This document shows, one piece after another, positions 1 to 64,000 of a stretch of DNA of 64,000 nt. The DNA comes from an uncultured bacterium (lineage in GTDB: Bacteria > GCA-001730085). A program made the position numbers and the translations under genes. The stretch's first letter is position 1. Every line of letters starts with the position of its first letter. The DNA lies in contig CAZMGY010000012.1 in NCBI GenBank assembly GCA_964565945.1, positions 1,966 to 65,965 on the forward strand. The letters run 5' to 3'. Under the pieces are notes generated by a model. That model searched no databases and was not told where the DNA came from. It saw only the letters and a list, made by a program, of their open reading frames with translations.

Positions 1-2
1 AA

Positions 3-344
3 ATGAAGGATGCCAGAGTTGGAGATTCCAATTTGTTTGATTTGACGGTTGAGTTAGGTAGCTTAATTGTCTTGCGTCGAATTGTGATTGCTAAGTATGG
101 GGCTGATTATTGGAATAATCAGTTTATCAAAGAATTCGAAACTTACTTTGATAAACGTATTGCTTTTGAGTTGGCTTGGGATATGTCTGATATTCTCCGC
201 CATTTGGGAGAGGCTAGCTTGCAAAAACAATGGGATACTGTTAATTTTGACAACTCTGTGAGCGTGTTTGATCAAGTAAGGGTAGTAGGCTTGCCAGAAG
301 AAATTAATCCCCAGTTGATGGCAACCTTGCGTAAGAATGCGTAG
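3..344 (+). CDS. Hypothetical protein. Possibly the 3' part of a gene that begins upstream of the window edge.
   Basis: 113-aa ORF starting 3 nt from the window edge. No recognisable motif. Same orientation as all downstream genes. Confidence 0.3.
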   Translation: MKDARVGDSNLFDLTVELGSLIVLRRIVIAKYGADYWNNQFIKEFETYFDKRIAFELAWDMSDILRHLGEASLQKQWDTVNFDNSVSVFDQVRVVGLPEEINPQLMATLRKNA

Positions 345-493
345 TGTTGTCAGGCTCTCATCTTAATCTTCTCGCCTTGAAAAGTGGAGAGGAAACAGAT
401 AGAATAACCCTTAAGGTATTTCCCTGCCTTTCTTGGCCACGGACGGATTTATTTTGTCTTACGTTTTTTACGGGACAAGGCATTTGGAAGCAC

Positions 494-515
494 GGCAAGA
501 GGCTTGCCTTTTGGT
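494..515 (+). terminator. Possible intrinsic terminator or leader hairpin (GGCAAG-AGG-CTTGCC + TTTTGG)
   Basis: 6-bp GC-rich perfect stem (494-499 / 503-508) with a 3-nt loop, followed by TTTTGG. Lies about 150 nt downstream of the preceding stop. Confidence 0.25.
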
Positions 516-618
516 AAGAACTTAAAGTGATTGCGGTGTGTCCCCCTTGGCTTAACCAAAGCCAAAATATTCGTTTGAGCGTTTAAGGCGGGGATTCAAA
601 TAATGGATACAAGCACTC

Positions 619-1950
619 ATGGATCTTTTTTCTCCCGAACAAACATTAGATAATACACCTTTAGCGGCCTTGTTGCGCCCTCAAGAGCTTAAAAATTTTG
701 TCGGACAGTCGCATATGATGGGTGATGGGCAAGCGTTGCGTCTTATGATCGAGAACGATCGTTTGAGCTCGCTAATGTTTTATGGGCCACCAGGGACAGG
801 AAAGACCTCTTTAGCCCGTTTGATTGCGACGCATACGCAAGCTTACTTTGTAAGTCTTAATGCCGTGGAAGCCAACACCAAAGATATTCGTCAGGTGGTT
901 GACGAAGCTCTGTACCAGCGCTCGTACGACCGGGCCAAAACAATTCTGTTTGTCGATGAGGTTCATCGTTTTAACAAAGCGCAACAAGATGTGCTGATGC
1001 CCTATGTCGAAGAAGGGGTGTTTGTATTTATTGGGGCCACCACTGAAAACCCTTTTTTTGCGCTGAATGCTCCCTTGTTATCGCGTGCGCATGTGTTTGC
1101 TTTTGAGCCTTTGTCGGTGGACGAGCTGAAGCAGGTTCTGGATAGGGCTCTACATCATTCACGCAAGTATTTGTCGCATGTGAGACTGAGTGACGGAGTC
1201 GCCACTTTGTTGGCCGAAGGTGCCGAAGGCGATGCGCGGAGGGTCATTAATCTTTTGGATTTTATGGTTAAGTCCAAAACGGTTGATGCTGGAGGTTTGC
1301 TTGTGATTGATGTAGATGATGTGCTGCAAAGCGGTCAGGTTAAGGCGCTTGTTTACGATGGGGAAGGTGATAATCATTATGATACGATTTCGGCTTTCAT
1401 TAAGAGTATGCGTGGGTCTGATCCCGATGCGGCTTTGTATTGGTTGGCCAAAATGTTTTATGCTGGAGAAGACTTAAACTTTATTGGACGCCGAATAGTG
1501 ATATGTGCTGCTGAAGATGTGGGTAATGCTGATCCGCGAGCTTTGCAGGTGGCACATACAGCGTGGGAGGTGGCTCTGAAAGTGGGAATGCCTGAGGCCC
1601 GAATCCCTTTGGCACAAGCGGTGACTTATATTGCCACAGCTCCAAAAAGCAATGCAGCTTATTTGGGGATTGATCGAGCGTTAGATTTAGTGAAACAGAA
1701 ATCTTTGCATCCAGTGCCCAAACATTTGAAAGATGCTGGTTATCCAGGGGCTAAAACTTTGGGGCATGGGCAAGGTTATCGTTATCCGCATCTTGAGCAC
1801 GATCATTTTAATGATCAAGAGTACGCTCCTTTAAAAGAAGCTTTGTATACGCCCACTGGTTTAGGTTACGAAAAAACGATTAAAGAAAGGATGGATTATT
1901 GGACAAAACGCAAATCCGCCAAACCATCGCCCAAGTTATCCAAGGATTAA
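619..1950 (+). CDS. rarA: Replication-associated recombination protein A (RarA/MgsA, AAA+ ATPase)
   Basis: 443 aa. Walker A 'GPPGTGKTS'; Walker B 'ILFVDEVHRFNK'. The C-terminal MgsA-type helical domain is conserved. Confidence 0.9.
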   Translation: MDLFSPEQTLDNTPLAALLRPQELKNFVGQSHMMGDGQALRLMIENDRLSSLMFYGPPGTGKTSLARLIATHTQAYFVSLNAVEANTKDIRQVVDEALYQRSYDRAKTILFVDEVHRFNKAQQDVLMPYVEEGVFVFIGATTENPFFALNAPLLSRAHVFAFEPLSVDELKQVLDRALHHSRKYLSHVRLSDGVATLLAEGAEGDARRVINLLDFMVKSKTVDAGGLLVIDVDDVLQSGQVKALVYDGEGDNHYDTISAFIKSMRGSDPDAALYWLAKMFYAGEDLNFIGRRIVICAAEDVGNADPRALQVAHTAWEVALKVGMPEARIPLAQAVTYIATAPKSNAAYLGIDRALDLVKQKSLHPVPKHLKDAGYPGAKTLGHGQGYRYPHLEHDHFNDQEYAPLKEALYTPTGLGYEKTIKERMDYWTKRKSAKPSPKLSKD

Positions 1951-2453
1951 GTTGGGAGCAAAGGGAGCATCAGGTCAACCTTGTCACAGAGCGTTTGCTT
2001 AAGCATCCGCTCTTGCAGGAGCCTTTAACTGTTTTGGTTTATCGGGCTTTGCCCGATGAGCTTAATTTGCAGAGTTTGTATCAGCAATGGATGGTGCAGG
2101 GGTATCGACTGTGCTTTCCTAAAGTTGCTGGTCAAAATATGAAGGTTTACGAGGTGAAGGATTATGATGACGCAACACTGTGGCAACTGGAGCAACGCTG
2201 GGGAATAACGGAGCCTTGTTCTCTTAACAACGCTCAGGTGGATCCTAAGGATATTACGTTGCTGCTTGTTCCTGGACGAGCTTTTGATGGACATGGTGGT
2301 CGTGTAGGGCGTGGTCATGGCTGTTATGATCGTTTTTTAAGTGTGTTTGTTCATATTTATACGATTGGTCTAGGCTATAGCTGTCAAATACTGGATACGG
2401 TCGTGCAGAATGAACAGGATGTAGCCATGGATGAGGTGATGCTATGCCCTTAA
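1899..2453 (+). CDS. 5-formyltetrahydrofolate cyclo-ligase (MTHFS/YgfA family)
   Basis: 184 aa. Family-typical N-terminus (K..IRQ..). The 'GRGHGCYDRFL' segment matches the G-x-G-x-G-YYDR signature of 5-FCL. Overlaps the rarA 3' end by 52 nt in another frame. Confidence 0.7.
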   Translation: MDKTQIRQTIAQVIQGLSWEQREHQVNLVTERLLKHPLLQEPLTVLVYRALPDELNLQSLYQQWMVQGYRLCFPKVAGQNMKVYEVKDYDDATLWQLEQRWGITEPCSLNNAQVDPKDITLLLVPGRAFDGHGGRVGRGHGCYDRFLSVFVHIYTIGLGYSCQILDTVVQNEQDVAMDEVMLCP

Positions 2454-3328
2454 ATACAGCAACACAAGAAATGATTATTCAAGCCTATCGTGAAGACGTA
2501 GGTTCTGGCGATTGCACCAGTGATTTATTGTTAGAGCGTTCAACCTTAGCACAAGCTCAAATTGTGGCCAAGGATGTGGGTGTGGTTTCGGGTCAAGAAG
2601 TAGCTGCGTTTGTGTTTGCTTGGGGCGAATCTAAGATTTCTTATCGACCTATTTTGCTTGATGGTGCTTTGATGCATCCAGGAGATGTTCTGGCAGAGAT
2701 CGAAGGGCCAGCCTGGGGTGTGTTGCAGTCCGAGCGGACGGCTTTGAATTTTTTGCAGCGTTTATCGGGGGTGGCCACCACCACGCGTGCTTTCGTTGAT
2801 GCGATTGGAGAGCGAGCGACTCATATTTTGGATACACGCAAAACAACACCAGGTTGGAGGTTGTTACAAAAACAGGCGGTTGTGCATGGTTGGGGAACCA
2901 ATCATCGGCAGGGCTTGTATGATCAAGTGTTGATTAAAGAAAATCATTTGTATGCACTTATGTTGCAACAAGCGTGTGATCTTAACACCGCGATTGAATT
3001 AGCTATTCAGACCTGCCGAACGCAAAGTTCTTTAACAACACCCATTGAAGTTGAAGTGCAAACGGTTGAGCAGGCTTGTTTAGCGGGTAAAGCTGGGGCT
3101 GATGTGATTTTGTTGGATAATATGTCTTGTGAGGATATGAGTCAGGTGGTTAAGCAGGTAGCTTTGCTGGAGACAAAACCTTTGTTGGAAGCATCAGGAG
3201 GTATTGATTTGGATCGTGTCCGTTTGGTTGCAGCCACAGGTGTGGATCAGATATCGGTGGGGGCCTTAACTCATTCCTACAAAGCGATCGACTTGTCTTT
3301 GTTGATTCAATTATCGTACGAGGTTTAA
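2444..3328 (+). CDS. nadC: Nicotinate-nucleotide pyrophosphorylase (quinolinate phosphoribosyltransferase)
   Basis: 294 aa. Carries the 'LDTRKTTPGWRLLQKQAVVHGWGTNHRQGLYDQVLIKENH' core typical of NadC. Overlaps the upstream gene by 10 nt. Confidence 0.85.
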   Translation: MPLNTATQEMIIQAYREDVGSGDCTSDLLLERSTLAQAQIVAKDVGVVSGQEVAAFVFAWGESKISYRPILLDGALMHPGDVLAEIEGPAWGVLQSERTALNFLQRLSGVATTTRAFVDAIGERATHILDTRKTTPGWRLLQKQAVVHGWGTNHRQGLYDQVLIKENHLYALMLQQACDLNTAIELAIQTCRTQSSLTTPIEVEVQTVEQACLAGKAGADVILLDNMSCEDMSQVVKQVALLETKPLLEASGGIDLDRVRLVAATGVDQISVGALTHSYKAIDLSLLIQLSYEV

Positions 3329-3331
3329 CGA

Positions 3332-4075
3332 ATGGCACGAATATGCATCGACATTGGCAATACAACCATAGGGGTCGCTCTTATGCAACAGGGGAAGGTG
3401 TGTATGAGCTTATCTGTGCCAGCAGGAGCCTGGTCCTTGTTGGCTGATTGGTCCGTGTGGAGGCATCTGAATTCTCAAGAAGAGCATTGGCTAGGGATTT
3501 GCTCGGTTGTTCCTAAGACAGATGAAGCCTTGTTGCGTTTGATCGATCACCATCAGTTGAGATGCTGCCTGAATTGGGTGAAAGAGTCAAGTCGCCCTAA
3601 ATTGAACTTAGCTTACGCAAATCGCTCTACCTTAGGCCTGGATCGCTTGGTTTTGATTCATAAGGCCTACGTTGATAACCCTGGAGGAGTGACTCTGATT
3701 GTGGATGCGGGCACGGCTCTAAGTTTAGACTATATTGTTAAAGGGCAGCACCAGGGGGGTATGATTGCTCCAGGCTTTCATAAAAGTTTTGTGGCGATGT
3801 ATGAACAGACGGTGGCTTTGCCTATGATTGGCAATTGTTCCAAGGATATTCCTTTATGGGGGCAAAGTACGGAAGAGTGCATGCAGAGTGGTGTTGTGCA
3901 TGGAGCTTCCTTGTTTATAAGAGCTGTAGCGCAGCAGGTGGCTGATGATTTGGGAAACACGGATCTGCTATTGTGGGCTACGGGGGGCAATAGCCCTTAT
4001 TTGCAAGAAGCGCTTGCCTGGGATCGTTGTGATTCCGATCTTATTTTTGAAGCGATTGAACTTTGGCTTTCTTAA
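3332..4075 (+). CDS. coaX: Type III pantothenate kinase
   Basis: 247 aa. N-terminal 'CIDIGNT' (the DxGNT motif of CoaX/Bvg accessory factor). Also 'DAGTA' and 'GGMIAPG' acetate/sugar-kinase-fold motifs. Confidence 0.8.
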   Translation: MARICIDIGNTTIGVALMQQGKVCMSLSVPAGAWSLLADWSVWRHLNSQEEHWLGICSVVPKTDEALLRLIDHHQLRCCLNWVKESSRPKLNLAYANRSTLGLDRLVLIHKAYVDNPGGVTLIVDAGTALSLDYIVKGQHQGGMIAPGFHKSFVAMYEQTVALPMIGNCSKDIPLWGQSTEECMQSGVVHGASLFIRAVAQQVADDLGNTDLLLWATGGNSPYLQEALAWDRCDSDLIFEAIELWLS

Positions 4076-4090
4076 AAAGATAAAAAACGC

Positions 4091-4118
4091 TTGACAATAG
4101 AGACGGGCATTGTATGAT
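4091..4118 (+). promoter_or_regulatory. sigma70-like promoter for groES-groEL (-35 TTGACA, 16-nt spacer, -10 TATGAT)
   Basis: TTGACA at 4091-4096 and TATGAT at 4113-4118, about 180 nt upstream of the groES start. Confidence 0.5.
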
Positions 4119-4127
4119 AGTGAAATG

Positions 4128-4160
4128 GTGCTTCTAGCAATTGATTGCCAGAAGTGCTAA
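4128..4160 (+). promoter_or_regulatory. CIRCE-like imperfect inverted repeat (candidate HrcA operator)
   Basis: GCTTCTAGCAA-ttgat-TTGCCAGAAGTGC. The right half ends in AAGTGCTAA (8/9 match to the CIRCE half-site GAGTGCTAA). It sits immediately downstream of the -10 box, ahead of groES. Confidence 0.4.
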
Positions 4161-4294
4161 TGAAAAAATGCTTAGAGGGGCTCTTATAGGAGGGGGGGCA
4201 CTTTGGATTTCAGTTGTAGATAACTTAATGCATGCGAGCCTTGTTCATGAACAAAGCTTGTGTGAAAATCATCATAAAAATGGAGGAAAAACGC

Positions 4295-4582
4295 ATGGCA
4301 ATTCAACCTTTAGGTGATCGTGTGCTTGTGCAGGTTCTTGAAGCCGAGGAAAAAACTCAAGGAGGAATTATTCTTCCCGATACGGCCAAAGAAAAGCCAC
4401 AAGAAGGAAAAGTGGTTGAGGTAGGTCCAGGCAAATTGCTCGAAACAGGTCAACGTGGCGATATGTCGGTGGACAGGGGTAATCGTATTTTGTTTGGCAA
4501 GTATTCTGGAACCGAAATCAAGGTGGAAGGTCAAGAATATTTGATGATTCGTGAAGATGAAATTTTGGCTGTTGTTAAATAA
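4295..4582 (+). CDS. groES: Co-chaperonin GroES (10 kDa)
   Basis: The ORF track gives 4232-4582. '[12 protein letters not shown]...' begins at the internal ATG 4295, preceded by the GGAGGA RBS at 4282-4287, giving a 95-aa GroES of canonical length. Confidence 0.9.
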
Positions 4583-4602
4583 CAACGGTCTTACAAAGAT
4601 AA

Positions 4603-6249
<1,647 letters not shown>

Positions 6250-6274
6250 AAAAAGTCTTTGAGACTATTGAAAA

Positions 6275-6303
6275 AGCCCCGCACGCTGTGGGGCTTTTTT
6301 TAT
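6275..6303 (+). terminator. Rho-independent terminator of groESL
   Basis: AGCCCC-gcacgctgt-GGGGCT hairpin followed by a 9-nt T-run, starting 26 nt after the groEL stop. Confidence 0.7.
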
Positions 6304-6362
6304 GTTGTGTGATGGGTAAAACTGAGATCTGATGATTGTAATAAGTTGTGATATAATGAGAT

Positions 6363-8533
<2,171 letters not shown>

Positions 8534-8549
8534 GGGAGAAACCTAAGAG

Positions 8550-8975
8550 ATGAAGATTTTAGTGATTCATGGGCCTAATTTAGGTTTGTTAGGCCAGAGA
8601 GAGCCAGATATTTACGGTTCAACAACCCTTCATGAGATCAATCAGGCCTTGTTCCAGCGTGCTGAAGCCAATGCATGTGAGCTGGATATTATTCAGCATG
8701 ATCATGAGGGCGATATTGTGGCCGCGATTGGTCAAAGTCAAGTTGATGGTATTGTGATTAATCCCGCGGCCTACACGCATACTAGTATGGCCATCGCGGA
8801 TGCTTTGGTGGCGGTTGCTAAGCCAGCTGTCGAAGTGCATTTATCTAATATTTATAAACGTGAGGAATGGCGTCATCGTTCCTACATTGCTCCTGTTGTT
8901 CAGGGGCAAATTTCAGGCCTTGGTGTGAGAAGTTATTTGTTAGCTTTGGATTACTTGATTCAAAGTCAAGCGTAG
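8550..8975 (+). CDS. aroQ: 3-dehydroquinate dehydratase, type II
   Basis: 141 aa. 'ILVIHGPNLGLLGQREPDIYG' and 'INPAAYTHTSMAIADAL' are type II DHQase signatures. aroQ-accB-accC order as in E. coli. Confidence 0.88.
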   Translation: MKILVIHGPNLGLLGQREPDIYGSTTLHEINQALFQRAEANACELDIIQHDHEGDIVAAIGQSQVDGIVINPAAYTHTSMAIADALVAVAKPAVEVHLSNIYKREEWRHRSYIAPVVQGQISGLGVRSYLLALDYLIQSQA

Positions 8976-8984
8976 GGGAGTGAT

Positions 8985-9407
8985 ATGGACGTAGATATGA
9001 AACAAATCAAAAAATTTCTTAAGCTGATGGATGATAATCAGCTGGTGGAAATATCTGTTAAAAATGGGGATGATGCAATCTCTTTGCGTAAGCATGAAGT
9101 TGTGGCGGCGCCTCAAGCTCCAGTTATAGCTCCTTCTGACGACAATGTTGGCGATGCTATTCCTGCGAATTGCAAAGAAATTACGTCTCCTATGGTGGGG
9201 ACTTTTTATCGTGCTCCATCTCCTGAAGCAGTGATTTTTGTGAATGTGGGTGATTTTATATCTTCGGGTCAAGTTTTGTGTATTTTGGAAGCCATGAAAT
9301 TGATGAACGAATTCAAAAGTGAAGTTTCTGGTAAAATAGTGAAAATTTTAGTCGAAAATGGTGAGGCTGTTGAGTTTGGTCAACCTTTATTTTTGGTGGA
9401 AGGGTAA
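8985..9407 (+). CDS. accB: Biotin carboxyl carrier protein of acetyl-CoA carboxylase
   Basis: 140 aa. C-terminal biotinyl domain with 'EAMKLMNE' (the biotinylated Lys in AMKM/L). Its stop overlaps the accC start (TAATG). Confidence 0.85.
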   Translation: MDVDMKQIKKFLKLMDDNQLVEISVKNGDDAISLRKHEVVAAPQAPVIAPSDDNVGDAIPANCKEITSPMVGTFYRAPSPEAVIFVNVGDFISSGQVLCILEAMKLMNEFKSEVSGKIVKILVENGEAVEFGQPLFLVEG

Positions 9408-10759
9408 TGTTTAAGAAAATTCTTATTGCGAATAGAGGCGAGATTGCCTTACGTGTGATTCGGGCGTGTAAAGAGCTAGGGATCAAAACTGTGGCGGTTC
9501 ATTCGCAAGTTGATCAAAACTCTTTGCATGTACGCTTTGCTGATGAAGCTGTTTGTATTGGAAAGGCGAGTAGTCAAGATAGCTATTTAAATATACCTGC
9601 TATTGTTAGTGCGGCCGAGATTACCAATGCCGATGCCCTTCATTCTGGTTATGGTTTTTTATCGGAAAATCCTCATTTTTCTGAAATATGCGACTCTTGT
9701 GATATCACGTTTATTGGTCCTTCGGCTCATACGGTTAGGTTGCTGGGTGACAAAGTTAAAGCTAAAGACACAATGAAAAAAGAAGGTGTTCCAGTGGTTC
9801 CTGGGAGTGAGGGAGTTGTTGAAACAGAGCAAGACGCACTTAAAGTGGCCAGCGAAATAGGATATCCTGTTATTATTAAAGCCTCTTTTGGTGGAGGTGG
9901 TCGGGGGATGCGTGTGGCGCATAACAATATGACTCTTGTGACTGCTTTTATGACGGCCAAAGGTGAAGCTGAAAAATCTTTTAGCAATAGTGATGTGTAT
10001 ATTGAGAAGTTTATCGAAAATCCCCGCCATATCGAAATTCAATTCATTGCCGATCAACATGGACGTTGTGTACATTTAGGGGAGAGAGATTGCACAATTC
10101 AGAGACGTCATCAAAAATTATTGGAAGAGGCACCTTCTCCGATGATGACTCAAAAACAACGCGATCTTATGGGATCGTTGGCGATTAAGGGTGTTATGGC
10201 CACCAATTATGTCAATGCTGGAACCATGGAATTTCTTATGAACAAGCAGGGGCAGTTTTATTTTATGGAGGTCAACACGCGTATTCAGGTGGAGCATCCT
10301 GTAACAGAGATGGTTACAGGTATCGATCTTATCAAAGAGCAGATTTCTGTAGCGGCAGGGAACCCCTTGTCGTTTACTCAAGAGGATGTTCAGCTTGAAG
10401 GCTGTGCAATTGAGTGTCGGATCAATGCTGAAGATCCTTATCATGATTTCATGCCGTCTCCGGGAACGATTACGGGATATAACACTCCTGGAGGGTTTCA
10501 TGTGCGTATTGATACCCATGCCTATCAGGGCTATAGTATTTCTCCTCATTATGATTCTATGATCGGTAAGTTAATTGTGAAGGGTAAAGATCGTGAAGAA
10601 GCTTTGGCAATCTTGCACAGGGCTTTGCGAGAATACATTATTGAGGGGGTTCATACGACGATTCCTTTTTTTAAAAAATTGATTAAAGATCCCAAGTTTA
10701 TCAGCCTGGATTATGACACGAGCTTTATGGATGATTTTAAAATGGACAATGAGGGCTAG
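9407..10759 (+). CDS. accC: Biotin carboxylase subunit of acetyl-CoA carboxylase
   Basis: 450 aa. ATP-grasp fold ('GGGGRGMRV', 'MEVNTRIQVEHPVTE'), colinear with AccC throughout. Confidence 0.95.
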   Translation: MFKKILIANRGEIALRVIRACKELGIKTVAVHSQVDQNSLHVRFADEAVCIGKASSQDSYLNIPAIVSAAEITNADALHSGYGFLSENPHFSEICDSCDITFIGPSAHTVRLLGDKVKAKDTMKKEGVPVVPGSEGVVETEQDALKVASEIGYPVIIKASFGGGGRGMRVAHNNMTLVTAFMTAKGEAEKSFSNSDVYIEKFIENPRHIEIQFIADQHGRCVHLGERDCTIQRRHQKLLEEAPSPMMTQKQRDLMGSLAIKGVMATNYVNAGTMEFLMNKQGQFYFMEVNTRIQVEHPVTEMVTGIDLIKEQISVAAGNPLSFTQEDVQLEGCAIECRINAEDPYHDFMPSPGTITGYNTPGGFHVRIDTHAYQGYSISPHYDSMIGKLIVKGKDREEALAILHRALREYIIEGVHTTIPFFKKLIKDPKFISLDYDTSFMDDFKMDNEG

Positions 10760-10795
10760 TTAGGACTCTAGCGATTTATATTGGAGAGATGTGCG

Positions 10796-11416
10796 ATGTC
10801 ATTTTGGGATAAACTCACCTTAATGCTTTATGGGTGTGTGTCTTTAAGTTTTGGCGTTTTGGTTTGTGTGATTGAGTTTGGCGTGTTGCCGATAGAACAG
10901 GTTTGGCATTACATGAGCTTGATTCCCTTTTCTGGGACGATTTATTTGGGTCTTTTTTTTGGATCTGTGGCTATCTTTATAGGTATTTCCTTGTTTAATT
11001 TAGCTCTAGGGTGGCGTAAACAGTGCAAGTCGATAGATTTTCGCACCGAAAAGGGACATGTTACGATTGTCTTGTCGGCAATTGAAGAATACATCCATAA
11101 AACGACAAGCCATTTGGAGCAAATCCGTGATATTAAAAGCAAAGTGTCGGCGAAAGGTCGCGGGTTAAAGGTGGTTTCGAAGTTGGTTTTAAATAGTGAT
11201 AGCAATGTGACCAACTTGGCCGATACCCTTCAAAAAGAAATTGAAGACAAGCTTATCAATATGATTGGCGTTGATATTCCTTTAACGGTTAATATCCATA
11301 TCACCAAAATGGTTACCGATCTTAAAAAGACTTCTCATATCATCGAACCTGTTGATCCTGCTAAGCCTGAATCGAGCGAAGATCTCGAAGAAACTTTTCG
11401 TGGTATTGAATATTAA
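10796..11416 (+). CDS. Membrane protein with an Asp23/Gls24-like (alkaline-shock/AmaP-like) C-terminal domain. Hypothetical.
   Basis: The ORF track start 10781 is a TTG. The ATG at 10796 is preceded by GGAGAG (10783-10788). Two N-terminal hydrophobic helices, then alternating V/I beta-strand pattern (...GVDIPLTVNIHITKM...) resembling the Asp23 fold. Confidence 0.4.
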   Translation: MSFWDKLTLMLYGCVSLSFGVLVCVIEFGVLPIEQVWHYMSLIPFSGTIYLGLFFGSVAIFIGISLFNLALGWRKQCKSIDFRTEKGHVTIVLSAIEEYIHKTTSHLEQIRDIKSKVSAKGRGLKVVSKLVLNSDSNVTNLADTLQKEIEDKLINMIGVDIPLTVNIHITKMVTDLKKTSHIIEPVDPAKPESSEDLEETFRGIEY

Positions 11417-11475
11417 AAAGTTCCGCTAGGTTATTCATAACTCTAGGTGTGGTTTAAAAGAAAGGGGGATATCTT

Positions 11476-13686
11476 TTGTTGGAATCAGCGATTATGTCAG
11501 AAAATGAGGGTTTGTCTTCGGATGTTATTGATCGTTTAAACCCAAAGCAAAAACAAGCTGTGACACATGTGGGGGGGCCTTTGTTATTGGTAGCTGGGGC
11601 TGGTTCTGGTAAAACAATGGTGATCACCTGTCGAATTGCTCACTTGATTCAATCTGGACAAGCTAAGCCTTGGGAAATCCTTGGTGTGACTTTCACCAAT
11701 AAAGCAGCTGTCGAAATGAAGGACCGGGTGCGTCGCTTGACCGACCAAGATGTTTTGATCAGTACGTTTCACTCCTTGGGGGCTCGTATTTTAAGGCAAC
11801 ACGGAGATGTTTTGGATTTAAAAGAAGGTTTTGTGATTTATGATGTGGCTGACCAGACCACCTTGGTCAAAGAATGTTTGAAAGTTTTGAATATGAGCAC
11901 TGATAAGTTTAAGCCTTCGGCTGTGGTGGGTCAGCTTGGTCGATTAAAAGATGAGTTGATTGATCCTAAAACCTATGAAAACTTTGCCAGTGGTCCTTAT
12001 GAAAAAATAATCTCTCAGCTGTATCACTTGTATGAGGAACGACTTAAAGAAAACAATGCCGTTGATTTTTCTGACTTGATTATGCGCACGGTCCAGCTTT
12101 TTGGGACCGATAAGAAATTACTCAATCATTATCAAGAACGATTTCGTTTTTTGCTTGTCGATGAGTATCAAGATACTAATTACGGCCAATATCAGTTAGT
12201 GAAATTATTGGCAGACAAACATCATAACGTGTGCGTGGTGGGAGATCCAGATCAATCAATTTACAGTTGGAGGGGGGCCGATATTCGCAATATTCTTAAT
12301 TTTGAGCAAGACTATCCCCAAACCACGGTGATTAGTTTGGAAGAAAATTATCGTTCGACCCAAAATATTTTAGATGTGGCCAATCAGGTGATTGCCAATA
12401 ACGTGAATCGAAAACCGAAAAATTTAAGAACCTCGCGAGGACCCGAAGAAAAAATTCGCTATTTTCAAGCCAGTGATGGTCGTGATGAGGCCGATTTTGT
12501 GGTGCAACAAATTTGTGAACAACGAGCTAGTGGCGTGGCGATGGCCGAAATGGCTGTTTTGTATCGGGTTCATGCCTTATCACGTTCCTTGGAGGAGGCG
12601 TTTATTCGTGAACAGGTGCCTTACAAAATCTTAGGAGGTGTTAAATTTTACGATCGTAAAGAAGTTAAAGATCTCTTGGCCTATTTACGCTTTATTGTGA
12701 ATCCTGCTGATCGTATTTCGTTCAATCGTATTGTGAATGTTCCCAAAAGAGGAGTGGGGCCATCCACTGTGGCCAAAATTCAAGATTTTGCCTATGAAAA
12801 ACAAATCTCATTTGCCGAAGCTTTGAATATGTGTGATTCCATTCCTAGTTTAACCACACGCACGTTGAATAAAATCAGACCGTTTGTTTCGATGATTGCA
12901 TCGTTTAGAAGAGATTTGGAGGTCAAAAATCCTGGTGAGATTTTACAAGATTTGGTTGACCACATTGAGTACTTAGATTATTTGAAGATGGACGATCCTG
13001 TCAGTTACACTACGCGTCACGATAACATCAAAGAGCTTTTCGCGGCCATGGCGGAATATGAGCAAAGAACGCCAGATGGCGATTTACAGGGATATTTGGA
13101 GGAAGTCGCCTTGTTGACCGACTTGCAAAATCAGCAAAGTCAAGATGAAGTTATCGTTCTTATGACTATTCATAATGCCAAAGGTCTCGAATATGATGTG
13201 TGTTTTTTGGTTGGATTCGAGGAAGGTCTTTTTCCTTATGGGGCAACGGATAAGTCCGAAGATGAGCTCGAAGAGGAACGTCGTCTGTGTTACGTTGGGA
13301 TTACAAGGACCAAAAATCTTCTTTACATTACTTCGGCCATGCGAAGATTAATGTATGGGCGTTGGAAAAGTAGTATTGAGTCGCGATTTTTGTCCGAAAT
13401 TCCCAAAGAGCTTTTGGCTTGTGTGGGTGGTTCGCGGTTGTTGTCTTATGATGATGCCATATCCTCGGGAAAGAGTGGGGATGATTTGTATCCTTTGGAG
13501 TCACAGGTAAGGCAAGTTAGCGAATTTTATGTTGGGCAACAGGTGTTTCATGAAACATGGGGTGAGGGTCAAGTAGTGGCCACTGAAGGTTCTGAGGAAC
13601 ATTTGCGATTAAAAGTTCGGTTTTCGGGAGGCCTTGGGGTTAAAAACTTGATGGCTAAATACGCAAATTTATCAACTTTTTCCTAG
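11476..13686 (+). CDS. ATP-dependent DNA helicase, UvrD/PcrA family (SF1)
   Basis: 736 aa. Walker A 'AGAGSGKT'; motif II 'LLVDEYQDTN'; 'VGDPDQSIYSWRGA'; motif V/VI 'MTIHNAKGLEYD' and 'YVGITR'. TTG start preceded by a GGGGGA RBS. Confidence 0.9.
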   Translation: MLESAIMSENEGLSSDVIDRLNPKQKQAVTHVGGPLLLVAGAGSGKTMVITCRIAHLIQSGQAKPWEILGVTFTNKAAVEMKDRVRRLTDQDVLISTFHSLGARILRQHGDVLDLKEGFVIYDVADQTTLVKECLKVLNMSTDKFKPSAVVGQLGRLKDELIDPKTYENFASGPYEKIISQLYHLYEERLKENNAVDFSDLIMRTVQLFGTDKKLLNHYQERFRFLLVDEYQDTNYGQYQLVKLLADKHHNVCVVGDPDQSIYSWRGADIRNILNFEQDYPQTTVISLEENYRSTQNILDVANQVIANNVNRKPKNLRTSRGPEEKIRYFQASDGRDEADFVVQQICEQRASGVAMAEMAVLYRVHALSRSLEEAFIREQVPYKILGGVKFYDRKEVKDLLAYLRFIVNPADRISFNRIVNVPKRGVGPSTVAKIQDFAYEKQISFAEALNMCDSIPSLTTRTLNKIRPFVSMIASFRRDLEVKNPGEILQDLVDHIEYLDYLKMDDPVSYTTRHDNIKELFAAMAEYEQRTPDGDLQGYLEEVALLTDLQNQQSQDEVIVLMTIHNAKGLEYDVCFLVGFEEGLFPYGATDKSEDELEEERRLCYVGITRTKNLLYITSAMRRLMYGRWKSSIESRFLSEIPKELLACVGGSRLLSYDDAISSGKSGDDLYPLESQVRQVSEFYVGQQVFHETWGEGQVVATEGSEEHLRLKVRFSGGLGVKNLMAKYANLSTFS

Positions 13687-13789
13687 AAAAAGAGAAAAAA
13701 AAGTGCTTTATTTTGAGATGGGCGATCAAAATATGTAATAAAATATTATGATTATAGGAGGATCAATGCTGCTTTAATTAATTTTATTA

Positions 13790-14137
13790 TTGTTTAATGT
13801 GTTGACATTATTTTCTTTCATATGCTACATAATTAACGAAGCTTATAACACAAGCGTTGTTAACGAAGTGATGGCGAAGGAGGTAATGATAATGATACGC
13901 GGCTTATTCAGATTGATTATAGAATTGGTTGTTATCGTTGCTGTTGCCACTTACTTTGATTTTGTTAAGCCTTATGATATTCAAAATTTTTTTGAGTCTG
14001 AAGATTACCGCGGGATGATCTTCTATTCTAAACAGAAAAAATATAATCAACGTAAGCGGCGAAGAGAGCAGCGTAACCCATCCTATAAAACTCAAACTAA
14101 TTTTGAACGAAAGTTGAAAAATATTTTTCTTGGGTAA
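13790..14137 (+). CDS. Small hypothetical protein with one hydrophobic helix and a basic tail, in an AT-rich gap
   Basis: 115-aa ORF in a low-GC 700-bp intergenic region. No motif. Could be non-coding. Confidence 0.2.
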   Translation: MFNVLTLFSFICYIINEAYNTSVVNEVMAKEVMIMIRGLFRLIIELVVIVAVATYFDFVKPYDIQNFFESEDYRGMIFYSKQKKYNQRKRRREQRNPSYKTQTNFERKLKNIFLG

Positions 14138-14237
14138 GCCCTTTTCTGCGTAGCTATTTTCAATGATTTTTTTTGTGTTAAGGAGATAAACTATTGCTAT
14201 TCTTTAGAGAGTGGGTTAGCATGGGGACTCATTTTTT

Positions 14238-14311
14238 GGGGCTGTGGCGCAGCTGGAAGCGCGTCTGAATGGCATTCAGAAGGTTCAGGGGTTCGAACCC
14301 CCTCAGCTCCA
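14238..14311 (+). tRNA. tRNA-Ala (anticodon GGC)
   Basis: Hand-folded cloverleaf: acceptor GGGGCTG/CAGCTCC with a G3:U70 wobble (Ala identity); D-stem GCGC/GCGC; anticodon stem TCTGA/TCAGA with loop ATGGCAT; T-arm AGGGG-TTCGAAC-CCCCT; discriminator A. CCA is not encoded. Confidence 0.8.
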
Positions 14312-14380
14312 AAAATACTTTTCAAATTTTAGAGTCTTTAGGCTATGATGAACGACATAGTCACATGAAGGATCGAAAAA

Positions 14381-15460
14381 ATGGATTTTAAACATTTATT
14401 GGAAACTATGGTTCAGAAAAAAGCATCAGATCTGTACCTTTTGGTGAGTAATTCGGCTGTTTATCGGATTGAAGGACGCACAGCAACATTCGATATAGAC
14501 TGTATATCTGCAGTATGGATGGACGAAGTGCTGCTAGAATTGTTGAGCGATCAGCAAAAGCAAAGTTTTGAAGTGCACAAAGAATTAAATTTTTCCTATA
14601 TGTTAGTCGGGGAGCGTTTTCGTTGCAACTTGTATATTCAACGGGGCTTGAAGGCGATGGTGATTCGTCATGTGACATCCAATGTTCCGACGATCAGCTC
14701 TTTAGGTTTGCCAGAGATGGTTAATGAATTAGCAGATCAAAAAAGTGGATTGGTGCTGGTTACGGGACCGACTGGCTCAGGTAAATCGACAACATTGGCT
14801 GCCATGCTTAATCATCGGGTGCAGAGGGGGTCAGGTCATGTTGTGACGATTGAGGATCCGATTGAATATTATTTTAACTCGGGGCAAATGTTAGTGTCGC
14901 AAAGAGAGATAGGTATTGATACGGAATCGTATCCGACGGCGTTACGGAGCGCTTTAAGGCAGGCTCCCGACATTGTTTTAATTGGAGAGATGTTGGATCG
15001 CGAAACCGTTGAAATGACGATTAATTTTTCCGAGACGGGTCACTTGGTGATGTCGACCTTGCATGCCACAAATGCGACACAAGCGATTCAAAGAATTTTG
15101 CAGTTTTTTGAAGAGGATGAGCAAGATTTAGTTTGTCTAAGATTGTCTTTGAATCTAAAGGGAGTGCTTAGCCAAAGGTTGTTGCCCAAAGAGAAGTGTA
15201 CTGGTCGTGTGCTGGCATACGAATTGATGGTACTTTCGGCGCGCATCCGAGACTTGATTGTTCGAAGGGATTTGTTGAGTTTGAAAAAAGTGGTTCAGCA
15301 GGGGCAAAACGATGCTATGTTTACCCTGGATGAGTGTTTGCTTAAACTGTACCGCGAAGAATTAATATCGCGTAAGGTTGCTTTGAGTCATGCGGATAGT
15401 CCGAATAACTTGGAGTTGCGTATGAAAGGTTTTGAATCAGGATCGATTTATAGTGGATAA
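14381..15460 (+). CDS. pilT: Type IV pilus retraction (twitching motility) ATPase, PilT family
   Basis: 359 aa. Walker A 'GPTGSGKSTTLAAM'; 'VTIEDPIEY'; 'LIGEMLDRET'; His-box 'GHLVMSTLHATNA'. This is the PilT/PilU secretion-ATPase architecture. Confidence 0.85.
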   Translation: MDFKHLLETMVQKKASDLYLLVSNSAVYRIEGRTATFDIDCISAVWMDEVLLELLSDQQKQSFEVHKELNFSYMLVGERFRCNLYIQRGLKAMVIRHVTSNVPTISSLGLPEMVNELADQKSGLVLVTGPTGSGKSTTLAAMLNHRVQRGSGHVVTIEDPIEYYFNSGQMLVSQREIGIDTESYPTALRSALRQAPDIVLIGEMLDRETVEMTINFSETGHLVMSTLHATNATQAIQRILQFFEEDEQDLVCLRLSLNLKGVLSQRLLPKEKCTGRVLAYELMVLSARIRDLIVRRDLLSLKKVVQQGQNDAMFTLDECLLKLYREELISRKVALSHADSPNNLELRMKGFESGSIYSG

Positions 15461-15477
15461 AAAGGAACATTAAAAAA

Positions 15478-15933
15478 ATGATAAGAGAATGTACTCAGGA
15501 AGATCAGTCAAAAATTTTAGAATTTATTCAAAACATTAATCAAAAAGGATATTTTGACACAAATCGCCCCTTTCGATACGAAGATATTGAAGATATATCA
15601 CAAACTTATGGAGGTTCAAGAGACGTTTTTTTATTGCTCGAAGATGAAGAGGGGGAATTGGTCGGTACGATTGCGCTTAAGGAAGATAGCGAGCAGGTTG
15701 GTTTGCTTCGGCGTTTGTTTGTTTGCCGTAACCAACGTAAAAAAGGCTATGGTCTTCGTCTGATGAACTGCATCTTTGAAAAGGCACGTGACTATGGATA
15801 TCAAACACTCAACTTTCGTTGTACAGATCAAATGATTGCTGCAATTTCTTTAACCCTCAAAAAAGGTTTCTTCGAAAAAGAATCCCTTGATGTAGGGACT
15901 TGCTGTGTTGTTGTTCTAGAAAAAAAGCTTTAA
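15478..15933 (+). CDS. GNAT-family N-acetyltransferase
   Basis: 151 aa. Acetyl-CoA-binding motif A 'LFVCRNQRKKGYGLRLMNCIF'. Confidence 0.65.
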   Translation: MIRECTQEDQSKILEFIQNINQKGYFDTNRPFRYEDIEDISQTYGGSRDVFLLLEDEEGELVGTIALKEDSEQVGLLRRLFVCRNQRKKGYGLRLMNCIFEKARDYGYQTLNFRCTDQMIAAISLTLKKGFFEKESLDVGTCCVVVLEKKL

Positions 15934-15961
15934 AAGTTATTGAAGATTTTTTTGAGAGCTA

Positions 15962-15988
15962 ACCCAGTAAATTGGGGGTTTACTGGGT
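15962..15988 (+). terminator. Perfect 10-bp stem hairpin (ACCCAGTAAA-ttggggg-TTTACTGGGT) downstream of the GNAT gene
   Basis: Perfect inverted repeat 29 nt after the stop. No trailing U-tract, so a role as an intrinsic terminator is uncertain. Confidence 0.35.
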
Positions 15989-16164
15989 GTACTGACGTAC
16001 GCTTAGCTCTCATGTGTGCTTTGAGGGTTTAATCTTATGAAAAACAATCAAAAACTAAGATCAAACTCTCAAGCTTCCTTTCTAGGATATCATATTTCGC
16101 TTTTATTGTCAATTGAAAAATATTAGTTTTTATTATTTTTTATGGGATGCTCGCAAATTTGTGC

Positions 16165-16193
16165 TTGACCTTTTTGAAATGTATTGATAGAAT
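16165..16193 (+). promoter_or_regulatory. sigma70-like promoter for the nqr operon (-35 TTGACC, 17-nt spacer, extended -10 TGaTAGAAT)
   Basis: TTGACC at 16165-16170 and TAGAAT at 16188-16193 with a TG at 16185-16186. Lies 68 nt upstream of the nqrA ATG. Confidence 0.5.
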
Positions 16194-16260
16194 GTACGCT
16201 AATTATTTACATAAGATACTGTAAACAAATAACTTAGAAGAATCGAGGTTCGGTGTTCCA

Positions 16261-17613
16261 ATGGCACATTTTTCAATAAAAAAGGGAAGAAATCTCAAAA
16301 TATTGGGTGGGGCAAAGCCGGATATTAAGGATCTGGGTACTCCTTCGTCTATTGCTGTGTATCCTTTGGAGTTTAAAGGTATTAAGCCGCGGGTGATCGT
16401 CAAGGAAGGAGATCAGGTTGAGCAGGGTCAAGCTATCATTGAAGACAAAAATGATACTGGTGTTGTTGTTGTCGCTCCTCTTGGAGGGAAAATCCAGGCG
16501 ATCAATAGGGGAGAAAAAAGATCCCTTATTAATGTTGTGATCTCGGTGGATGCTAAGGCATCCCGTGTGTCGCATCAGGTGCCCGATGAAAATGCTGATT
16601 GCGCACAATGGATTGAGGTCCTTAAAGCCTCGGGTTTGTGGACGATTATTCGTCAGCGGCCTTTTTCTAAAATTTTAGATTCTCAAGTTAAACCAAAATC
16701 AATCTTTGTAAAGGCGGTTAACACCGAACCTTTGGCTTTGGACTTAGATGTGGTTCTTGATGGACAAGACGAGGTGTTTCAAGCTGGTTTGCGGGTTTTA
16801 CAAAAGTTAACGACGGGAGCTATTCATTTATGTTATTCGAACGAAGCTAAATCGACAACACTTCTGAAAGCTGAGGGTGTTGAGCACCATACGTTTTCAG
16901 GGCCACATCCTTCTGGTAATGTGAGTGTTTTTGTTAAAAATATTGATCCGATTAACAAAGGTGAGGTGATTGGCTTTGTTGATGCTCAAGACGTGATCCG
17001 TTTAGGGCGTTTTGCTCAAGAAGGAACTTTTTCTTCTGATAAAGTTTTTGCTGTTGTAGGTGAAGGGGTGGATGACTCCAAACGTACTTATGTGAAAAGT
17101 ACTGTTGGAGTGGCTCTTGTTGAGCTTTTGCAAGATGCTAAGAAATCAGAGGTTCACGTGTATCTTTCGGGCAGTGTTTTAACTGGTTATCCCGTAGGTT
17201 ATGAAGGCTATGCACGCTTCTATCATTCCCAAATTCACGTATTGCCCAATGAGCCCCAAAGAAAGTTGCTCCGATTCTTTAGAGCGGGCGTTGATGAGTA
17301 CACCTTTTCTAAAACCTATGTCGGGGCTTTTCTTGGAAAGCAAAATCAAGAATCATCTTTAGATAGTTCCATTAATGGTAGTGATCGGGCTATTATTATT
17401 AATGATATCTATGACAAATATATTCCTTTGGACATTTACACATATTTCTTGCTCAAAGCCATCTTTGCTGGTGAGTGGGATGAAGCCGAAAACTTGGGCT
17501 TGCTGGAATGTGACCCAGAAGATTTTGCTTTGGCTTCGTTTGCGTGCCCGTCCAAAACAGATATTGTGGGTATTATTTCACATGGTCTAGAAGTTATTGA
17601 AAGAGAGGGCTAA
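16261..17613 (+). CDS. nqrA: Na+-translocating NADH:quinone oxidoreductase subunit A
   Basis: 450 aa. First gene of the six-gene nqr block. N-terminal 'IKKGRNLKILGGAKP' is typical of NqrA. Confidence 0.9.
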   Translation: MAHFSIKKGRNLKILGGAKPDIKDLGTPSSIAVYPLEFKGIKPRVIVKEGDQVEQGQAIIEDKNDTGVVVVAPLGGKIQAINRGEKRSLINVVISVDAKASRVSHQVPDENADCAQWIEVLKASGLWTIIRQRPFSKILDSQVKPKSIFVKAVNTEPLALDLDVVLDGQDEVFQAGLRVLQKLTTGAIHLCYSNEAKSTTLLKAEGVEHHTFSGPHPSGNVSVFVKNIDPINKGEVIGFVDAQDVIRLGRFAQEGTFSSDKVFAVVGEGVDDSKRTYVKSTVGVALVELLQDAKKSEVHVYLSGSVLTGYPVGYEGYARFYHSQIHVLPNEPQRKLLRFFRAGVDEYTFSKTYVGAFLGKQNQESSLDSSINGSDRAIIINDIYDKYIPLDIYTYFLLKAIFAGEWDEAENLGLLECDPEDFALASFACPSKTDIVGIISHGLEVIEREG

Positions 17614-17616
17614 TTC

Positions 17617-18771
17617 ATGAAGTTTTTACAACAACAGTTGGCCAAAATAGAAAAGCACTTCGAAAAAGGACGTCCTTTAGAACGGTTTCTTCCTTTATTT
17701 GAAGCGGTGGATACTTTTTTGTTAAGTCCACCACACAAAGCTAAAACAGCACCTTTCGTGAGAGATGCTGTTGATTTGAAAAGAACGATGTCAATTGTGA
17801 TTATGGCTCTTATTCCTTGTGTTTTAATGGCGATGTACAACACGGGCTTTCAAATGCTCACTTATTCGGGACAAAGTCCCGACCTATTCTCCTCATTGAT
17901 AACTGGAGCGATCAAAATCTTGCCGATTATTTTCGTTTCCTATGCTGTGGGTGGTTTTGTAGAGATGATTTTTGCACTTGTACGTAAACATGAGATTAAC
18001 GAAGGGTTTCTGGTCACAGGGATGCTGTTTCCACTCATTTTGCCTCCAACCATCCCTTTATGGCAGGTTGCTGTTGGGATTGCTTTTGGTGTGCTGATTG
18101 GTAAAGAGGTGTTTGGTGGAACGGGTATGAATATCCTTAATCCTGCTTTAACCGCCCGTGTTTTTCTTTTCTTTTCCTATCCTGGAAACATGTCGGGGGA
18201 CAGCACGTGGTTGGCTGTCGATGGATTGAGCAAAGCGACACCTTTGTCGGTGATTGCTAATGCCGAAACGGGTACCACGGCTGTTGATGTTTTGCAGCAA
18301 GCTGGCTATACGTTTAGTGATATGTTGTTGGGATTGATTCCTGGATCTATTGGAGAGACCTCGGCTTTGGCATGTTTGTTGGGAGCAATCTTGCTGATTG
18401 TGACAGGGGTTGGAAGTGCGCGCATTATGTTTGGCTGCTTGTTTGGAACCCTTGCGATGAGTGCTTTTCTGATGTTGTTTGATGCTAGCAATCCGATGCT
18501 AACGATTCCTCCACACTTGCATCTAGTGATGGGTGGTTTTGCCTTTGGTATTATTTTTATGGCGACCGATCCTGTTTCTGCCTCGGCGACACCGTTGGGA
18601 CGCTGGATTTATGGTATTTTGATTGGTATTTTGATTGTGTTAATTCGTGCCGTTAATCCTGCTTACCCTGAAGGTGTTATGTTGGCGATTCTTTTTATGA
18701 ATGTCTTTGCGCCACTGATTGATCACTACGTGGTGAAAGCGAATATATCAAGGAGGCTTAAACGTGTCTAA
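17617..18771 (+). CDS. nqrB: Na+-translocating NADH:quinone oxidoreductase subunit B
   Basis: 384 aa polytopic membrane protein of the RnfD/NqrB family. Begins 4 nt after nqrA. Overlaps nqrC by 8 nt. Confidence 0.9.
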   Translation: MKFLQQQLAKIEKHFEKGRPLERFLPLFEAVDTFLLSPPHKAKTAPFVRDAVDLKRTMSIVIMALIPCVLMAMYNTGFQMLTYSGQSPDLFSSLITGAIKILPIIFVSYAVGGFVEMIFALVRKHEINEGFLVTGMLFPLILPPTIPLWQVAVGIAFGVLIGKEVFGGTGMNILNPALTARVFLFFSYPGNMSGDSTWLAVDGLSKATPLSVIANAETGTTAVDVLQQAGYTFSDMLLGLIPGSIGETSALACLLGAILLIVTGVGSARIMFGCLFGTLAMSAFLMLFDASNPMLTIPPHLHLVMGGFAFGIIFMATDPVSASATPLGRWIYGILIGILIVLIRAVNPAYPEGVMLAILFMNVFAPLIDHYVVKANISRRLKRV

Positions 18772-19483
18772 AAATTCAAATACTTATACTTTTATGTTTG
18801 CAACAGTCGTATGTGTGGTTTGTAGCTTCTTGTTGTCTTTTCTGTCTGCGTCACTCAGGGATCGTCAGGAATTGAATGCCGAAGTGGATATCAAAAAGAA
18901 TATTCTCAAAGCGGTTGATTTGGACCGTCCTTTGCATGCGAAAGCTAAATCTGATGATATTTTGCTCACGTATGCGGCCAAAATTGACGAAATTGTGGTG
19001 GATGATCAAGGACGGATTGTTCCCGATAAGCGTCCTATTGAGGTTGACTTTGAGAAAAATACTCATCTGATGCCTTTGTACATATACAAAGAAAATAGTC
19101 AGGTGAAAGCTTATTGCTATCCTATTTCTGGCAAGGGGCTCTGGTCGACCTTGTATGGTTATTTCGCTGTTGAGCCCGATGCAAAAACCGTCAGAGGGAT
19201 CACTTTTTACAAGCATGGAGAAACTCCTGGTCTTGGAGCCGAAATCGATCAAGCTTGGTTTCAGGACAACTTCAAAGGCAAATCAATCTGGTTTCAAGAG
19301 TCTAACTCCATTTATCCTGTTGCCGTTGTTAAAGGAAAAGTTAAAGATGTTTATTCGGGTGAGAAAGTAACTCACTATGTGGATGGAATTTCTGGTGCCA
19401 CAATCACATCCAATGGTGTTACGGATCTCTTAGATGTTGCTGTCCGGAAATATGAACCGTTTTTTCAAGCAATTCGAAAATAA
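18764..19483 (+). CDS. nqrC: Na+-translocating NADH:quinone oxidoreductase subunit C
   Basis: 239 aa. N-terminal membrane anchor. FMN-attachment motif 'VDGISGATITS'. Confidence 0.9.
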   Translation: MSKNSNTYTFMFATVVCVVCSFLLSFLSASLRDRQELNAEVDIKKNILKAVDLDRPLHAKAKSDDILLTYAAKIDEIVVDDQGRIVPDKRPIEVDFEKNTHLMPLYIYKENSQVKAYCYPISGKGLWSTLYGYFAVEPDAKTVRGITFYKHGETPGLGAEIDQAWFQDNFKGKSIWFQESNSIYPVAVVKGKVKDVYSGEKVTHYVDGISGATITSNGVTDLLDVAVRKYEPFFQAIRK

Positions 19484-19507
19484 ACGATGTATTGAGGAGT
19501 TCAAAGC

Positions 19508-20140
19508 GTGAATTTTTTGTTAGATAAAAAAGATAAAAAAATCATTAAGGATGCTCTGTGGGATAATAATCCTATTACTCTGCAGGTGCTTGGAATTTGT
19601 TCGGCTTTGGCGGTCACAGTGCAGTTAAAAACTGCCTTAGTGATGTGTATGGCGCTTACGGTTGTACTGAGTTGCTCGAATGTGATTATTTCTCTTTTGA
19701 GGAATTTGATTCCTTCAAAAATTCGGATTATTGTGGAGTTGTCGGTGATTGCCTCTTTGGTGATTTTGGCCGATCAGATTCTTAAGGCGTATATGTACGA
19801 AATGAGCAAGCAACTGAGCGTGTTTGTAGGTCTGATTATCACCAACTGTATTGTAATGGGGCGTGCAGAAGCTTTTGCGATGCAAAATCCACCTCTTAGG
19901 TCGTTTTGGGACGGCTTCGGAAACAGCTTGGGGTATAGTGCCGTGCTTATTTTGGTGGCATCTGCGCGTGAAATTTTCGGTAGTGGAACTTTGTTAGGTG
20001 TACAGATTATTCCACAGTTCTTGTATGACCTAGGCTATCTTAACTCGGGACTTATGTTGTTGGCACCTGGGGCGTTTATCATTTTAGGTATTATCATTTG
20101 GATCCAGCGATACTTTTCTGGCCATACGGAGGATCACTAG
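19508..20140 (+). CDS. nqrD: Na+-translocating NADH:quinone oxidoreductase subunit D
   Basis: 210 aa hydrophobic protein of the NqrD/RnfE family, located between nqrC and nqrE. Confidence 0.9.
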
Positions 20141-20142
20141 TC

Positions 20143-20751
20143 ATGGAGCATTTTTTAAGTTTAGCTGTCAAAAGTATTTTTGTTGAAAATATTTTATTAG
20201 CCTACTTTTTGGGGATGTGTTCCTTTTTGGTGTGTTCCAAAAAAGTTGAAACGGCGAGTGGGTTGGGGATTGCTGTGATCTTTGTTTTAACGATCACTTG
20301 TCCAGCTAACTGGGCCATTAACCATTTTATCTTGAAAAAGGGTGCTTTGGCTTGGGCGGGTTTTTCTGATTTAGATTTGAGCTTTTTGCAACTCATCACG
20401 TGCATTGCCGTGATTGCGGCGATGGTTCAGATTGTTGAAATGGTCATTGACCGTTATTCGCCGGCGCTCTATGCCTCTCTTGGTATTTTCTTGCCTCTGA
20501 TTGCGGTGAACTGTTCGATTTTGGGAGGTTCTTTGTTCATGATTGAGCGAGAGTATACGTTTGCTGAGTCTTTGGTCTTTGGTTTTGGAGCTGGGGTAGG
20601 ATGGGCATTGGCTATTGTAGCGATGGCTGCTATTCGTAAAAAGCTATGGTACTCCCATGTTCCTGTGGCCTTACGAGGTTTAGGTATCACCATGATTCTT
20701 ACTGGATTAATGGCGATGAGTTTTATGTGTTTTGCTGGAATCAATTTATAA
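20143..20751 (+). CDS. nqrE: Na+-translocating NADH:quinone oxidoreductase subunit E
   Basis: The ORF track start 20098 overlaps nqrD. The canonical NqrE N-terminus '[29 protein letters not shown]' begins at ATG 20143 with a GGAGGA RBS at 20130-20135. This gives 202 aa. Confidence 0.9.
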
Positions 20752-20786
20752 AAACGAAATAATAATGAAATAAGGGTGCTAAACTT

Positions 20787-22016
20787 ATGTTAATGTTTTC
20801 TTTAGTGAGTGTTATTGTCTTTACAGGTGTTATTTTGCTTCTTGTAGGTTTGCTGACGTTCATCGAAAACAAGGTGGTTCAATCAGGTGATTGTAAGGTT
20901 GTGATCAACGGTGATGAGTTGAAGCCTATTGTGGTTTCGGCAGGTCGGACTCTTTTGTCTGTACTTGCGGATCAAAAAATCTTTTTACCTTCGGCCTGTG
21001 GTGGCGGGGGGACGTGTGCCATGTGTAAGTGTAAAGTAACAGATGGCGGGGGAGATATTCTTCCTACCGAAACAGGTCACCTGTCTCGTGGCGAACAAAA
21101 AAACAATGTTCGTTTGTCTTGCCAGGTTAAAGTTAGAAACGATATCAAAATAGAGATTCCCGATGAAATCTTTAACATCAAAAAATACGAGTGTACTGTG
21201 ATAAGCAATGACAATGTGGCGACCTTCATTAAAGAGTTCAACTTAGAGCTACCTCTAAGAGAAAATCTTAATTTTGAAGCAGGGGGTTACATTCAAATTG
21301 ATATTCCTGAATATCAACTTGGCTTTGATGAGTTTGTTGTTCAAAAAGAATATCGTGAAGATTGGGATAACTTCAAACTGTGGGATCTGAAAGCCAAAAA
21401 TGATGAACCTTGCTTTCGTGCGTATTCTATGGCGAATCATCCTGCCGAAGGTAATCGCGTTAAGCTGAATGTACGTATTGCCACACCGCCTCCTAATGTG
21501 CAAGGAGCTCTTCCAGGGATTGCCTCGTCTTATATTTTTAATCTCAAGCCAGGGGACAAAGCAATTGTGAGTGGTCCGTATGGTGAGTTTTTTATCAAAG
21601 ACACCGAAAAAGAGATGGTCTACGTGGGTGGTGGTGCTGGTATGGCTCCGATGAGAAGCCATTTGTTTCATCTGTTCCACACGCTTAAAACAGGCCGTAA
21701 AGTCAGCTATTGGTATGGTGCACGTTCTTTGCGCGAAGTTTTTTACCAGGATGAGTTTGAAGAGATTGAAAAGGAATTTCCTAATTTTTCTTTTCATTTA
21801 GTCTTGTCCGATCCCTTGCCAGAGGATAATTGGACTGGACCTAAAGGATTTATTCACCAAGTTGTCTTGGATAAGTATTTGAGCAAGCATGATGAACCCG
21901 AAGAGATTGAATACTACTTGTGTGGTCCTCCTATGATGCTTACCTGTGTTCAACAAATGCTTGATTCGATAGGTGTCGATAAAGAAAACGTTGCATTTGA
22001 CGACTTTGGTAGTTAG
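20787..22016 (+). CDS. nqrF: Na+-translocating NADH:quinone oxidoreductase subunit F
   Basis: 409 aa. N-terminal TM helix. 2Fe-2S ferredoxin cysteines '[14 protein letters not shown]'. FAD/NADH-binding region ('RAYSMANHP', '[11 protein letters not shown]'). Confidence 0.93.
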
Positions 22017-22092
22017 AATATCAATCGAGTGCTGAGGGGAGTGGTACCTTCTTTTTTTTGTTGGTTTAATTAATTTTTTTTGAAGTTTAATA

Positions 22093-23775
22093 ATGAAAAA
22101 TCAAAAAATTTCCAAACTTATAGCAATCTTTTTCTTTGCTTTAACGTCATCCTTGATGGCTCAGTCTGGCCAAGCGATCATAGCCTCTGATGTAATCAAA
22201 TTTTTGTCTCAGGCTATTGAACTAGATGTAAGTGCCGAAGATTACTACATCTTGCAACAAAACTTGGTCAAAGAACAACTGGACTCCTTGCTTCAGTTGT
22301 ATAATCCAGAAGCTGAACTTTTGGGATCTCAGTTTGTCGCGATTGTCCGTGATCTTTTGCAACGTACTGATGCTGAGGAAGAGGTTCCTTTGGATAAGGC
22401 CCTATCCTTTTTGCAAAAAGAGATCAATGTCGATGATTTTTCTAAGTTTTTGTCGACTCCCGTTTCGTGCAAACAGTTCGATAAAGTGATTCGTGTTCTT
22501 GTGTTTCCCAAAATGGCTCAAACATCGAAACTTGCTCGGGCAACTGCGAAGATAAAGGATGCGAGCAAGGTATCCTCAGAAACAAAACCTATTGTTAAAG
22601 ATAAGCAGATTAAAGTGACCAAAGCTAAGTCGAAATCTGTGCCAGTTAAGAGAAGTAAGGTTACTCCTAAAAAGATCCGTTCAAAAAAGGCTAAAGCAAA
22701 TCCCTCTCGCAAGACGGGCTTATTGCCCCAAGTTGATGTGAACAAGGTGGCTCAAACAAAATTAAACTCACAGCCTCAGCGTCAAGACAAATCATCTGCT
22801 CCGATCAAGCTTAACATCGAAACCAGTATGTTAGACACTAAAGAAGCTGCGCAACAGGTTGAATCTAAGCCGAAATTTGACAAGGATAATGAAGATCGTG
22901 CGTTTTGGGGAGAGATTAGTGTTGGGTACATGTGGGACACTAATAGCAATGGAGGTCTAAGTCTTCCTTATCGTATTGGTTTTAACCAGCCGGCTCATTT
23001 GGCCAATGGCGCACGTAAAGAAGATCACGGTCGTTTGGTATCGTTGGAATTGAACTATTTGGGACGTTTAACACGGATAATGTCCTGGAAAACGCATTTT
23101 CGTTTCAATGTAATTGACTACCACAATGATGAGCCTACCGATTATCGGGATCTTTATTTGTCGTCGGGTCCTGTCTGGACGTTTGATTATGGGTCATTTT
23201 CTTTACCTTTTATGACTGATATCCTGAAATATAACCGCGACCTTGATTTTGGAAACTATTTGGCCTCGTCTTATGGAATTTTGCCAGAATTTAAATTTCA
23301 CTTGGCGGGCAACCTCTCTTTACATGCGCGCATTGGCTATATTCATCAACATTACCGTGATGATGGCGACCGTAATTTGGATATTGGTTTGTGGGATCAT
23401 TTCATTCGTCTTCAAGTTAATCCTCGGAGCACGATGGATTTGGGTTTTATTTTTGAGGATGCTTCTGCACGTAACAAGGCTTTCGATTACCAGGCTCGTG
23501 AGTTCTATGGACGTTACGCTCATCAACTCACAGAAACCTTAGAGCTGATTGCGTACTGTGCTTATCGCCAAATTAGCTACGAGGGCTTCGAAGCGGGATA
23601 TTCAACTAGTCGTGATGATAAGTTGTTCTATATGAGTGCAACACTATCGTATTATATGCGCGCAGTGAACGCCTATTTACAGTTCATTTATGCCTTTAGC
23701 AATAATCATAGCACGATTGATCGTTATGAATACGATCGTGATCAGTTCACGTTATTGTTGAAAAAACCTTTCTAA
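22093..23775 (+). CDS. Secreted/outer-membrane protein candidate: signal peptide, Lys-rich linker, C-terminal beta-barrel-like domain ending in Phe
   Basis: 560 aa. 'LTSSLMA|QSG' signal peptide. Lys-rich segment 'KAKSKSVPVKRSKVTPKKIRSKKAKANPSRK'. C-terminal half has alternating aromatic/hydrophilic residues and terminates '...LLLKKPF', the aromatic C-terminus typical of outer-membrane proteins. Confidence 0.45.
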   Translation: MKNQKISKLIAIFFFALTSSLMAQSGQAIIASDVIKFLSQAIELDVSAEDYYILQQNLVKEQLDSLLQLYNPEAELLGSQFVAIVRDLLQRTDAEEEVPLDKALSFLQKEINVDDFSKFLSTPVSCKQFDKVIRVLVFPKMAQTSKLARATAKIKDASKVSSETKPIVKDKQIKVTKAKSKSVPVKRSKVTPKKIRSKKAKANPSRKTGLLPQVDVNKVAQTKLNSQPQRQDKSSAPIKLNIETSMLDTKEAAQQVESKPKFDKDNEDRAFWGEISVGYMWDTNSNGGLSLPYRIGFNQPAHLANGARKEDHGRLVSLELNYLGRLTRIMSWKTHFRFNVIDYHNDEPTDYRDLYLSSGPVWTFDYGSFSLPFMTDILKYNRDLDFGNYLASSYGILPEFKFHLAGNLSLHARIGYIHQHYRDDGDRNLDIGLWDHFIRLQVNPRSTMDLGFIFEDASARNKAFDYQAREFYGRYAHQLTETLELIAYCAYRQISYEGFEAGYSTSRDDKLFYMSATLSYYMRAVNAYLQFIYAFSNNHSTIDRYEYDRDQFTLLLKKPF

Positions 23776-24207
23776 CCTCTTGGTTGACTTTAATATAAAC
23801 TGATGATGTGATCCTTGGGCTTGATCTGTAGGATTTCTGTTTTGAATTGAAGAATGGAGAGGGCTGGGACAGAGATCGTTACAGAATATCACCAAACATC
23901 ACCTATCTGGTTAGATACACCTATGCCAAATAAAGGAGCAAGCCATGTCATTCTCTCAAGCATTTCTTACTTACAAAACCCGCAAAGATAAACATGATCA
24001 AATACCGAACCTAATGGCAAAATAAGTGTGTTGTGTGTGAAAAAGATGGACACTTACGTCCCAAGTGGCATTATTCAGGTGATTTTGGAAAAAAGGATGC
24101 AAAGATAAGGTAAAAAATTAGCAAAAACCGTTATATTTTAGAAAAATGTGATGGTTGAGGGTGTGTGGGTAGGTTTTAGTTTGTTTAGCAATGGATTCAG
24201 GACTGTC

Positions 24208-24236
24208 TTGCGATTTTAAGCGAAAAGGGTTATAAT
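24208..24236 (+). promoter_or_regulatory. Near-consensus sigma70 promoter for the Bat-like operon (-35 TTGCGA, 17-nt spacer, -10 TATAAT)
   Basis: TTGCGA at 24208-24213 and TATAAT at 24231-24236, 55 nt upstream of the moxR ATG. Confidence 0.5.
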
Positions 24237-24291
24237 TCTTTTTTATTTTTTAAACAAGTTTTACGTTGTGTTTAATTGAGGAGAGGTGCTA

Positions 24292-25275
24292 ATGGACATC
24301 AGTGCTGTTAATGAAAGAGTTAAAGAGTATAACCTCTATATTCAAAACCTTATGAACGAGATGGCTAAGGTGGTTGTCGGACAAACTTCGTTTGTCGAAA
24401 GGTTGATGATAGGCCTTTTGACTGGGGGGCATGTTTTAGTTGAGGGGGTTCCTGGCTTAGCCAAAACCTTATCTGTGAATACACTGGCTAACGCTCTGTA
24501 CCTTGATTTCCAACGTATTCAGTTTACACCCGATTTGTTACCTGCAGATATTGTCGGAACGATGATTTACAATCAAAAAGAAGGCATCTTTTCTGTTAAA
24601 AAAGGGCCCATCTTTCATAATATTATTTTGGCTGATGAAATCAACCGTTCCCCAGCGAAAGTGCAAAGTGCCTTGTTGGAGGCGATGCAGGAAAAACAGG
24701 TGACGATTGGCGAAGAAACCTTTCCTATGTCGGATATTTTTTTGGTGATTGCAACGCAAAATCCGATTGAGCAGGAGGGAACGTATCCTTTACCCGAGGC
24801 CCAGATTGATCGCTTTATGCTCAAGGTCTTGGTGACGTATCCATCGATTATGGAAGAGAAAGAAATTTTGAATCGTATGACTCAAAGTGTGGTTCCTAAA
24901 GCTGGAGCGGTTTTAAGTCCCGAAAAGATTGTTGAGGCTCAACAAACGGTCGATCAGGTTTATATCGACGAAAAAATTAAGGATTACATTGTGCATATTG
25001 TCTTTGCTAGTCGCCAACCTGAACATTATGACTTGAGTAGCGTAAAAGACTTATTTACCTTTGGAGCTTCTCCCAGAGCAACAATTAGTCTTGCTCGTGC
25101 TGCCAAAGCGCATGCCTTTATTCGGGGGAGGGGCTATGTGATCCCAGAAGATATCAAGCAAATCGGTCCTGATGTCTTAAGGCATCGTATTATGCCTTCC
25201 TTTGAGGCTGAAGCCGAAAATGTGACCGCGGATATGTTGATTCAAAAGATTTTTGATGTCGTCGAAGTTCCTTAA
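24292..25275 (+). CDS. MoxR-family AAA+ ATPase
   Basis: The ATG at 24292 follows a GGAGAGG RBS (the track's GTG is at 24286). Walker A 'VEGVPGLAKT'; Walker B 'ILADEINR'; 'ATQNPIEQEGTYPLPEAQIDRF' sensor region. Confidence 0.9.
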   Translation: MDISAVNERVKEYNLYIQNLMNEMAKVVVGQTSFVERLMIGLLTGGHVLVEGVPGLAKTLSVNTLANALYLDFQRIQFTPDLLPADIVGTMIYNQKEGIFSVKKGPIFHNIILADEINRSPAKVQSALLEAMQEKQVTIGEETFPMSDIFLVIATQNPIEQEGTYPLPEAQIDRFMLKVLVTYPSIMEEKEILNRMTQSVVPKAGAVLSPEKIVEAQQTVDQVYIDEKIKDYIVHIVFASRQPEHYDLSSVKDLFTFGASPRATISLARAAKAHAFIRGRGYVIPEDIKQIGPDVLRHRIMPSFEAEAENVTADMLIQKIFDVVEVP

Positions 25276-25284
25276 GGTGCTTTT

Positions 25285-26160
25285 ATGATTCACAAAGAAC
25301 TATTGCGTAAAATTCGACACATTGAAATCATCACCAATCGTTTGGTGACTGATTCTATGGCTGGAAACTACGAAAGTGTGTTCAAAGGCCAAGGGATTGA
25401 ATTCAGTGAAGTTCGTGAGTATCAGTATGGGGATGATATACGATCAATTGATTGGAATGTTTCGGCCCGCCAAAATAAACTTTTCATTAAAAAATTTAGT
25501 GAAGAACGTGAGCGAACAGTGATGCTGATGATCGATGTGAGTGCATCGATGCATTTTGCCAGTCGGGGGATGAGCAAGAATGATGTGGCTGCTGAGGTGG
25601 CTGCTTTATTAGCTTTTTCGGCCATTCGCAACAACGATAAGGTGGGCTTATTACTTTTTTCCGACGAAGTTGAGATCTATGTGCCCCCTGGAAAGCAGCG
25701 TCAGCATATTTTAAGAATCATTCGAGATGTGCTCTATTATAAACCTAAGCATAAGAAGACAGACTTATGCTTAGCGCTGGAGTATTTCAATCGTGTTATG
25801 CATAAAGAGAGTATTTTGTTTGTGATATCTGATTTTTGGTCTGTGGATTATGAGAAATACTTGCGCATTGCTCAGCGTAGGCACGATATCATTCCTGTCT
25901 GTATTCACGATTTGCGTGAGTTCGAGGTGCCCCTCGTGGGACGTCTCCATTTGGAGGATATGGAAACAGGAGCAACCGTTTATGTCGATACTTCTCAAGC
26001 GCGGGTGCGCGATCACTTAAATCAACACTTTGATGAAATGTCGGGCCAAAGGCATCGGATGTTTGCACGTCTTGGTTTAGATCGCATCGAACTAGTAACC
26101 GATCAACCTTATTTGAAGCCCGTGATGAACTTTTTTCAACAGAGGATGAAACGGCGATGA
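25285..26160 (+). CDS. DUF58 (VWA-like) protein, partner of MoxR
   Basis: 291 aa with a typical DUF58 N-terminus ('REYQYGDDIRSIDWNVSAR') and a MIDAS-like 'LMIDVSASM'. The MoxR-DUF58 pairing is standard. Confidence 0.8.
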   Translation: MIHKELLRKIRHIEIITNRLVTDSMAGNYESVFKGQGIEFSEVREYQYGDDIRSIDWNVSARQNKLFIKKFSEERERTVMLMIDVSASMHFASRGMSKNDVAAEVAALLAFSAIRNNDKVGLLLFSDEVEIYVPPGKQRQHILRIIRDVLYYKPKHKKTDLCLALEYFNRVMHKESILFVISDFWSVDYEKYLRIAQRRHDIIPVCIHDLREFEVPLVGRLHLEDMETGATVYVDTSQARVRDHLNQHFDEMSGQRHRMFARLGLDRIELVTDQPYLKPVMNFFQQRMKRR

Positions 26161-27080
26161 TACGTATTTTCTTTCTGATCTTTTTGGGCTTAGTGTCGAT
26201 TATTCATGCTGGTGAGCCTGCTAAACTTGTGGTTGATGTGGATAGGCACGAAATTACGATTGGTCAATCTGTGACTCTCGTGATCAAATTATTTCTCCCA
26301 TCTGATGCTGAATTCACACACTTTAATCGAGACTTGAACTTAGGAGAGCTGGAGCTTAAAGATTTTATTCGTTACAAGGTCAAACCCTTAGATGATGGAC
26401 GCTCGTTGTATCGCTACGACTACAGTGTGACCTCGTACCAGGTTGGACATTATTTGGCGGGACCTTTTGTCTGCCAGGTGACCTCACTGGATGGACAAAC
26501 GTTTGAATTGAAGAAAAGTGCATTAAAGCTCAAGGTTCTTTCGGTGATTGATCCTAACGATCCAGTTTCTGATATTCGTGATCAGATAGAGCCTCTTCTA
26601 CCAGGCAAGTGGTCATGCTGGGTGATAGTTCTGGGGGGCAGCGTGGGTGTTCTGCTTGTGGTTGGATTAGCTTGCCTTTGGATACAGAAACGCAGAAGGG
26701 ATGCTAGGAACCCGCTTGAACCGATAATTGCTGCAGATATAGCGGCTTTGGAGAGTCTTGAGTACCTGCGTGGACAGCACTTTGACACACAAAAGCAGCT
26801 TTACGAAGCGTTAACGGCTATTCTGCGCACTTATTTGGAGCGGAGGTTTGATTTTCCTGTGGAAGAGTCAACTTCGAGTGAATTGGTGTTGGAACTCAAA
26901 AAATATGTCAGTCACGACGTTTTGCAGGGAGTTCGTCAGTTGAATGCAGAGGCGGACTTGGTCAAGTTTGCCAAGCACCATGTGGAGGATGAGGCTTGTG
27001 AAAAGTTTATCGAAGAAATTATGTGGATTATTGATCAAACGAAGCTGAGTGAGGGTGATGAATATGCCGACCTTAGCTAA
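26157..27080 (+). CDS. Hypothetical membrane protein of the Bat cluster (signal peptide, one central TM helix)
   Basis: 307 aa. ATGA overlap with the DUF58 gene. Signal peptide 'LVSIIHA|GEP'. TM 'CWVIVLGGSVGVLLVVGLACLWI' followed by KRRR. Confidence 0.5.
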   Translation: MIRIFFLIFLGLVSIIHAGEPAKLVVDVDRHEITIGQSVTLVIKLFLPSDAEFTHFNRDLNLGELELKDFIRYKVKPLDDGRSLYRYDYSVTSYQVGHYLAGPFVCQVTSLDGQTFELKKSALKLKVLSVIDPNDPVSDIRDQIEPLLPGKWSCWVIVLGGSVGVLLVVGLACLWIQKRRRDARNPLEPIIAADIAALESLEYLRGQHFDTQKQLYEALTAILRTYLERRFDFPVEESTSSELVLELKKYVSHDVLQGVRQLNAEADLVKFAKHHVEDEACEKFIEEIMWIIDQTKLSEGDEYADLS

Positions 27081-28041
27081 TTCTTGGTGGCTGCTTTTGT
27101 GGGTAGTTATCCCCCTATGGATTTTCTGGTGGCGTCGCCAACAGCCAGCCACGATGATGTATAGTTATCTGCCTTTATGGGGTAGCCGTGCTTGTTCTGT
27201 GCGTGATTGGGTACCGTTTGTTCTTCGTTGTTTGACCTGGTTTGTTTTGGTGCTGGCAATGGCACGTCCGCAAAAGGTGACCCATGTTCACGAAGCTTTA
27301 ACGCGAGGTATCGATATTATGTTGGTTTTGGATACGTCCACCAGTATGAGAGGTTTAGACTTTAAGCCCCAAAATCGTTTGCAAGCGGCTCAAGATGTGA
27401 TTCGTGATTTTGTGGAAAAACGTCCTTACGATCGCATTGGAGCGGTTGTATTTGCGGCCTTAGCCTATACACAATGCCCTTTAACAACGGACCATGATGT
27501 TCTGGTGGACCTTATTGCAAACACAGATATTGGCCAAATCGACGATGGAACGGCCATTGGTTTAGCTGTGGCCACCGCAGTTAAACGTTTAAGAGGAAGT
27601 GATGCAGAAAGCCGGATTATTATTTTGTTGTCTGATGGGGAAAACAATGCAGGAGGCATTGATCCCTTAACGGCGGCTGAACTTGCCAAAACTTTAGATG
27701 TGAAGATTTATAGCATTGGTGTAGGTAAACATGGTCGGGTGCTTTATCCTTATGTCGATAATTTTGGAAGGAAGCGCTACGCTTATCTAAGTGCTTCGTT
27801 TAACGAACAAGGACTCAAACAGTTAGCATCAATCACTGGAGGTCAGTACTTTAGGGCCGAAAACAAAGAAGATTTATTGGATATTTACAATCACATTGAT
27901 CAATTGGAAAAAACAGATATAAAAATCAATGAGTATCGCCAATATGAAGAGTATTTCATGTACTTGATTTGGTTGGCGTTGGGCTTGTGGTTGATGGAAT
28001 TGATGTGGCGTTATCTTTGGAGACGGGGTTATCCAGAGTAA
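27049..28041 (+). CDS. batA: BatA-like von Willebrand factor A-domain membrane protein
   Basis: N-terminal TM helices, then a VWA domain with MIDAS 'MLVLDTSTSM' and 'LLSDGENN'. Candidate starts: GTG 27049, ATG 27058, ATG 27064. ATG 27064 has the best RBS spacing to GAGGG. Confidence 0.8.
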   Translation: MRVMNMPTLANSWWLLLWVVIPLWIFWWRRQQPATMMYSYLPLWGSRACSVRDWVPFVLRCLTWFVLVLAMARPQKVTHVHEALTRGIDIMLVLDTSTSMRGLDFKPQNRLQAAQDVIRDFVEKRPYDRIGAVVFAALAYTQCPLTTDHDVLVDLIANTDIGQIDDGTAIGLAVATAVKRLRGSDAESRIIILLSDGENNAGGIDPLTAAELAKTLDVKIYSIGVGKHGRVLYPYVDNFGRKRYAYLSASFNEQGLKQLASITGGQYFRAENKEDLLDIYNHIDQLEKTDIKINEYRQYEEYFMYLIWLALGLWLMELMWRYLWRRGYPE

Positions 28042-28066
28042 GGTTTAAACAAGAAGGGGGCGTGTT

Positions 28067-29083
28067 TTGCGTTTTGCAGAACCTTGGTTATGGTTGGGCG
28101 TGCTTGCCTGTATTGTTTTAGGGGCGTGTTTGTTGGTATGGATCTACGTGATCCGTCGCAAAACCCTTCGTTCCTGGGGGGAACATGTTTTTATAGTGCC
28201 TTTGTTGGCACATGTGAGTGAAGCGTTCTATTGGCTTAAGCTTGCTTTGCTTATTGTGGCGGGATCTTTGATGTTGGTTGCCTTAACCCGTCCTCAATGG
28301 GGTGAGCGTTCCGTTGAAGCGAAGCGAGAAGGTGTGGATATTATTGTGGCGATTGACACCTCATTAAGTATGTTGGCTCAAGATGTCAAGCCCAATCGCT
28401 TGAGCAAAGCGAAGCGAGAAGTTAGTTTTCTTATTGAGAATGTTCAAGGAGATCGTTTGGGATTGGTGGCCTTTGCGGGTCAAGCCTTTATTCAAGTTCC
28501 ACTGAGCACCGATCGCGCTGTGACTAAAATGATGCTGTCTTTGATCGATGTGAACACGATTGCCAGTCAAGGAACCTGTTTGGCCGAAGCGATTTTTGTT
28601 AGTCGTAAGGCTTTTGATCAAGGAGAAACTAAATACAAAACTTTGATTTTAATCACAGATGGTGAGGATCATGAAGGGGAGGCGTTGCAGCAAGCTGAAC
28701 TGGCTGCCAAAGAGGGGATTCGTATTTACACAGTTGGTTTGGGTCATAAAGAAGGCGCGCCGATTCCTTTGTTGGACGATCGAGGTCAAGTGACGGGTTA
28801 TAAGAAAGATGCTCAAGGGAAGGTGGTGATGTCACGCGTGGCAGACAAAAGTCTTAAACAAATAGCTAAAATTACTCAAGGTGCTTATATTCATGGTTTG
28901 CAAGGTGGTTGGAACTTAAAGGGAATTTATGACATGATTTCTAGCCTAGAAAAAAAGGGAATAGAAAGTAAGCTTGTGATTATGTACGAAGATCGCTATC
29001 AATTTATTTTGGGCTTGGTTTTATGGATTCTTTTATTGGAGAGCTGTTTTACTGTTCGCCGCCAGAGAGGAGGGTTTTCATGA
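28067..29083 (+). CDS. batB: BatB-like VWA-domain membrane protein
   Basis: 338 aa. N-terminal TM helices, MIDAS 'IVAIDTSLSM', 'LITDGEDHEG', and a C-terminal TM helix. Confidence 0.8.
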   Translation: MRFAEPWLWLGVLACIVLGACLLVWIYVIRRKTLRSWGEHVFIVPLLAHVSEAFYWLKLALLIVAGSLMLVALTRPQWGERSVEAKREGVDIIVAIDTSLSMLAQDVKPNRLSKAKREVSFLIENVQGDRLGLVAFAGQAFIQVPLSTDRAVTKMMLSLIDVNTIASQGTCLAEAIFVSRKAFDQGETKYKTLILITDGEDHEGEALQQAELAAKEGIRIYTVGLGHKEGAPIPLLDDRGQVTGYKKDAQGKVVMSRVADKSLKQIAKITQGAYIHGLQGGWNLKGIYDMISSLEKKGIESKLVIMYEDRYQFILGLVLWILLLESCFTVRRQRGGFS

Positions 29084-30327
29084 GGACCTTAATGATGCTA
29101 TCCATAAGTTTATTTCTGCTTTTGCCGTTGCTGGGGTTTCGTTGGCCTTGGGATCAAAGGGAAGAGAAAGCGTATGAACAAGCTCAAGCTGGGCAACATA
29201 CTCAAGCTGAACAGATGTACGAGAATCTACTTAAAGAGGAACCTGACCAAGATAGGTATGTATTTAACGTGGCTCTTATGAACTATTTTAAGGAAGATTA
29301 TGAGGCTTCTATTAAAACATTAGGTGCTGTGAATAATTTTTCCTTGTTGGCCAAGGCGGCCTTATTAGAAGGAAATGCCCAGTATCGTCAGGGAGATTTG
29401 CTTAAAGCACAGAAGGCTTATCGTAAGGCTTTAGGTTTTGATCCCGAGCTATTGCTGGCCAAATATAATTTGGAAGTGATTGAAAAATTACAAAAACAAG
29501 AAGCCCTTTCTCAGGATAAGTCGCCAGAGAGCGAAGAATATTGCAATCAAAATCAGAAGCAAGACTCTCAAAGTGAATCTGCTGGTGAAGAAAGTGAGCA
29601 AGAAGCCCTTTCTGAGGATAAGTCGCCAGAGAGCAAAGAATATTGCAATCAAGATCAGAAGCAGGAGTCTCAAAGTGAATCTGGTGGTGAAGAAAGTGAG
29701 CAAAAAGCCCTTTCTCAGGATAAGTCGCCAGAGAGCGAAGAATATCGAAATCAAGATCAGAAGCAAGAGTCTCAAAGTGAATCTGGTGGTGAAGAAAGTG
29801 AGCAAGAAGCCCTTTCTCAGGATAAATCACCAGAGAGCGAAGAATATCGAAATCAAGATCAGAAGCAAGAGTCTCAAAGTAAATTTGCTGCTGAAGAAAG
29901 TGAGCAAGAAGACAGTCAAAATCAGGCTTCGCTGGATTCAGAAGGTGCTCAAAGTGGTTCGGGGGGTCAAAAAAGTGAATCGTCGGAGGAAGAGTCCCAA
30001 AATTCCGAAGATTCTCAGGGCGGTTCGGCTAGTCAGGACGGGCAACCAGAAGAAAACCTGTCGTCAGAGTCAGAAAGTGCTAAAAGCGACTCTGGTAGTG
30101 AAGAGGGTGATCCTGCACAGAAACCTGCGGGGAATCAGGAGGGTCAAGGATCCCAAACGTCTTCGGAGGGACAAGGTTATGGGGCTTTGGATCAACAGGA
30201 TTTATCTGAGCGGGAGGCGATTGCTTTTTTAAATCAATTGGTCGAAGATAGTCAGTTGCAGCAAAAAGTACACCTTAAGCAGCAGGGCAAACAGCAACGA
30301 GGAATGAAAAGAACCAAGGATTGGTGA
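29080..30327 (+). CDS. batC: BatC-like TPR-repeat protein with a C-terminal acidic/Ser-Gln-rich tandem-repeat tail
   Basis: The ATG at 29080 forms an ATGA overlap with the batB stop and follows a GAGAGGAGGG RBS (the track start 29023 lies inside batB). Signal/TM 'MRTLMMLSISLFLLLPLL'. TPR region (AQAGQHTQAEQMYENLL...). Then 4 x 34-aa repeats and a low-complexity S/E/Q tail. Confidence 0.7.
   Translation: MRTLMMLSISLFLLLPLLGFRWPWDQREEKAYEQAQAGQHTQAEQMYENLLKEEPDQDRYVFNVALMNYFKEDYEASIKTLGAVNNFSLLAKAALLEGNAQYRQGDLLKAQKAYRKALGFDPELLLAKYNLEVIEKLQKQEALSQDKSPESEEYCNQNQKQDSQSESAGEESEQEALSEDKSPESKEYCNQDQKQESQSESGGEESEQKALSQDKSPESEEYRNQDQKQESQSESGGEESEQEALSQDKSPESEEYRNQDQKQESQSKFAAEESEQEDSQNQASLDSEGAQSGSGGQKSESSEEESQNSEDSQGGSASQDGQPEENLSSESESAKSDSGSEEGDPAQKPAGNQEGQGSQTSSEGQGYGALDQQDLSEREAIAFLNQLVEDSQLQQKVHLKQQGKQQRGMKRTKDW
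29500..29907 (+). repeat. 4 x 102-bp near-identical in-frame tandem repeat inside batC
   Basis: Unit gaagccctttctcaggataagtcgccagagagcgaagaatat...gaagaaagtgagcaa, encoding EALSQDKSPESEEY(C/R)NQ(N/D)QKQ(D/E)SQSESxGEESEQ. Copies differ by a few substitutions, including Cys to Arg. Confidence 0.85.
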
Positions 30328-30361
30328 GTTCATAGTATAATGTAACAGATTTTTTTGAAGA

Positions 30362-32236
30362 ATGAAAGGGTTAAAGGTGGATCTTGTGAAATGCTGGGTC
30401 ATTTTTATGACACTTTTTTGGGGTGTTGCACAGCTTTGGGCTGATGTAGCTATCAATTCCACATTGGATAAAGATGTGCTTTATATGGATCAAACTTTGC
30501 TGTATTCGGTTATTATTGTGACTGAGGGGGAGCAAATTGATCAGCCGATCATACCAATATTCAAAGGGTTTTCTTCGTGTCGTATTGTGGACACGAGTCA
30601 TGTTTCAATTATAAATGGCGTTAAAACACATCGTTATGATATTGTTTATCGTTTAACCCCCGAAGTGCCCGGTGTGTACCCTATTTCTCCGACAGTTGTG
30701 ATTGTCGAGGGAGAAAGGTATTTGTCTCCGCGTCTTTCAATTGAGGTTAAGGAAGGCTATAATCCTAATCCTCAAACATCGGTTCCAGGGACATCGAAGC
30801 GTTTGCTTCCCGATCGCAAAGGAGATTTTGACCATTACGAACGCAAGGTGGACTTGGCTTTTATTGAGCTGGATGTTGATAAAACCGAATGCTACATCAA
30901 TGAACAAATCACAATGATCTTTCGTTTTTATCGTCGTGTTCCTATTTTGGGGAATGTTGATTACGATTCTCCTAAATTGGAGGGGTTTTGGAAGGAAGAT
31001 ATCATTCCTCACAAAATGACTTACGAAGATAGGGAAGGTTTTCGTTACCATGTGACTCATATTCGTGCGGCGCTATTTCCTGTTCGAACGGGCAACTTAG
31101 AGATTGGTCCAGCGGTTTTGCGGTGCCGTTTAGCCGACCATTCGCGCCATGAGCGTCGTCGCTTAGATCTAGATAACTTTTTTGATAGCTTGCGCCGTTT
31201 CCATCAAGGGCAAGATGTGCGTTTAAGCACGAAGCCGATTAAGATCAATGTGAAGCTGTTGCCCGAAGAGGGTCAACCGAAAGATTTCTCTGGAGCTGTG
31301 GGAGCCTTTAGAATTAAAGCTCATTTGGATAATACGGATATTGCTATCGGGGATGCGGTTAATTTAAAAGTTGGAGTTGGCGGAAAAGGTTGGATTAAGG
31401 GGATTCCTATGCCCGAGCTGCCCCAGATGAATGGCTTACAGACTTATGCCACCGAGCCTAAATTTAAAAGTCTAAAAAAGCTGGATTTGTCGGTTGTTAG
31501 CCGTAACGACTACGAGATTACTATTGTTCCTCAAGAGGAAGGTGAATGGACGGTGCCGCCCTTAAGCTTTACCTTTTTTAATCCGAAAAAAGAACAATAT
31601 GTAACGGTCAAAACAAAACCTCTAACACTTCAGATTAAGCCTTCGGCAAATCCCGTGGTAAGTCAGGCTGTGATTGATTACAGTCAAGAAAGCGAAGATA
31701 ATGTGAGAGGTATACCTTTGGTGCAGCAAGATTCCTTGCGTTATTTGCAAACCAATTTAGGGGTGTCCGCACGACCGTGGGCTTTGCTTAATCTTTGGTT
31801 TTGTTTAGGAATGACTCTTTTAGGGCCGTTGCTGTATGTTTTCGTGCCTTGGTTGAAACAGCGTTCGCACTTGAAGGCAGGACAGTATTTGCAAAAGCAG
31901 TCCTGTAGCGTACTTAAACAGGTGAAGAAGTCTTTGAAAAATCTTTCTAAACAGACCGAAAATACCGAAGCGTATTATGCTGGGTTAAACGGGGTGGTGA
32001 GAAAGTACTTATCAGCTCGTTTGAGTTGTGCGGAACAAGGTTTGACGGGTGCAGATGCGAAACGTTTACTCCAAGAACGTCAGGTGAGTCAGGAGCTGAT
32101 CCAAGAGCTTGTAGATGTGATGAATCAGGCTGATCATGCACGTTTTGGAGGGGCTAACTTGATCGAAACAATGCAATGCGACTTGCTTAAAGTGGAACAA
32201 ATTTTAAACAGAATAGAAAAGGTATTAAAGTCATGA
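30362..32236 (+). CDS. batD: BatD-like protein (signal peptide, large extracytoplasmic domain, C-terminal TM anchor)
   Basis: 624 aa. Signal peptide '...GVAQLWA|DVA'. TM near the C-terminus 'WALLNLWFCLGMTLLGPLLYVFVPWL'. Size and position match BatD. Confidence 0.75.
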   Translation: MKGLKVDLVKCWVIFMTLFWGVAQLWADVAINSTLDKDVLYMDQTLLYSVIIVTEGEQIDQPIIPIFKGFSSCRIVDTSHVSIINGVKTHRYDIVYRLTPEVPGVYPISPTVVIVEGERYLSPRLSIEVKEGYNPNPQTSVPGTSKRLLPDRKGDFDHYERKVDLAFIELDVDKTECYINEQITMIFRFYRRVPILGNVDYDSPKLEGFWKEDIIPHKMTYEDREGFRYHVTHIRAALFPVRTGNLEIGPAVLRCRLADHSRHERRRLDLDNFFDSLRRFHQGQDVRLSTKPIKINVKLLPEEGQPKDFSGAVGAFRIKAHLDNTDIAIGDAVNLKVGVGGKGWIKGIPMPELPQMNGLQTYATEPKFKSLKKLDLSVVSRNDYEITIVPQEEGEWTVPPLSFTFFNPKKEQYVTVKTKPLTLQIKPSANPVVSQAVIDYSQESEDNVRGIPLVQQDSLRYLQTNLGVSARPWALLNLWFCLGMTLLGPLLYVFVPWLKQRSHLKAGQYLQKQSCSVLKQVKKSLKNLSKQTENTEAYYAGLNGVVRKYLSARLSCAEQGLTGADAKRLLQERQVSQELIQELVDVMNQADHARFGGANLIETMQCDLLKVEQILNRIEKVLKS

Positions 32237-33009
32237 AACGATGGGGATTTTTGGGGCTTTGGTTTTTGTGCATGATTGGCTGGGGTTGGAGTGCCGAAGA
32301 GGATTATCAAAGTTACTTTGAGCAGGGGGAGTCTTTTTATCAAAACAATCAGTTTGATAAGGCCGTTGAACAGTACACCATTCTCTTGGATAAGGGCTAC
32401 GAAAATGTCGCTGTTTGGTATAACTTAGGGACATCTTATGTGGCTCAAAACCATTATGGGTGGGCCATTTGGGCTTTTGAAAAAGCACGTTTGTACAATC
32501 GTTCCGATCAACATGTTGTGGACAATTTGAACTATGCTTTGGACAAAGTTGGCTTAGAAAGACGTGTACAAATAGGGCCAGTTGAAGAGATGCTTTGGGG
32601 AGCTGTTTATGCATTGCCTTGGAGTTATTGGGCACTTATGGTTATTGGGGGTTATTTACTTTTCTGGTTGACTGCTTTGGCTCGAAAGTTGAATTGGCGC
32701 TTATTGAAAAGTTATGGATTAAGCTTTGTGAGCGTTTTTTTGTGTCTGTTTGCTACTATTAATGTGTCTTTACAATGCTATTATTTTTATACCCCAAAAA
32801 AAGGTGTTGTTGTGGCGCCCAAGAAAGTTCTTAGAGGAGGGCCATCTGAGGGTTTTTCTTCAGTGGGGGTCATTCCAGAAGGGGCACTGTGTCAGATTGT
32901 GCAAAACGAGGGGTCGTGGTTCGAAGTGGAAGCTGCTGGAGGAGAACAGGGTTGGCTTCTTAGCGTTGAGGGCTTTAAAGTTTTGTCGAATGAAAGGGTG
33001 ATTATGTGA
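32233..33009 (+). CDS. batE: BatE-like TPR + SH3b-domain protein
   Basis: 258 aa. ATGA overlap with batD. Signal peptide, TPR motifs (AVEQYTILLDKGYENVAVWYNLGTSY...), a TM helix, then a C-terminal SH3-like segment (GSWFEVEAAGGEQGWL). Confidence 0.75.
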   Translation: MKRWGFLGLWFLCMIGWGWSAEEDYQSYFEQGESFYQNNQFDKAVEQYTILLDKGYENVAVWYNLGTSYVAQNHYGWAIWAFEKARLYNRSDQHVVDNLNYALDKVGLERRVQIGPVEEMLWGAVYALPWSYWALMVIGGYLLFWLTALARKLNWRLLKSYGLSFVSVFLCLFATINVSLQCYYFYTPKKGVVVAPKKVLRGGPSEGFSSVGVIPEGALCQIVQNEGSWFEVEAAGGEQGWLLSVEGFKVLSNERVIM

Positions 33010-34367
33010 AAATTATTATTATGGGTGCTGGGTCGTTTGGTTTTTATATTGCCGAACGTCTTATCCAAGAAGAGCACAATATCGTTGTTATTGATAAGAA
33101 GACAGCTGTTTTGAAGAAATTCAATGAGAATTATGATGTCTTAACTATTCAAGGAAACGGAGCTTCGGCCGATATTTTGCAAAGAGCAGACATTGAACAC
33201 GCTGATATGTTGTTGGCTTTGAGTAACTCTGATGAAGCAAATATTGTGGCATGCACGATGGCCCGTTACTACGGCGTTCAGAAAAAAATTGCACGAATCA
33301 CGAATAATGTTGAACTTTATTTTCCGATCAACTCCGAAGAATATTTGATGCGCATGGGAATAGATTTTATTGTTGATCCCGATTATTCCTGTGCGCAAGA
33401 GTTTTATAATTCGATTATTTCCACGGGCATCACCGAACAATTGAGTTTTGCTTGTGGAGATGTGAGTTTGGGTGGGTTTCGTGTTCCCAAAAATCATCCT
33501 TTTGCCAGAGTTAAGCTTAAGGATATGGAGGATATCGAAGACCAGGAAATACGTTTTGTGGCTTTTTCCAAAGGGGGGCATGTTTGCATTCCGCGTGGTG
33601 AGGATTATTTCGAAGAAGGCGATGAGATTTTTTTCATATGTGTGCGTGAAAAACTGTCGATCTTGATGAATTGGCTCAAAATTGCTTTGCATCTGCCCAA
33701 AAAAGTGGTGATTGTGGGAGGAAATGCGGTTGGCTTTCATTTGGCTCAAATGTTAGAAAGACAAAAAATTGAGGTCAAAATGATTGAGCCCGATGAGGCT
33801 CAGGCGTCTCAAATTTCAGATCATTTGTCGAAAACAATTGTTTTTCATGGGGCACCAACTGATCCCGATTTGCTAGAGCAATTGAATTTGCCCGACGTTG
33901 ATGCTTTTGTGACTGTGACAGATAATGACGAAAACAATATCTTGTCCTGTGTCTTAACCAAACAAATGTTAGTGAAAAAAACTTATTGTTTAGTTAAAAA
34001 ATCTGAATATATTGATTTACTTCCAACAATGATGAAGATTGATGGTGTGGTTAATGTTAAGCGAGTCGTGATTAATACCATTGTTCGTTTTTTACGCAAA
34101 AGCAGCGTTGCGTCTGCGGCCACCTTACGAGACATTGACGCAGAAGTGATTGAAATCATTATTAATCAAGATTCTAAAGTTTTGAATAAAAAAATTTCGG
34201 ATCTCGATTTTCCTTCGGGAGCGATCATCGGTGCGCTTATCCATAATGGCAAAGTCATGTTTGCTAAGGGGAGCCAGGTTATTTCTTTGCATGATCGTCT
34301 TGTGGTATTTTATTTGCCACACGTCCAAAAACGTATCAATTCTATTTTTGGGAAAAAAGTTCTGTGA
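33006..34367 (+). CDS. trkA: Trk K+ uptake system NAD-binding subunit
   Basis: 453 aa. Two RCK_N Rossmann motifs ('IIIMGAGSFG', 'VVIVGGNAVG'), each followed by RCK_C. ATGA overlap with batE. Confidence 0.9.
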   Translation: MKIIIMGAGSFGFYIAERLIQEEHNIVVIDKKTAVLKKFNENYDVLTIQGNGASADILQRADIEHADMLLALSNSDEANIVACTMARYYGVQKKIARITNNVELYFPINSEEYLMRMGIDFIVDPDYSCAQEFYNSIISTGITEQLSFACGDVSLGGFRVPKNHPFARVKLKDMEDIEDQEIRFVAFSKGGHVCIPRGEDYFEEGDEIFFICVREKLSILMNWLKIALHLPKKVVIVGGNAVGFHLAQMLERQKIEVKMIEPDEAQASQISDHLSKTIVFHGAPTDPDLLEQLNLPDVDAFVTVTDNDENNILSCVLTKQMLVKKTYCLVKKSEYIDLLPTMMKIDGVVNVKRVVINTIVRFLRKSSVASAATLRDIDAEVIEIIINQDSKVLNKKISDLDFPSGAIIGALIHNGKVMFAKGSQVISLHDRLVVFYLPHVQKRINSIFGKKVL

Positions 34368-34368
34368 T

Positions 34369-35811
34369 ATGAGAATGAATCATATTGCTCATATTTTAGG
34401 TATTGTGACCATTTTTATGGCACTGGCTATGATTCCAGCAGGTGTTTTGGCTTGGTTTGATCAGGAAGCTTCATGCTATCTGTGGGGAGGCTATACCGTT
34501 ATTTTGCTTGTGCTGGGATTGGTGGTCAATCGGGTGTTCAAGATGCAAAAGGAGCTGAGTTATCGCGAAGGTTTTGCGGTTGTTAGTTTTAGCTGGTTGA
34601 TTTTAGGTCTATGGGGGGCTGTTCCTTACCTTTTTACGGGGGTGTTTGATCAGTTCATACCTGCTTTTTTTGAGTCGGCCTCGGGGTTTACCACAACTGG
34701 AGCCACAGCTATTACCGATATTGAAATTTTGCCTCGCAGTATTTTGCTCTGGAGGAGTCTGACACACTGGTTTGGGGGTATGGGGGTGATTGTTTTGTCG
34801 GTGTCTATCTTGCCATTGTTGGGTGTGGGAGGGATGCAGCTGTTTCGCGCCGAAACTCCTGGTCCTGTCACCGATAAATTGACTCCGAGGATTGCTTCGA
34901 CAGCTAAAATTTTGTGGAGAATATACCTTTTATTCACGGTGGTGCAAATGGGGCTTTTGTATTGGTGCGGAATGTCGTGGTTTGATTCGATTTGTCATAC
35001 GTTTAGTACCTTGGCTACTGGTGGCTTTTCGACCAGAAATGCCAGTTTGATCGCTTACCAAAGCCCTGCCATCGAGGGTGTGACAACCGTGTTTATGATT
35101 TTGGCTGGCATTAACTTTTCGTTGCATTATCGGATGTTGCGTGGGGATTGGAGAGCCTATGGCAAAAATAGCGAATTAAAGTTTTATTTAACGATTTTAT
35201 TAATTTCATTTTTGGCCATTACCTGGAATACCTATGGATCCATTTACGATAATTTGTGGGAAACGATTCGTTTTGTTGGCTTTCAGATTGTATCTCTATC
35301 GACAACAACGGGTTTTGTGACTGCTGACTTTAACCTTTGGCCTAGTTTTTCCCAAGTGATTTTGGTGGGCTTGATGATTATGGGGGCTTGTGCTGGTTCA
35401 ACTGGGGGTGGGACCAAGGTTATTCGTGTGTTACTCGTTATGAAATATGGAGTTAGAGAGTTGCGCCGTCTGTTGCATCCTCGCGCGGTGTTTCAACTTA
35501 AATTGCGTGGTCAGACGGTTCCGAAAGAGACCGTGCAAGGGGTTTTGGGGTTATTTGTTTTTTCTGTGTTTCTCCTGATGGGAGCCACCGTCGTGATGGC
35601 TTTTTTTGGTCTGGACATTGTTACAGCGACCACATCGGTGATTGCTTGCTTGTGGAATATTGGTCCAGGTTTGGCCAAGGTGGGGGCTGTTGAAAATTAT
35701 GCCCATATTCCCAATTTGGGTAAACTATTTTTGTCGGGTTGTATGATTATGGGACGTCTCGAAGTGTTCACCGTGATCATTTTGCTCTCGCCTGAGTTTT
35801 GGCGAAGATAG
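34369..35811 (+). CDS. trkH: Trk K+ uptake system membrane subunit
   Basis: The ORF track start 34231 overlaps trkA by 136 nt. The ATG at 34369, 1 nt after the trkA TGA, gives a 480-aa TrkH-length protein with repeated pore-loop motifs ('GFTTTGAT', 'LATGGFSTRN', 'TTTGFVTAD', 'GSTGGGTKVIR'). Confidence 0.9.
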   Translation: MRMNHIAHILGIVTIFMALAMIPAGVLAWFDQEASCYLWGGYTVILLVLGLVVNRVFKMQKELSYREGFAVVSFSWLILGLWGAVPYLFTGVFDQFIPAFFESASGFTTTGATAITDIEILPRSILLWRSLTHWFGGMGVIVLSVSILPLLGVGGMQLFRAETPGPVTDKLTPRIASTAKILWRIYLLFTVVQMGLLYWCGMSWFDSICHTFSTLATGGFSTRNASLIAYQSPAIEGVTTVFMILAGINFSLHYRMLRGDWRAYGKNSELKFYLTILLISFLAITWNTYGSIYDNLWETIRFVGFQIVSLSTTTGFVTADFNLWPSFSQVILVGLMIMGACAGSTGGGTKVIRVLLVMKYGVRELRRLLHPRAVFQLKLRGQTVPKETVQGVLGLFVFSVFLLMGATVVMAFFGLDIVTATTSVIACLWNIGPGLAKVGAVENYAHIPNLGKLFLSGCMIMGRLEVFTVIILLSPEFWRR

Positions 35812-35847
35812 CAGCTTTAATTAAAGGTTAACAAATAGATTTGAATC

Positions 35848-35877
35848 TTGACTTTTTTGGAGGACTTGAGCTATAAT
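35848..35877 (+). promoter_or_regulatory. sigma70-like promoter for the giant gene (-35 TTGACT, 18-nt spacer, -10 TATAAT)
   Basis: TTGACT at 35848-35853 and TATAAT at 35872-35877, about 65 nt upstream of the giant ORF ATG. GGAG RBS at 35931-35934. Confidence 0.5.
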
Positions 35878-35942
35878 GTACGTTAAGCAGTAGTATTTTT
35901 GCAAGATAATCAATATTGGCGGTAACTGTAGGAGCAGATCAT

Positions 35943-38900
35943 ATGCAAAAAGTTCAAGATAAATCACGAATCCTGGCACAGTCGCGATTATCTTCCTTCA
36001 TGAAGGTAATGTCATTGTTAGTTGTTGAGTTTTTTATAGCAACGTCAATGGATTTGGCTTACGCACAGTATTCAGCTCCCAGTGCGATTCGCAATGCCTC
36101 GCATGGATCAAACTATTTGCGTGGTCTCAATTTACATCAAGAAAGACAACGACGCAAGAAACTTAAAAAGCGTCGTGATCAGCATAGTTCTCAACGCAAT
36201 CGTGCTATTTCGGGTTTAACCCAGCAGTCCTTGGCTCATAAGTTACAGTCTTTTGGAGCGGAGGCACTTTATCAATTTGAAGAAATGCGAGCAGTGGCAG
36301 AACAAGCGACTCAGACACTTGATGATGCCCTTAAAAATTTAACGGCCTTTGTTGAGCCCGATAAAGATGGCATTGGGGTTAGACATTATCGTCTCGGTCG
36401 TTTGGATAAACTTGAAAACGTTTACGAAAATAATGCGGATGGATCTGCTTATCGTCGTACAGTGCTATTCAATTATGTCGATGACGGCGACCCCGATTCG
36501 GAAATAGCGTCTTACGTCGAGATGCGCCAATCAGTTTTTGTTGATGAATCGGGTCAAGAGTATTTAAGTGGTATTTATTCGAGTACAGAATGGAGGGGGC
36601 GTTACGATTCTGATGGTAATCTTGCTGAGTTTACGCGTGTGGATACCGATGATTTTGGTGAGGTGGTGACAACACGCTGGGAAGCTATGATTCACGATGA
36701 AAAAGGACAAGCGTTGACGCATGACGAAGATGGACAAGAAATTAAATATTTCGATGAGCGTGGCAATGTTTTAGGATACACCGAAATGATCACTGACTCC
36801 GAAGGGAACACAACTTCTACTGTACGATCTCCCTTCTATACGTCATACGATGACGTGGAGGATCGGGTAACATCGTTTCTGGATATTTATACCGATGAGT
36901 ATGGTCATAAAACGCAAACACATATGACGGAAATGGATTACGTGACGTTGGATGATTTAGGACATTATCGTAGTGAAATCACTGACTTGGATACGAAAAA
37001 AATGACAACGGTGATCTATGATGCGACTTATATGAGCCAGCGAGATGGTGGAACTGGAAACCGTGTGATTCAGTCGTCGGAGGTTCGAATAAATCACCGT
37101 GGAGAGAAAAATACCACCTTATGGGTTTTGGGAGATAAGGGGTATGACAAGTATGGAAATGCCCTAAGCTACGAGAAAAGAATCACTTCCGCTGATGGGC
37201 GTTACGAAGTTGAGCGTTGGGATAATGGTCAATTCCATCATGGAAACCTCTTGTCCTATGATAGTGAGCGAGAGCTGTTCAATGCTTTAGGTCAATTGAT
37301 TGAGCGTGAGAAAGTACTCTCGTACGAAGCTTTTTACGATGGTCGCGGTAATCTCATTGACTATATAAGGGAGTCGACTATCACTACTTATCGCGATGTG
37401 ATCGAGGAAAACCTTCTCGATTATTTGTGGGAGGACTTTTCTGAAACTATGGAAAGTTTAGACCAAGAAGGTCAACGTCAGTTTTTGATTTCACAAGGAG
37501 TTGATATTTCTGATGAGGAGTGGGAGATTTTGGACCAAGATATTTGGGATCGTGAAACCCTGCGCGAAAAAATTTCTCGTTTTGTTGAGCAGGTGGTCGA
37601 TTTAGTTAAATGGGAGTTGATTTCTCAGTCGGCCTGGGATGCATACAGCTTGGAGCAAAAACGAGCCTTTTTGGCTGAAACTGATTTTGTGATTGATGAT
37701 GTTTCTTGGTCAGGTTTAACAGAAGAAGCGAAGTTGAATTTGGTAAATGAGCGTAAAAATCAACGGATTGAGCAACACCAGTTGAGCATCTTAGATCAAG
37801 CTTTGGACAATTATCGAGCGGACGAACGCGCCAAGTTGATTGACGAGAAAAGTGTTGAATATGCAACGCTTGTTTTGAAACGAACTGATACAGTTATTTC
37901 GTCAGGTTTGTGGAATCAGTTGACCAATTTTCAGAAACAAATTTTTCTTAATGCCCGCTCGATTGAAACGGCAGATAATTTTTTCGATTTAGACACAGAG
38001 GCTCAATTTGAAAGTTTACCAAGGCATTACCGCGGAAAGTATCGCGAGCAAGATCATGTGGTTGTCACCTCTGAGGTCACAGAGCATTGGCATAAAGCTA
38101 AGTACAGTGATAACGATTTGCTGTTGTACAATGAGCAAGTGACCGACACGAATGTTTATCGCGAAGAAGGAGATGCTCGTGAATTGATCCAGAAGACCAA
38201 GGAAACAAATATTCGAAATGCTCAGATGGATGACTCCTATGCGAAAGGTCGTTTGCAGCATTACAAAGATTACAATTATGTCGAATACAGAGACCAGGAA
38301 AATGAGTCGGTTCAATCAACGTTTTCTGAAAACGAAACCCGCGTTTTAAGCTTTAATTCGCGCCGTGCAGCTACGGCATACGAAACAGAAAGTCGTGTGG
38401 TTAAAGACCTGTATGCACGTGATGATGTGCAAACGGCCATTGAAAAGTTATTCTCAGAAGATATGTATGAGCTTGCCAAACTTGTCAAAAGCTTATCGGT
38501 GGGTGAGTTTAATACCATGTTTAGGGGCTTTGATTACTTGAATGAACGTTTCAATGCTTACCCGAACTATAGCCAGTTTCTTAAAGTTGTTGATGATAAT
38601 TCTGAACTTTTGAAAAATTTGCAAGATGAAATCAAAACGAAGGGTTTGCCAGGTTCTTTACAGTTTAATTTTGCCAAAATGATGAGCAGTTTAAGCTTCG
38701 CCAACTTTCCAGACTTTGCCAAGGTTATGACTGATCTTCCAGCAACAACTGAGACATCTTTGCGACGAGAGAATATCGTGTTCGATATTGATAATCGCAT
38801 GATGGGTTATGAGGAAAGCGGTACGAATGAGGACGGCCAAGATTACACCACGCAGATGTACGATATCAAGTACGACGGCCGTGGCTTAATGTCCGAATAC

Positions 38901-41900
38901 GGCAACAGTTCTACGGTTGAAGGTGTTCGTACTGATGTTCATCGTTTCAATATGGCTTATGATTTGCAAGATCGAGCTTTGGGTTACACCGAAGAGATTT
39001 ATTCTCAAGGTGAATTTAATGTGGTACAGATGAAGCAAATGGTGTATGACTTTGCCCAACGTTTGTCGGGTTATGAGCGTTATGTTTTTGGTGAAACTGG
39101 TCAACAGGTGTCTTGGGAACGTCAAAGTGATATGGTCTATGATAACCTAGACAACGTCTTATCCTACAATGCTCATCGAGTGAGTGGTGGACAAGAGTCT
39201 GTTGATATTCGATGGGAGGCCGTTGTTTTTGATGCCCAAGGTCGTGTCATAGAAGGATCTCCCTACAATGAAGATGGTCGTATTTTAGGTTTTCGCGAAA
39301 CGGGTGTTGATGTGGCGACACAGCGGCGTTACGAAGTTGTTTCTAGCGGCTATGAGTATTCTGTGGTACCTGAAAAAATGAACCGTGCTGTGCTCTCTTA
39401 CAACACCCAACGCAATGAATACGACTCTCAAGGGACTTTGATGGAAACCGAAAATGTGATTTGGTCCGCTAAGGTTAATGAAAAGAATCAGTCCTATGTG
39501 AATGGACAAGTGGTTGGTTATATCGAAGAGTCAACCAATAGCGTGGATGGCAAGCATAAGACAGATGTTCAGAATAGTTATGATGAACGTGGTAATCGTG
39601 TGGGCGTGGATACATCGATCCATTTTTATACTTTTATGGGAGCAAAAAACCGAGTTGAAAAAAGCGTTTGGGAAGGTGATTACGACGAAGATGGTCTCTT
39701 GGTAAATTCACGTCAGTCCTCGACGGTTAACGGTGTTGCTGTTGATACGATTTCTTATAGTGGGGAATCTTTGGAGCAATATGTGATGGCTTTGGAACAA
39801 GGCCTGTACACGATTGATTTGCGCTATCTTCTGAATGATATTAGTGGCGATGGAAGTGTTGATGCGGTTGACGTGGCTGTTTTTACCCAAAAATCCTATC
39901 AAGAGTTTTTGCAAGCTGTGCTCAATGATACGTTAACTCTTTCTGCCTTAGAGCAGGCGGTTAACCTTTATATTAGCGATGATGCTTTACATAAGAGCAG
40001 TTTGGTGGACATGATTCAATTGATGAAGCGGGGCGAGGGTGACCAAATGTCTCAAACAGAGATGATCCAGGATATTTTGAAATTTTTGATCAAAGATAGT
40101 AATGGCGATGGTCAAATTGATGCGGTGGATGTACGTTTTATGACTGAACCCGCTTTAAGCATGTTATTAAATGACACTTTAGCTCAATCTAAGTCTGTAG
40201 GAGATTTGGCGCAAGATTTTCTTAAGCTTTACCTGACTGATCGTAATGGAGATCAGAGGATTACTTCCGATGATTTGCAAAATGATGACCAAATTCGAAC
40301 CACGATCAACACTGTCCTGAAAGATCGCTGGACGGAGAGTGTGCGCGAAAATATTTCTTACAAAGAATTGAGCTTTCGTCGCGTGAGAGATGGTCAAGTG
40401 GTTGTTGAAAAGGTTCGTATTGGAAATCCGGTCACCTATCGAGAAATCACACGTCGTGCTGAGTCTCCACAGCTTTGGCAAGTGAGTGATGTGAGCGACA
40501 TCAGTTTGGACGGTGATGGGACAATGTTGAATTATACATCGATGATTCAGAACATCGAAACAATTGACGACAAAAGTTTGCTTAATTTTAGCTGGGGAAA
40601 AGTGAGTGCCAATATTGATCAATACGCCGATCCTGAGGGTGTTCGAACTTGGGAACTTCGTCGATACAAAACCCTCCAAAGAAATGCTCGTGGTTTTGTG
40701 ACACGATACAGTGAACGACGGACGGAGCCACAAACAGATCCTCAAAAGGTACAAAGCTTTGAGGCAACGCCTCTTGTGATTGATATCCACTGGTCGGGAA
40801 CGTATCGAAATGGTCAGATGTTTACTTTTAACGAATCTAAGAGACGTCGTGGGGAGGTGTTTGTTAAAAATCACTATCAAGGCAAAGATTTATTGCAGAT
40901 GATGGAGTCTTTAGTGGAACAAAAAAGCTACAATGTTTATTTTGATTTGGTTAAATCAGATGGACAAGCTGGAGTCGATGCGAAGATTACTCAAGAAGAT
41001 CTGGACTATTTAAGGAAACATTTGCTTCGAGACCCTAACTATATTATTGAGTGGGTTGAAAGCGATTCGTTAGACGTTTTTTCGAGAGATGAGCGTGTTT
41101 ATACCTTATATAACACCTTAGGTCAGGTGACTGGTTTTCAAACCCGCAGTTTCAATTCGGCGTCGCCTCGCAAAGAAACCATTTTGACACGTTCCAATAT
41201 TATGACAAACGATTTGGGTCTCGAAATGTCCTTTAACGAACATGTTCAAAAAAAAGGCGAGGGAAGTCAATTTTGGATTGATAGCAGTGAAGCCAATTTG
41301 CCAACTGAGTGGGCTACCCTGACTCTTGATGAAAAACGTCAGCTTTTACGGGGAGAAACCATGGTTCTCAATGGGCGCAATGTTTCTTTGGTCAAGATAG
41401 GGACATCGCATATTTATAAAGATATCTATACGTTTCAGGCCAACACTGTTTATGATTACGCTGGTCGAGTGAAGGGTTTCACGCGATCTGATCGTGAAAT
41501 GGGCCAGAATCAACAAGGCTGGCGTGTGTTAGATGTGTTTAATGTTACCGAGCGTCGAGATATGGCTTATGATAAAGCTGGTCGCTTAAGCACTTTTACC
41601 GAAACTCGCCGTTTGGGGCAGGCTCCAGATGTGATTGAAACCATTGAACGACTCAGCACGGAGTATAACGACGCAGGTTATGTGGATGCTTTTGAGCAGG
41701 TTGAATCTCGCAAAGGAGAGCAACAGGAAACACGGGTTCCTTTCGGGGCCTTGCCTGCTTTTTTGAAAAAAAATGCCCTTTTAACGCCGGCGCAGATTGC
41801 AGCTATTTATAGTGGTCAGCGCGTAGATATTTCTGAAGTTGTTAATGAGAATCGCGACTTGTTTGCTGATATGGATGGCTTAGAGCAAGTGGGCGACAGT

Positions 41901-44900
41901 TACTACATTAAGTTAGACACGGTAACGTCTCAGTCGGAAGTGAACACGCTTAATCGGAGAACGCGTGAAAATATTACTTATAACGCTCTTGGTTTCGAAA
42001 AGAGCTTTAAGGAGCTTTCTGTTGATGAGTTGGGGGTTCACAGATTAACGCTGCAATTTGATATTCGTCAAAATGGACTAGGACAAGTTGTGTCGTTTGA
42101 TCAGAGCGTACGTCGCTATTTGCCAGAGGCTCGTGAAGATATTAGCGATACGTTTGTGGTTTTACCACAAGAGATTTCTGAGTCTGAGTGGAAGGACTTG
42201 GCTTTGGCCAAGAAGTTGGCATTTTTGCGCGGAGATCAATTGGTGCGGGTAGTGCAAGGATCTACTATTCGTTATTTAACCCAAGAAGAATTTTCGGAGT
42301 TTTCCGAAGAGAATGAGCCCAAACAGTATGAAGCGCGGCCTTTGAGAGTTCAACTAATTCAAGAAAGCTTGTTAGAAGACTATGCGCGTTCTTATTTTGA
42401 GAGTCAAGATATGGCCATGTGGAGCTACTTGTCTCAAGAAGGTGGTGCCATGATTCGTCATCGGGATGTTCAAGAGGTTGCTTTGGATGAACTAACATTC
42501 TTATCGCGACGCAAAGCTACTTACAACGACTTTGATCAGATGGTTACCTATGTTGATGAGTCTTGGAATGCTTCGACACCAGGCCTTAAGCAAGTGTCGA
42601 TCCGGACATCCACCGAATATGACAGTGTTGGTAATATTGTTGGATTTCGTGTCGAAGATATCTCTCATGGAGAACTGTCGGTTCGAAAGTTTGATTTAAA
42701 TCGTTTAGAAGTTATCGATGGGCAAGGTGAAATTGCTGTTTTCGATATGGCGGGAATTGGTGGTTTTGAGCGCTTAATGCCCGAAGAGCAAATGAAGTTG
42801 CGTTCGGGAAAAAGTATTATGATTGACGATCAAGAAGTTCGCTTGGCCTTCAAAACAGTGATGCAAACCTTTGAAACATCGCGCGTCACTGAGCGCAAAA
42901 ATATGCGTTATAACTTTTTGGGTCAATTGACAGACTATACCGATATAACGATTGAGAGTACCAGTCCTGATCTTAGCCTGGAAACGACAGTTTCAGGGGT
43001 TCTTTACAATGCCTTAGGGCAGCAAATTCGTTTGGTTCAGTCCCAAAAACGAGAAGGAACAACCCAGAATGAAGTAAGTTATCAAGGTGAAGCTCTGATT
43101 GAAAAGTTGCATGCGTTGGCGGGCTTATCCGAAAAAGGTGAGCTTAAGTCACAATTTGCTCAGTGGTCTCTTTTTGATTTAAATGGTGATGGAGTGATTG
43201 ATACACAAGATATTGATCTTGTTGAACCTGACACTCTTGTGAGTTATTTGCAAATCGTTGAATTGAAGGATGTTCAAACGCAATTGCGCGATATGATCAC
43301 CTATACAACTTTGGGGCAATCGAAGGGGTTTCGCCAAATCAGTATTAATAGCACCGAACCACATGTGCGCGAAGTTTTGGTGCGGCATCACACCGCTTAT
43401 AATCTTGCTGGTTTTGAGCTAAGTTATCAAGAAACGGTGACACGCACAGGTCAAATTGCTCAAGACATGACTTCGACTTTTGTTATGCCTAATGATTGGT
43501 CCGAAGATCAATGGCAACAGCTTTGGCAAAAGGGTGGAACTTTTGATCAGATGACGGAACAGCAACAAAGAGTTTTGTTTACTGGTGGAGCTGTTGTCTT
43601 GGGCGATCAGACATACCAGTTTGAACTCTACACACAAGCTCAAAAGGGTGAAAAACCTCATATGGAAGTTCTTACGTCGTCTCAGAATTCGCACTATCGG
43701 ATGATTGCCGAGGTTGTGGCCGAATATGGTAAAGCTGGTGCTTGGTCCTCTCAAGTCGAAGGCTATGTGCGGACTTTGTTAGAGCAAATTTTGCAAAATC
43801 GCTCGGAAAGTGACGTGATTAACCCTGCCGATGTTCAGGCTGTGGTGAATCGCTTCTTAGAAGAGTTGGAAGGGACTTTGGTTGGCGATGAAAATCAAAG
43901 CCAAAAACATGGAGAAATGGGGCAAAATGATTCCACGGAAGTTCAAAGTCAGCACTTTAAAATTTTAAGATCTTTATTGCTTGGTCCAGAGGATGGGGTG
44001 AACGGCTTTGTTCTGGATCTTGTTGATCAGGTGATGAATCAAGTGGGTGCGGTAACAGAGCGTTCTTTGCGTACCATAACCAAAAAGATTGTTTTTGAAC
44101 GCAACGAAATGGAGCAGCGTTCGCGTGAAGATGCGACCTATAACGCTTTTGGACAGTTGATGAGCTATGTGGACAATGTCTACGAGCCTCTGCTCAACCA
44201 AAAAGTGACAACCCAACGTTTGTTAACGCAGTTTGATCGTGCGGGACGTATTTTGGGATATCAAGATCATGTGGTGCGCAGTGGCTTAGCCTTGCAAAAT
44301 GATCAAATTGATTACAGCCGTGTTGAACGTCTTGGTAGTGGCGAACGTTCTTGGGATGATTTGACGTTTATAGAAGTTAAAGCCCTTTATCGCGGTGAAG
44401 CTGTTTTGATGAATGGGGTTCTGATGACGTTGGATGACTTGCGTATTGACAAAGTGATTCGTTTGTACGAGGTTGAAGATCATGTGCGTCAGAATATGGT
44501 ATACGATCAAAACAACCAATTGCGTTCGTTTGCGGAGCAAAGATTTAATCATAATAATCAACGTTTAAGCACCCAACAAAGAAGTGGAATGCTCTATAAC
44601 TCGTTGGGTCAAGTTACGGAGTATATCGATAATACTTTGGATGAAGGAACTGTCGAGCTTGAGGATGGTTCTTTTATGGATCTTTCGCAGAGTTCGCGCG
44701 TTCATCGTAGCAATATTCAATATGTTGATAATCGAATTTATGCTTACACCGATGTGTCGAGATCAAGTCAGTCTGAAGAAACGCAGGTGAGTGTTCGCGA
44801 GTCGACACACTACAACGCATTGGGGCAGGTGATGGCTTATCGTAATAATAATCATCGTTTCTTGTTTGAAGGTCGTCAAACGATTTTAAGTGTTCGCAAT

Positions 44901-47900
44901 GTGAATGAGCGAACAGGGATCGTCTACAACGCTCTTGGACAAAATATGGCTTACAGTGATTATCAGTGGAATTCATCGGAGCCAGCTAATGCCTCTTGGT
45001 CTTATCGTAGCGATGTACAATATGATGGCTTAGGCCGTTTGAATGCGTACACCGATCGGACGAGAACCTTGCAATCGCCAGATATGAGAGAAACTTTGGT
45101 GATGAACAATATTCAGCACAACGCTTTGGGTCTTCAACAAAGTTATACAGAGTTACGTATTCAAGAAAGCCTGCTAGAGGATTCTCAAGGGGAACCCTTA
45201 TATCAAAGGTTACAAAAGAATAATTACCAAGATATAACTTATGATGCTTTGGGGCGTCGTCAAACCTATCTGCGTTCAGCCGTGACTTCCGATGCTCCCG
45301 ATATGGTGATTAACACGACTTGGACCGCTTTGGCCTACGATGAAAAGTTGGGCGTAGTGAGTGTCTATCGTGATCAAAGTGAACGCATTGGAACAGATGG
45401 AACACGTGTTATGTTGACAACGATTCATGATCAAGTCAAATTTGATCGCGCGGGTCGTGAAATGAGTTATCGAGAGCAAGTTACGGATTCATCGCGACCA
45501 GGTGTTAAGCAAAAACGTTTGAGGATTGATACTGGCTACGATACTTTTGGGCGTGTGGCTCAATACGAAGAATCGAATGCTCAATACAATAACAACCTTC
45601 TCCTTAACTATGTTCTAACGAATCGTAATAACACCTATAACACGATGAGTCAAGTTGAGTCCTATGTGGAGAAGCGGACCACAAATGGCTTAGAGAGCTT
45701 AGCTGAACGTTATGAGATGGCTTATAACTCATTTGGTCAGCTGGAGTCCTACGAAGAGGTAACGGAAAGTCCTAGCACAAGGCTGAGAATGTCGGCTTGG
45801 GGTTTAACGTATGATAGTTTGGGTCGATCTTTGACTCAAAATACACGTTCTGTTGATAGTGAAGGTAATGTCAATATTACCTATAACTGGGGGATGCGCT
45901 ATGATACTTCGGGTCGCACGATCTTTCGTAATGAAGATCGTATTTTGAATGGTGTTCGCTCCCTAGGTATTCAGTGGTATGCTGGTCTGATTCAAGGAAG
46001 CGGTGAGGACGAAAATGAGCCTAAGTTTGATCAAGATGGTGAGCCTTTTTTTATAAAGAAGCCTTCGTTTGACGAATTTGGTAATATTTTGTCGACGACA
46101 GAAATTCGTGTGGATGATCAAGGTCATATCAATGTGAACGTGAGTGAGTATAGCTATGACGCTTATAGCCATCGTGACTCGGTCCAAAGTTTATCTTACA
46201 GCTATACGTCAAATGACTTAAACGATTTAGGAACGATTCAAGTAAGTGAAGTGACAACAACTTCTTGGGATGTTACGGATGGGTATCTAACCCTTACTTT
46301 TGATGTTCTCAATCAGAATGGAGATATTGTTGGCACACAAACGGTTGAAGGGGGTTACGTTTTAGGTTCCGAGCAAATGCAACGTCGTTATTTGATCACA
46401 GATGATGGTCAACGGGTGCTTAAGCAAGTCGGTAACGATGGTGAAGAAGATGTTTACTTCGACATTACCTATTCGAGACAGTCGTTTGCTTACAATGATG
46501 TGGCTGATCAAACCTTTTTGGGATCGGAGTCTTTTAAGTACAGTTTGTCTCAGGAAGCTACAGGAGCGGATTTAACCGACTTTGTTTATGAAAGCAGTCG
46601 GTATCGCCAAACCATGTATGGTGATAACAATCGACGAATCCAAGAGGTGACGTTGCAAAATGAGCGTGGAGTTTACGGATGGGACGTTTTGCGCGATGAG
46701 TTGGGTATAGATCATGAAGTTTGGTCCGAAGTGGGTGATCAACTCGTGAATTTGCGAAAATATTTGGTAACACAGCAAAATGAAATTAAAGTCGGTGTTC
46801 CTGGTGCTCAAGAACAAGCTAATGCTCGCATAGCTGAGGTGAACTCTAGTATAACGACTCTGTTGCGTCAAGCAGGTGTATCTTCTGAAATGATTAGGAC
46901 CTCGTTGAATCAAGTCTTCGGATCACCTCCAAGCTCTGTTTCGCTTGATGGTGTGATTGAGAACTTATTGGGTGTTCAGATTTTAAGTTCTTCAACCTTA
47001 TCTGTTGTCGATACCGATGGTTACGATCAAGTTTCGGGACGTCCTTTACTCGAAAGGGAGCGCCAGTATACGCATCGGAGTGGGTTTGATGTTCGGAGTG
47101 ATAATTCTGATTGGAATTATCAAAAATTCCGTTCGGGAAACGTTAAAATTGATCAGATGCTTGCGGCTAAAGACTCTTTTATCTTGGTTCAAGATGAGAC
47201 GCGTAATTATTCTTACGACGAAAACGGCGTTCGTACAGCGATTGTGACCGAAGATGGTTTGAGTGGTTTTCGAGAAGAAAGTTTCAATATGGAATACCGT
47301 TTTGATGGACTGGTGAAAAGTCGCGTTATGTTGCGGACAGCTCCAGGAGCTGGGGGTAAAATTCAAACCTCGGCTTATAACCAGATCAGTTACACCTATC
47401 ATCCTAACGGTCGGATCGCTCAAACGCGCGTTCGCCTTTATGAAAGTTATGATGGAGTGCGTGGTGGAGGATTGAGGGGGCTGTTGCGAGAGGAAGTGAT
47501 TGATGATGTGTATGACTTTGAACGCAATGTTCTTGTTCAAAAAGTCTCCACACAGTGGGGCTTTTCTGAAACGGATGGGTCACGTTTGTTGGTTAATCGT
47601 CAGGTGGATGATTCGACATATAGCTTGTTCAATCGTGTGAACGGTTTAATTCGATCAATGTACAAGAGCGAAGATGGTGCCGAAAATTCAGTGATTCTTG
47701 ATAATCAAGAAATTTTCTCCAATTACTACTATAGCAGTCATGGTCAGGTGCTATCTCAAAGCGTGCGCAAACTTGATTACAGTGTGGTGGATGTTGAAGA
47801 GGCTGGCCTTGCCGATGAAATTAACGGCTTGAGTGTGACTGACAATGCCGAAACCATGCAAGAAAAAATTATCGATACTTATGTTGCTTGGTGGAAGAGA

Positions 47901-50900
47901 AGGTATGGTCTCGAAAAAGTTGATGGATTGTTGGAGCATGTGATTGATGTTTTTATGGATCTTTTGTTGGCACCCACCAATATTGCTCGTACGGCTAAAG
48001 ATATTTTGGAAGTAGCTATTTACGTTCTTGGAGAAGCCTTTAAATCTTCGAAAGAATATTTAAGAAATGCGGGTTACAGTGTTAACGAAAAATATATGAG
48101 TTATCTTGTTGGTGACGAATTGAGTCATCGCATGATGAGCTATCGTAAAGATGGTCGGGTTAGTGGATCGCAAGATCTGACTTACGATATCGATGGGGTT
48201 GTCAAAGAAAAAAGAACCCTTTCTTATGTTTATGAACAAGAGCTCAATGAAACATTCAAAACCAATCGTATTGCAGCCCAGAATCAACGCAATTATATGT
48301 GGGATGAAGAAGGAAAGGTTTGGAGTTTAGATAGCGGTGCTGATGTTCAAATCACTTATGATCAGTTTAATCGGGTGTCGAGCCGATTGGTGACATCGAT
48401 TGATAAGAATGGACATTATGCTGAAAGTACGGAATATCTTTTTGAGTATGATCACTTGAATCGTGTAACTCGTGAAACACAGCGTCTTTTAGACCCAAGT
48501 GCGTCGCGTAGCGAAACGAGTTCCTTAAGTCGGAGCCGTAAAGCGATTGGAACACTTAAATCGCTGAGCGAAGAAATTAGAGATTATAGGTACGACGCTA
48601 TGGGACAACAGCGTTCGGTGAGTGTGCGTCAAAATGATCTAGGTGTTGTACGTGCTGAAAATCCTTCTGAAATCCGCACATCTTATAATACCGTTTTGAC
48701 ACGGACCAAGAATGGGGCACGCGAAGAGTTCTTTGATGACGAAGGAAATTTGTATCAAGTGGTCACGCATCAATTTACCTTTGATGTGAACGATAATCTC
48801 ATTTTGGATGAAAAGATGACCCTTCGTTACAATGAGCAGGGGCAGGAGATTTCTCGCCAAATTCAGGAGATTCGCAATCAAAAATTTGATAAAAATGGTC
48901 GAGTACTGCATCGCAATACTCAAACCTTTGACATTCTGGATGGTCAACGTGTGAGTGTCGGTCGTGAAGAAGTTCAAACCATTTATCAGGGTATGAACTA
49001 TCGTATTCAAGAAGAAGTGATTACACAGTATGGTTACAATCGTATGCAGCAAGGTACCGAAGTTCCAGGTGTGACGACGCATGTGGTGTATGCCTACGAT
49101 GCACAAAACAGAATGTCGAAGCGTACCACTGTTTCTTATAGTGATCCTAATGCGCAGTTGATAGTTGTTCCATCGGCAAGTGCATTAGATGTTCGCAATG
49201 GGGATGAAGGGCAAACGGTTGAAGAACAATTTATTTATGATCTTTCTCGTCGTCCGATTCAAACTATCAATAAAGTTTATGAGGGTGGTGAACTTATTAG
49301 TGAGAATAGAAGGGTATCGACCTATCTAACCGCCGATCCTAACGATATGCGTGTTGATAAACAAATTGTTGTACAATTGGATGGTGCGGGAGAAATTCGT
49401 TCGATTGTTGTGAACAGCAATTACAGCTATACAGAAGAAAATCGTTATCAGCGTGGTAGTTCAGGTGCTGTTGAGTTTGGAGATTCTGGTAGTATTGAAA
49501 ACATTGGGCCCATTCAGCGTATTTTATTGAACACGGGTTATGATACGGTTTCTTTCACTGATTCGGTGGATGGGATTAGTTTTGATGCATCTGGATTCAT
49601 GTTAATGCCTTCTAAGGAGACTTGGGGGAGTTTACTCAATGCAAAAAATAAAGTGACGAAAAAAAGAACCACATCGTATGATATGTTAGACAGAGAGCTT
49701 CACTCGGAAGTTAAGTCTTACTTGCAAGATTCTTTGATTGGCCGGGAAACGGTATCTTACTATTACAGTGAGCAACGTATGGGTGATGATCGTGCTGTGA
49801 TTGAGGATCAGCGCTTTTATAGCCAAGATGATACCTTTGTGCGTCATATAGTGCAGCAAAATCGTTATGATGCATTGGGACGTATTAGCCAAAAAGATGA
49901 GTTCTTTTTAGATCCAAGCACTTCTTCAGGTGGTTTGATTGAGCAAGGGGTTGTTCTAGATAGTTTTATTCCAAAAACGGGAAGTCTTCAATTTCATCGC
50001 CAGATACTCAATATGGACTACGATGGCGGCTTTGATCGTATTATTGAGCAGGATGAAATTGTTTCGGCTAACTACATTGACCAAAACAATACTGGTGATG
50101 GGCGCAATCAGATCACGCACAGTATCTTTGCCTACAACAATAAAGGGCAAATTATTTCGAGCGAAAAAACACGTTATCAAGCCAACACGGTTCAACATAA
50201 CTTAGAGGATTTTCCTCGTGTTATTGAACGTGAAACAGGTCATCAGTATAACCAGCATGGGGAGGTGGTGTCGTTCCAGACATTGCTGGATACCTATTAT
50301 CTTGAAACTTTGGATAGTGATCAAGTGGTTTTGCGCGATCGTCAAGGAAGTGATGTGACCATTTTTTATCATAAACCAGGTCAAGTATCTCGTCGCGTAA
50401 GAAAGAACTTTGATGTGACAGCTATTAATGATCTCTTAAGCTCTGCCATAAATATTAATGTTGTTCAACTTAGATCTGGCGAATTGATTGACACCGAAGT
50501 AGAGCAAAACACTTACGATGTTCAAAATCGTTTGAAAGAGGTTGACCGAACCTTTACTTTTGCTGGAAAAGAGGACGCCTATCGGATTTATCGTCGTTCG
50601 TTGACGTATGATTCCTTGCAAGATAGACCGAAGCAAGAGATTGGGCGCAATTGGAACGAGCTTGATGATCGGGTGACGCTTTCAGTAACGGATAATATTT
50701 TTCAGGGAGAATTTATTTCACAAGTTTTCACGCGCAGTAGCGAAATTGATGTGGCCAATGATGCTGATCGTAACTTTTTATTAAATATGTCGTCGTCGGC
50801 GGGTGTTTCGGCACGATTGAATTTAAGTTTAGAGAGTAAAAGAACTGTGACTAATCGAGTGCAAAATATACACTCATGGGATTCTCAGGGGCGTGCGGTG

Positions 50901-53900
50901 CGTTATTCGATGAAGCAGTATGATGAGCGTAATCCTCGACGTTCCACGTTTATTGAAAGAAAGTTTACCTTGTTTAACAACACTGATGGTGGTGAAGATT
51001 TTTATGATGAAACCGTGAGAGAAGAAATTGATGGAGAAGTTCTTTCGACACGTGAGCGTGAATATCAAGCGTTTTGGAGAGATTCTCGTGGACGTACGCG
51101 TGGTTATATTTTATCGGAAAAAGTTCGCGATAAGGAGGGTTTGTTACAAACAAAGCAAGTGATCACTCGTTTGGATACCAGATTTGATGTTTACGATAAT
51201 GAAGTGAAGGCTTTCCAGGAAGAGCAAGAGTATGTGAATATTAACTTGGCCGATGATGCGAATGTTGTTTGGTCTATGCGAAGCCATGTTGGAAGAAATG
51301 TTGTGAGCGACTATTTTTCTGAGGGAGAGAATAAGGGCCGTTTATCAAATGAAACGATTACTTTGTACAAGTATGACGTGGCTCAATCGGCAACGAATGG
51401 TTCTCCAGTATTGTTGGATCGTGAAGTTTTGCAGCGAGAGGTTTTGGGCTATCAAAGAGCATTGGCGAACTCTGAACGATTGACATCGCGAAGATACGAT
51501 GCGACGGGTCACTTGGTGCAACATCGTATATCGACGAGTAACCGAACTTTCGACGAGCAAGATCGCATGACGCTCAACGATACAGTCACTATTGATAAGC
51601 TTCGCGAAACGCGTACCATTGAAAATATGAATGTGGTGTCTTTTGATGACTTTGACAACGTGGTGGCTTTTTTACAAACACGTCGTGTCGAAGACTTAAA
51701 TGATTCCGAGATTCTTCTCGAAGATCAAGTGGTTGAGCGTAGAAATTCAGAGTTTGAAGGTAATTTGTTGATTGATAGTTACGAAATCGTTAACAATAAG
51801 CTCAAAAATGATGTACGCCATGTGATTCGGCGCAATCGCACCTATAAATTTGGTCAAGAGGCATCTTCGAATACCTATAACTTTACGGTGAACGTTGAGG
51901 ATCCTGTTTTAAGGTCGGTTGCCGTGTCGCCTGAGCAGCAGATTAATCAAATTTTAAGAAAATTTGGTTTAAGAGATGTGACATCTTTGGATGTTAAACG
52001 ACAAGATGGTCCAGAGATTTTTCAAGATACCTATTTGAAAACCCTGTTTGCACGATCTGACAGTGAAGATTTGGTGGGTAGCAGTTTTACTCGATCCGAC
52101 ACGATTTTTAGTGATCGTGGAGAAAGCTATGGTTATATCAATTATCTTTGGAACAAGGTGGGTGATTACCGCTTGGTTAAAGGGCCAGATGGTGTTTATG
52201 ACTATACTTTTAGCCAAGCTTTGAATCAATTCACTTACGATATTTTCTTTGCAGGTCAGATTGATTTGGGTGCTCAAGGTGCTTCCACTGCTCTTAGTTT
52301 GGAGGATCATTTTAAATTGGAAAACAAGGATGATGTTAGCGTCTACTTATCCGATTTAGAAACTTGGTTAAAAACACCAGGGGACAACCATATTATTTAT
52401 GATGGTCGCGATCAGACCACGGGAGAAAATCGTGAGTTTACACGCATTTCATTAAGACAGATTGAATCATTCGGCAATAAAGGGTCCTTTGATTTTTCAC
52501 CATTTATGTCCTTTTCTCCTGGTGACCCATTCACAGGACTCAAAGATGAGGGGCTCGCCGCTCAAGTCCAAGATATTTCTTTGCACTTTTTTAATGATCC
52601 GAATGTTCATGATGGCGTGGAATATGCTCATCGCATAGTGCGAGGCGAAAAACGTGAGCTTGCTCTAAACCGATGGGTGGTTGGGGGAAAGGATCGTGAT
52701 AAATTTAACTTTACCCTCGTTCGTCGTACCGATACTGATTTTTATGGAGATCAAGTGGGCGAAGATTTCTCTAACCAAGGTCGTTATGGACAGGTGAAAA
52801 ATTATACCGAATATTCGATTTCTCCATCGGGTGAAGAGAGTAAAGTTGTTCGCAATAATATTCATTATTATGTGCCTGAAACGCTTCAGCTGGGGCAAAG
52901 TAAAGTCAATGTCGGTTTAGAACGTTTTTATAACGAGACAACGTATCGTCGTAGTGATAATTTTCATGCAGCGCATATTCGCAATCACGGTGTGACAGGA
53001 CAAATTCACCATTATTCGGAATCCTCCTCACACGCAGGTGATTGGTCGGATAGCCGTTTGGAAGAGAGTGGTCGTATTCAGTATTGGGAAGAAGATGGTG
53101 AAATCATTATTCACATGGATGATTTTATCACACGCTTTTCGGAGAGTTACTTTGTTGCTGACTTTGATAAAGAAGATCGTAAAATTCGTTTAAAGTACAA
53201 AAAAGGACAGGTCAAAAGTTTCCGTGAATACACAAGTAGTGGCGAAGATGCGGGAACTGAATTTTCATCGGCGAATAATCTTTACGACCCTGAAGGCAAT
53301 GCCGTATTTACCGAACGAACTGTGGTGCGTAAACGTGGACGAGGCATTCCCGATGATAACTTTGATTTTGAAAAAACATTCAATGAATACAATTCTTATG
53401 GGTATTTGTTGCGATCACATGTTTATTATAATTTTGATTTTGCTAAAGTGACCACCTATTACAATATGAGAACCAATTCGAATGATGTGGGAACACTTAG
53501 CCATGGTGCACGTCGTCATGTGGCCTATATGGACCAAGAAGATGGACAAATGTATGTGCAGAAATATGATCTTACTGGTGAAAATGCTGCTGATAAGGGT
53601 AAAGGATTTGAAGCCTTTTTAAGAAATATCTACATGATGATCGAAGAAACATTGACCAATGGTGGTGTATTTATTGTCGATAAAATATTCAATAGTTTCT
53701 TAGGGTTTTTTGGTACTGATCCAGTGTTAGAAGATGAACTTCAAATTATGCGTGATAATGCGCATCGGGTCGCAATGTTTCGCCAGGTTTTCGAAGAAGA
53801 TACGAAAGCTTTCACTAAAAGCTTAGAAAATCTTTTAGGCTCTGAAGGAGCGATTATCGCTTCGATAGTTCTTCATGGAGTTTTATTTGTTCTCGCTGTG

Positions 53901-56900
53901 GCTGCTATGGTGTCTACAGGAGGGGCTGCATTACCTCTAATTTTTGCTGCTTTCGCTTTTGGAGCGGCGTATTCTTTGATCCAAACCACTATTTATTACG
54001 ACAAGTATCGTCAGGCGGATACTAAAGCCGAAAAAGAAAAATATTTAAAGTTAGCTTCAAAGTATGCGGCTTATGCGATTACGATTCCTTTTGAGATCGT
54101 TTTCTTCTTCACTGGTTTGCTGGGTTTGGCCGCCACGGCTTTGCGCAGTTGGGATGACTTGTGGGATTCGATTAAGGGCTTTTCGGTGATGTACCTTGGC
54201 TTTATGGAAGGACTTCTTGGTTTTCCCGAGGGTTGGATCTATGACAACATGGTGTCTTTTATGGTGGATTGGGTGGATGAGTTTGGCGGAGATCTTGGAG
54301 GTTCTTTGGCTGTCTTACCATTGTTACTGATTATGGTGTTTGTTGCTGCGATTATTGCAGGTCCAATTGCTATGATTTTTGTGTTGCCATTGCTGTTTGC
54401 TTGGGCTGATGTATCTTTCCTCTACACCGATGAACAGAAACAGAACGTCGAAGTTAAAATCGAGGAACGTCAAAACGCTCTTTTCACTGAGCAGCATCGA
54501 CATATCACACGAACGATTGCAGCTCTGATAGGTATCCTTATGTTGCGTGCTTGGAGTCAAAGTAAAGCGCAAATGAAGCATAAGGTAAAATTGGCGGATA
54601 AACAAATCAAGGCTTTTAATAAACTCAAGCAGGTTGAAAAGCAAAATCAGAAAAACCTAAAAATGACTCGAGAGCAAGTGGTTGAGTCCAATGCCCGTAT
54701 TCGCATGATGGAAGCCAAAATGTGGAAAGAGATTAAAACGAGTACAGATTTGAATCAAGCGAAGCTTTTTTGGCACAAAGTTGGTTCACTTGTATCGTTG
54801 CCAATACGAGTCTTGCATTTTATTGTGACAATCCCTTTTATGGTGTACGGTCTTTTGAATGGTTTAATGATGCGCTCGCTCTCCAACATACGTCAAAAAC
54901 CAATTAGCTACTTGAAGGGTAAGGCGGTTGACGCGGCTAATCGTTCACGACGATCACAAGAGGTGACAAAAACTAATTTGACACAGAAACAGGAAGCCTC
55001 TCGTGAATCGTTCACCTTGTCGCAACGTTTGATTACCAGTATTAATCAGATTCGTAGGGGATGGGATCAGGTTAAGGATGTGATATTCCGTTCTCGCAAG
55101 GAGCGCATTTTGCGTCCTCTTGATACAAAGTCAGGTGTTGTAGGCTTCTCTTCGGGGCGTGGCATTATGGATTATCAGAGAATGTACAAAGGTCGTCCAG
55201 AGGTTAGCTCGGGGCTTGCTTTGAGCGGAGTTAAGCAAAACGAGAGTGGTAAGTTTGAAGAGAAAACACCTCAAGAATTGATTAATACTCTTAAACAGTC
55301 CGAAAGACATTTGGCTGAGAGTGTCCGCAAATGGGAGACCCAAACCTATAAAGCTTACTTGCAATTAAAGTCGGATGGCGTTCAGTCTCAAAGCAAAAAA
55401 GGCGAAAAGACGGTGAGTGATGCAAGTGCTGTGATTCAAGGTGAGCGCTTCTTGTGGGATAACGTGTTGCCAAGCTACGAAGTTCAAAAAATGGATTTTA
55501 GCAAAATGGGCTTTAAAAAGTTTGTGTCGCGTGCTTGGTGGGGACGTTTTTCGACCAAAGCTTACTGGCGTGATGTCTGGGAGGGTATGAAGTGGGATAA
55601 GCGTGACCCGAATGATCCGGATCAGCCTGGTACCCTTGCCAAGTCAGGGCGATTTTTCTCTCGTGCGTCTTTTGCCTTAAAACGAGCTATTATGAAAGAT
55701 CAAGCTAAGGGTGGGTCTTGGGCTGAAAGTGTTCGTTACAATGCTTTGCTCAAGCAGCAGATGGGAACTAAGAAAGCTAAGGTTTTCAAAGAACGCCTCG
55801 AAGAATCTCCGCAACAATATATGCGAACTCTTGCTCAGTGGATGGCTGAAGGTCAGTTGCGTGAAGGGAATGTGAATAGCCGTGGAGGGCAAGTGAGACA
55901 TAAATTATTTATGGAGCATGCGCTTAAAGATATTATCGCTTTTCAAAACGGATCAAATCTTTCCGCCAAGGCTCTTGACGGGGCTTTTTGGAAGACTTTG
56001 CATGAGGAAAGCACACAAAGTCTTCAGGGAATGAACAAATTTTCTCGTTTAGAACTACAAGTGATTGAAGCTTATTGGAATGTGCTAAGTAAGTATCAGG
56101 GGGCGAACTCTTTAAGTGGGATTGATAAACTTGAAATACGTAAAGCCTTAGAGCACGAATTGGTTGAAAGTTTTGTGAATCGGATGGACGGTGTAGCTGT
56201 GATGTTGCGTTATTCCGAAGTGCGTAACGAACAAGGTGAACTGACCAGCTATGATCTGGAGCGGGCAGAAGCCTTTATGCAAAAAGGTTTCTTTCAGTTC
56301 AGTGAGTTCTTTTTGCCGAAGTTACGAGCGTTTAAAAATGTCTATGGTGGTTATGACGGCCGCGAAGAGAGTGGCAATATGGTTCTTAACCGCAAAGGCG
56401 ACAGTCCAGATCACTTTAACGATATGTACAAAGCGCTTAAAGAGAATCAATCGGATGCTTTCTTGCGAGAAGTTGCCTTTCAGTTTCAGCGTATGCCAGA
56501 AAGTGGCCTGTTTTCTCGCAAATTAAAGGTTGAAACCAAGACTTTGAATAGCATGGCAGAAAACTTAGGGAGAAACAACTTTGAGAGTTTAACAACGGCT
56601 CAGCAAACGGCTGTTTTGATTCGTATTCTTGAGAGACGGGGTCTTTTGGAAAATATGAAGAAAATGCTGGGTGAAAAACAGATTGAGTTGGTTATTCTTG
56701 AACATTTAACAGATGCTAAGTCGATTCAGGCCACTGTGATGGAACTTTACAAGGAAGCGACCAAGCCTCCAACAGATCCAAAAGCACCTAAGCCAACGGT
56801 ACCTTCGGATGTTAATCAGCTGCGTCAAGAGTTTGGTCAAAGCAACGCTAACTCTAAAGTGGTTCAAGAGATGAATAGCTTGTTCGAAATTACGGAACCT

Positions 56901-59900
56901 TTTAAGCGTGCCCAAAAATGGACTGAGCATAGCGAATCTTATGTTTATAATCAAGCACGGACCAACGCTATGAAGCTGTTTGCCGAAGAGTCGGCTCGTC
57001 ATATGGACAGCTTGCCAGAACGATTTGCTTTAACTAACGATAGTTATACAATGACGGAGATTAAGGATGCGATGGTGAAGGCTATTGAACCTGTACTGGC
57101 CAAATCAATTACGCATAAGGTCGACCGTCAAAAAGCGGCGCGAAAGTTGGCTCATGAGATTCTCGAGTCAGGGGCGACAGCTGGCCTGATTAAAGTCGAA
57201 AAGGCTCTTTATTTGGAAACGGTCTCTTTGTTTAAATTGCCTCAAAATATTGGCAAAGTGATTGAACAAGCTGACTTGCCAGCGCCTGTTAAAGAAGCTT
57301 TACTTCGCGAAGTTGTGTTGGATCAGATTGTTAGTGCTCTTCGTCTGGAACGGGTTAGTTTAGGAAACAGTGGGGAAGGGATGATTGAGGTTTTGAGCAA
57401 AAACTCCGAAGGACGTTCGGAACTTCTCTTTAATTATGCCAAATTAATTGAGCTAATTCGTAAAGAAGGTGGCAAGCTGGATGCCAGCAAAGAGGTAGAG
57501 TTGTTGCGTATTTTGGAAGCCACTCTCTATGAAGTGACTGGCTACAGTAAAAATAACGCCTATCGCGAAGGAATAAATTACGAAGTCAAGTGGTCGAAAT
57601 TCAATGAGAAATATGTGGGCAAAGGCGAGCAACAAGGTATGATCAATATGGAAAAACTGGTTCATGATTTGGTCGAAGTTTACAAAAAACGTTTTGCTGG
57701 AGAGTTGAGTGAGGCGGCCGTGGAAACCTTAGGGCATGCCACGGGCATGTTTGTGACCTTATCACGTCAAGCCGATACTTTTGCTAGACATTGGGAAAAA
57801 GCGGAAAAAGTTTCCTTCAGTTTTCTGCCGATTCAGCTTGAGGCGGTGTTGGCGATGTTGTCGGGGGGTAACTTGGCTCTTCAAATTCCAACAGGTTTTG
57901 GTAAAACCAACGTGATCACGCCATTCTTTGCCTTAACTTTTTTAGGTGCGGGTGAGTACTTCCCTAATAGCAAAAAGTTGATTCTGGAAGTACCCGAAGC
58001 GGGTAAGGTTGGCGAAATGGATAACGCCCAGTTCAAAATGATTCTCGAAAAAGAATTCGGAGAGGGTGCGCGTGAGCGTTTAACCGCTCAGATGCTTGAT
58101 GCTCAAGTGACATCGAATCCTTTGGAAATGCAACGCTTAATGAAAGCCAGAGTTGTTTTTACCGCGACCGATTGCCTCAATTTTTTGGACTTGTCGGCGC
58201 GGAATCCGCACAAAGCTAAAGATTCCAATGCGATCGCTTTGCGTGATGCTTTAGTTAAAGGTACCACGAGGATTGTGGATGAGATTCATAAATTTGTAAC
58301 CCAGCAAAAGAGCTTTGTGACGGGAACGGATGCTGGTGAAGTGGCTGTGGGTGTGCGCGATGCTAAATTAGCACATTACATTACGGAACAAGCTTTGAAC
58401 TTGATTCAGGAAAAACTAGGCAAGGGCGAAGCTATCTATAATTCTCAAGGAGGTTTTGCCTCAGGTGCAGAGAAGGTTTTACTTGGGAAACGAATGGGGC
58501 AGGGTGTTTTACGCTTTAATCCTGAACGTGTTGGAAATACGGATGTGGCTTTTAGTGCTGCTTTTAAAGTGGAGTTATTGCGGAGGTTGCAAACCAGTCG
58601 ATTGGATGGGTTTAACTTGAGCAGTCAGGCCGCAAAGCTTATGGATCGTTTTGGTGGCCGTGGTGAAAAAGAATTAGCGAATCGCTTGAAGACTCTTTAC
58701 AAGGTGGGTGAACACGATGTTTATTCGGCACCTCAGTTTGTTTTCCATTATTTGGATCATTTGGCGCAGTCCTTTTCGGGACGGACGCGTGTGAAGGAGT
58801 TGCAAAACCGTTATGGTCCCAACCAGGCTTATGAGGTTTTATTGGATTCGAAAAGCAAAATGATTGAACGTGATGAGCATGGTGTGCCTCGGGTTGTTCC
58901 GATGAGTGGTGGGGAAAAACAAGTTAGCCAGAAATACTCGAATCGTGAACATGTTCTATCGATCTATTATTCAACGCTGGCTCAGCATATGTTTCAAGAT
59001 GGTCGTTTTACGGGCAGTTGGAAGAAATCTTTGATTCAGGATGCTAGTCGCATTAAATTACAGCCTGATTCCTATCGCTTGAAGTTAAGCGATCACTTAG
59101 AGATGGCCACACGCGCTGGTCGTGTGCTGGGTTTTTCTGGATCGGTGGTAGGTTCTCAGCAGGCGTTTGAGTTTATGATGGGGATGAAAGTTTGGACCTC
59201 CCAAAGAGCCGAATATAAATTGGCTGGTGATACCGTCGGTAAGTACGTAATTGATCCGATGATGCGTTTGCATCAGAACGAAGTGAGTCAAATTGATAGC
59301 CACGGTATGCGAGAAAAGTTTGAAAAAGCCTTAACCGAAGGTGCCACTGTAACCCCACAGTATCGTCAAATGATTGAGAAACGCTTGAAAGAGCGCTTAC
59401 GTTTCGAAAAAGAAAGTCGAATGGAATTAGCTCAAATCGAAGGACTACTTAAGGAAGTTCCTAAGATTAAAGATGCTTTGTGGCTTCGTGAAAAAACATC
59501 AAGCTCAGAAGGCAAAGAGGCGATTCGTCCTGGTAGCACGAATCCTTTAACCCAACGTTTATTTAATGAGGCGCTGAGACATCAAAAAATCTATGATTTA
59601 TCTGCCAAGCAGGTTAATGAAGGCTATTTGAAGGATCGTACCATCAATCATGACAAGTTGTCGCCGCAGGATCGTTCGGCAAACTATGAAGTGATCAAAA
59701 ATGAAATTGTGGCCGAAGCTAGCTATTTAAGAGCTAAGCATGAGCAAGCTTTGCGTCATCAAGCCGAAATGGAAAAAGGTACCCCTCTTACTAAGCGAGA
59801 GCTTGAAACACTTCGCGAAAAAGTGATGAGCATCGAAGAGACGCGCCAGTTGGCATCGCGTTTGATTGAGCTCAAAACTCAAGGGGATGTGTTAGGGCGT

Positions 59901-62900
59901 CATATTGTCAAGCAGATAATTGGTGACGGGTATGTGGCTCTTAAGGAAAAAGGTATTACGGCCGAAAAACTGATGGAGAGGCTTGAAATCCAAGTCCAGA
60001 ACATGATTACAAAGACGCTGAAAAAGATCCCTACCGACTCTTCGATAGAGGGTCATCACGCTCTCGTGGTGGATTATACGGTTTCAACCCGAATGGAAAA
60101 TCTACATACTCTGCTCGAGGAAGCGGCTAAGGCCAACAAAGATGTGATTGTTAAGGATTTGACTGGAGAATGGCGTTTGTTCTTGCATAAAGAAAAACAA
60201 AATTGGGTTAATCGTGAAACAGGTCAGATTGAATTTTCACGTACTTTGCGCTTCGATCAAGATATGGCCAAGTCGTTGCTTGATAAAGGTAAAACAGAGG
60301 TTCCTGCCGAATTTGTGGCCGAGATACAAGCCCGTGGTCTAAAACTAACCCAGGGTAGAAAAGGTGAAATGCTATTGTACCGCAACGGTAGCGAACCTGG
60401 TCAGTTGAATGTAGATATTGGAGCTGTTTATTTATTCCCCGCGGGTGCGACGGGAACCAACTTGGAGATGAAAGCGAGTGGAAAATTTCGCCAAAAAATC
60501 ATTAAGATTTTTGATCGTCAGATGCTCGAGAAAGAGTTTCAACAAGGTTTGGGTCGTGATCGCGGAGTGCGTGTTGAACCTGTGGACGGTGTGGGTTTTA
60601 AATTGCCATCGGAGCGTCACGTTTACTTTATGTCGCCCGAAGGTAAATACCAGTATGAAGGGGTGAAGGGGCAGGTGAAAACGGGTAATATGTTGCACAG
60701 CAATGGAACGGTTGATTTGCATCAGCTGTTTCATATGCTTCGCACCAACCAAGAAGTGAATACTAAAGTACAAAACTTTCGTCAGGCCAGTGAAGCTTTG
60801 TATGAACCGCATAATCGGGTGGTTTCAGAAGTGTTGCGCTTAATTCGTCCTCATGAAGAACAATTGTTCCATGTGAAAAAATTGCTTAAAGATCACTTGA
60901 AAAACATTCAGAACGAAAAGCGCGAAGCCTTTCGTGTTTCCCTTTTGGAGACTAAGAGTACAACTCTCGTTTTGCAAGATATGGCGCGTAAAGCTAACAA
61001 TCAAATGATTAAGTTGCTTGATGCTCTCGAAGGGAAGGGCCTAAAAATGAATTTTGCCAATCTTATGGGACAGGGAGAAGTGTTGTCAGCGATTAATCGC
61101 ATGCCAGCCAACCGCACCTTCAACCTTCTTCGCAGTGATGTGAAGGAGCTTTTGCAAACGCATCGAGATGGTTTAAAAGGCGACTTGCGTTTTGCTGATA
61201 TTAGTCGCGCTGTACCTGAAGGTGGTTTGATGAATGCGAAAACAATGGCTGATGTGATTAATGTGATTAGCAGTTTGGGTCGCGATGCTTTATTGGCTAA
61301 AACTAGCCAACGGACGTATTCGGGTGAAATTTCGCGTCAAACAGTTTCGGCCAAATCGATGTCTGGTTTGGCTGAAAATGCTTACAAACGATTGCGTTCT
61401 GATGGTGCTATTAGTCAGAAACAATGGCAACTGGCTCAAAATCGAGCCAAAACCAAGATGATGAAGTTACATCGCTATAGCAAAGTTCGCAAACGTTTGC
61501 GTTTGGACGAAGCGAACCGTAGCGATGGTGTTAAGTCCAATAGTTTCTTCAAACGGATGTGGAATTATCGTTCAAACCAAGAGAAACGTAAGCCTGTCTA
61601 TGCTCAGTGGAATGTTGAGACGCGTGATGAGCAGTTTGAAAAAGTGATGAAGTCTGACGCTCTCTTGCGCAGTGAGTACATGGTGGAAACCATGAATGCA
61701 TTGTTTGCCCAACCCGACGTCGCAATTGAAAAACGTTATCGTGAAGCTCTCGATAAAGTCGTTAAAACTTTTGGTGCCAAAAGTTGGCGCCCCGCAACTC
61801 CTAAGGTTTTGGATGCAGATTCCTTGTATAAACTCTACACTGAATACCATTTTTACAATAAAACGGCGTTGCTGATGCACGTGAAAGAGTTTGATTGGTT
61901 GCGTGAACTTTTTTTTGGAGAACTTAATGTGGATAACGATACCGTTGTATTAGATGATGGCGTATCGGTTTTTGCTCACAAGGATATCACGGCGCAGTTA
62001 GAAAAAATGGTCACAGACGAGCTTAGTCCGTTGCACCAAGCGATCCAAGCGAAACATGCTTCGGATAATGCTGTTAGGGTTCAGCAAGTGACGCTTAATT
62101 CGCGTTGGACTGGCGAACAAAGCGATCAACTGATTCATGTCTCTGTCCAGTTTTCTGATGAATTGACGGGGGATAGTTACCAAGAGGATGTGACCTTTGT
62201 TTATCGCAATTACAAAAGGTTCCTGTGGCAGCTCCCAAATCATCGGCAACTTGTCACAGTGGCCGATTATTTGGGAGCTGCCACAGGAACCTTTAATGAA
62301 AACAAGGTGTTGAAGCTGGGTGAGCTTGCTGGACGTGAAGTACTTCGTAAGATGAATACTCGCATACGTACTGAACTAGAAGCAGAACAATCTTTTAAAA
62401 TATTCATTCAAAAAGCTTATCAAGATGGTTTGGATTTGGCCAAAGAGGTTGGCTTGCAGGATGAGTTGCTGCAGCGATTCTTGGAAGAATATCAAAAGGG
62501 CCTTGCTGGGACAGCACCCAATGCTTCATTAAGAGCTCGTTTGACCCAGTTGGGTACTTCTGAACACAGGGGGGCTAACTTTGTGCGCCACTTTATAGTG
62601 CTGGATCAATTGGTGCAAAAGATTGAGAAAGCTGGTGTTTTCAAAAAAGGTTCTTTGGATCGTTCCAAATTACGTCAGAAGATACTGAGTGCTCAGGTGA
62701 GCGTTCTAAAGCATGCTCGAAGCGACGCAGATGATAAACAACCAAAAGCTACGGATAAGGTTGAAGAAACCTTATCCCTAAGGCAGGCGGTGCTTAAACT
62801 TCAGCAAGAGCCAGGCAATGCTCGTTTGGAGGTCGCTATTAACGAAAGGCTCAAATTACTTGTGGAAAGCGAGCTGAAGGTTCAAACGCGTCAACGAGCT

Positions 62901-64000
62901 GATTTCTCTCAGAAAGCTTTGACATCCTATGCACCATCGGCCAAGTGGTATGCACGCTTTTTCCGTTGGAGTATTCGCCGCTCGCCGATGAGTGACAAAG
63001 ATATTAAAGCGGCTGTTAAAGAAATTGATGCCAAAGATTGGGTCAGAGATGTGATTAAAGAGGTGGTGAAAACCACAGGTGTTAATCGTGTCGGAGATAT
63101 TCTGCAGTCTGGTGATAAAATCGATCCTCATTTTGAAGACAAAAAAGACTTTAAGTTGAGAGAAGTTGCAGCTCAATCTTTGAGTTGGTTGCAAGAGCGT
63201 CGTAAACAAGAGGCTGGTATAGATCTGAATGCCATGGGCGGTTTGGGTGGATTCCCTGGAATGGATTTTGGATCGATGGCGGGTGGCCAGGAAACGGGTG
63301 AACTTGTGATTGATCTTAAACAGCTAGCTGCAGAAATGGGTATGAATCAGCAGGAGTTGCAGAACAAACTTCACGAAGTTATCTTGGGTACCAAGGAGGC
63401 GGGTGTGCGTTTGGAGCAAACACGCCTATGGCAACAACGCTATCTAACAGTTAAAATGTACAAAGAATGGAAAGCGATTATCTTGTATTTGGCACAACAG
63501 TCTCAATCGGATGCAACCATGATGGATAAGCTGCGACCCTTGTTGGAAGATATCTATGTGCATGATCGTGACAATATCATTGAATCTGGTCAAGCGTCGG
63601 TGTCACCGTTGGCCAATATGAAAACTTTAGAAGAAGTTCAAAAACACTGGTTTGAGATGAAAGAGAAGGACTACGAATTGCGTGATAAGAAAGCCAAGTT
63701 GACCCAATTGGAAGAAGATCTTAAACCTCTTTTGCCTAAAACGGAGACCCAGCAAGATGGAGATAATCTGGATTCCTCTCAAGCCGTTAAGCTTACTGAA
63801 GAACAAGAAACGAAGAAAAAGTCGCTCGAAGAACAAACAGCTAAGTTTAAAGAAGAGATTGCTAAGCTTGAAGAATCGCTTGCTGTCCTTGGAGATCAGA
63901 TGGATAAGAAGCTTCGTTTAGGAGTGTTTGCTGACCTTTATCGCGAGTTGATGGGAATTCATGGCTTGTTGGAGAAACGCTCGGAGACGGGGCAGTTAGA
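35943..64000 (+). CDS. Giant protein (at least 9,352 aa within the window; 3' end beyond the window): signal-like N-terminus, about 5,700 aa of YD/RHS-type repeats, a multi-TM block, and more than 3,000 aa of a helical C-terminal region with a DExH-like motif pair
   Basis: Hand-translated frame (position mod 3 = 0) open from ATG 35943 to the window edge with no stop. In-frame TAA at 35874. All seven short + strand ORFs the track lists after 35.9 kb lie in the same other frame (start position mod 3 = 1). Own promoter and RBS. Recurrent YD motifs (YDSDGNLAEF, YDERGNVLGY, YDKAGRLSTF, YDYAGRVKGF, FDRAGRILGY, YDGLGRLNAY, YDALGRRQTY, YDSLGRSLTQ...) and YNALGQ variants. Confidence 0.85.
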   Translation, partial: MQKVQDKSRILAQSRLSSFMKVMSLLVVEFFIATSMDLAYAQYSAPSAIRNASHGSNYLRGLNLHQERQRRKKLKKRRDQHSSQRNRAISGLTQQSLAHKLQSFGAEALYQFEEMRAVAEQATQTLDDALKNLTAFVEPDKDGIGVRHYRLGRLDKLENVYENNADGSAYRRTVLFNYVDDGDPDSEIASYVEMRQSVFVDESGQEYLSGIYSSTEWRGRYDSDGNLAEFTRVDTDDFGEVVTTRWEAMIHDEKGQALTHDEDGQEIKYFDERGNVLGYTEMITDSEGNTTSTVRSPFYTSYDDVEDRVTSFLDIYTDEYGHKTQTHMTEMDYVTLDDLGHYRSEITDLDTKKMTTVIYDATYMSQRDGGTGNRVIQSSEVRINHRGEKNTTLWVLGDKGYDKYGNALSYEKRITSADGRYEVERWDNGQFHHGNLLSYDSERELFNALGQLIEREKVLSYEAFYDGRGNLIDYIRESTITTYRDVIEENLLDYLWEDFSETMESLDQEGQRQFLISQGVDISDEEWEILDQDIWDRETLREKISRFVEQVVDLVKWELISQSAWDAYSLEQKRAFLAETDFVIDDVSWSGLTEEAKLNLVNERKNQRIEQHQLSILDQALDNYRADERAKLIDEKSVEYATLVLKRTDTVISSGLWNQLTNFQKQIFLNARSIETADNFFDLDTEAQFESLPRHYRGKYREQDHVVVTSEVTEHWHKAKYSDNDLLLYNEQVTDTNVYREEGDARELIQKTKETNIRNAQMDDSYAKGRLQHYKDYNYVEYRDQENESVQSTFSENETRVLSFNSRRAATAYETESRVVKDLYARDDVQTAIEKLFSEDMYELAKLVKSLSVGEFNTMFRGFDYLNERFNAYPNYSQFLKVVDDNSELLKNLQDEIKTKGLPGSLQFNFAKMMSSLSFANFPDFAKVMTDLPATTETSLRRENIVFDIDNRMMGYEESGTNEDGQDYTTQMYDIKYDGRGLMSEYGNSSTVEGVRTDVHRFNMAYDLQDRALGYTEEIYSQGEFNVVQMKQMVYDFAQRLSGYERYVFGETGQQVSWERQSDMVYDNLDNVLSYNAHRVSGGQESVDIRWEAVVFDAQGRVIEGSPYNEDGRILGFRETGVDVATQRRYEVVSSGYEYSVVPEKMNRAVLSYNTQRNEYDSQGTLMETENVIWSAKVNEKNQSYVNGQVVGYIEESTNSVDGKHKTDVQNSYDERGNRVGVDTSIHFYTFMGAKNRVEKSVWEGDYDEDGLLVNSRQSSTVNGVAVDTISYSGESLEQYVMALEQGLYTIDLRYLLNDISGDGSVDAVDVAVFTQKSYQEFLQAVLNDTLTLSALEQAVNLYISDDALHKSSLVDMIQLMKRGEGDQMSQTEMIQDILKFLIKDSNGDGQIDAVDVRFMTEPALSMLLNDTLAQSKSVGDLAQDFLKLYLTDRNGDQRITSDDLQNDDQIRTTINTVLKDRWTESVRENISYKELSFRRVRDGQVVVEKVRIGNPVTYREITRRAESPQLWQVSDVSDISLDGDGTMLNYTSMIQNIETIDDKSLLNFSWGKVSANIDQYADPEGVRTWELRRYKTLQRNARGFVTRYSERRTEPQTDPQKVQSFEATPLVIDIHWSGTYRNGQMFTFNESKRRRGEVFVKNHYQGKDLLQMMESLVEQKSYNVYFDLVKSDGQAGVDAKITQEDLDYLRKHLLRDPNYIIEWVESDSLDVFSRDERVYTLYNTLGQVTGFQTRSFNSASPRKETILTRSNIMTNDLGLEMSFNEHVQKKGEGSQFWIDSSEANLPTEWATLTLDEKRQLLRGETMVLNGRNVSLVKIGTSHIYKDIYTFQANTVYDYAGRVKGFTRSDREMGQNQQGWRVLDVFNVTERRDMAYDKAGRLSTFTETRRLGQAPDVIETIERLSTEYNDAGYVDAFEQVESRKGEQQETRVPFGALPAFLKKNALLTPAQIAAIYSGQRVDISEVVNENRDLFADMDGLEQVGDSYYIKLDTVTSQSEVNTLNRRTRENITYNALGFEKSFKELSVDELGVHRLTLQFDIRQNGLGQVVSFDQSVRRYLPEAREDISDTFVVLPQEISESEWKDLALAKKLAFLRGDQLVRVVQGSTIRYLTQEEFSEFSEENEPKQYEARPLRVQLIQESLLEDYARSYFESQDMAMWSYLSQEGGAMIRHRDVQEVALDELTFLSRRKATYNDFDQMVTYVDESWNASTPGLKQVSIRTSTEYDSVGNIVGFRVEDISHGELSVRKFDLNRLEVIDGQGEIAVFDMAGIGGFERLMPEEQMKLRSGKSIMIDDQEVRLAFKTVMQTFETSRVTERKNMRYNFLGQLTDYTDITIESTSPDLSLETTVSGVLYNALGQQIRLVQSQKREGTTQNEVSYQGEALIEKLHALAGLSEKGELKSQFAQWSLFDLNGDGVIDTQDIDLVEPDTLVSYLQIVELKDVQTQLRDMITYTTLGQSKGFRQISINSTEPHVREVLVRHHTAYNLAGFELSYQETVTRTGQIAQDMTSTFVMPNDWSEDQWQQLWQKGGTFDQMTEQQQRVLFTGGAVVLGDQTYQFELYTQAQKGEKPHMEVLTSSQNSHYRMIAEVVAEYGKAGAWSSQVEGYVRTLLEQILQNRSESDVINPADVQAVVNRFLEELEGTLVGDENQSQKHGEMGQNDSTEVQSQHFKILRSLLLGPEDGVNGFVLDLVDQVMNQVGAVTERSLRTITKKIVFERNEMEQRSREDATYNAFGQLMSYVDNVYEPLLNQKVTTQRLLTQFDRAGRILGYQDHVVRSGLALQNDQIDYSRVERLGSGERSWDDLTFIEVKALYRGEAVLMNGVLMTLDDLRIDKVIRLYEVEDHVRQNMVYDQNNQLRSFAEQRFNHNNQRLSTQQRSGMLYNSLGQVTEYIDNTLDEGTVELEDGSFMDLSQSSRVHRSNIQYVDNRIYAYTDVSRSSQSEETQVSVRESTHYNALGQVMAYRNNNHRFLFEGRQTILSVRNVNERTGIVYNALGQNMAYSDYQWNSSEPANASWSYRSDVQYDGLGRLNAYTDRTRTLQSPDMRETLVMNNIQHNALGLQQSYTELRIQESLLEDSQGEPLYQRLQKNNYQDITYDALGRRQTYLRSAVTSDAPDMVINTTWTALAYDEKLGVVSVYRDQSERIGTDGTRVMLTTIHDQVKFDRAGREMSYREQVTDSSRPGVKQKRLRIDTGYDTFGRVAQYEESNAQYNNNLLLNYVLTNRNNTYNTMSQVESYVEKRTTNGLESLAERYEMAYNSFGQLESYEEVTESPSTRLRMSAWGLTYDSLGRSLTQNTRSVDSEGNVNITYNWGMRYDTSGRTIFRNEDRILNGVRSLGIQWYAGLIQGSGEDENEPKFDQDGEPFFIKKPSFDEFGNILSTTEIRVDDQGHINVNVSEYSYDAYSHRDSVQSLSYSYTSNDLNDLGTIQVSEVTTTSWDVTDGYLTLTFDVLNQNGDIVGTQTVEGGYVLGSEQMQRRYLITDDGQRVLKQVGNDGEEDVYFDITYSRQSFAYNDVADQTFLGSESFKYSLSQEATGADLTDFVYESSRYRQTMYGDNNRRIQEVTLQNERGVYGWDVLRDELGIDHEVWSEVGDQLVNLRKYLVTQQNEIKVGVPGAQEQANARIAEVNSSITTLLRQAGVSSEMIRTSLNQVFGSPPSSVSLDGVIENLLGVQILSSSTLSVVDTDGYDQVSGRPLLERERQYTHRSGFDVRSDNSDWNYQKFRSGNVKIDQMLAAKDSFILVQDETRNYSYDENGVRTAIVTEDGLSGFREESFNMEYRFDGLVKSRVMLRTAPGAGGKIQTSAYNQISYTYHPNGRIAQTRVRLYESYDGVRGGGLRGLLREEVIDDVYDFERNVLVQKVSTQWGFSETDGSRLLVNRQVDDSTYSLFNRVNGLIRSMYKSEDGAENSVILDNQEIFSNYYYSSHGQVLSQSVRKLDYSVVDVEEAGLADEINGLSVTDNAETMQEKIIDTYVAWWKRRYGLEKVDGLLEHVIDVFMDLLLAPTNIARTAKDILEVAIYVLGEAFKSSKEYLRNAGYSVNEKYMSYLVGDELSHRMMSYRKDGRVSGSQDLTYDIDGVVKEKRTLSYVYEQELNETFKTNRIAAQNQRNYMWDEEGKVWSLDSGADVQITYDQFNRVSSRLVTSIDKNGHYAESTEYLFEYDHLNRVTRETQRLLDPSASRSETSSLSRSRKAIGTLKSLSEEIRDYRYDAMGQQRSVSVRQNDLGVVRAENPSEIRTSYNTVLTRTKNGAREEFFDDEGNLYQVVTHQFTFDVNDNLILDEKMTLRYNEQGQEISRQIQEIRNQKFDKNGRVLHRNTQTFDILDGQRVSVGREEVQTIYQGMNYRIQEEVITQYGYNRMQQGTEVPGVTTHVVYAYDAQNRMSKRTTVSYSDPNAQLIVVPSASALDVRNGDEGQTVEEQFIYDLSRRPIQTINKVYEGGELISENRRVSTYLTADPNDMRVDKQIVVQLDGAGEIRSIVVNSNYSYTEENRYQRGSSGAVEFGDSGSIENIGPIQRILLNTGYDTVSFTDSVDGISFDASGFMLMPSKETWGSLLNAKNKVTKKRTTSYDMLDRELHSEVKSYLQDSLIGRETVSYYYSEQRMGDDRAVIEDQRFYSQDDTFVRHIVQQNRYDALGRISQKDEFFLDPSTSSGGLIEQGVVLDSFIPKTGSLQFHRQILNMDYDGGFDRIIEQDEIVSANYIDQNNTGDGRNQITHSIFAYNNKGQIISSEKTRYQANTVQHNLEDFPRVIERETGHQYNQHGEVVSFQTLLDTYYLETLDSDQVVLRDRQGSDVTIFYHKPGQVSRRVRKNFDVTAINDLLSSAININVVQLRSGELIDTEVEQNTYDVQNRLKEVDRTFTFAGKEDAYRIYRRSLTYDSLQDRPKQEIGRNWNELDDRVTLSVTDNIFQGEFISQVFTRSSEIDVANDADRNFLLNMSSSAGVSARLNLSLESKRTVTNRVQNIHSWDSQGRAVRYSMKQYDERNPRRSTFIERKFTLFNNTDGGEDFYDETVREEIDGEVLSTREREYQAFWRDSRGRTRGYILSEKVRDKEGLLQTKQVITRLDTRFDVYDNEVKAFQEEQEYVNINLADDANVVWSMRSHVGRNVVSDYFSEGENKGRLSNETITLYKYDVAQSATNGSPVLLDREVLQREVLGYQRALANSERLTSRRYDATGHLVQHRISTSNRTFDEQDRMTLNDTVTIDKLRETRTIENMNVVSFDDFDNVVAFLQTRRVEDLNDSEILLEDQVVERRNSEFEGNLLIDSYEIVNNKLKNDVRHVIRRNRTYKFGQEASSNTYNFTVNVEDPVLRSVAVSPEQQINQILRKFGLRDVTSLDVKRQDGPEIFQDTYLKTLFARSDSEDLVGSSFTRSDTIFSDRGESYGYINYLWNKVGDYRLVKGPDGVYDYTFSQALNQFTYDIFFAGQIDLGAQGASTALSLEDHFKLENKDDVSVYLSDLETWLKTPGDNHIIYDGRDQTTGENREFTRISLRQIESFGNKGSFDFSPFMSFSPGDPFTGLKDEGLAAQVQDISLHFFNDPNVHDGVEYAHRIVRGEKRELALNRWVVGGKDRDKFNFTLVRRTDTDFYGDQVGEDFSNQGRYGQVKNYTEYSISPSGEESKVVRNNIHYYVPETLQLGQSKVNVGLERFYNETTYRRSDNFHAAHIRNHGVTGQIHHYSESSSHAGDWSDSRLEESGRIQYWEEDGEIIIHMDDFITRFSESYFVADFDKEDRKIRLKYKKGQVKSFREYTSSGEDAGTEFSSANNLYDPEGNAVFTERTVVRKRGRGIPDDNFDFEKTFNEYNSYGYLLRSHVYYNFDFAKVTTYYNMRTNSNDVGTLSHGARRHVAYMDQEDGQMYVQKYDLTGENAADKGKGFEAFLRNIYMMIEETLTNGGVFIVDKIFNSFLGFFGTDPVLEDELQIMRDNAHRVAMFRQVFEEDTKAFTKSLENLLGSEGAIIASIVLHGVLFVLAVAAMVSTGGAALPLIFAAFAFGAAYSLIQTTIYYDKYRQADTKAEKEKYLKLASKYAAYAITIPFEIVFFFTGLLGLAATALRSWDDLWDSIKGFSVMYLGFMEGLLGFPEGWIYDNMVSFMVDWVDEFGGDLGGSLAVLPLLLIMVFVAAIIAGPIAMIFVLPLLFAWADVSFLYTDEQKQNVEVKIEERQNALFTEQHRHITRTIAALIGILMLRAWSQSKAQMKHKVKLADKQIKAFNKLKQVEKQNQKNLKMTREQVVESNARIRMMEAKMWKEIKTSTDLNQAKLFWHKVGSLVSLPIRVLHFIVTIPFMVYGLLNGLMMRSLSNIRQKPISYLKGKAVDAANRSRRSQEVTKTNLTQKQEASRESFTLSQRLITSINQIRRGWDQVKDVIFRSRKERILRPLDTKSGVVGFSSGRGIMDYQRMYKGRPEVSSGLALSGVKQNESGKFEEKTPQELINTLKQSERHLAESVRKWETQTYKAYLQLKSDGVQSQSKKGEKTVSDASAVIQGERFLWDNVLPSYEVQKMDFSKMGFKKFVSRAWWGRFSTKAYWRDVWEGMKWDKRDPNDPDQPGTLAKSGRFFSRASFALKRAIMKDQAKGGSWAESVRYNALLKQQMGTKKAKVFKERLEESPQQYMRTLAQWMAEGQLREGNVNSRGGQVRHKLFMEHALKDIIAFQNGSNLSAKALDGAFWKTLHEESTQSLQGMNKFSRLELQVIEAYWNVLSKYQGANSLSGIDKLEIRKALEHELVESFVNRMDGVAVMLRYSEVRNEQGELTSYDLERAEAFMQKGFFQFSEFFLPKLRAFKNVYGGYDGREESGNMVLNRKGDSPDHFNDMYKALKENQSDAFLREVAFQFQRMPESGLFSRKLKVETKTLNSMAENLGRNNFESLTTAQQTAVLIRILERRGLLENMKKMLGEKQIELVILEHLTDAKSIQATVMELYKEATKPPTDPKAPKPTVPSDVNQLRQEFGQSNANSKVVQEMNSLFEITEPFKRAQKWTEHSESYVYNQARTNAMKLFAEESARHMDSLPERFALTNDSYTMTEIKDAMVKAIEPVLAKSITHKVDRQKAARKLAHEILESGATAGLIKVEKALYLETVSLFKLPQNIGKVIEQADLPAPVKEALLREVVLDQIVSALRLERVSLGNSGEGMIEVLSKNSEGRSELLFNYAKLIELIRKEGGKLDASKEVELLRILEATLYEVTGYSKNNAYREGINYEVKWSKFNEKYVGKGEQQGMINMEKLVHDLVEVYKKRFAGELSEAAVETLGHATGMFVTLSRQADTFARHWEKAEKVSFSFLPIQLEAVLAMLSGGNLALQIPTGFGKTNVITPFFALTFLGAGEYFPNSKKLILEVPEAGKVGEMDNAQFKMILEKEFGEGARERLTAQMLDAQVTSNPLEMQRLMKARVVFTATDCLNFLDLSARNPHKAKDSNAIALRDALVKGTTRIVDEIHKFVTQQKSFVTGTDAGEVAVGVRDAKLAHYITEQALNLIQEKLGKGEAIYNSQGGFASGAEKVLLGKRMGQGVLRFNPERVGNTDVAFSAAFKVELLRRLQTSRLDGFNLSSQAAKLMDRFGGRGEKELANRLKTLYKVGEHDVYSAPQFVFHYLDHLAQSFSGRTRVKELQNRYGPNQAYEVLLDSKSKMIERDEHGVPRVVPMSGGEKQVSQKYSNREHVLSIYYSTLAQHMFQDGRFTGSWKKSLIQDASRIKLQPDSYRLKLSDHLEMATRAGRVLGFSGSVVGSQQAFEFMMGMKVWTSQRAEYKLAGDTVGKYVIDPMMRLHQNEVSQIDSHGMREKFEKALTEGATVTPQYRQMIEKRLKERLRFEKESRMELAQIEGLLKEVPKIKDALWLREKTSSSEGKEAIRPGSTNPLTQRLFNEALRHQKIYDLSAKQVNEGYLKDRTINHDKLSPQDRSANYEVIKNEIVAEASYLRAKHEQALRHQAEMEKGTPLTKRELETLREKVMSIEETRQLASRLIELKTQGDVLGRHIVKQIIGDGYVALKEKGITAEKLMERLEIQVQNMITKTLKKIPTDSSIEGHHALVVDYTVSTRMENLHTLLEEAAKANKDVIVKDLTGEWRLFLHKEKQNWVNRETGQIEFSRTLRFDQDMAKSLLDKGKTEVPAEFVAEIQARGLKLTQGRKGEMLLYRNGSEPGQLNVDIGAVYLFPAGATGTNLEMKASGKFRQKIIKIFDRQMLEKEFQQGLGRDRGVRVEPVDGVGFKLPSERHVYFMSPEGKYQYEGVKGQVKTGNMLHSNGTVDLHQLFHMLRTNQEVNTKVQNFRQASEALYEPHNRVVSEVLRLIRPHEEQLFHVKKLLKDHLKNIQNEKREAFRVSLLETKSTTLVLQDMARKANNQMIKLLDALEGKGLKMNFANLMGQGEVLSAINRMPANRTFNLLRSDVKELLQTHRDGLKGDLRFADISRAVPEGGLMNAKTMADVINVISSLGRDALLAKTSQRTYSGEISRQTVSAKSMSGLAENAYKRLRSDGAISQKQWQLAQNRAKTKMMKLHRYSKVRKRLRLDEANRSDGVKSNSFFKRMWNYRSNQEKRKPVYAQWNVETRDEQFEKVMKSDALLRSEYMVETMNALFAQPDVAIEKRYREALDKVVKTFGAKSWRPATPKVLDADSLYKLYTEYHFYNKTALLMHVKEFDWLRELFFGELNVDNDTVVLDDGVSVFAHKDITAQLEKMVTDELSPLHQAIQAKHASDNAVRVQQVTLNSRWTGEQSDQLIHVSVQFSDELTGDSYQEDVTFVYRNYKRFLWQLPNHRQLVTVADYLGAATGTFNENKVLKLGELAGREVLRKMNTRIRTELEAEQSFKIFIQKAYQDGLDLAKEVGLQDELLQRFLEEYQKGLAGTAPNASLRARLTQLGTSEHRGANFVRHFIVLDQLVQKIEKAGVFKKGSLDRSKLRQKILSAQVSVLKHARSDADDKQPKATDKVEETLSLRQAVLKLQQEPGNARLEVAINERLKLLVESELKVQTRQRADFSQKALTSYAPSAKWYARFFRWSIRRSPMSDKDIKAAVKEIDAKDWVRDVIKEVVKTTGVNRVGDILQSGDKIDPHFEDKKDFKLREVAAQSLSWLQERRKQEAGIDLNAMGGLGGFPGMDFGSMAGGQETGELVIDLKQLAAEMGMNQQELQNKLHEVILGTKEAGVRLEQTRLWQQRYLTVKMYKEWKAIILYLAQQSQSDATMMDKLRPLLEDIYVHDRDNIIESGQASVSPLANMKTLEEVQKHWFEMKEKDYELRDKKAKLTQLEEDLKPLLPKTETQQDGDNLDSSQAVKLTEEQETKKKSLEEQTAKFKEEIAKLEESLAVLGDQMDKKLRLGVFADLYRELMGIHGLLEKRSETGQL
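36400..53500 (+). other. YD/RHS-type repeat array inside the giant ORF (protein-level repeats, degenerate at the DNA level)
   Basis: Dozens of Y-D-x-x-G-(R/N)-(L/V/I) and (Y/H)-N-A-(L/F)-G-Q motifs, typically 20-60 aa apart, across about 17 kb. Each is followed by an aromatic/hydrophobic beta-strand pattern as in RHS/teneurin YD shells. Confidence 0.6.
39835..40285 (+). other. Three dockerin/EF-hand-like calcium-binding loops within the giant ORF
   Basis: 'NDISGDGSVDAVDVAVF', 'KDSNGDGQIDAVDVRFM' and 'DRNGDQRITSDDLQND', all matching D-x-N/S-G-D-G-x-I/V-D-x-x-D. A fourth, 'DLNGDGVIDTQDIDLV', lies at 43175-43230. Confidence 0.45.
53847..54875 (+). other. Cluster of 6-8 hydrophobic (predicted transmembrane) helices inside the giant ORF
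   Basis: 'GAIIASIVLHGVLFVLAVAAMVSTGGAALPLIFAAFAFGAAYSLI', 'ITIPFEIVFFFTGLLGLAATAL', 'LAVLPLLLIMVFVAAIIAGPIAMIFVLPLLFAWADV', 'LVSLPIRVLHFIVTIPFMVYGLLNGLMM'. These sit directly after the last YD-type motifs. Confidence 0.55.
57877..58295 (+). other. P-loop / DExH-box-like motif pair (candidate SF2-helicase-like NTPase module) in the C-terminal region of the giant ORF
   Basis: 'LALQIPTGFGKTNVITP' (57877-57906). About 130 aa later comes 'TRIVDEIHKFV' (58272-58295), which resembles the RecG/Mfd-type motifs GDVGFGKT ... DEQHRFG. Confidence 0.35.

Follow-up and report, generated by a model that had tools for sequence, protein, structure and literature searches.

A 9,735-residue bacterial protein with YD-type repeats, a hydrophobic helix cluster and a candidate SF2-like module

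The locus and its features

The window, by which we mean the whole 64,000-nucleotide stretch of DNA that was analysed, ends in a giant open reading frame whose features are collected in Table 1. The frame of the ATG at 35943 contains neither a stop codon nor an N up to base 64000, a run of 9,352 codons, just as the initial annotation had read it, and an in-frame TAA (35907-35909) precedes the start codon. The preceding gene is trkH (stop codon at 35809-35811), and the promoter candidate sits in the 131-nt gap that follows it; the consensus match and the ribosome-binding site bear out the earlier proposal that the giant gene has start signals of its own and is not a read-through extension of trkH. 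Promoter-like matches as a class are nevertheless no commoner than chance (3 found, 4.3 expected in shuffles). Gene callers on independent Logan contigs choose the same ATG as the gene start.

Table 1. Coordinates of the giant gene, its start signals and the parts of its product
Feature	Position in window	Strand	Basis
Sigma-70-like promoter candidate	35848..35877	+	TTGACT-18 nt-TATAAT; consensus match only, 11/12
Ribosome-binding site, GGAG	35931..35934	+	8 nt before ATG 35943
Giant ORF (codons 1-9,352 of 9,735; extends about 1.15 kb beyond the window)	35943..64000	+	Open frame; codon usage; independent 88.9-kb contig
Signal-peptide-like N-terminus (aa 1-41)	35943..36065	+	Basic n-region, hydrophobic aa 19-36, AYA|Q cleavage-type site; read from sequence
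Acidic Tyr/Gly-rich region with degenerate YD-type repeats, presumably exported	36576..53333	+	About 38-50 copies, densest at aa 2,724-3,392
Three DxNGDGxID-type EF-hand/dockerin-like calcium-loop motifs (aa 1,297-1,448)	39831..40286	+	Sequence reading, regex
Further dockerin/EF-hand-like loop DLNGDGVIDTQDID (aa 2,410-2,428)	43170..43226	+	Pfam Dockerin_1 E 0.0024, 18.4 bits (cut-off 22.9); regex match
Cluster of 5-7 hydrophobic helices (aa 5,968-6,309)	53844..54869	+	Kyte-Doolittle scans
Lys/Glu/Leu-rich part (aa 6,310-9,352), presumably cytoplasmic	54870..63998	+	No YD motif; composition and hydrophobicity scans
SF2 (DEAD/DExH) RecA-like domain 1, candidate	57828..58304	+	Q motif FLPIQ, motif I PTGFGKT, Ib-like VVFTATDC, motif II VDEIH
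46-aa segment (aa 7,634-7,679)	58842..58979	+	59% identical to the 138-aa ORF P0001; no other part has a relative

Integrity of the giant gene

From base composition a stop codon is expected about every 15 codons, and the probability of a 9,352-codon open run arising by chance is correspondingly minute (log10 P about -275). The other five frames of the same 28 kb hold 272-947 stops each, with longest open runs of 65-236 codons; in the two other forward frames these runs reach 93 and 65 codons, close to the fragments of 60-91 aa given in the initial annotation. GC content at the first, second and third codon positions is 0.53/0.35/0.39, against 0.53/0.36/0.40 in the 22 upstream genes, and synonymous codon usage correlates with that of the neighbouring genes in every quarter of the ORF (r=0.84-0.89, compared with 0.52 for an off-frame control). 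The GC content and GC skew of the gene are those of the flanking chromosome. Tandem Repeats Finder detected no DNA tandem repeats inside the gene, and a blastp comparison of the protein with itself gave no internal repeats at E<1e-3.

The 5' part of the gene recurs in assemblies of at least nine sequencing runs at 99.99-100% identity. Among these, Logan contig SRR19984991_32918 (88,915 nt) is 99.994% identical to the window over positions 29851-45811 and contains the complete gene, with a product of 9,735 residues; on other independent contigs the ORF stays open up to the contig end, at 2,085, 3,537 and 4,843 codons. The earlier remark that the gene is incomplete thus holds for the window, which, given the full length on the 88.9-kb contig, is short of 383 codons only, and no longer holds for the product as a whole.

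An artefact (a chimeric assembly, several genes joined by sequencing errors, or a non-coding open frame) deserves almost no credence and is already refuted as far as the analysis tools used allow: the window does derive from a metagenome-type assembly and base-by-base agreement with other assemblies reaches 45811 only, with 45812-64000 outside that comparison, but the chance probability given above and the uniform, host-like codon usage oppose a spurious frame, repeats able to misjoin contigs are absent, independent assemblies agree over 35943-45811, and one of them itself gives an uninterrupted gene of 9,735 codons. The giant ORF is a real, intact single bacterial gene of about 29.2 kb.

The N-terminal part

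The part preceding the hydrophobic cluster comprises about 5,900 residues and is acidic (net charge -290). The motif [YF][DN]xxG[RQNL] occurs in it 36 times, 28-fold more often than in shuffled sequences (1.3+/-1.2 copies); all copies lie within aa 221-5,781, and the C-terminal part has none. An iterated HMM of the YD-type repeats yields 38 matches above the shuffled control. A profile built from the protein's own repeats finds Rhs proteins (7q97 at E 2.6e-5, 8qjd, 8qjb, Tse15 and 8h8a) and teneurins as its top PDB matches, a result that is partly circular, as the seed regex was modelled on the YD motif; the motif enrichment is free of this circularity.

Curated models respond less. Pfam RHS_repeat (PF05593) gave no match when the protein was searched as two halves and, when it was searched in 700-aa tiles, a top score of 21.1 bits (cut-off 22; E 4e-4, aa 4,381-4,396), with a second tile at E 0.67. 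Neither NCBIfam TIGR01643 (YD_repeat_2x) nor TIGR03696 (Rhs core) was found at E<=1 in halves or tiles, the Rhs core motif (P.{4}DP.GL or DP.G[LW]) has no match in the protein, and a phmmer search of aa 1-5,000 against the PDB returned nothing at E<=10. Of the YD/RHS modules proposed in the initial annotation, the motif enrichment therefore survives, whereas no RHS or YD HMM passes its curated threshold. That annotation had itself named a lack of YD/RHS HMM hits as evidence against its reading, and on this measure the label 'YD/RHS' would denote a motif-level resemblance only. An AF2 single-sequence model of aa 2,860-3,420 has a mean pLDDT of 30.9, which is low because there are no homologues from which to build an alignment.

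The same region contains the calcium-loop motifs. At the three loops of aa 1,297-1,448, Pfam EF-hand_6, Dockerin_1 and EF-hand_7 all score under their cut-offs. The dockerin model, a check suggested along with the first reading of the gene, did not confirm a dockerin domain, its two Dockerin_1 matches in the protein (18.4 and 14.3 bits, cut-off 22.9) both being sub-threshold; TSP3 has no Pfam match in the protein.

The hydrophobic cluster and the C-terminal part

Besides the signal peptide, the helix cluster is the sole hydrophobic stretch in 9,352 residues. The number and orientation of its helices are ambiguous by the positive-inside rule. Its position upholds the order of parts first proposed for this protein: a YD-like region, then a transmembrane cluster, then an NTPase-like (DEAD/DExH) segment.

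The part behind the cluster, with 3,043 residues in the window and about 3,400 in the whole protein, has a net charge of +64. In an AF2 model, aa 7,270-8,260 come out largely helical, at low confidence (mean pLDDT 34.3). Motifs Q, I, Ib and II of SF2 proteins are present by inspection, and Pfam DEAD (PF00270) gives a borderline match at aa 7,296-7,454 (E 2e-5, 24.8 bits against a cut-off of 26, profile positions 2-132 of 167). The NTPase-like module of the initial annotation is thus backed by the SF2 motif set and the DEAD E-value, though not by a score above the cut-off. A PDB search with the ATPase region produced weak matches only, all of them to SF2 helicases (MDA5, DDX52). No second RecA-like domain (Helicase_C) was found at E<=10 in aa 7,501-8,350, so the ATPase-like module may be incomplete or degenerate. 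Two segments, AGATGTNL and QGLGRDRG, were spotted by eye as candidate motifs V and VI.

A likeness to SecA was also considered, from features seen by eye (DEH.G, TLA..FQ, GxSGS..AFEF, AGxxGT and QxxGRxR), and was rejected. BLASTP against E. coli SecA, a query sequence validated against PDB entry 6s0k (1,319 bits), gave a best E of 1.5, and Smith-Waterman shuffle z-scores were near zero for SecA (-0.2 to 0.5), against 1.4-3.0 for eIF4A (about 3 for eIF4A domain 1). Pfam SecA_DEAD and SecA_PP_bind went unreported even at E<=10, whereas the generic DEAD model was reported, and a PDB search with the motif-III-like segment returned no SecA match.

Cysteine content

The 9,352 residues contain a single cysteine where about 108 would be expected (log10 P about -45). 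The outer part of about 5,900 residues is cysteine-free, and the one cysteine falls among the C-terminal 3,043 residues, for which about 35 are expected. Some bacteria are known to exclude cysteine from the proteins they export (PMC2823432); a cytoplasmic location of the C-terminal part does not explain the near-absence of cysteine there.

Relatives and genome context

Among about 15 billion proteins the sole relative is the 138-aa fragment P0001 (Table 1). No homologue beyond it was found with aa 1-1,500, aa 7,200-8,300 or an alignment of the P0001-like segment with P0001 as queries, in JGI metagenomes and viral contigs, or by tblastn of the YD-dense part against plasmids. A phmmer search of aa 7,251-8,450 against 1.84 billion representatives gave no long protein, and an exact 41-mer from the window end was found neither in GTDB representative genomes nor in JGI metagenomes. 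No curated HMM of Pfam or NCBIfam passes its threshold on the 9,352 residues of the giant protein within the window; toxin, protease, glycosyltransferase and autoprocessing domains are lacking in Pfam, NCBIfam and PADLOC searches, and PADLOC reports no defence family.

The 36 kb upstream hold no VgrG, PAAR or TcA genes and no T2SS-like or sugar-import genes. On this upstream side no secretion-system genes adjoin the giant gene, and the only PilT-like ATPase is encoded 20 kb away. The GroEL matches listed come from GTDB representatives of Omnitrophota, Verrucomicrobiota, Acidobacteriota, Leptospiraceae and others, none of them above 70% identity, and a neighbour-joining tree of GroEL among those matches gives no affiliation.

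Discussion

Proteins of such size and layout have already been described from uncultivated bacteria. In the giants reported by West-Roberts et al. 2023, a long N-terminus lacks transmembrane segments and comprises dockerin/EF-hand repeats and RHS-like antiparallel beta-helix tubes; a C-terminal membrane anchor and then DEAD-type (SecA) domains follow it (bioRxiv 10.1101/2023.11.21.568195). The initial annotation took the order of modules to be undescribed for RHS/teneurin families, but the combination of an RHS-like beta-helix, a membrane anchor and a DEAD-type ATPase has been published for these giants. Its statement that proteins above 9,000 aa are extremely rare in bacteria was likewise too strong: thousands of proteins of at least 10,000 aa have been catalogued, about 80% of them sequence singletons (Nielsen & Lui 2026, bioRxiv 10.64898/2026.06.07.730766), and UniProtKB holds more than 41,000 proteins of at least 5,000 aa (PMC11573180).

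The Omnitrophota 'Dockerin-type' and 'Archaeovorin' giants resemble the present protein in their signal peptide and in a very long N-terminus without transmembrane segments that carries EF-hand/dockerin-type loops and RHS-like beta-hairpin repeats; the Dockerin type also has its anchor after this N-terminus, as the helix cluster is here, and the giants too are mainly 'dark' to Pfam and sequence-unique. Unlike them, the protein at 9,735 aa falls under both the 'large' (>=10,000 aa) and the 'giant' (>=30,000 aa) class of the same study (bioRxiv 10.1101/2023.11.21.568195), has no detectable SecA_DEAD or SecA_PP_bind, shows dockerin at sub-threshold level only and TSP3 not at all, has no enzymatic or CBM domains, and shows neither T2SS-like genes nor genes for sugar import in the 36 kb before its start. 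The layouts run parallel, and no sequence similarity was found.

Resemblances to other families are likewise partial. With Rhs/YD proteins (T6SS Rhs effectors, TcB-TcC of ABC toxins) the protein shares many YDxxGR(L/I/V) hairpin motifs, but its repeats are sparser, irregular and some 30 aa or more apart, and it lacks their core motif, enclosed toxin and delivery-system partners, while the region is 4-8 times as long as a cocoon. Teneurins also span the membrane, with a YD-repeat ectodomain on one side and an intracellular domain on the other; unlike these type II proteins, the present one would have its N-terminus outside and its C-terminus inside, has several helices in place of one, lacks EGF, NHL, FN-plug and Tox-GHH parts (Pfam), and carries an intracellular part of 3,400 aa with an SF2 motif set. 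Motifs Q, I, Ib-like and II follow the canonical order and spacing of SF2 DEAD/DExH helicases (PF00270), from which the module differs by its score just under the Pfam cut-off, by the undetected Helicase_C, by stretches of about 280 and about 300 aa where motifs III-VI are expected, and by being embedded in a membrane protein.

We tentatively favour an envelope protein, with an exported RHS-like fibre, a membrane anchor and a cytoplasmic ATPase-like part, that serves in contact or adhesion. The N-terminal part would pass out through Sec and, beyond the cytoplasmic membrane, build a long fibre or sheath with an RHS-like beta-helical fold, possibly stiffened by calcium; the helix cluster would anchor this fibre in the membrane, and the C-terminal part would remain in the cytoplasm. 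There the ATPase-like module could either aid the protein's own export and assembly or link surface events to the inside of the cell. Its likeliest role would be to touch or adhere to other cells or surfaces, which has also been proposed for the 'Dockerin-type' giants of Omnitrophota, and the protein would act as a contact fibre at the surface that carries an ATPase on its inner side. Should the host possess an outer membrane, no feature of the protein explains how 5,900 residues would get across it.

A giant effector or toxin, secreted or transferred from cell to cell, is an unlikely alternative. The YD-like part would then bind a target, the hydrophobic cluster would insert or translocate (compare the large clostridial and MARTX-type toxins), and the Lys/Glu-rich C-terminal part, with its ATPase-like module, would be delivered into the target cell. 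Such a path would suit the exclusion of cysteine from the entire chain, C-terminal residues included, and the failure of the positive-inside rule to yield a clean anchored topology; inter-bacterial transfer of giant virulence-factor-like proteins also appears to have a precedent, as a recent preprint indicates (bioRxiv 10.64898/2026.03.19.712371). Against it stand the lack of toxin, protease, glycosyltransferase or autoprocessing domains and of adjoining secretion-system genes on the upstream side, and an N-terminal Sec signal by itself would not release the protein.

Somewhat less probable still is true, very divergent homology with the SecA_DEAD-bearing giants of Omnitrophota, in which a SecA-type motor would export its own protein. 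The order of parts is that of the 'Dockerin-type' proteins, a long insertion after motif II looks SecA-like by eye, and an Omnitrophota MAG is among the best GroEL matches (70% identity), although among the matches listed several other phyla stand just as near in GroEL. The SecA models silent where generic DEAD was reported, the BLASTP E of 1.5 at best against SecA, the shuffle values, higher for eIF4A than for SecA, and the phmmer search of 1.84 billion representatives without a long protein all argue the other way.

With a similarly low degree of belief, the protein may represent an undescribed family, an 'inverted bacterial teneurin' in which a cytoplasmic SF2 ATPase is joined covalently, via a bundle of helices, to a YD-type fibre of 5,900 residues that binds calcium. 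This would be a single-chain, ATP-driven contact appendage from a deep-branching lineage outside Omnitrophota, independent of the SecA-bearing giants.

A canonical polymorphic toxin of the Rhs, Tc-toxin or teneurin family, with a YD shell around a C-terminal toxin, is largely refuted and very improbable: the enriched YD motif and the PDB matches of the repeat profile would fit it, but there is no PxxxxDPxGL core motif or HMM over threshold, the YD-like region of about 5,600 aa is several times the length of a cocoon, what comes behind the repeats is the membrane cluster with over 3,000 mostly helical residues after it rather than a small toxin, VgrG, PAAR and TcA are absent from the 36 kb upstream, and aa 1-5,000 found nothing in the PDB at E<=10.

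By itself, this gene leaves the current picture of bacterial giant genes unchanged. What the envelope protein proposed here adds is a complete, independently re-assembled and very long example that would unite YD-type repeats, a membrane anchor and an inner DEAD-type module, in a combination without detectable SecA homology and, among about 15 billion proteins, with a 138-aa fragment as its sole relative. That 9,352 residues include almost no cysteine is a concrete, testable oddity, and the near-100% identity of the gene in many sequencing runs makes it a tractable target for metatranscriptomics and proteomics. If its layout is independent of that of the Omnitrophota proteins, this would speak for a huge beta-hairpin ectodomain plus an inner nucleotide-binding module as a recurrent solution.

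The giant gene and its full length

The window (64,000 nt, GC 42.5%, no N) contains one giant gene, which is a single real gene: an in-frame TAA lies at 35907-35909, the frame is open from 35910 to the final base, and 9,352 stop-free codons are counted from the plus-strand ATG at 35943, as the initial annotation had claimed of an uninterrupted ORF running off the window edge. The five remaining frames of the same 28 kb contain 272-947 stops each (longest open runs 65-236 codons), and base composition predicts one stop per ~15 codons, giving the open run a probability of ~10^-275. GC content by codon position is 0.53/0.35/0.39 versus 0.53/0.36/0.40 in the 22 upstream genes, synonymous codon usage in the quarters of the ORF correlates with that of the upstream genes at r = 0.84-0.89 (off-frame control, 0.52), and neither GC content nor the strongly positive GC skew changes between the flanking chromosome and the gene. 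No tandem DNA repeats were found within it, and BLASTP detected no internal repeats in the protein. That the ORF is an artefact is scarcely credible.

Exact look-ups with the neighbouring TrkA, TrkH and BatD proteins led to Logan assemblies (independent assemblies of sequencing runs) from at least nine runs carrying the locus. Eight locus copies were fetched, seven contigs entering the comparisons, and showed 99.987-100% identity to the window over the parts present in each contig (from 29851 to at most 45811); the sole in-gene difference among the compared copies is V1254I, and gene callers chose the same ATG on independent contigs. In three contigs the product reaches the contig end (at 2,085, 3,537 and 4,843 residues); in SRR19984991_32918 (88,915 nt) the gene is internal, encoding 9,735 residues for which no Pfam hit is recorded, so that the incompleteness previously noted at the window end amounts to the final 383 codons only, of a 29.2-kb gene. 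Every long independent contig of the locus starts exactly at window 29851, a recurrent break in de Bruijn assembly because 31-mers around 29830-29870, in the acidic stretch of a TPR gene, are present twice in the window.

Genomic setting

Both start signals of the initial annotation, a near-consensus promoter and a GGAG ribosome-binding site, were located, the promoter by consensus match only. The upstream 36 kb encode ordinary housekeeping proteins: MgsA, NadC, CoaX, GroEL, ZnuA, PurA, AccC, PcrA, a PilT-like ATPase, NqrA-F, MoxR-DUF58-BatA/B/D with TPR proteins, and TrkA/TrkH. Two coding-strand ORFs have no Pfam match: 22093-23775 (560 aa) and 26157-27080 (307 aa), the latter located within the MoxR-DUF58-BatA/B operon. 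Strand asymmetry across the 64 kb is unusually strong: every 2-kb bin of 1-64000 except one (+0.05, 22001-24000) has a GC skew between +0.15 and +0.27, and all credible genes, as well as tRNA-Ala(GGC) at 14237-14312, lie on the plus strand.

Features of the giant gene, its product (aa) and its upstream region (window positions)
Feature	Position	Remarks
Acidic low-complexity repeat	29790-29880	C-terminal end of TPR/BatC-like ORF 29023-30327
trkH end	35811	
Promoter-like TTGACT-18-TATAAT	35848-35877	consensus match only
GGAG	8 nt 5' of ATG	
Sec-type signal peptide	aa 1-41	basic start, hydrophobic aa 19-36, AYA|Q site
Acidic Tyr/Gly-rich region	aa ~200-5,800	net charge -290, no hydrophobic segment
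Four DxNGDGxID-type calcium loops	aa 1,297-1,448 and 2,410-2,428	
Hydrophobic cluster	aa 5,968-6,309	5-7 helices; sole such cluster
Lys/Glu/Leu-rich remainder	aa 6,310-9,352	net positive, no YD motif
ATPase-like motifs		Q FLPIQ; I PTGFGKT; Ib-like VVFTATDC; II VDEIH

Architecture of the protein

The motif [YF][DN]xxG[RQNL] occurs 36 times between aa 221 and 5,781, versus 1.3±1.2 times in shuffles, with zero copies in the C-terminal part; an iterated HMM recovers 38 YD copies above the shuffled control (~50 in total), most dense at aa 2,724-3,392 and spaced by ~30 residues or more. With a profile built from these copies, the best PDB sequences are Rhs proteins (7q97, E 2.6e-5; 8qjd; 8qjb; Tse15; 8h8a) and teneurins; the YD motif served as the template for the seed pattern, which makes this retrieval partly circular but leaves the enrichment unaffected. 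No curated HMM passes its threshold anywhere in the protein: the best RHS_repeat tile reaches 21.1 bits (cut-off 22) and TIGR01643 has no match, so that the YD/RHS assignment made initially stands as motif enrichment and falls as family membership; Dockerin_1 also stays below threshold (at most 18.4 bits; cut-off 22.9). Between YD-rich stretches we observed, by eye and loose regex only, a ~35-aa module, roughly W..L(T/S)..(E)K..(L/F)L.G..V.(L)NG..V.L (window 37400-44500, aa ~510-2,840; for example aa 589, 657, 1790, 2083 and 2803), which may be the counterpart of the exterior helix pairs on Omnitrophota beta-helix tubes.

For the hydrophobic cluster, the positive-inside rule leaves helix number and orientation ambiguous. 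Beyond it, Pfam DEAD aligns to aa 7,296-7,454 over profile positions 2-132 of 167 (E 2e-5), and the weak PDB matches of this segment are to the SF2 helicases MDA5 and DDX52 only. The NTPase-like module proposed earlier survives as a borderline match with motifs Q, I, Ib-like and II; its score is sub-threshold (24.8 bits; cut-off 26), and Helicase_C, like SecA and defence families, was not found. AlphaFold without alignment gave mean pLDDT values of 34 and 31 in two runs, too low for the models to be used.

Relatives and host

Neither aa 1-1,500 nor aa 7,200-8,300 found a match in 5.8 billion clusters searched by word index. When aa 7,251-8,450 were run with phmmer against all 1.84 billion representatives, a single hit emerged: P0001, a 138-aa stand-alone ORF (89-505) on a 600-nt contig of 25% GC (L097; ENA ERZ23832080 k127_2208690), with 59% identity over giant aa 7,634-7,679 and the shared pattern IERDE.G..R..PMSGGEKQV.QKYS. 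A profile of both segments found no further relatives, nor did searches of JGI metagenomes, viral contigs or plasmids yield any; by sequence similarity this fragment is the only protein-level relative in the libraries scanned. These libraries seem to lack the giant protein itself, because its near-identical Logan copies did not surface; masking did not extend to relatives at 45% identity.

Among the matches listed, GroEL (4615-6246) has at most 70% identity to GTDB representatives of many phyla, including an Omnitrophota MAG, Verrucomicrobiota, Acidobacteriota and Leptospiraceae, and a neighbour-joining tree yields no affiliation; the host apparently belongs to a lineage of which no close representative has been sequenced. 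Yet it recurs at near-100% identity in runs from several SRA series (SRR120081xx, SRR19984991, SRR232578xx and SRR306xxxxx).

Proposed role and alternatives

Giant proteins of Omnitrophota have N-termini without transmembrane segments and with dockerin/EF-hand repeats, ~1,500-aa tubes of antiparallel beta-hairpins 'sharing features with RHS repeat proteins', and C-terminal membrane anchors followed by DEAD-type (SecA) domains, 'large' meaning ≥10,000 aa (West-Roberts et al., bioRxiv 10.1101/2023.11.21.568195). The layout here is parallel (TM-free N-terminus, YD-type motifs, probable anchor, DEAD-type module), whereas the DEAD-type module is non-SecA and the length, 9,735 aa, is under the 'large' limit. 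Following that model, the N-terminal 5,900 residues would be exported by Sec and form an extended RHS-like beta-hairpin structure beyond the cytoplasmic membrane, with the helix cluster as anchor; the C-terminal part would be cytoplasmic, its ATPase-like module aiding export or assembly or coupling surface to interior, and the whole may serve in contact or adhesion. We hold the functional part of this explanation tentatively, as plausible though short of probable.

Cysteine occurs once in 9,352 residues (codon 7411, nt 58173-58175, in the Ib-like motif of the DEAD-like domain) versus ~108 expected from 24 neighbouring proteins (1.15% Cys; log10 P ~ -45). Its near-absence from the whole chain, including the 3,043 residues inferred to be cytoplasmic, speaks for the main rival reading, in which the protein would be secreted or transferred as an effector and its hydrophobic cluster would act as a translocation module; cysteine exclusion is documented for exported proteins (PMC2823432). 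We consider such an effector unlikely, and SecA-family membership, a Rhs toxin and an artefact all rank lower. A distant true member of the SecA-bearing giant-protein family is rather more doubtful: collinear likeness around motifs II-III and V-VI is seen by eye only, and against E. coli SecA (sequence verified against PDB 6s0k) BLASTP gives E 1.5 and shuffling z ~0, versus 1.4-3.0 for eIF4A, and the likeness, lacking support, is rejected. A canonical Rhs toxin is very improbable, as the protein has neither Rhs core motif nor toxin tail, and the upstream 36 kb hold no VgrG, PAAR or TcA gene.

Published catalogues list 5,761 proteins of ≥10,000 aa, ~80% of them singletons at 30% identity, and in a 916-protein set 15% have no Pfam hit and 39% combine a signal peptide with transmembrane helices (bioRxiv 10.64898/2026.06.07.730766); UniProtKB holds >41,000 proteins of ≥5,000 aa (PMC11573180). 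Against this background, the layout and orphan status of the 9,735-aa protein do not set up a new category. What makes it of real interest is the completeness and reproducibility of the gene, the fusion of a YD-type ectodomain to a non-SecA DEAD-type module, the lack of any relative, and the exclusion of cysteine.

Follow-up and report, generated by a model that had tools for sequence, protein, structure and literature searches.

A stretch of about 5,700 residues rich in YD-like motifs, encoded by an uncultured bacterium, most plausibly represents the extracytoplasmic domain of one giant envelope protein anchored in the membrane, a reading in which we place moderate confidence. The window, i.e. 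the whole 64,000-nt stretch of DNA that was analysed, appears from sequence comparison to derive from a PVC-group bacterium akin to the NPL-UPA2-type bacterium of the bryozoan Bugula neritina. The sequence-only reading had treated positions 36400–53500 in isolation. These belong to one ORF that continues without a stop codon from 35943 to beyond 64000 and also encodes a cluster of transmembrane helices and an extended C-terminal region (Table 1). The ORF comprises at least 9,352 codons (>28 kb), its frame being open from 35910 to 63998; the 3' end and the downstream neighbours of the gene fall outside the window, and the ORF length is a lower bound. The start codon, ATG at 35943, is preceded by a GGAG Shine-Dalgarno sequence and was called independently as a gene start in two further assemblies of this organism (from Logan), in which the 5' part of the gene is identical. 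A candidate promoter is placed within the 131-nt gap downstream of trkH.

Table 1. Features of the giant gene and its product (positions refer to the window)
Feature	Residues	Positions	Strand	Basis
Sigma-70-like promoter (TTGACT, 18-nt spacer, TATAAT), candidate		35848..35877	+	Consensus match only, 11/12
Giant ORF		35943..63998	+	Stop-free frame, start and Shine-Dalgarno sequence, independent gene call
Signal-peptide/signal-anchor-like hydrophobic segment	16–40	35988..36062	+	Kyte-Doolittle peak 1.68
Part A, degenerate long-hairpin YD-like repeats	~176–3600	36468..46742	+	Enrichment, internal repeats, spacing, family homology, orthologue conservation
Three EF-hand/dockerin-like Ca-binding-type loops (DISGDGSVDAVD, DSNGDGQIDAVD, DRNGDQRITSDD)	1298–1446	39834..40280	+	Motif search
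Fourth EF-hand/dockerin-like loop (DLNGDGVIDTQD)	2407–2427	43161..43223	+	Pfam Dockerin_1, 18.5 bits, under the 22.9 cut-off
Modelled segment	2877–3345	44571..45977	+	AlphaFold2
Part B, acidic, sparser YD-like motifs	3601–5880	46743..53582	+	Motif list
Transmembrane cluster, at least five strong hydrophobic helices	~5960–6310	53820..54872	+	Kyte-Doolittle
C-terminal region, basic, Lys/Glu/Ala/Leu-rich	6311–9352 and beyond	54873..63998	+	Composition
P-loop NTPase core, SF2/DExH type, putative		57828..58322	+	Motif search; sub-threshold Pfam DEAD

The encoded protein starts with a signal-like N-terminus, followed by ~5,850 acidic residues; then come the transmembrane cluster and a basic stretch of 3,040 residues or more. 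The N-terminal hydrophobic segment terminates in ...LAYAQ and has an equivalent in the orthologue described below. Cys is nearly absent from the whole visible protein, C-terminal region included, and a Pfam scan of these 9,352 residues returned zero domains above threshold.

All ten YD-like examples quoted in the sequence-only reading were found at the places given there. The motifs are strongly enriched: YDxxG occurs 22 times (1.9 ± 1.5 in shuffled sequences), [YF][DN]xxG 51 times (5.9 ± 2.3 expected) and [YF][DN]xx[GND] 77 times (17.5 ± 4.1). Since 76 of the latter 77 are located in aa 176–5875 (nt 36468–53570), the boundaries of 36400–53500 proposed for the array are correct, and the enrichment is limited to the region N-terminal of the transmembrane cluster. 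The motifs had been said to recur continuously, whereas on average one occurs every ~75 aa, some stretches of 200–480 aa have none, and a motif HMM run over the protein recovered only ~44 units. Their preferred spacing is ~30–36 aa, not ~21, neighbouring motifs being 28–40 aa apart in 20 cases against 8.4 expected (P ~0.0006). As had been suggested, the DNA is not repetitive: tandem repeats are absent and direct repeats merely trivial. At the protein level self-comparison revealed, besides the periodicity of motif gaps, internal repeats (chunked self-BLASTP; 20–30% identity, up to ~230 aa, E down to 7e-13), which are limited to aa ~940–3460. The ~5,700 aa are not one uniform array but consist of a repeat-bearing half (aa ~180–3600) and a second half (aa 3600–5880) with no detectable repeats. 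The YD-like motifs are real, yet they form neither a canonical nor a continuous YD array.

The repeat consensus of Part A, approximately R-x4-Y-[DN]-x2-G-[RQ]-x3-[YF]-x-E, recurs every ~30–36 aa and is broken up by helical W..L....K..L inserts. Pfam Dockerin_1 and EF-hand matches to the three loops in aa 1298–1446 are all sub-threshold (E 0.1–0.4); the fourth loop is kept in the orthologue as FDLFNDGVINEKD. Many motifs of Part B read Y-x-Y-D-x2-[GN]-R, and one sub-threshold RHS_repeat match lies near aa 4381–4396. Searches with Part B yielded neither repeats nor family matches or homologues, hhalign detected no similarity to Part A, and AlphaFold2 did not yield a confident model (pLDDT 29.8). 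At the level of sequence, demonstrable repeats and homologues are confined to aa ~1–3600.

The profile models by which the sequence-only reading proposed to judge YD/RHS membership largely failed. Pfam PF05593 (RHS_repeat; cut-off 22 bits) gave a single match of 21.5 bits in one 1,000-aa slice and none when the scan was done in halves, and the TIGR YD_repeat model, searched via NCBIfam, gave no match. Searches of PDB sequences by phmmer and with a family profile, with matches up to E = 10 considered, retrieved no chain of an Rhs, Tc or teneurin protein. Of 14 family members, one matches RHS_repeat (E = 1.6e-6) and 13 do not. AlphaFold2 predicts a beta-hairpin fold for one 469-aa segment of Part A: an all-beta meander of 28 antiparallel strands (10–18 residues) with turns of ~5 residues. 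The five best Foldseek matches of this model in the PDB are Rhs/Tc shells (E 8e-10 to 8.5e-6), ahead of the next class by some three orders of magnitude or more, albeit the model was built from a 3-sequence alignment with a pTM of 0.46 and its TM-scores to Rhs shells are just 0.15–0.27; MORN-repeat and other hairpin proteins are also matched. In view of the self-repeats, the motifs conserved in the orthologue, the RHS_repeat match of one family member and the Foldseek shells, 'Rhs-like beta-hairpin repeats', far exceeding the length of canonical shells, is a fair description of the first ~3,500 aa. The sub-threshold profiles and the period of ~30–36 aa do not establish membership of the YD/RHS family proper.

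Kyte-Doolittle peaks of 1.9–2.9 mark the transmembrane cluster at aa 5971, 5995, 6046, 6122 and 6283, where the flanking net charge turns from acidic to basic. Beyond it YD-like motifs are practically absent (one in 3,450 aa), and the C-terminal region, with a single Cys in ~3,040 residues, resembles the exported part in this respect. Searches of 5.8 billion clusters and of the family members returned zero homologues of this region. It contains a Walker A motif, PTGFGKT (aa 7316–7322), and VDEIH (aa 7445–7449); Pfam DEAD scores 21.6 bits (cut-off 26), and the sole PDB match is to the MDA5 helicase domain (E 0.88), in an alignment spanning Walker A. The assignment of the region as ATPase-like comes from these two motifs and the sub-threshold Pfam match. 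A relationship to SecA is unsupported, SecA_DEAD being under threshold.

Significant profile similarity over aa ~1–3600 places the protein in a rare family of giant proteins with a membrane anchor, which has no name and counts 176 representatives among 1.84 billion proteins, all annotated as 'hypothetical protein' and some originating from Elusimicrobiota MAGs (e.g. MFH1258653.1 and MBI3292258.1). Family members that reach far enough display a signal-like N-terminus, a YD-like region, a transmembrane cluster right after the last motif and a variable C-terminus; this order of parts and the W..L....K helical inserts are shared with the window protein. The repeats of the latter are more degenerate (10 strict units versus 30–60 in its relatives), its aa 3600–9352 have a counterpart in no family member, and its gene adjoins trkAH, whereas the two closest database relatives lie next to upstream RND efflux genes. 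A collinear orthologue is encoded in MDLB01000104.1, from 'PVC group bacterium (ex Bugula neritina AB1)'. It is 30–60% identical over aa 1–2793, has its YD-like motifs at the matching positions, and follows Bat-TrkA-TrkH, the same genomic position as in the window.

A chimeric assembly, or a decaying pseudogene with an accidentally open frame, might be suspected from the homologue-free aa 3600–9352 and the uniformly sub-threshold Pfam domains. However, 28 kb without a stop at ~42% G+C is impossible by chance, which rules against an accidental frame; GC content and skew match the rest of the window, no DNA repeats able to mislead an assembler are present, and both the assemblies sharing the 5' part and the orthologue at the same position in another species speak for a genuine gene. 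We regard this explanation as close to refuted. A better, though still unlikely, alternative is an independent class of beta-hairpin repeats that converged on the Y-D-x-x-G turn and forms a fibrous or sheet-like surface layer with no YD/Rhs descent, 'Rhs-like' then being structural analogy only. The failure of the YD/RHS profiles, the longer unit, the lack of RHS_repeat in nearly all family members examined and the Foldseek matches to MORN-repeat and other hairpin proteins are in line with convergence. Against it, the YD consensus is met at several positions beyond the turn (R-x4-Y-D-x2-G-R-L-x2-Y), RHS_repeat is recognised in one member and nearly so in the window, and Rhs/Tc shells lead the structural matches.

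The shells at the top of the Foldseek list belong to T6SS Rhs effectors and TcB-TcC, and the protein could accordingly be imagined as an Rhs/Tc-like polymorphic toxin, with a C-terminal effector enclosed or chaperoned by a YD-type cocoon or by several of them. The hydrophobic cluster would then serve membrane insertion or translocation instead of being a permanent anchor, and the variable C-terminal region would be cargo for a target cell. As in polymorphic-toxin tips, the sequence after the cluster varies between family proteins, that of the window matching none; some members end with putative GHSxG-like hydrolase motifs (identified by eye), and scarcity of Cys is common in exported or translocated proteins. 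We nevertheless consider a toxin rather improbable. The autoprotease motif of the Rhs core end, PxxxxDPxGL, is absent from the 9,352 residues, the 36 kb upstream contain no PAAR, VgrG, TcA or other delivery genes, and Pfam and NCBIfam gave no toxin family match. Furthermore, the C-terminal region, at 3,040 aa or more, greatly exceeds what any known Rhs or Tc shell could enclose, and no immunity-like gene is visible within the window, which ends before the gene does.

Compared with the Rhs/Tc shells (e.g. Tse15, 8uy4; VgrG-Rhs, 8qja; TcB-TcC, 6l7i; YenB/RHS2, 5kis), the window protein shares the Y-D-x-x-G-R-L type turn and, as predicted, antiparallel beta-hairpin repeats in a single continuous sheet, but its unit and strands are longer, the region is 4–8 times longer, PAAR/VgrG/TcA partners were not seen, and the repeats are followed by the membrane cluster and the large C-terminal region instead of a small toxin. 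Teneurins, e.g. fly Teneurin-m (8fia), are type II membrane proteins of eukaryotes that carry a YD shell. Like them, the bacterial protein would be membrane-anchored and display a YD-type beta-sheet outside for cell-cell contact; unlike them, it would have a reversed topology, with the signal peptide first and the anchor, of several transmembrane helices, after the repeats; it possesses a very large second soluble region, and lacks EGF, NHL/beta-propeller, FN-plug and Tox-GHH domains in Pfam scans.

The closest description is that of the 'Dockerin-type' giants, membrane-anchored proteins from Omnitrophota and other members of the PVC supergroup. They are laid out in the same way, and AlphaFold2 predicts for them hollow tubules of antiparallel beta-helix 'sharing features with RHS repeat proteins' (West-Roberts et al. 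2023, bioRxiv 10.1101/2023.11.21.568195; giant proteins are also catalogued by Nielsen & Lui 2026, bioRxiv 10.64898/2026.06.07.730766). The likeness, one of description and not of sequence, extends to a single ORF of many thousand residues, a long N-terminal part devoid of transmembrane helices and predicted to be extracellular, transmembrane helices close to the C-terminal third and, after them, a divergent DEAD-type P-loop region, Dockerin/EF-hand-like loops, antiparallel beta-sheets predicted by AlphaFold2 and compared to Rhs, old and diverged repeats that are not repetitive as DNA, and mainly 'dark' sequence. In contrast to those giants, Dockerin_1 and SecA_DEAD remain below threshold here, carbohydrate-active and TSP3 domains are absent, and genes for type II secretion or sugar transport were not seen upstream; the nearest genome is not one of Omnitrophota but that of the bryozoan bacterium, and the family occurs in Elusimicrobiota MAGs.

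According to the membrane-anchored envelope protein reading that we favour, the signal-like N-terminus would send the ~5,850 acidic, nearly Cys-free residues through the cytoplasmic membrane, with the helices of aa 5960–6310 as the anchor. At least the first ~3,500 residues would fold into a long antiparallel beta-sheet of hairpins resembling YD/Rhs repeats, with strands ~1.5 times longer (unit ~30–36 aa) and helical and Ca-binding-type loop inserts. The C-terminal part, of at least 3,000 residues with a divergent DExH P-loop motif, would remain cytoplasmic; its single Cys is odd for a cytoplasmic domain and counts against this explanation. The C-terminal part may supply energy for exporting or assembling the protein, or link it to cellular processes. 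The sheet itself is most likely an extended hollow beta-helix, a tube or a chain of shells, pointing outward from the cell, where it may contact the surface of a host or prey.

The stretch at 36400-53500, which the sequence-only reading had taken for an array of degenerate YD/RHS-type repeats of about 5,700 residues, lies inside one stop-free frame of the + strand that spans 35910 through the final base of the window. The probable start of the gene is the ATG at 35943, with GGAG eight bases upstream, and the same ATG is called as the start in two independent Logan assemblies with identical flanking genes. The visible product comprises 9,352 residues, a lower bound, the 3' end being still open and the true C-terminus and the downstream genes lying outside the window. 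As an entity, the proposed array is real as a motif-bearing stretch but forms only part of a far larger protein. A giant ORF is also present on contig MDLB01000104.1 of the 'PVC group bacterium (ex Bugula neritina AB1)', where it follows genes for Bat, TrkA and TrkH in the same order as in the window; the two TrkA proteins are 73% identical. The ORF of this bacterium is collinear with aa 1-2793 of the window protein (30-60% identity), with the YD-like motifs kept in place. Because of this collinear orthologue with conserved motifs, the giant gene is real, conserved and under constraint, and an assembly artefact is excluded. The DNA was found to be non-repetitive, as had been proposed: tandem repeats are absent and direct repeats are only trivial. 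That the observation is an artefact of any kind is hardly credible.

Features of the window and of the giant protein (nucleotide positions unless marked aa)
Feature	Position	Strand	Remarks
RarA, NadC, CoaX, GroEL, ZnuA, PurA, AccC, UvrD/PcrA		+	other window genes
PilT-like ATPase, NqrA-F, MoxR-DUF58-BatA/B/D aerotolerance operon with TPR proteins, TrkA/TrkH		+	other window genes
211-aa ORF	10781-11416		after accC; no Pfam match
tRNA-Ala, anticodon GGC	14237-14312		between uvrD/pcrA and the PilT-like ATPase gene; sole RNA gene found in the window
560-aa ORF	22093-23775	+	between the Nqr and MoxR/Bat operons; no Pfam match
307-aa ORF	26157-27080	+	within the Bat operon; no Pfam match
Sigma-70-type promoter, near-consensus	35848-35877	+	11/12 matches
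Giant ORF	35943 to beyond 64000	+	at least 9,352 aa
Hydrophobic signal-like segment	aa 16-40	+	hydropathy
Transmembrane-type cluster	aa 5971-6308	+	at least five strong helices; hydropathy

The remainder of the window is ordinary chromosome, with all ORFs of at least 250 aa on the + strand. The strand bias of the window (1-64000) is unusually strong: only five ORFs of at least 150 aa (155-233 aa) were found on the - strand, all of them within + strand ORFs. GC skew is positive across 1-64000 (+0.05 to +0.27, mostly about +0.2), and the 560-aa ORF falls in the sole 2-kb bin in which it drops to 0.05.

A hydropathy scan of the giant protein yielded one N-terminal peak, none in aa 41-5960 and at least five peaks in the transmembrane-type cluster. 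After the signal-like segment come about 5,900 acidic residues devoid of a hydrophobic helix, and after the transmembrane cluster at least 3,040 basic residues rich in Lys, Glu, Ala and Leu. Four DxNGDG loops of the EF-hand/dockerin type were located within the ectodomain by motif search; the dockerin and EF-hand models of Pfam all stayed below threshold (Dockerin_1 at most 18.5 bits against a cut-off of 22.9; EF-hand E-values of 0.1-9). A profile of the hydrophobic moment (alpha versus beta) along the protein discriminated nothing. Early in the ectodomain, aa ~490-920 (37400-38700) form a motif-poor, helical-looking stretch with repeated W/L-rich segments (for example, WEILDQDIWDRETLREK, SAWDAYSLEQKRAFL and GLWNQLTNFQKQIFL), which resemble the W..L....K inserts found between later repeat blocks and in relatives. 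The 9,352 visible residues contain a sole cysteine, at aa 7411, whereas 12 further ORFs of the window have a Cys content of 1.04%; the depletion extends to the presumed cytoplasmic C-terminal 3,040 residues.

All ten YD-like motifs quoted in the sequence-only reading were found where it had placed them. YDxxG occurs 22 times in the window protein, compared with 1.9 expected from residue shuffles; the corresponding figures are 51 and 5.9 for [YF][DN]xxG and 77 and 17.5 for the looser [YF][DN]xx[GND]. Seventy-six of the 77 looser motifs fall in aa 176-5875 and one in the other 3,450 residues; therefore, the boundaries assigned to the stretch are accurate. The motifs had been said to recur continuously, but there is only about one for every 75 residues, and intervals of 200-480 residues lack them. 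Neighbouring motifs lie 28-40 residues apart more often than expected (20 versus 8.4, P ~0.0006; mode 30-32). When the protein was cut into chunks and compared all-against-all by BLASTP, the predicted periodicity emerged as internal repeats of up to about 230 residues that are 20-30% identical (E-values down to 7e-13). Internal repeats are demonstrable in aa ~940-3460 but restricted to there, so that a repeat array over the whole stretch stands only in part. An HMM of a strict 24-residue unit, derived from the family of relatives described below, found only 10 units in the window protein, having too little power, and a lenient one found about 44.

Profile searches did not assign these repeats to a known model. 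Halves of the protein gave no RHS_repeat (PF05593) hit in Pfam at E ≤ 0.01, and ten 1,000-aa slices searched at E ≤ 10 gave a single one, near aa 4381-4396, with 21.5 bits against a cut-off of 22. An NCBIfam scan of the protein, which covers TIGR01643, returned zero hits. Rhs, Tc and teneurin chains were not found at E ≤ 10 among all PDB sequences, either with phmmer using aa 2700-3400 or with hmmsearch using A3, a family profile built from the window and two homologues. Judged by its sequence, the stretch is not a YD/RHS array.

AlphaFold2, run on aa 2877-3345 with an alignment of three rows (the window and two segments of P0001, a family member), produced a model with a pLDDT of 74.7 and a pTM of 0.46, consisting of 28 antiparallel strands of 10-18 residues each connected by turns of about 5 residues; the predicted fold of the segment is a large meander of antiparallel hairpins. 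In a Foldseek search of the PDB with this model, Rhs/Tc shells ranked first (Tse15, 8uy4, 8e-10; VgrG-Rhs, 8qja, 1.3e-9; TcdB1-TccC2, 6l7i, 8.5e-6), and the next class, outer-membrane barrels, began at 3.8e-3; the TM-scores are only 0.15-0.27. The region's length and charge rule out a membrane barrel. The safe statement is that in local geometry and sequence the modelled segment is closest to Rhs-type sheets; as a whole it may be a closed shell or an open tube. Strand and turn together take up about 17 aa in the model, that is, about 33 aa per hairpin, whereas YD/RHS repeats are defined by a unit of about 20-22 residues on Y-D-x-x-G-R-L; the window has the YD-type motif, but at a modal spacing of 30-32 aa rather than the canonical unit length. 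A single-sequence AlphaFold2 run on aa 4060-4900, in the second half of the ectodomain, failed (pLDDT 29.8). Overall, the original observation was partly confirmed and its interpretation found partial support.

An indexed homologue search with aa 1700-3400 retrieved two proteins of 2,954 and 2,431 aa, 22% identical and lacking Pfam domains; the same search with aa 3700-5900 and aa 5901-9352 retrieved none. Both of these closest database relatives are encoded directly downstream of RND efflux genes, which in locus L001 (590-27520) specify a membrane-fusion protein and two ACR_tran proteins and in locus L002 (211-14784) two ACR_tran proteins. In L001, a single stop and 6 nt separate the 2,954-aa ORF from a downstream ORF of at least 3,472 aa of the same repeat type, and the two may be parts of one gene interrupted by a stop. 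When 1.84 billion representatives were searched exhaustively with a profile, only 176 proteins were recovered at E ≤ 1e-3, many of them fragments and several of them giants of 4,000-8,000 aa; two come from Elusimicrobiota MAGs and carry the annotation 'hypothetical protein'. Slices of the window protein within aa 1-3600 match between 1 and 86 of the 151 representatives listed (E-values down to 1e-59), and slices outside aa 1-3600 match none; with hhalign, the repeat profile showed no resemblance to aa 4060-5900. The window protein and long-enough members (P0006, P0012, P0017, P0030, P0043, P0052, P0090, P0095 and others) share one order of parts, which begins with a signal-like N-terminus; then come YD-like repeats interspersed with helical inserts of the W..L....K type, a hydrophobic cluster immediately behind the final motif, and a tail that varies between proteins. 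Behind the hydrophobic cluster, the ends of P0006, P0010 and P0012 show by eye motifs such as DHSQG, GHSQDG and GHSGG, which resemble the nucleophile elbow of alpha/beta-hydrolases or lipases; P0006, the one of the three that was scanned, had no Pfam hit. The family is rare and unnamed, and its repeat type is missed by current models.

Two motifs were located in the C-terminal region of the window protein, the Walker A sequence PTGFGKT at aa 7316 and VDEIH at aa 7445. The DEAD model of Pfam reaches 21.6 bits there, under its cut-off of 26, SecA_DEAD is not listed, and the sole PDB sequence match of the region is the helicase domain of MDA5 (E 0.88). A relationship to SecA is not supported: BLASTP against an E. 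coli SecA sequence entered by hand gave only fragments (E ≥ 1.8), and the Smith-Waterman gapped local alignment score was no better than that of shuffles (z = -0.15). Collinear resemblances to SecA motifs, all lacking statistical support, run through aa 7316-7734 (57888-59144): PTGFGKT, FTATDCLNFLDL versus YGTNNEYGFDYL, VDEIH versus VDEVD, and LGFSGS..QAFEF versus LAGMTGT..EAFEF. We keep the SecA resemblance as a lead only.

Giant proteins of Omnitrophota have been reported, together with very large genes in other phyla of the PVC supergroup including Elusimicrobiota and Planctomycetota; in one class, termed 'Dockerin-type', transmembrane helices are absent from a long N-terminal part (West-Roberts et al., bioRxiv 10.1101/2023.11.21.568195). 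In a catalogue of 916 such proteins, the repeats are described as old, with diverged DNA, and most of the proteins as sequence-unique (Nielsen & Lui, bioRxiv 10.64898/2026.06.07.730766). Giant PVC-supergroup proteins with Rhs-like beta-helices are not new in kind, having already been described. Compared by description only, the window protein has the 'Dockerin-type' layout of a TM-free N-terminal part with anchors towards the C-terminus, but it differs in lineage and has no dockerin, TSP3, carbohydrate-active or SecA_DEAD domain at threshold level. In that class, the anchors are followed by domains of the SecA_DEAD or SecA preprotein-binding kind; in the window protein, the Walker A and VDEIH motifs lie behind the anchors. 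An Omnitrophota origin is unsupported, the nearest genome being that of the PVC-group bacterium from Bugula neritina.

The reading that we favour, at somewhat better than even chances, is that of a giant protein that would anchor itself in the envelope. At least the first ~3,500 residues of its exported part would be a variant of the Rhs-type hairpin sheet with lengthened strands, a fold predicted for one segment only; the exported part would probably be an extended hollow structure making contact with a host or prey surface. Behind it would lie a transmembrane bundle and then an inner region of very large size that carries a DExH-type P-loop, an ATPase-like motif. A rival on ancestry, not on function, is a convergent hairpin repeat unrelated to YD. 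MORN-repeat proteins are among the best Foldseek matches to viral models. On the other side, the unit is clearer in relatives, for example W-x4-Y-D-x-Y-G-R-L-x2-Y-x-E-x3-D-x2-G-N-x5 (~33 residues), which has both turns of the YD unit but longer strands, and of 14 members scanned with Pfam (48,000 residues) the only one to reach any family did so with RHS_repeat (E 1.6e-6). We consider convergence rather unlikely.

Less likely still is a genuine polymorphic toxin of the Rhs type that combines a translocation module with variable cargo, a reading to which the rank of the Rhs/Tc shells in Foldseek and the variable tails of the family would lend themselves. In Rhs/TcC toxins, a core-end motif is followed by a small variable toxin, whereas in the window the repeats are followed by the transmembrane cluster and the long basic region, the C-terminus lying outside the window; a pattern search for the core-end aspartyl autoprotease motif PxxxxDPxGL found none in the 9,352 residues. 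The genes of such toxins are associated with T6SS (PAAR, VgrG), TcA/TcB or an immunity gene; on the upstream side, the side covered here, ORFs of at least 150 aa are mostly housekeeping, Nqr, Bat or Trk by Pfam, with four lacking a match. Teneurins have type II topology, whereas the window protein has its signal-like segment at the N-terminus and its anchor C-terminal to the repeats, and the teneurin EGF, NHL beta-propeller, FN-plug and Tox-GHH modules gave no Pfam match in it. The boldest extension of the favoured reading, which we regard as decidedly unlikely, is a single-polypeptide envelope machine of a previously undescribed kind, acting neither as a passive adhesin nor as a classical Rhs toxin. 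In it, a long-hairpin Rhs-like sheet that forms a hollow tube outside the cell could be joined via its own transmembrane bundle to a cytoplasmic motor region of very large size, with an ATPase of the SF2/DExH type; together they would be a self-contained, contact-dependent conduit that could export itself or let material pass in either direction between the producer and a host or prey cell.

If the favoured reading of a self-anchored envelope protein is true, the YD/Rhs-type hairpin architecture would have a long-strand form of ~33 residues per hairpin that Pfam and NCBIfam models miss, and this form would serve ectodomains whose length exceeds that of every solved Rhs, Tc or teneurin shell several-fold. 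The proteins that carry it would be anchored in the producer's own membrane, with thousands more residues on the other side. The genome of the closest sequenced relative measures ~1.9 Mb, and because the visible 28 kb would make up ~1.5% of such a genome, an important role is suggested in how these uncultured PVC and Elusimicrobiota lineages live in association with a host or prey. A defined, searchable family of 176 representatives, which a dedicated repeat model could annotate, is thereby added to the PVC supergroup's giant proteins, most of which still lack annotation.

Follow-up and report, generated by a model that had tools for sequence, protein, structure and literature searches.

The question raised by this locus is what a compact cluster of hydrophobic segments does deep inside a giant protein: whether it is built into a membrane and, if so, on which sides the two flanking parts would lie. 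The window, i.e., the whole stretch of DNA that was analyzed, is 64,000 nucleotides long. An earlier note on it had proposed that the protein is membrane-integrated, with a YD shell and a long helical region on opposite sides, in a teneurin-like manner, or, alternatively, that the cluster is a translocation or pore-forming module. The explanation we favor, with moderate confidence, is a polytopic integral-membrane domain linking an exported YD fiber to a cytoplasmic, ATPase-bearing part.

The giant gene and the N-terminal part of its product

The gene and the features preceding the membrane block are:

35848..35877, + strand, sigma-70-type promoter-like site TTGACT-18-TATAAT (11/12 matches), preceding the giant gene
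35943..63998, + strand, giant ORF, 9,352 codons inside the window, continuing past its end; full length 9,735 aa
36000..36065, + strand, signal-peptide-like segment MKVMSLLVVEFFIATSMDLAYA, followed by Q (read by eye)
36603..50189, + strand, dense YD/Rhs-type repeat array of YDxxGR / YNxxGQ units (motif count, RHS_repeat, internal repeats)
52107..53759, + strand, pre-membrane region, p5400–5950 (24–51% identity per 50 aa to the homologue P0011, see below)

The full length is known from Logan contig SRR19984991_32918, with the product called from the same start; the analysis covers 9,352 of the 9,735 residues, the final 383 lying beyond the window. Residue numbers (p) are counted from nt 35910, hence p12 is the ATG at 35943; the interval 35910–63998 is one open frame, and its 9,363 residues were scanned for hydrophobicity. 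A ribosome-binding site, AGGAG, is found 8 nt 5′ of the ATG, and the ORF is unbroken across 29 kb in independent assemblies. The neighbors of the giant gene are housekeeping genes, with one T2SSE gene approximately 20 kb upstream; no immunity-like gene is seen upstream of it.

The signal-like segment combines a basic n-region with a hydrophobic core of 15 aa, which contains an unusual Glu, and an AxA-type site (A-Y-A); it is hydrophobic at p27–51 (maximum Kyte–Doolittle value 1.68, 19-residue windows). Helical inserts break up the YD array, as do three dockerin/EF-hand-like loops. The motif [YF][DN]xxG[RNQKL] occurs 36 times in p1–5950, vs. 1.45 ± 1.2 in shuffles, and is absent from the C-terminal part, YD motifs thus being confined to the N-terminal side of the membrane block. 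Pfam RHS_repeat scores 22.8 bits on the giant protein (cut-off 22), and dockerin matches are below the threshold. Dense YD units stop near p4750, with one weak unit at p5792; hence, about 180–1,200 non-YD residues intervene before the block, which had been described as immediately following the repeats. The pre-membrane region shows no known domain and no Pfam match. Overall, the N-terminal ~5,900 residues are acidic (DE 15.9%, KR 11.1%). Dockerin/EF-hand-like Ca loops are typical of extracellular proteins; the YD repeats themselves are not proof of export, since, in T6SS and Tc systems, proteins of the YD/Rhs type fold in the cytoplasm.

The hydrophobic block

Three scales were applied, Kyte–Doolittle (19-residue windows, threshold > 1.6), Hessa-type, and Wimley–White octanol. 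By Kyte–Doolittle, a single block of 346 residues (nt 53832–54872) accounts for 78 of the 80 hydrophobic windows and holds all strongly hydrophobic ones except for the weak N-terminal signal-like segment; in 500 composition-preserving shuffles, the fullest 346-aa block contains on average 5.7 windows, and at most 30. The block comprises four Kyte–Doolittle segments: p5975–6028 (54 aa, maximum 2.59), p6053–6078 (26 aa, 1.93), p6125–6173 (49 aa, 2.89), and p6291–6320 (30 aa, 1.94). The expected four stretches within ~340 aa are therefore seen, at lengths of 26–54 rather than 25–45 aa. On the Hessa-type scale, all windows with summed dG < 3 (45/45) are inside p5960–6330, and Wimley–White sums < −6 are confined to the segments of the block; hence, the claim that no other part of the protein is comparably hydrophobic holds on all three scales, the signal-like p27–51 being the sole, weak exception. 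The interval first singled out, 53847–54875, corresponds to p5980–6322, with the candidate segment H0 upstream of its start. The parts of the block, with the candidate H0 ahead of it, are:

53661..53717, + strand, H0, weak candidate first span GGVFIVDKIFNSFLGFFGT (p5918–5936, KD 1.12)
53847..53999, + strand, H1–H2 helical hairpin (p5980–6002, p6006–6030) with a tight TGG turn (hydrophobicity scales, P0011 alignment)
54000..54065, + strand, basic loop DKYRQADTKAEKEKYLKLASKY, 7 K+R, 59% identical to P0011, predicted cytoplasmic
54066..54143, + strand, H3 (p6053–6078), with an invariant, putatively membrane-embedded Glu (PFEIVFFFTGL / TLEFVLFFSGL)
54180..54248, + strand, h3b, short segment, amphipathic or hydrophobic (LGFxE), ahead of invariant PEGWIYDN
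54294..54425, + strand, H4–H5 hairpin (p6129–6172), hydrophobicity peak of the protein (KD 2.89, dG −2.5, WW −11.4)
54480..54554, + strand, invariant LFTEQH, then H6 (p6199–6215), 17 aa, moderately hydrophobic
54555..54764, + strand, variable linker rich in Lys/Arg (18 K+R over 70 aa; 13% identity), predicted to be cytoplasmic
54765..54872, + strand, H7 (p6286–6321), hydrophobic segment of 36 aa, rich in aromatics and with a basic flank at either end (WW −10.1)

Uncharged hydrophobic runs in the block reach 46–56 aa and carry small-residue helix-packing motifs. H7 may span the membrane once or may form a hairpin or re-entrant element. The single-sequence AlphaFold model of the block is poor (pLDDT 54.7), with the highest pLDDT at the basic loop.

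Conservation in a single homologue

HMMER, run exhaustively over 1.84 billion representatives, yields exactly one relative, P0011 (E 2.3e-76), a fragment of a second YD-rich giant gene, 31–33% identical to the window protein. The hydrophobic block is its best-matching stretch, and BLASTP with P0011 gives 3e-120 across about 900 aa. Every hydrophobic segment is retained, including the weaker H0 and H6. H0 of the window protein is marginal and carries an Asp–Lys pair, whereas its counterpart LYSILGFLLSGGPLSLFGL is clearly hydrophobic (KD 1.57, WW −7.9); H7 has a counterpart with WW −10.7. H1 is only 9% identical, with hydrophobicity alone preserved; H2 is 32% identical, with the conserved small-residue motif AxGAAxS; H4–H5 share a conserved Pro–Leu and an Asp close to the end (ADVSF / IDVNF).

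The best-conserved parts are two loops, namely, the basic one and the acidic PEGWIYDN loop after h3b, which contains no K or R and is 58% identical; the loop motifs ADTxAEKE, GxPEGWIYDN, and LFTEQH are kept. By this alignment, the block is conserved as a domain; it would represent a family not described so far, and its conserved, putatively membrane-embedded acidic residues (Glu in H3, Glu in h3b, Asp at the end of H5), together with these two loops, hint at a specific role in addition to anchoring. The proposed membrane integration appears well founded, given the uncharged runs conserved in P0011, the packing motifs, and the one-sided distribution of K+R described below.

It is hardly credible that the block is no membrane domain and instead forms the interior of a soluble helical one or has no function: the low-confidence AlphaFold model would be compatible with this, but the uncharged 46–56-residue runs (KD up to 2.9) persist in a homologue with 31% identity, the ORF shows no interruption in 29 kb, and the K+R counts are one-sided.

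The C-terminal region

The features beyond the block are:

54873..63998, + strand, C-terminal region, > 3,000 aa in the window (~3,400 in the whole protein), Leu/Lys/Glu/Ala-rich, net basic
57873..60566, + strand, SF2-type ATPase core (motifs and Pfam DEAD)
57873–57914, + strand, SF2 motif I, QIPTGFGKT (sequence motif)
58152–58205, + strand, SF2 motif Ib-like (sequence motif)
58266–58298, + strand, SF2 motif II, VDEIH (sequence motif)
59124–59153, + strand, SF2 motif III-like, GFSGS, ~280 aa beyond motif II
60429–60566, + strand, SF2 motif V-like GATGTN and motif VI-like QQGLGRDRG (sequence motifs)

The C-terminal part is apparently helical (KR 15.5%, DE 13.4%), hence the composition switches sharply at the block, from acidic on the N-terminal side to basic on the C-terminal side. 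Pfam DEAD on the ATPase core is sub-threshold (21.7–25.5 bits, E 1.8e-4 to 1.3e-5; cut-off 26), SecA_DEAD is not detected in the giant protein, the best PDB match of the core is MDA5 helicase domain 1 (E 0.14), and its single-sequence AlphaFold model is poor (pLDDT 34.2). Since the SF2 motifs need ATP, the C-terminal half would face a cytoplasm.

Topology and proposed role

In the window protein and P0011 alike, K+R residues are strongly biased to one side, a pattern also seen in membrane proteins that are inserted co-translationally. We enumerated 24 topology models and scored them by K+R counts outside/inside. Models that put the N-terminus outside but keep the C-terminus inside give, for the window protein and P0011, respectively, 5/45 and 4/43; 9/39 and 11/35; and 16/35 and 13/34; the best of them requires H0. 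The highest bias of all, 2/49 and 1/46, belongs to a model of six spans in which both flanks are inside, so that the K+R rule alone slightly prefers this one. Thus, the positive-inside analysis that the earlier note had called for confirms the one-sidedness, and of its proposal of opposite sides the two contrasting halves stand, while the charge rule leans slightly toward a common side.

The best reading of the sequence, in our opinion, is 5–9 spans, the N-terminus lying outside and the C-terminus inside; an N-terminus outside entails an odd number of spans, e.g., via the weak H0. The domain would consist of five strongly hydrophobic, conserved helices, H1–H5, and the aromatic H7, with extra spans possibly provided by up to three weaker segments (H0, h3b, and H6). 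It would reside in the cytoplasmic membrane of the producer, dividing the protein in two: the ~5,900 N-terminal residues, with the signal-like peptide, acidic composition, YD/Rhs-type repeats, and Ca-loop motifs, would be exported as a cell-surface fiber, and the ~3,400 basic, apparently helical C-terminal residues with the SF2-type ATPase would remain cytoplasmic. The domain may then serve both as an anchor and as a physical link from a cytoplasmic motor or scaffold to the extracellular YD fiber, and the ATPase may be functionally coupled to the latter.

Alternatively, the block could be a membrane tether with both flanks cytoplasmic, the protein being a scaffold or a pre-secretion store like the T6SS Rhs/Tc cocoons. 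We regard this as unlikely, although it has the top K+R bias, the weak H0 of the window protein, the Glu in the core of the signal-like peptide, and the cytoplasmic folding of Rhs/Tc YD shells in its favor. Moreover, a TM-only, bulk-cytoplasmic layout is the commonest predicted class in long Omnitrophota proteins (10.64898/2026.06.07.730766). However, the signal-like elements (n-region, core, and AxA-type site) follow directly after a good ribosome-binding site, the N-terminal part is acidic and bears Ca loops as in extracellular proteins, the abrupt composition switch suggests two compartments, and H0 is clearly hydrophobic in P0011.

A toxin-type translocation or pore-forming module would be released with its helices shielded and would insert into a target membrane to deliver a C-terminal cargo. 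The hairpins of 46–56 hydrophobic residues do look like toxin insertion hairpins, the ATPase could likewise act in a target cytoplasm, and polymorphic toxins typically carry YD/Rhs arrays (Zhang et al., 2012, PMC3482391). Still, we consider this alternative, raised in the earlier note, improbable: the K+R bias common to both homologues marks insertion by Sec/YidC into the membrane of the producer itself; the C-terminal DPxGL autoproteolysis motif of Rhs proteins is absent; the suggested comparison with translocation domains of large toxins produces no Pfam match to the TcdA/TcdB pore domain or to any toxin domain; amphipathic helices in the block are too few to bury at least six apolar helices; and the neighborhood is of the housekeeping type, with no immunity-like gene upstream. 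In addition, the cargo of ~3,400 residues, with an ATPase, to our knowledge exceeds by far every known translocated cargo.

Very improbable, finally, is a membrane-embedded, PrsW-like processing peptidase or conduit extruding and cleaving the fiber. Conserved polar residues are indeed seen in or near the membrane (Glu in H3 and h3b, E6062 and E6100; Asp in H5, D6167; and the FxxxH-like LFTEQH with H6196), and the PrsW-RHS fusions of some polymorphic toxins set a precedent for a polytopic membrane domain on the same polypeptide as RHS repeats (Zhang et al., 2012, PMC3482391); in these fusions, however, it is N-terminal to the repeats, not C-terminal as here. Pfam gives no match to PrsW, CPBP, or other intramembrane proteases, even at E up to 1, only one His is invariant, and the EE pair is absent.

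Comparison with known systems

Rhs and TcB–TcC polymorphic toxins share YD/Rhs-type repeats with the window protein, which differs in lacking the DPxGL core-end cleavage motif and in having a ~3,400-aa C-terminal part with an ATPase instead of a small encapsulated toxin; no PAAR, VgrG, or PrsW matches are found in the giant protein. A hydrophobic hairpin cluster mid-way in a large multidomain protein is also seen in the TcdA/TcdB delivery domains and the diphtheria toxin T domain, but the K+R bias of our block is that of a resident membrane protein, the putative cargo is far larger, and there is no sequence match to the TcdA_TcdB_pore family.

With teneurins and bacterial teneurin-like YD proteins, the common features are a YD ectodomain, a membrane link, and a sizeable intracellular part. 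Teneurins, however, belong to the type II class: one TM helix lies close to the N-terminus, the YD shell comes after it, and the polypeptide also contains EGF, NHL, and plug domains and ends in Tox-GHH. None of these domains is detected in the giant protein, in which the order is reversed and the membrane part polytopic, reducing the proposed likeness to an analogy of logic. FtsK/SpoIIIE combine a polytopic membrane domain, a long linker, and a cytoplasmic motor ATPase, FtsK having no giant ectodomain; a cytoplasmic NTPase motor tethered via a long, variable, basic linker would be common to both, although the ATPase in our case is of the SF2, not RecA/FtsK-like, type, and there is no sequence similarity.

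In Omnitrophota, giant proteins have recently been described that combine a signal peptide with a TM cluster and a cytoplasmic SecA_DEAD-like domain (bioRxiv 10.1101/2023.11.21.568195; 10.64898/2026.06.07.730766). The window protein is shorter (9,735 aa), has a generic DEAD match just under the cut-off rather than SecA_DEAD, sub-threshold dockerin matches, and P0011 as the only sequence relative; it has housekeeping genes as neighbors and not, apart from the one T2SSE, T2SS or pilus genes. The host, too, seems different: its TrkH reaches no more than 53% identity with those of Planctomycetota, Kiritimatiellia, and others, with no Omnitrophota genome among the best 80 matches. Nevertheless, a very long TM-free N-terminal part with Rhs-like beta structure and dockerin-like motifs, a TM helix cluster late in the protein, an SF2/DEAD-type ATPase beyond it, and the signal peptide plus TM class are all common to both, and the predicted layout of the window protein parallels the one already described for the Omnitrophota giants.

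Giant gene and its locus

The last 28 kb of the window form a single open frame that continues past the window end. AGGAG and a promoter-like TTGACT-18-TATAAT are located 5' of its ATG at nt 35943 (p12, where p stands for the residue number counted from nt 35910). In an independent Logan assembly (SRR19984991, 88.9-kb contig), the product called from the same start has 9,735 aa, hence the window misses the final 383 residues. Contigs carrying the locus number 12-20 across several sequencing runs, and a 139.8-kb NCBI contig has it too. Upstream of the giant gene lie common chromosomal genes (mgsA, nadC, coaX, groEL, znuA, purA, accC, pcrA/uvrD, the T2SS ATPase gene, nqrA-F, moxR-batA-D, and trkAH). 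TrkH has at most 53% identity to any GTDB sequence, its best matches being scattered among Planctomycetota, Kiritimatiellia, Leptospirales, and others; a related giant gene is absent from all 80 TrkH loci fetched from other genomes. All ORFs longer than 300 aa in window positions 1-64000 are + strand ORFs. The GC skew stays above zero everywhere (+0.05 to +0.27), and together these features suggest a single long coding strand, co-oriented and rich in G. The features considered here are as follows.

14237-14312: tRNA-Ala(GGC), between pcrA/uvrD and the T2SS ATPase gene; no other Rfam match in the window
22093-23775, +: conserved ORF of 560 aa between nqrF and moxR, no Pfam match
26157-27080, +: conserved ORF of 307 aa within the moxR-bat operon, no Pfam match
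35910-63998, +: giant open frame, frame 3
~37500-44500, +: helical insert motifs between YD units (p530-2850)
39837-39875, 40095-40133, and 43176-43214, +: three dockerin/EF-hand-like calcium-loop motifs
52107-53759, +: conserved pre-block stretch of ~550 aa
53832-54872, +: hydrophobic block of 346 aa

The hydrophobic block

Kyte–Doolittle (KD) values of 19-residue windows exceed 1.6 at p5975-6028, p6053-6078, p6125-6173, and p6291-6320, and elsewhere in the protein only, and weakly, in an N-terminal signal-like segment. Hessa-type and Wimley–White octanol (WW) scales give the same picture. The 346-aa block holds 78 of the 80 hydrophobic windows, while in 500 shuffles the fullest block held at most 30; a chance hydrophobic cluster is thus ruled out. 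The earlier note had placed such a block at 53847-54875 (p5980-6322) and had seen no comparably hydrophobic region elsewhere in the protein, and both observations hold on the three scales and against the shuffles. Two of its details need correction: the stretches measure 26-54 aa, not 25-45 aa, and the dense YD units end well upstream of the block, not directly before it. The hydrophobic segments are designated, in order, H0 and H1-H7, with an additional segment h3b; two of them, H6 and H0 (the latter upstream of the start noted earlier), are weaker and conserved. A single-sequence structure model of the block is all-helical, at low confidence (pLDDT 54.7). The block is real, non-random, and conserved.

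Conservation of the block

When 1.84 billion cluster representatives are scanned exhaustively by HMMER with p5701-6900 as the query, exactly one protein is returned, P0011 (E 2.3e-76, 33% identity). It is a fragment of 1,047 aa, encoded on a contig of 3.9 kb in NCBI assembly GCA_018814215.1. Its best-scoring stretch, p5950-6319, is the block itself; BLASTP aligns ~900 residues (p5500-6340, 31% identity, E 3e-120). P0011 is taken to be a piece of another giant gene, since YD-repeat-like sequence extends upstream in another frame. This YD-like frame occupies positions 1-780 of the contig (JAHJAH010000092.1) and ends with a stop; the break stems from a frameshift or an assembly error, or else the gene is truly split.

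All hydrophobic segments are kept in the alignment of the two proteins. The best-conserved loops are DKYRQADTKAEKEKYLKLASKY (59% identity) and the PEGWIYDN loop (58%). Among the segments, identity is high in H5 (48%), H6 (41%), and H3 (38%), and low in H1 (9%, with hydrophobicity alone kept) and in the linker, rich in Lys, that precedes H7 (13%). Invariant in both proteins are LGFxE...GxPEGWIYDN and LFTEQH; a Glu within H3; an Asp close to the end of H5; and the small-residue motif AxGAAxS in H2. Such a pattern is what one would expect of a folded domain in the membrane that has specific interfaces, and not of a mere greasy anchor; a possible role beyond anchoring is hinted at by the conservation of the loops and of the acidic residues embedded in the membrane.

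The block has no match in Pfam, NCBIfam, PADLOC, or PHROGs, and P0011 has none in Pfam. PDB sequence searches with both protein halves, the ATPase region, a spliced construct, and the profile of the two-protein alignment yield chance-level matches only; word-indexed homologue searches (with the block, the ATPase region, and SF2 domain 1 alone) and pattern scans of GTDB genomes, JGI metagenomes, and IMG/VR viral contigs are empty. Judged by sequence similarity, the membrane-domain family that the block represents is new, and only two members of it are detectable in the set of 1.84 billion representatives.

The ~550-aa pre-block stretch is as conserved with P0011 as the block, sharing the strings YTEYSIS, GQIH, KGxVxSxRE, and FNEYNxxGYLxRxH, and has no match to known families.

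The N-terminal part

Motif matches to YD/Rhs-type units (YDxxGR, YNxxGQ) number 36 in the N-terminal part, where 1.45 would be expected, and the sequence beyond the block has none. Pfam RHS_repeat is matched in one segment, barely over the cut-off (22.8 bits). Between YD units, a helical insert motif, W..L....(E/Q)K..(L/F)L.G..V.L.G, is seen, e.g., at p1797, p2086, p2286, p2527, and p2812, and internal repeats of ~200-450 aa lie between p1620 and p3330. The calcium loops follow the pattern D.(S/N)GDG.(V/I)D..D(V/I); all their matches to Pfam Dockerin_1 and EF-hand are sub-threshold.

The C-terminal part

The C-terminal part covers more than 3,000 aa in the window and about 3,400 in full. The following SF2 motifs are recognized in it by eye, at p7300-8230.

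Motif I: QIPTGFGKT
Motif Ib-like: VVFTATDCLNFLDLSARN
Motif II: VDEIH
Motif III-like: GFSGS, ~280 residues past motif II
Motif V-like: GATGTN
Motif VI-like: QQGLGRDRG

Motifs I, II, and VI follow in the correct order at p7328, p7457, and p8212. Cys is nearly avoided by the protein: the only one in 9,363 translated residues, p7422 (nt ~58173), lies inside the Ib-like motif (VVFTATDCLNF).

The region matches Pfam DEAD (PF00270) with E from 1.8e-4 to 1.3e-5 and 21.7-25.5 bits, under the 26-bit cut-off. A phmmer search of PDB finds MDA5, DDX52, and Hel308, the best match being helicase domain 1 of MDA5 (E 0.14), with SecA absent from the matches. SecA_DEAD (PF07517) is never listed by hmmscan, even at E up to 10; NCBIfam gives nothing; and BLASTP of the region against an approximate E. 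coli SecA sequence is not significant. The single-sequence structure model (pLDDT 34.2) is unusable. Since SecA_DEAD is not reported, the SecA comparison is not significant, and the structure model failed, the region is regarded as a putative SF2-type ATPase that is left unclassified. A resemblance to SecA is seen by eye only, in DEIHKFVTQQKSFVTG vs. DEVDSILIDEARTPLIISG and GFSGS..AFEF vs. GMTGTA..EF, and the ~280 aa inserted between motifs II and III bring to mind, also by eye, the preprotein-binding domain of SecA; the likeness is only a lead.

Topology and proposed role

We enumerated 24 topology models and counted Lys and Arg (K+R) on each side in both homologues. K+R-rich regions are the H2-H3 loop, the H6-H7 linker, and the tail after H7, while the H3-H4 loop is almost devoid of K+R. 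Once the N-terminus is set outside, every top-scoring model has an odd span number and a C-terminus that lies inside.

Table. K+R counts, outside/inside, for selected topology models (window protein; P0011)
Six spans, both flanks inside: 2/49; 1/46
N-terminus outside, spans H0, H1, H2, H3, h3b, H4, H5, and H7 hairpin: 5/45; 4/43
N-terminus outside, H0 to H6 without h3b: 9/39; 11/35
N-terminus outside, H1 to H5 only: 16/35; 13/34

This strong asymmetry of K+R, conserved in both homologues, supports a domain that resides in the membrane and is inserted co-translationally. The membrane integration proposed in the earlier note is supported; its further proposal, that the YD part lies on one side of the membrane and the helical region on the other, is a matter that sequence alone leaves undecided as to the side of the YD part.

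In our view, the block is probably a polytopic domain of the inner membrane, holding an exported YD fibre in place and connecting it with the cytoplasmic region that contains the putative ATPase. The main alternative, that both flanks of the block are inside, has the best K+R score of the 24 models. It differs from the best model with the N-terminus outside solely in whether H0 crosses the membrane, and H0 is clearly hydrophobic in P0011 (KD 1.57, WW -7.9) and marginal in the window protein (KD 1.12). This alternative appears unlikely, however, as an outside N-terminus and an inside C-terminus are indicated by the N-terminal signal-like peptide; by the contrast between an acidic N-terminal part (DE 15.9%, KR 11.1%) and a basic C-terminal part (KR 15.5%, DE 13.4%); by the calcium loops in the former; and by the putative NTPase in the latter. 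That the block is a toxin translocation module is less likely still: there is no match to the clostridial delivery domain (Pfam TcdA_TcdB_pore), and the K+R bias, which is not expected in such domains, fits a resident membrane protein.

The anchor reading may be extended, as a speculation to which we give little credence, to a new family of trans-membrane machine, self-contained and formed by the block and the SF2 ATPase: a membrane domain of 7-9 helices would couple a motor acting in cis in the cytoplasm to an extracellular YD fibre of 5,900 residues, with an ion or polypeptide path, outside Omnitrophota, and without sequence relationship to SecA/SecY. The embedded E6062, E6100, and D6167, together with the invariant loops ADTxAEKE, PEGWIYDN, and LFTEQH, would form the conducting path, and the machine might thread out its own ectodomain, or pass force or a signal across the membrane.

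Comparison with known systems

The teneurin-like logic suggested in the earlier note survives as an analogy of idea only, namely, a YD ectodomain connected with an intracellular region. In teneurins, one type II TM helix close to the N-terminus precedes the YD shell, whereas here a polytopic cluster (p5980-6321 of ~9,735) follows the YD array, and no Pfam match to EGF, NHL, FN-plug, or C-terminal Tox-GHH/ABD is found anywhere in the window protein. Unlike Rhs/TcC toxins, with a small, shell-enclosed C-terminal toxin, it has a C-terminal part of ~3,400 aa with SF2 motifs. Regular-expression scans (DPxG[LW], YYDP, NPxxxxDP) find no Rhs aspartyl autoprotease motif PxxxxDPxGL. Given the lack of DPxGL and the 3,400-aa C-terminal part, a canonical Rhs/Tc toxin with a cleaved C-terminal domain is excluded. 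Polytopic domains attached to RHS filaments have a precedent in PrsW–RHS fusions (PMC3482391). A PrsW/CPBP peptidase is rejected for the block: there is no Pfam match, and among the motifs considered (EE, FxxxH/E, HxxxN/D; definitions in part from PMC3482391) the two-protein alignment retains one invariant His and no EE pair. YD/Rhs repeats can, as the window protein shows, belong to resident membrane proteins, and not just to cleaved toxins.

The closest parallel in layout is with the giant proteins of Omnitrophota. Their Dockerin type lacks TM helices across most of the N-terminal part and forms Rhs-like antiparallel beta-helix tubes with exterior helices (West-Roberts et al., bioRxiv 10.1101/2023.11.21.568195), which the helical inserts between the YD units may, by analogy, match. 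Of the long Omnitrophota proteins, 39% fall in a class with a signal peptide and TM segments, and an architecture cluster with SecA_DEAD is described among them (10.64898/2026.06.07.730766). Compared with the published descriptions of these giants, the window protein differs in lacking a match to Pfam SecA_DEAD, the one sequence-defined criterion tested; moreover, it has no detectable relative among indexed proteins except P0011, and its host is not obviously a member of Omnitrophota. The layout logic is shared: a long TM-free N-terminal part is followed by a TM cluster near the C-terminal third.

Giant bacterial proteins rank among the least understood gene products, and how a cell exports, anchors, and powers a polypeptide of ~10,000 residues is a question raised by only two recent preprints. 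The general architecture seen here is already known from this recently described kind of giant membrane-spanning protein, and no longer surprising; the window protein is a clean, compact, and testable example of it, with one TM cluster instead of dozens and a split into an acidic YD fibre, a membrane domain, and a basic region with a putative SF2 ATPase. Its compactness, conserved membrane domain, and clean division make it a tractable model for two testable questions, whether such giants span the membrane, and whether a cytoplasmic ATPase serves the extracellular part.

What the first reader, a model, noticed from the sequence alone, without database searches (positions are those of the whole stretch)
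54900..64000. Over 3,000-aa charged, helix-prone, non-repetitive C-terminal region completely unlike the YD part
From about 54.9 kb the composition switches to K/E/R/Q-rich sequence with many heptad-like stretches (e.g. 54560-54790, 59300-59900, 63600-64000) and no YD motifs. It is not low complexity and contains conserved-looking cores, for example 'WWGRFSTKAYWRDVWEGMKWDKRDPNDPDQPG' and 'RFFRWSIRRSPMSDKDIK'. A region this long on the opposite side of a TM block suggests a cytoplasmic scaffold or enzyme assembly, not a toxin tip.
Basis: partly seen in the sequence, partly recalled or inferred. Interest (0 to 1): 0.6.

Follow-up and report, generated by a model that had tools for sequence, protein, structure and literature searches.

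The report
Orphan tail of a giant membrane protein
The last third of a 9,735-residue bacterial envelope protein lies after a block of membrane helices, matches almost nothing known, has one helicase-type ATPase domain near its middle and almost no cysteine, and so resembles, without detectable kinship, the giant membrane proteins recently described in predatory Omnitrophota bacteria.

Summary
The region is real. Frame 3 is open from nt 35910 to the window end. It is one gene, starting at ATG 35943, and an independent assembly calls it as a 9,735-aa product. The layout is a signal-peptide-like N-terminus, about 5,900 aa of acidic, YD-enriched sequence, a hydrophobic block (nt 53844-54869), then about 3,426 aa (3,043 in the window). 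The tail is lysine-rich, non-repetitive and of normal complexity. Only about 3.5% of it is clearly heptad-like.

It does not break down into known domains. The one supported domain is an SF2 DEAD/DExH-type RecA1 ATPase fold (nt 57828-58304; Pfam DEAD 26.7 bits against a cut-off of 26). Its motifs are conserved at 72% identity in a metagenomic relative. A SecA-type assignment was tested and not met. The second ATPase lobe is unverified. The family is nearly orphan, with three short fragments as the only relatives found. The whole protein has a single cysteine where about 100 are expected.

Best reading (0.42): this is the cytoplasmic, membrane-tethered ATPase and scaffold part of a giant surface protein, analogous to Omnitrophota giants with a TM block and a SecA-like domain. 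Rival readings are delivered cargo, a nucleic-acid translocase, or an inert scaffold. I rate it a new variant of a known kind, of moderate interest.

The parts
35943..64000 (+). Giant ORF. It runs off the window, and the full product is 9,735 aa in an independent assembly.
   Evidence: No stop in frame 3 from nt 35910. The start at ATG 35943 and the length of 9,735 aa come from the gene call on Logan contig SRR19984991_32918.
35943..36065 (+). Signal-peptide-like N-terminus (MQKVQDKSRILAQSR / hydrophobic core / LAYA|QY).
   Evidence: Hydropathy peak at aa 27-51 and the sequence itself. The cleavage site is read by eye; no predictor was available.
39657..45905 (+). Internally repeated part of the N-terminal region (aa 1258-3332), given for contrast with the tail.
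   Evidence: Self-BLAST pairs with E from 1e-3 to 1e-11. There are faint Dockerin, EF-hand and RHS_repeat hits below Pfam cut-offs.
53844..54869 (+). Hydrophobic block of 5-7 candidate membrane helices with K/R-rich and acidic loops.
   Evidence: Kyte-Doolittle peaks, loop charge counts, and an all-helical AlphaFold model with mean pLDDT 54.7.
54870..64000 (+). The tail, which is the finding: 3,043 aa in the window and about 3,426 aa in full. It is K-rich, non-repetitive and has a single Cys.
55536..55631 (+). It is followed by an 88-aa stretch with weak similarity to one HMG-box structure.
   Evidence: Coordinates. PDB chain 2co9 matches at E 0.015 and, on the short segment, 6e-4. The Pfam HMG_box model gives no hit, so this is probably chance.
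56901..58379 (+). Stretch covered by the only sizeable relative (JGI 3300042700 contig). Identity is 34-47% upstream and 72% in the ATPase domain.
   Evidence: tblastn HSPs with E from 7e-8 to 2e-46.
57828..58304 (+). SF2 RecA1 ATPase domain. Q-motif FSFLPIQ is at 57816-57836, motif I PTGFGKT at 57888-57908, VVFTATDCLNFLDL at 58152-58193 and motif II VDEIH at 58275-58289.
   Evidence: Pfam PF00270 DEAD at E 5.5e-6, 26.7 bits against a cut-off of 26, covering profile positions 2-132 of 167. The motifs are conserved in the relative. hhalign against a SecA-family alignment gives P 1.7e-4 and score 37.9, against 15.2 +/- 2.5 for shuffled columns.
58842..58979 (+). Conserved island (LDSKSKMIERDEHGVPRVVPMSGGEKQVSQKYS...) inside the long stretch that follows motif II.
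   Evidence: 59% identity over 46 aa to ENA contig ERZ23832080 k127_2208690.
59130..59144 (+). Candidate motif III (GFSGS), about 285 aa after motif II.
   Evidence: Read by eye only. No tool result supports it.
60027..60689 (+). Candidate second RecA lobe (GATGTN at 60444-60461, QQGLGRDRG at 60540-60566). It is unverified.
   Evidence: The motif VI-like pattern occurs once in 9,363 aa. There is no Pfam hit, no PDB hit, and hhalign gives P 0.39.
59787..59882 (+). Heptad or coiled-coil-like segment.
   Evidence: Above the 99.9% quantile of the shuffled null.
63621..63911 (+). Two heptad or coiled-coil-like segments (63621-63725 and 63798-63911).
   Evidence: Above the 99.9% quantile of the shuffled null.
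62955..63008 (+).
   Evidence: Coordinates. No relative covers it and its function is unknown.

Best explanation
The tail is the C-terminal, probably cytoplasmic third of one giant envelope protein. From N- to C-terminus the protein has a signal peptide, about 5,900 aa of acidic YD-enriched exoplasmic sequence, a polytopic membrane block, and about 3,426 aa of tail.

Near the middle of the tail is a conserved SF2 (DEAD/DExH-type) NTPase module. The RecA1 lobe is demonstrable at aa 7307-7465. After its motif II come long stretches of unassigned sequence, and a possible second lobe lies at about aa 8040-8260. The rest is lineage-specific, mostly helical sequence with a few short coiled coils.

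I propose that it works as a membrane-tethered ATP-driven motor or platform that serves the huge external part. It could help export or assemble that part, in cis or on sister copies, or it could couple cytoplasmic energy or signals to it. This is what has been proposed for the SecA-like domains that follow the TM anchors of Omnitrophota giant proteins.

Shown: a single ORF, the hydrophobic block, the RecA1 fold with intact motifs Q, I and II, and conservation of those motifs in a relative.

Inferred: cytoplasmic location, ATPase activity, the second lobe, and the role.
For: - Single uninterrupted ORF, and a 9,735-aa gene call in an independent assembly.
- Identical or nearly identical copies of the gene's first ~10 kb occur in several sequencing runs, with 0-1 differences and no stops.
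- Hydrophobic block at aa 5979-6320, followed by a segment with 10 K/R against 2 D/E.
- Pfam DEAD at 26.7 bits against a cut-off of 26, E 5.5e-6, on aa 7295-7480.
- The relative's fragment independently hits DEAD (1.7e-3) and ResIII (4e-3).
- Conservation peaks in the ATPase domain at 72%, against 34-47% upstream, with motifs Q, I and II kept.
- Profile-profile alignment to SecA NBD1 is in register for motifs I, Ib and II. P is 1.7e-4, and the score lies about 9 sd above shuffled columns.
- Exactly one DExH motif and one motif VI-like pattern occur in the whole protein, in the right order.
Against: - The second RecA lobe is not detectable by Pfam, by PDB sequence search or by hhalign. The ATPase could be incomplete or inactive.
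- The number of membrane spans is ambiguous, and the loop charges fit best if the segment just before the block is also cytoplasmic. That conflicts with an exported N-terminal part.
- One cysteine in 3,043 aa, where about 32 are expected, is unusual for a cytoplasmic protein.
- About 85% of the tail has no assignable fold, and both AlphaFold runs were of low confidence (pLDDT 34 and 55).
- A motor at the C-terminus is made last, so it cannot drive export of its own N-terminal part unless it acts on other copies.
Confidence: 0.42

Rival explanations
1. Delivered cargo. The N-terminal part is a surface filament, the hydrophobic block is a translocation or pore-forming region, and the tail is passed into a prey or host cell. 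This is the logic of CdiA, Rhs and MARTX-type polymorphic toxins, on a much larger scale.
For: - The whole protein has a single in-frame Cys codon, while the two other frames hold 302 and 492 TGT/TGC codons. That near-absence of Cys is typical of proteins that cross envelopes unfolded; this comparison rests on general knowledge of RTX and type I secretion substrates.
- The relative has 0 Cys in 399 aa.
- The N-terminal part is YD-enriched, with an RHS_repeat hit just under the Pfam cut-off at 21.6 against 22 bits.
- The organism recurs almost clonally in at least 12 sequencing runs, which would fit a host-associated lifestyle.
- The best PDB matches of the ATPase domain, none of them significant, are eukaryotic helicases.
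Against: - No toxin, protease or pretoxin domain was found.
- The loops of the hydrophobic block have strongly alternating charge, as in a stable polytopic inner-membrane protein.
- 3,400 aa is far beyond any known toxin tip.
- An N-terminal Sec signal followed by internal membrane helices is the ordinary recipe for membrane anchoring.
Confidence: 0.15
2. Membrane-anchored nucleic-acid translocase or helicase. The DExH module moves or unwinds DNA or RNA at the membrane, for example in uptake of nucleic acid or in defence, and the rest of the tail binds nucleic acid.
For: - Pfam places the domain with DEAD/DEAH and ResIII helicases rather than with SecA_DEAD.
- The tail has a net positive charge and is lysine-rich.
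- There is a weak HMG-box-like match to PDB 2co9, E 0.015 and 6e-4.
Against: - The HMG_box profile does not match.
- No PADLOC defence model matches.
- No nuclease or other nucleic-acid-binding domain was found.
- There is no defence-island context. The neighbours are the Bat/MoxR operon and TrkAH.
Confidence: 0.15
3. A true SecA-type protein-export motor, that is, a divergent member of the SecA_DEAD family as in the Omnitrophota and Rickettsiales giant proteins.
For: - hhalign aligns RecA1 to E. coli SecA residues 74-220 in register. This includes VVFTATDCLNFLD against ITYGTNNEYGFD.
- The best local match of a SecA HMM and of hhalign falls on the SecA preprotein-binding motif (evDEKkrsveLTekG against LLDSKSKMIERDEHG), inside the stretch that follows motif II. 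That is where SecA carries its insertion.
- The architecture has a published precedent.
Against: - Pfam SecA_DEAD, SecA_PP_bind and P-loop_SecA give no hit even at E 10 on short segments. The Rickettsiales giants score 1e-35 to 1e-39.
- My own SecA HMM scores about 0 bits.
- Whole-domain hhalign gives P 0.39, and Smith-Waterman against SecA gives z of -0.5.
- The motifs are of the DExH type (PTGxGKT, DEIH), not SecA's (TGEGKT, DEVD).
- The Pfam DEAD match is far stronger than any SecA match.
Confidence: 0.12
4. A mostly structural cytoplasmic scaffold or anchor whose ATPase is degenerate and inactive. The tail merely holds or spaces the giant protein at the membrane.
For: - The second lobe is undetectable.
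- Most of the tail is orphan, probably helical sequence.
- Short coiled coils lie near the C-terminus.
Against: - Motifs Q, I and II are intact, and this is the best-conserved part of the stretch for which a relative exists, at 72% identity.
Confidence: 0.12
5. Artefact: a fusion of separate genes, a pseudogene or a misassembly.
For: None beyond the extreme length.
Against: - 9,363 codons carry no stop.
- Independent assemblies give the same gene call, and their copies of the gene's first ~10 kb differ from the window by 0-1 bases.
- Cysteine avoidance is specific to this frame.
- There is no excess of promoter-like sites.
Confidence: 0.02

Closest known systems
Omnitrophota giant proteins, especially the 'Dockerin-type' class (West-Roberts et al. 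2023, bioRxiv 10.1101/2023.11.21.568195; Nielsen and Lui 2026, bioRxiv 10.64898/2026.06.07.730766)
   Same: - Very long single ORF.
- Long N-terminal part free of membrane helices, with adhesin-like or Ca-binding-like features.
[quoted passage not shown]
- Most of the sequence cannot be annotated.
- A type IV pilus or type II secretion ATPase gene (PilT-like, nt 14381-15460) lies 20 kb upstream.
   Different: - No detectable sequence similarity to anything of that kind in 1.84 billion representative proteins.
- The ATPase matches Pfam DEAD/ResIII, not SecA_DEAD.
- Dockerin hits are below the cut-off.
- No peptidase C39/S8 or CAZyme domains.
- 9,735 aa is small by their standard.
- The phylum of this organism is unknown. 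Its GroEL is only about 65-67% identical to those of many phyla.
Plasmid-borne giant 'SecA-like domain proteins' of Rickettsiales symbionts of Euplotes (Ca. Megaera polyxenophila CP113870.1, 5,225 and 1,589 aa; Ca. Bandiella woodruffii NZ_CP110822.1, 2,966 aa)
   Same: Very large, lysine-rich bacterial proteins that carry one SF2 ATPase embedded in unannotated sequence.
   Different: - They hit SecA_DEAD, P-loop_SecA, Helicase_C and SecA_PP_bind strongly.
- They have normal cysteine content, 0.7-1.1%.
- They show no similarity to this protein by BLAST or phmmer.
SecA (bacterial preprotein translocase motor)
   Same: - SF2 RecA1 fold with motifs in the same order.
- A long stretch after motif II, where SecA carries its preprotein-binding domain.
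- Membrane-proximal action.
   Different: - Fails every SecA-specific sequence test.
- Has DExH rather than DEVD.
- About 300 aa of charged, probably helical sequence lies between the two putative lobes.
- No scaffold or wing domains.
DExH/ResIII-type SF2 helicases (Pfam PF00270, PF04851; the best but non-significant PDB matches are MDA5 and DDX52)
   Same: Q-motif, PTGxGKT and DExH motifs, and the Pfam match.
   Different: - No Helicase_C lobe is detectable.
- Fused behind a polytopic membrane block in a 9,735-aa envelope protein.
- Very long unassigned stretches follow motif II.
Rhs/YD-repeat and CdiA-type polymorphic toxins
   Same: - The N-terminal part is enriched in YD and YDxxG motifs.
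- The protein ends in a region unrelated to the repeats.
- Cysteine is almost absent.
   Different: - The RHS_repeat hit is below the Pfam cut-off.
- No Rhs core, pretoxin or toxin domain.
- The 'tip' is about 3,400 aa, sits behind 5-7 hydrophobic helices and contains an ATPase.

Membership tests
SF2 helicase-type NTPases (Pfam DEAD PF00270 / ResIII PF04851) | RecA1 lobe with Q-motif, motif I (GxGKT) and motif II (DExD/H), scoring above the family cut-off | tested here: met
   PF00270 scores 26.7 bits against a cut-off of 26, E 5.5e-6, profile positions 2-132 of 167, on aa 7295-7480. On longer queries it scores only 18-23 bits. The relative's fragment hits DEAD at 1.7e-3 and ResIII at 4e-3. 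The motifs are conserved.
SF2 helicase-type NTPases | Second RecA lobe (Helicase_C, motifs IV-VI) | tested here: inconclusive
   No PF00271 hit on aa 8040-8260. No PDB hit. hhalign against SecA NBD2 gives P 0.39. The only positive sign is by-eye motifs: GATGTN, and QQGLGRDRG, which occurs once in the protein.
SecA_DEAD-type motors (Pfam PF07517, PF01043, PF21090) | Match to the SecA_DEAD profile | tested here: not met
   No hit at E up to 10 on short segments. My own 13-sequence SecA HMM scores about 0 bits. The Rickettsiales giants score 1e-35 to 1e-39 with the same Pfam model.
SecA_DEAD-type motors | Preprotein cross-linking domain inserted after motif II | tested here: inconclusive
SecA_DEAD-type motors | Helical scaffold and wing domains | tested here: not met
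   No SecA_SW (PF07516) hit anywhere. These domains are also absent from the published giant-protein SecA-like domains.
Omnitrophota-type giant membrane proteins | Architecture: giant ORF, TM anchor(s), and an intracellular SF2 ATPase after the anchor | tested here: met
   compared with the description read.
Omnitrophota-type giant membrane proteins | Sequence homology to described members, or an Omnitrophota origin | tested here: not met
   No hit beyond two short fragments in 1.84 billion representatives. No hit in two word-indexed searches. Nothing in species-representative genomes. The organism was not identified.
Omnitrophota 'Dockerin-type' class | Dockerin domains above threshold | tested here: not met
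   Dockerin_1 scores 14.6-18.5 bits against a cut-off of 22.9.
Rhs/YD polymorphic toxins | RHS/YD repeats above threshold and a C-terminal toxin domain | tested here: not met
   RHS_repeat scores 21.6 bits against a cut-off of 22 in the N-terminal part only. No toxin domain was found in the tail.
Coiled-coil proteins | Heptad periodicity over a large share of the sequence | tested here: not met
   Only 105 of 3,043 aa exceed the 99.9% shuffled null in a crude register scan. No standard predictor was available.
HMG-box DNA-binding domain | Match to the family profile | tested here: not met
   One PDB chain (2co9) matches at E 0.015 and 6e-4, but the Pfam HMG_box model gives no hit at E up to 1.

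The most novel reading that the evidence does not exclude
This is a previously undescribed family of giant envelope proteins that is essentially free of cysteine. In it, a DExH-type SF2 motor, not a SecA-type one, has been fused independently behind a membrane block. If so, coupling an SF2 ATPase to a giant exoprotein is a convergent, general design rather than a peculiarity of Omnitrophota SecA-like domains. Alternatively, in the bolder version, the 3,400-aa ATPase-bearing tail is itself exported or injected into a prey or host cell.
Probability: 0.25. Interest if true: 0.75.

Novelty: new variant of a known kind. Interest (0 to 1): 0.48.

Why it matters
Giant bacterial proteins with a membrane anchor and a cytoplasmic SF2 domain have so far been described by bioinformatics only, and nobody knows what the ATPase does.

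This example has practical advantages. At 9.7 thousand residues it is small for the class. It has a clean three-part layout of signal peptide, exoplasmic part, membrane block and tail. It has a single ATPase with intact motifs, and it occurs almost clonally in many public sequencing runs, so the organism may be obtainable. That makes it a workable case for testing whether such motors export or energise their own giant exoprotein.

Three features need explaining in their own right: the near-total lack of cysteine on both sides of the membrane block, the lack of homologues among billions of proteins, and an ATPase that belongs to the DEAD/DExH group rather than the SecA group.

Tried and rejected
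- Word-indexed homologue searches with the whole tail and with aa 7290-7800 found nothing. I spent the third search on E. coli SecA to build a comparison set, but it returned only enterobacterial sequences more than 91% identical, which were useless for a profile.
- HMMER against 1.84 billion representatives with aa 7201-8400 found two short fragments only.
- Scans of species-representative genomes, JGI metagenomes, viral contigs, plasmids and phages found no relative. As a result, the last 383 codons and the downstream genes could not be read.
- AlphaFold without an alignment gave unusable models. The ATPase region had pLDDT 34 and the TM block had pLDDT 54.7. No fold search was run on them. 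Alignments containing the metagenomic relatives are not accepted by the structure tool, and threading onto a SecA alignment would have been circular.
- SecA hypothesis. By eye, the motifs looked SecA-like. Smith-Waterman, my own SecA HMM, hhalign and Pfam did not support anything beyond generic SF2 homology, so I rejected membership.
- HMG-box. One PDB chain matched but the Pfam profile did not. I treat it as chance.
- NCBIfam, PADLOC and PHROGs gave nothing significant. Rfam found only the tRNA.
- Taxonomy from GroEL against the plasmid collection was uninformative, at about 65% identity to many phyla. A literature search for the run accessions found nothing.
- Motif regexes for common catalytic sites (HExxH, GGDEF, CxxC, LPXTG, GDSL) gave no match; a strict [AG]xxxxGK[ST] Walker A pattern also found none because motif I has Ile at its first position (IPTGFGKT). 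GxSxG, HxKxxxxD and EAL-type patterns each matched once or twice without supporting context.
Full report
**What is there.** The window is a bacterial chromosome segment in which every convincing gene lies on the + strand. The genes are RarA/MgsA, NadC, GroEL, PurA, AccC, UvrD, a PilT-like ATPase, the Na+-NQR operon, a MoxR/DUF58/BatA-D operon and TrkA/TrkH. GC is about 0.43 and GC skew about +0.19. Directly after trkH, frame 3 opens at nt 35910 and has no stop up to nt 64000, a run of 9,363 codons. Below, 'aa' numbers count codons from nt 35910. Gene calls on independent Logan assemblies of the same organism start the gene at ATG 35943 (codon 12). On an 88.9-kb contig they give a product of 9,735 aa with no Pfam hit on record. 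The gene therefore ends about 383 codons beyond the window. The first ~10 kb of the gene in seven other assemblies differs from the window by 0-1 bases and contains no stops. The finding is thus part of one real gene, not several genes or a pseudogene. There is also no excess of promoter-like sites inside it: 17 found against 19 +/- 4 expected.

**Checking the observation.** Hydropathy shows an N-terminal hydrophobic segment (aa 27-51) and one hydrophobic block at aa 5979-6320, nt 53844-54869. After the block, 3,043 aa remain in the window, or about 3,426 aa in the full protein.

The tail differs from the N-terminal part in composition:
- K rises from 3.7% to 8.9%, A from 4.3% to 7.5% and L from 8.0% to 10.6%.
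- D falls from 8.1% to 4.8% and Y from 5.3% to 2.6%.
- Net charge per residue goes from -0.049 to +0.021.
- E, Q and R are almost unchanged, so the 'K/E/R/Q switch' is really a lysine switch.

Complexity is normal, at 3.78 bits per 50-aa window against 3.79. Self-BLAST finds repeats only at aa 1258-3332. YD dipeptides number 3 where 3.9 are expected in the tail, against 51 where 25 are expected in the N-terminal part, which also has 28 YDxx[GN]. A crude heptad-register scan, calibrated on shuffled sequence, passes only three short segments (nt 59787-59882, 63621-63725 and 63798-63911), or 3.5% of the tail. 'Many heptad-like stretches' is therefore overstated.

**Topology.** The N-terminus reads like a Sec signal peptide: basic MQKVQDKSRILAQSR, a hydrophobic core, then LAYA|QY. 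This was read by eye. The block holds 5-7 candidate helices, and its loops alternate between K/R-rich (7 K/R in 25 aa; 18 in 71 aa) and acidic (1 K/R against 10 D/E in 51 aa). The 40 residues after the last helix have 10 K/R against 2 D/E, which puts the tail on the cytoplasmic face by the positive-inside rule. No helix count satisfies every loop if the N-terminal part is outside, so the exact topology is open. An AlphaFold model of the block without an alignment is all-helical but of low confidence, pLDDT 54.7.

**Domain content.** Pfam, NCBIfam, PADLOC and PHROGs were run on halves and on 700-, 450- and 120-260-aa pieces. They give no significant hit in the tail except one. That hit is PF00270 (DEAD/DEAH helicase). 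It scores 18 bits on a 4,763-aa query, 22.6 bits on 700 aa, and 26.7 bits (E 5.5e-6, cut-off 26) on aa 7295-7480. There it covers profile positions 2-132 of 167, with ResIII second at E 0.054.

The sequence carries these motifs:
- Q-motif FSFLPIQ
- motif I, PTGFGKT
- VVFTATDCLNFLDL
- motif II, VDEIH

They are the only such motifs in the protein, apart from one motif VI-like QQGLGRDRG about 750 aa further on. A second RecA lobe at aa 8040-8260 is plausible by eye. It is not supported by Pfam, by PDB sequence search or by hhalign. PDB sequence searches give only non-significant SF2 matches, to MDA5 and DDX52. The N-terminal part has only sub-threshold RHS_repeat (21.6 against 22 bits), Dockerin and EF-hand hits.

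**Relatives.** The family is nearly orphan:
- Two word-indexed searches of 5.8 billion clusters found nothing.
- HMMER against 1.84 billion representatives found two fragments.
- Scans of species-representative genomes, JGI metagenomes, viral contigs, plasmids and phages found nothing.

Reading the fragments' contigs was informative. A 1,597-bp JGI contig (3300042700) is a fold-back chimera with the same segments on both strands. Its pieces cover aa 6998-7490 of our protein. Identity is 34-47% upstream of the ATPase and 72% within it, and the Q-motif, motif I (ATGFGKT), VVFTATDTLNFLDL, VDEIH and FVTGTD are all kept. A 600-bp ENA contig matches aa 7645-7690 at 59%. The relative's RecA1 fragment hits DEAD and ResIII on its own. 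Within the stretch for which a relative is available (aa 6998-7490), the ATPase domain is the best-conserved part.

**Is it SecA-like?** Published giant proteins of Omnitrophota carry 'divergent SecA DEAD' domains after TM anchors, and by eye several motifs here resemble SecA. I tested this.
- I recalled the E. coli SecA sequence from memory. A match of 1,891 bits to PDB 2FSF confirms it.
- Smith-Waterman against it gives z of -0.5.
- A 13-sequence SecA/SecA2 set was taken from mislabelled 'plasmid' records. An HMM built from it scores about 0 bits.
- Whole-domain hhalign gives P 0.39.
- Only the RecA1 profile (our sequence plus the relative) aligns significantly to SecA residues 74-220. P is 1.7e-4 and the score is 37.9, against 15.2 +/- 2.5 for shuffled columns, in register for motifs I, Ib and II. 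That is what any SF2 RecA1 domain would do.
- Pfam SecA_DEAD, SecA_PP_bind and P-loop_SecA never appear for our protein. They score 1e-35 to 1e-39 on the giant 'SecA-like domain proteins' that I found on plasmids of Rickettsiales symbionts. Those proteins show no similarity to ours.

Membership in the SecA_DEAD family is therefore not supported. The domain is of the DEAD/DExH type.

**An unexplained feature.** The 9,363 visible residues contain one cysteine (aa 7422, inside RecA1, and a Thr in the relative). Nineteen other proteins of the window average 1.07% Cys, so about 100 would be expected overall and about 32 in the tail. In frame there are 0 TGT and 1 TGC codons, against 302 and 492 in the other two frames. 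The relative has 0 Cys in 399 aa, whereas the Rickettsiales giants have normal cysteine content. Cysteine avoidance is expected for exported fibres, but it is unusual for 3,000 aa of supposedly cytoplasmic protein.

**Interpretation.** The best-supported reading (0.42) is that the tail is the cytoplasmic third of a giant envelope protein. On this reading it acts as a membrane-tethered SF2 ATPase embedded in lineage-specific, mostly helical scaffold, and it serves the export, assembly or energisation of the exoplasmic part.
- Shown: one ORF, the hydrophobic block, the RecA1 domain and its conservation.
- Inferred: cytoplasmic location, catalytic activity, the second lobe, and the role.

The rivals are:
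- delivered cargo in the manner of polymorphic toxins (0.15), which the cysteine depletion and the YD-flavoured N-terminal part favour
- a membrane-anchored nucleic-acid translocase (0.15)
- a genuine but extremely divergent SecA-type motor (0.12)
- an inert scaffold with a decayed ATPase (0.12)
- an artefact (0.02)

**Comparison and novelty.** The architecture matches the 'Dockerin-type' Omnitrophota giants: a long TM-free N-terminal part, then a TM anchor, then an intracellular SF2 domain. There is no detectable homology to them, the ATPase falls in a different Pfam family, dockerin is sub-threshold, and the organism is unidentified. I therefore rate it a new variant of a known kind. 'One gene' and 'not ordinary known domains' hold, and 'contains an enzyme module' holds. 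'Cytoplasmic' and 'not a toxin tip' remain inferences.

**Limits.** Both AlphaFold runs lacked an alignment and failed to reach usable confidence, so no fold search was meaningful. No standard TM, signal-peptide or coiled-coil predictor was available. The last 383 codons and the downstream genes were out of reach.

Noticed in passing
window 35943-64000 (single Cys codon at about nt 58173): The giant protein has 1 cysteine in 9,363 residues, while neighbouring proteins have 1.07%. In frame there are 0 TGT and 1 TGC codons, against hundreds in the other two frames. The metagenomic relative also has none in 399 aa.
   Followed up: partly
L032 (JGI 3300042700, Ga0454360_27241, 1-1597): The only sizeable relative sits on a scrambled fold-back contig. 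The same coding segments occur on both strands in alternating orientation. This is probably an amplification or assembly chimera. One gene call on it is annotated 'phage tail tube protein FII', which looks wrong.
   Followed up: partly
L001, L002, L004-L017 (Logan contigs): The same organism turns up in at least 12 sequencing runs (SRR19984991, SRR23257855/75/92, SRR30621489/560, SRR30680197/226/230/250, SRR12008133/135) and in an NCBI contig of 139,777 bp. There are 0-1 differences over about 10 kb of the giant gene, so the population is clonal and possibly host- or culture-associated. The organism was not identified.
   Followed up: partly
L018 (CP113870.1) and L019 (NZ_CP110822.1): Plasmids of two Rickettsiales symbionts of the ciliate Euplotes woodruffi encode giant proteins of 5,225, 1,589 and 2,966 aa with strong SecA_DEAD, P-loop_SecA and Helicase_C hits. 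One also has a LysM domain. They are unrelated in sequence to the window's protein.
   Followed up: partly
window 39657-45905: The N-terminal part contains diverged internal repeats (aa 1258-3332, 22-35% identity) with faint EF-hand and dockerin-like Ca-binding loops. Further on there are RHS_repeat hits just below the Pfam cut-off (aa about 4171-4191 and 4392-4407).
   Followed up: partly
window 55584-55847: An 88-aa stretch (GMKWDKRDPNDPDQPG...TLAQWMA) aligns along the whole HMG box of human TOX (PDB 2co9) at E 0.015 and 6e-4. The Pfam HMG_box profile does not match, so this is probably chance similarity of K-rich helices.
   Followed up: yes
window 1-35811: All convincing genes in 64 kb are on the + strand, with GC skew of about +0.19. 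The 2-kb bin at 22001-24000 is an exception, with skew of 0.05. It holds a 560-aa ORF (22093-23775) with no Pfam hit.
   Followed up: no
window 14237-15460 and 24286-33009: A tRNA-Ala(GGC) lies just upstream of a PilT-like type IV pilus or type II secretion ATPase gene. A complete MoxR-DUF58-BatA/B/TPR/BatD operon and trkAH lie immediately upstream of the giant gene. Published Omnitrophota giant genes are also reported near secretion and pilus genes.
   Followed up: no
window 54870-64000 compared with 36063-53729: GC3 is 0.427 in the tail, 0.376 in the N-terminal part and 0.403 in the other genes. The difference in codon composition between the two halves is small and unexplained.
   Followed up: no
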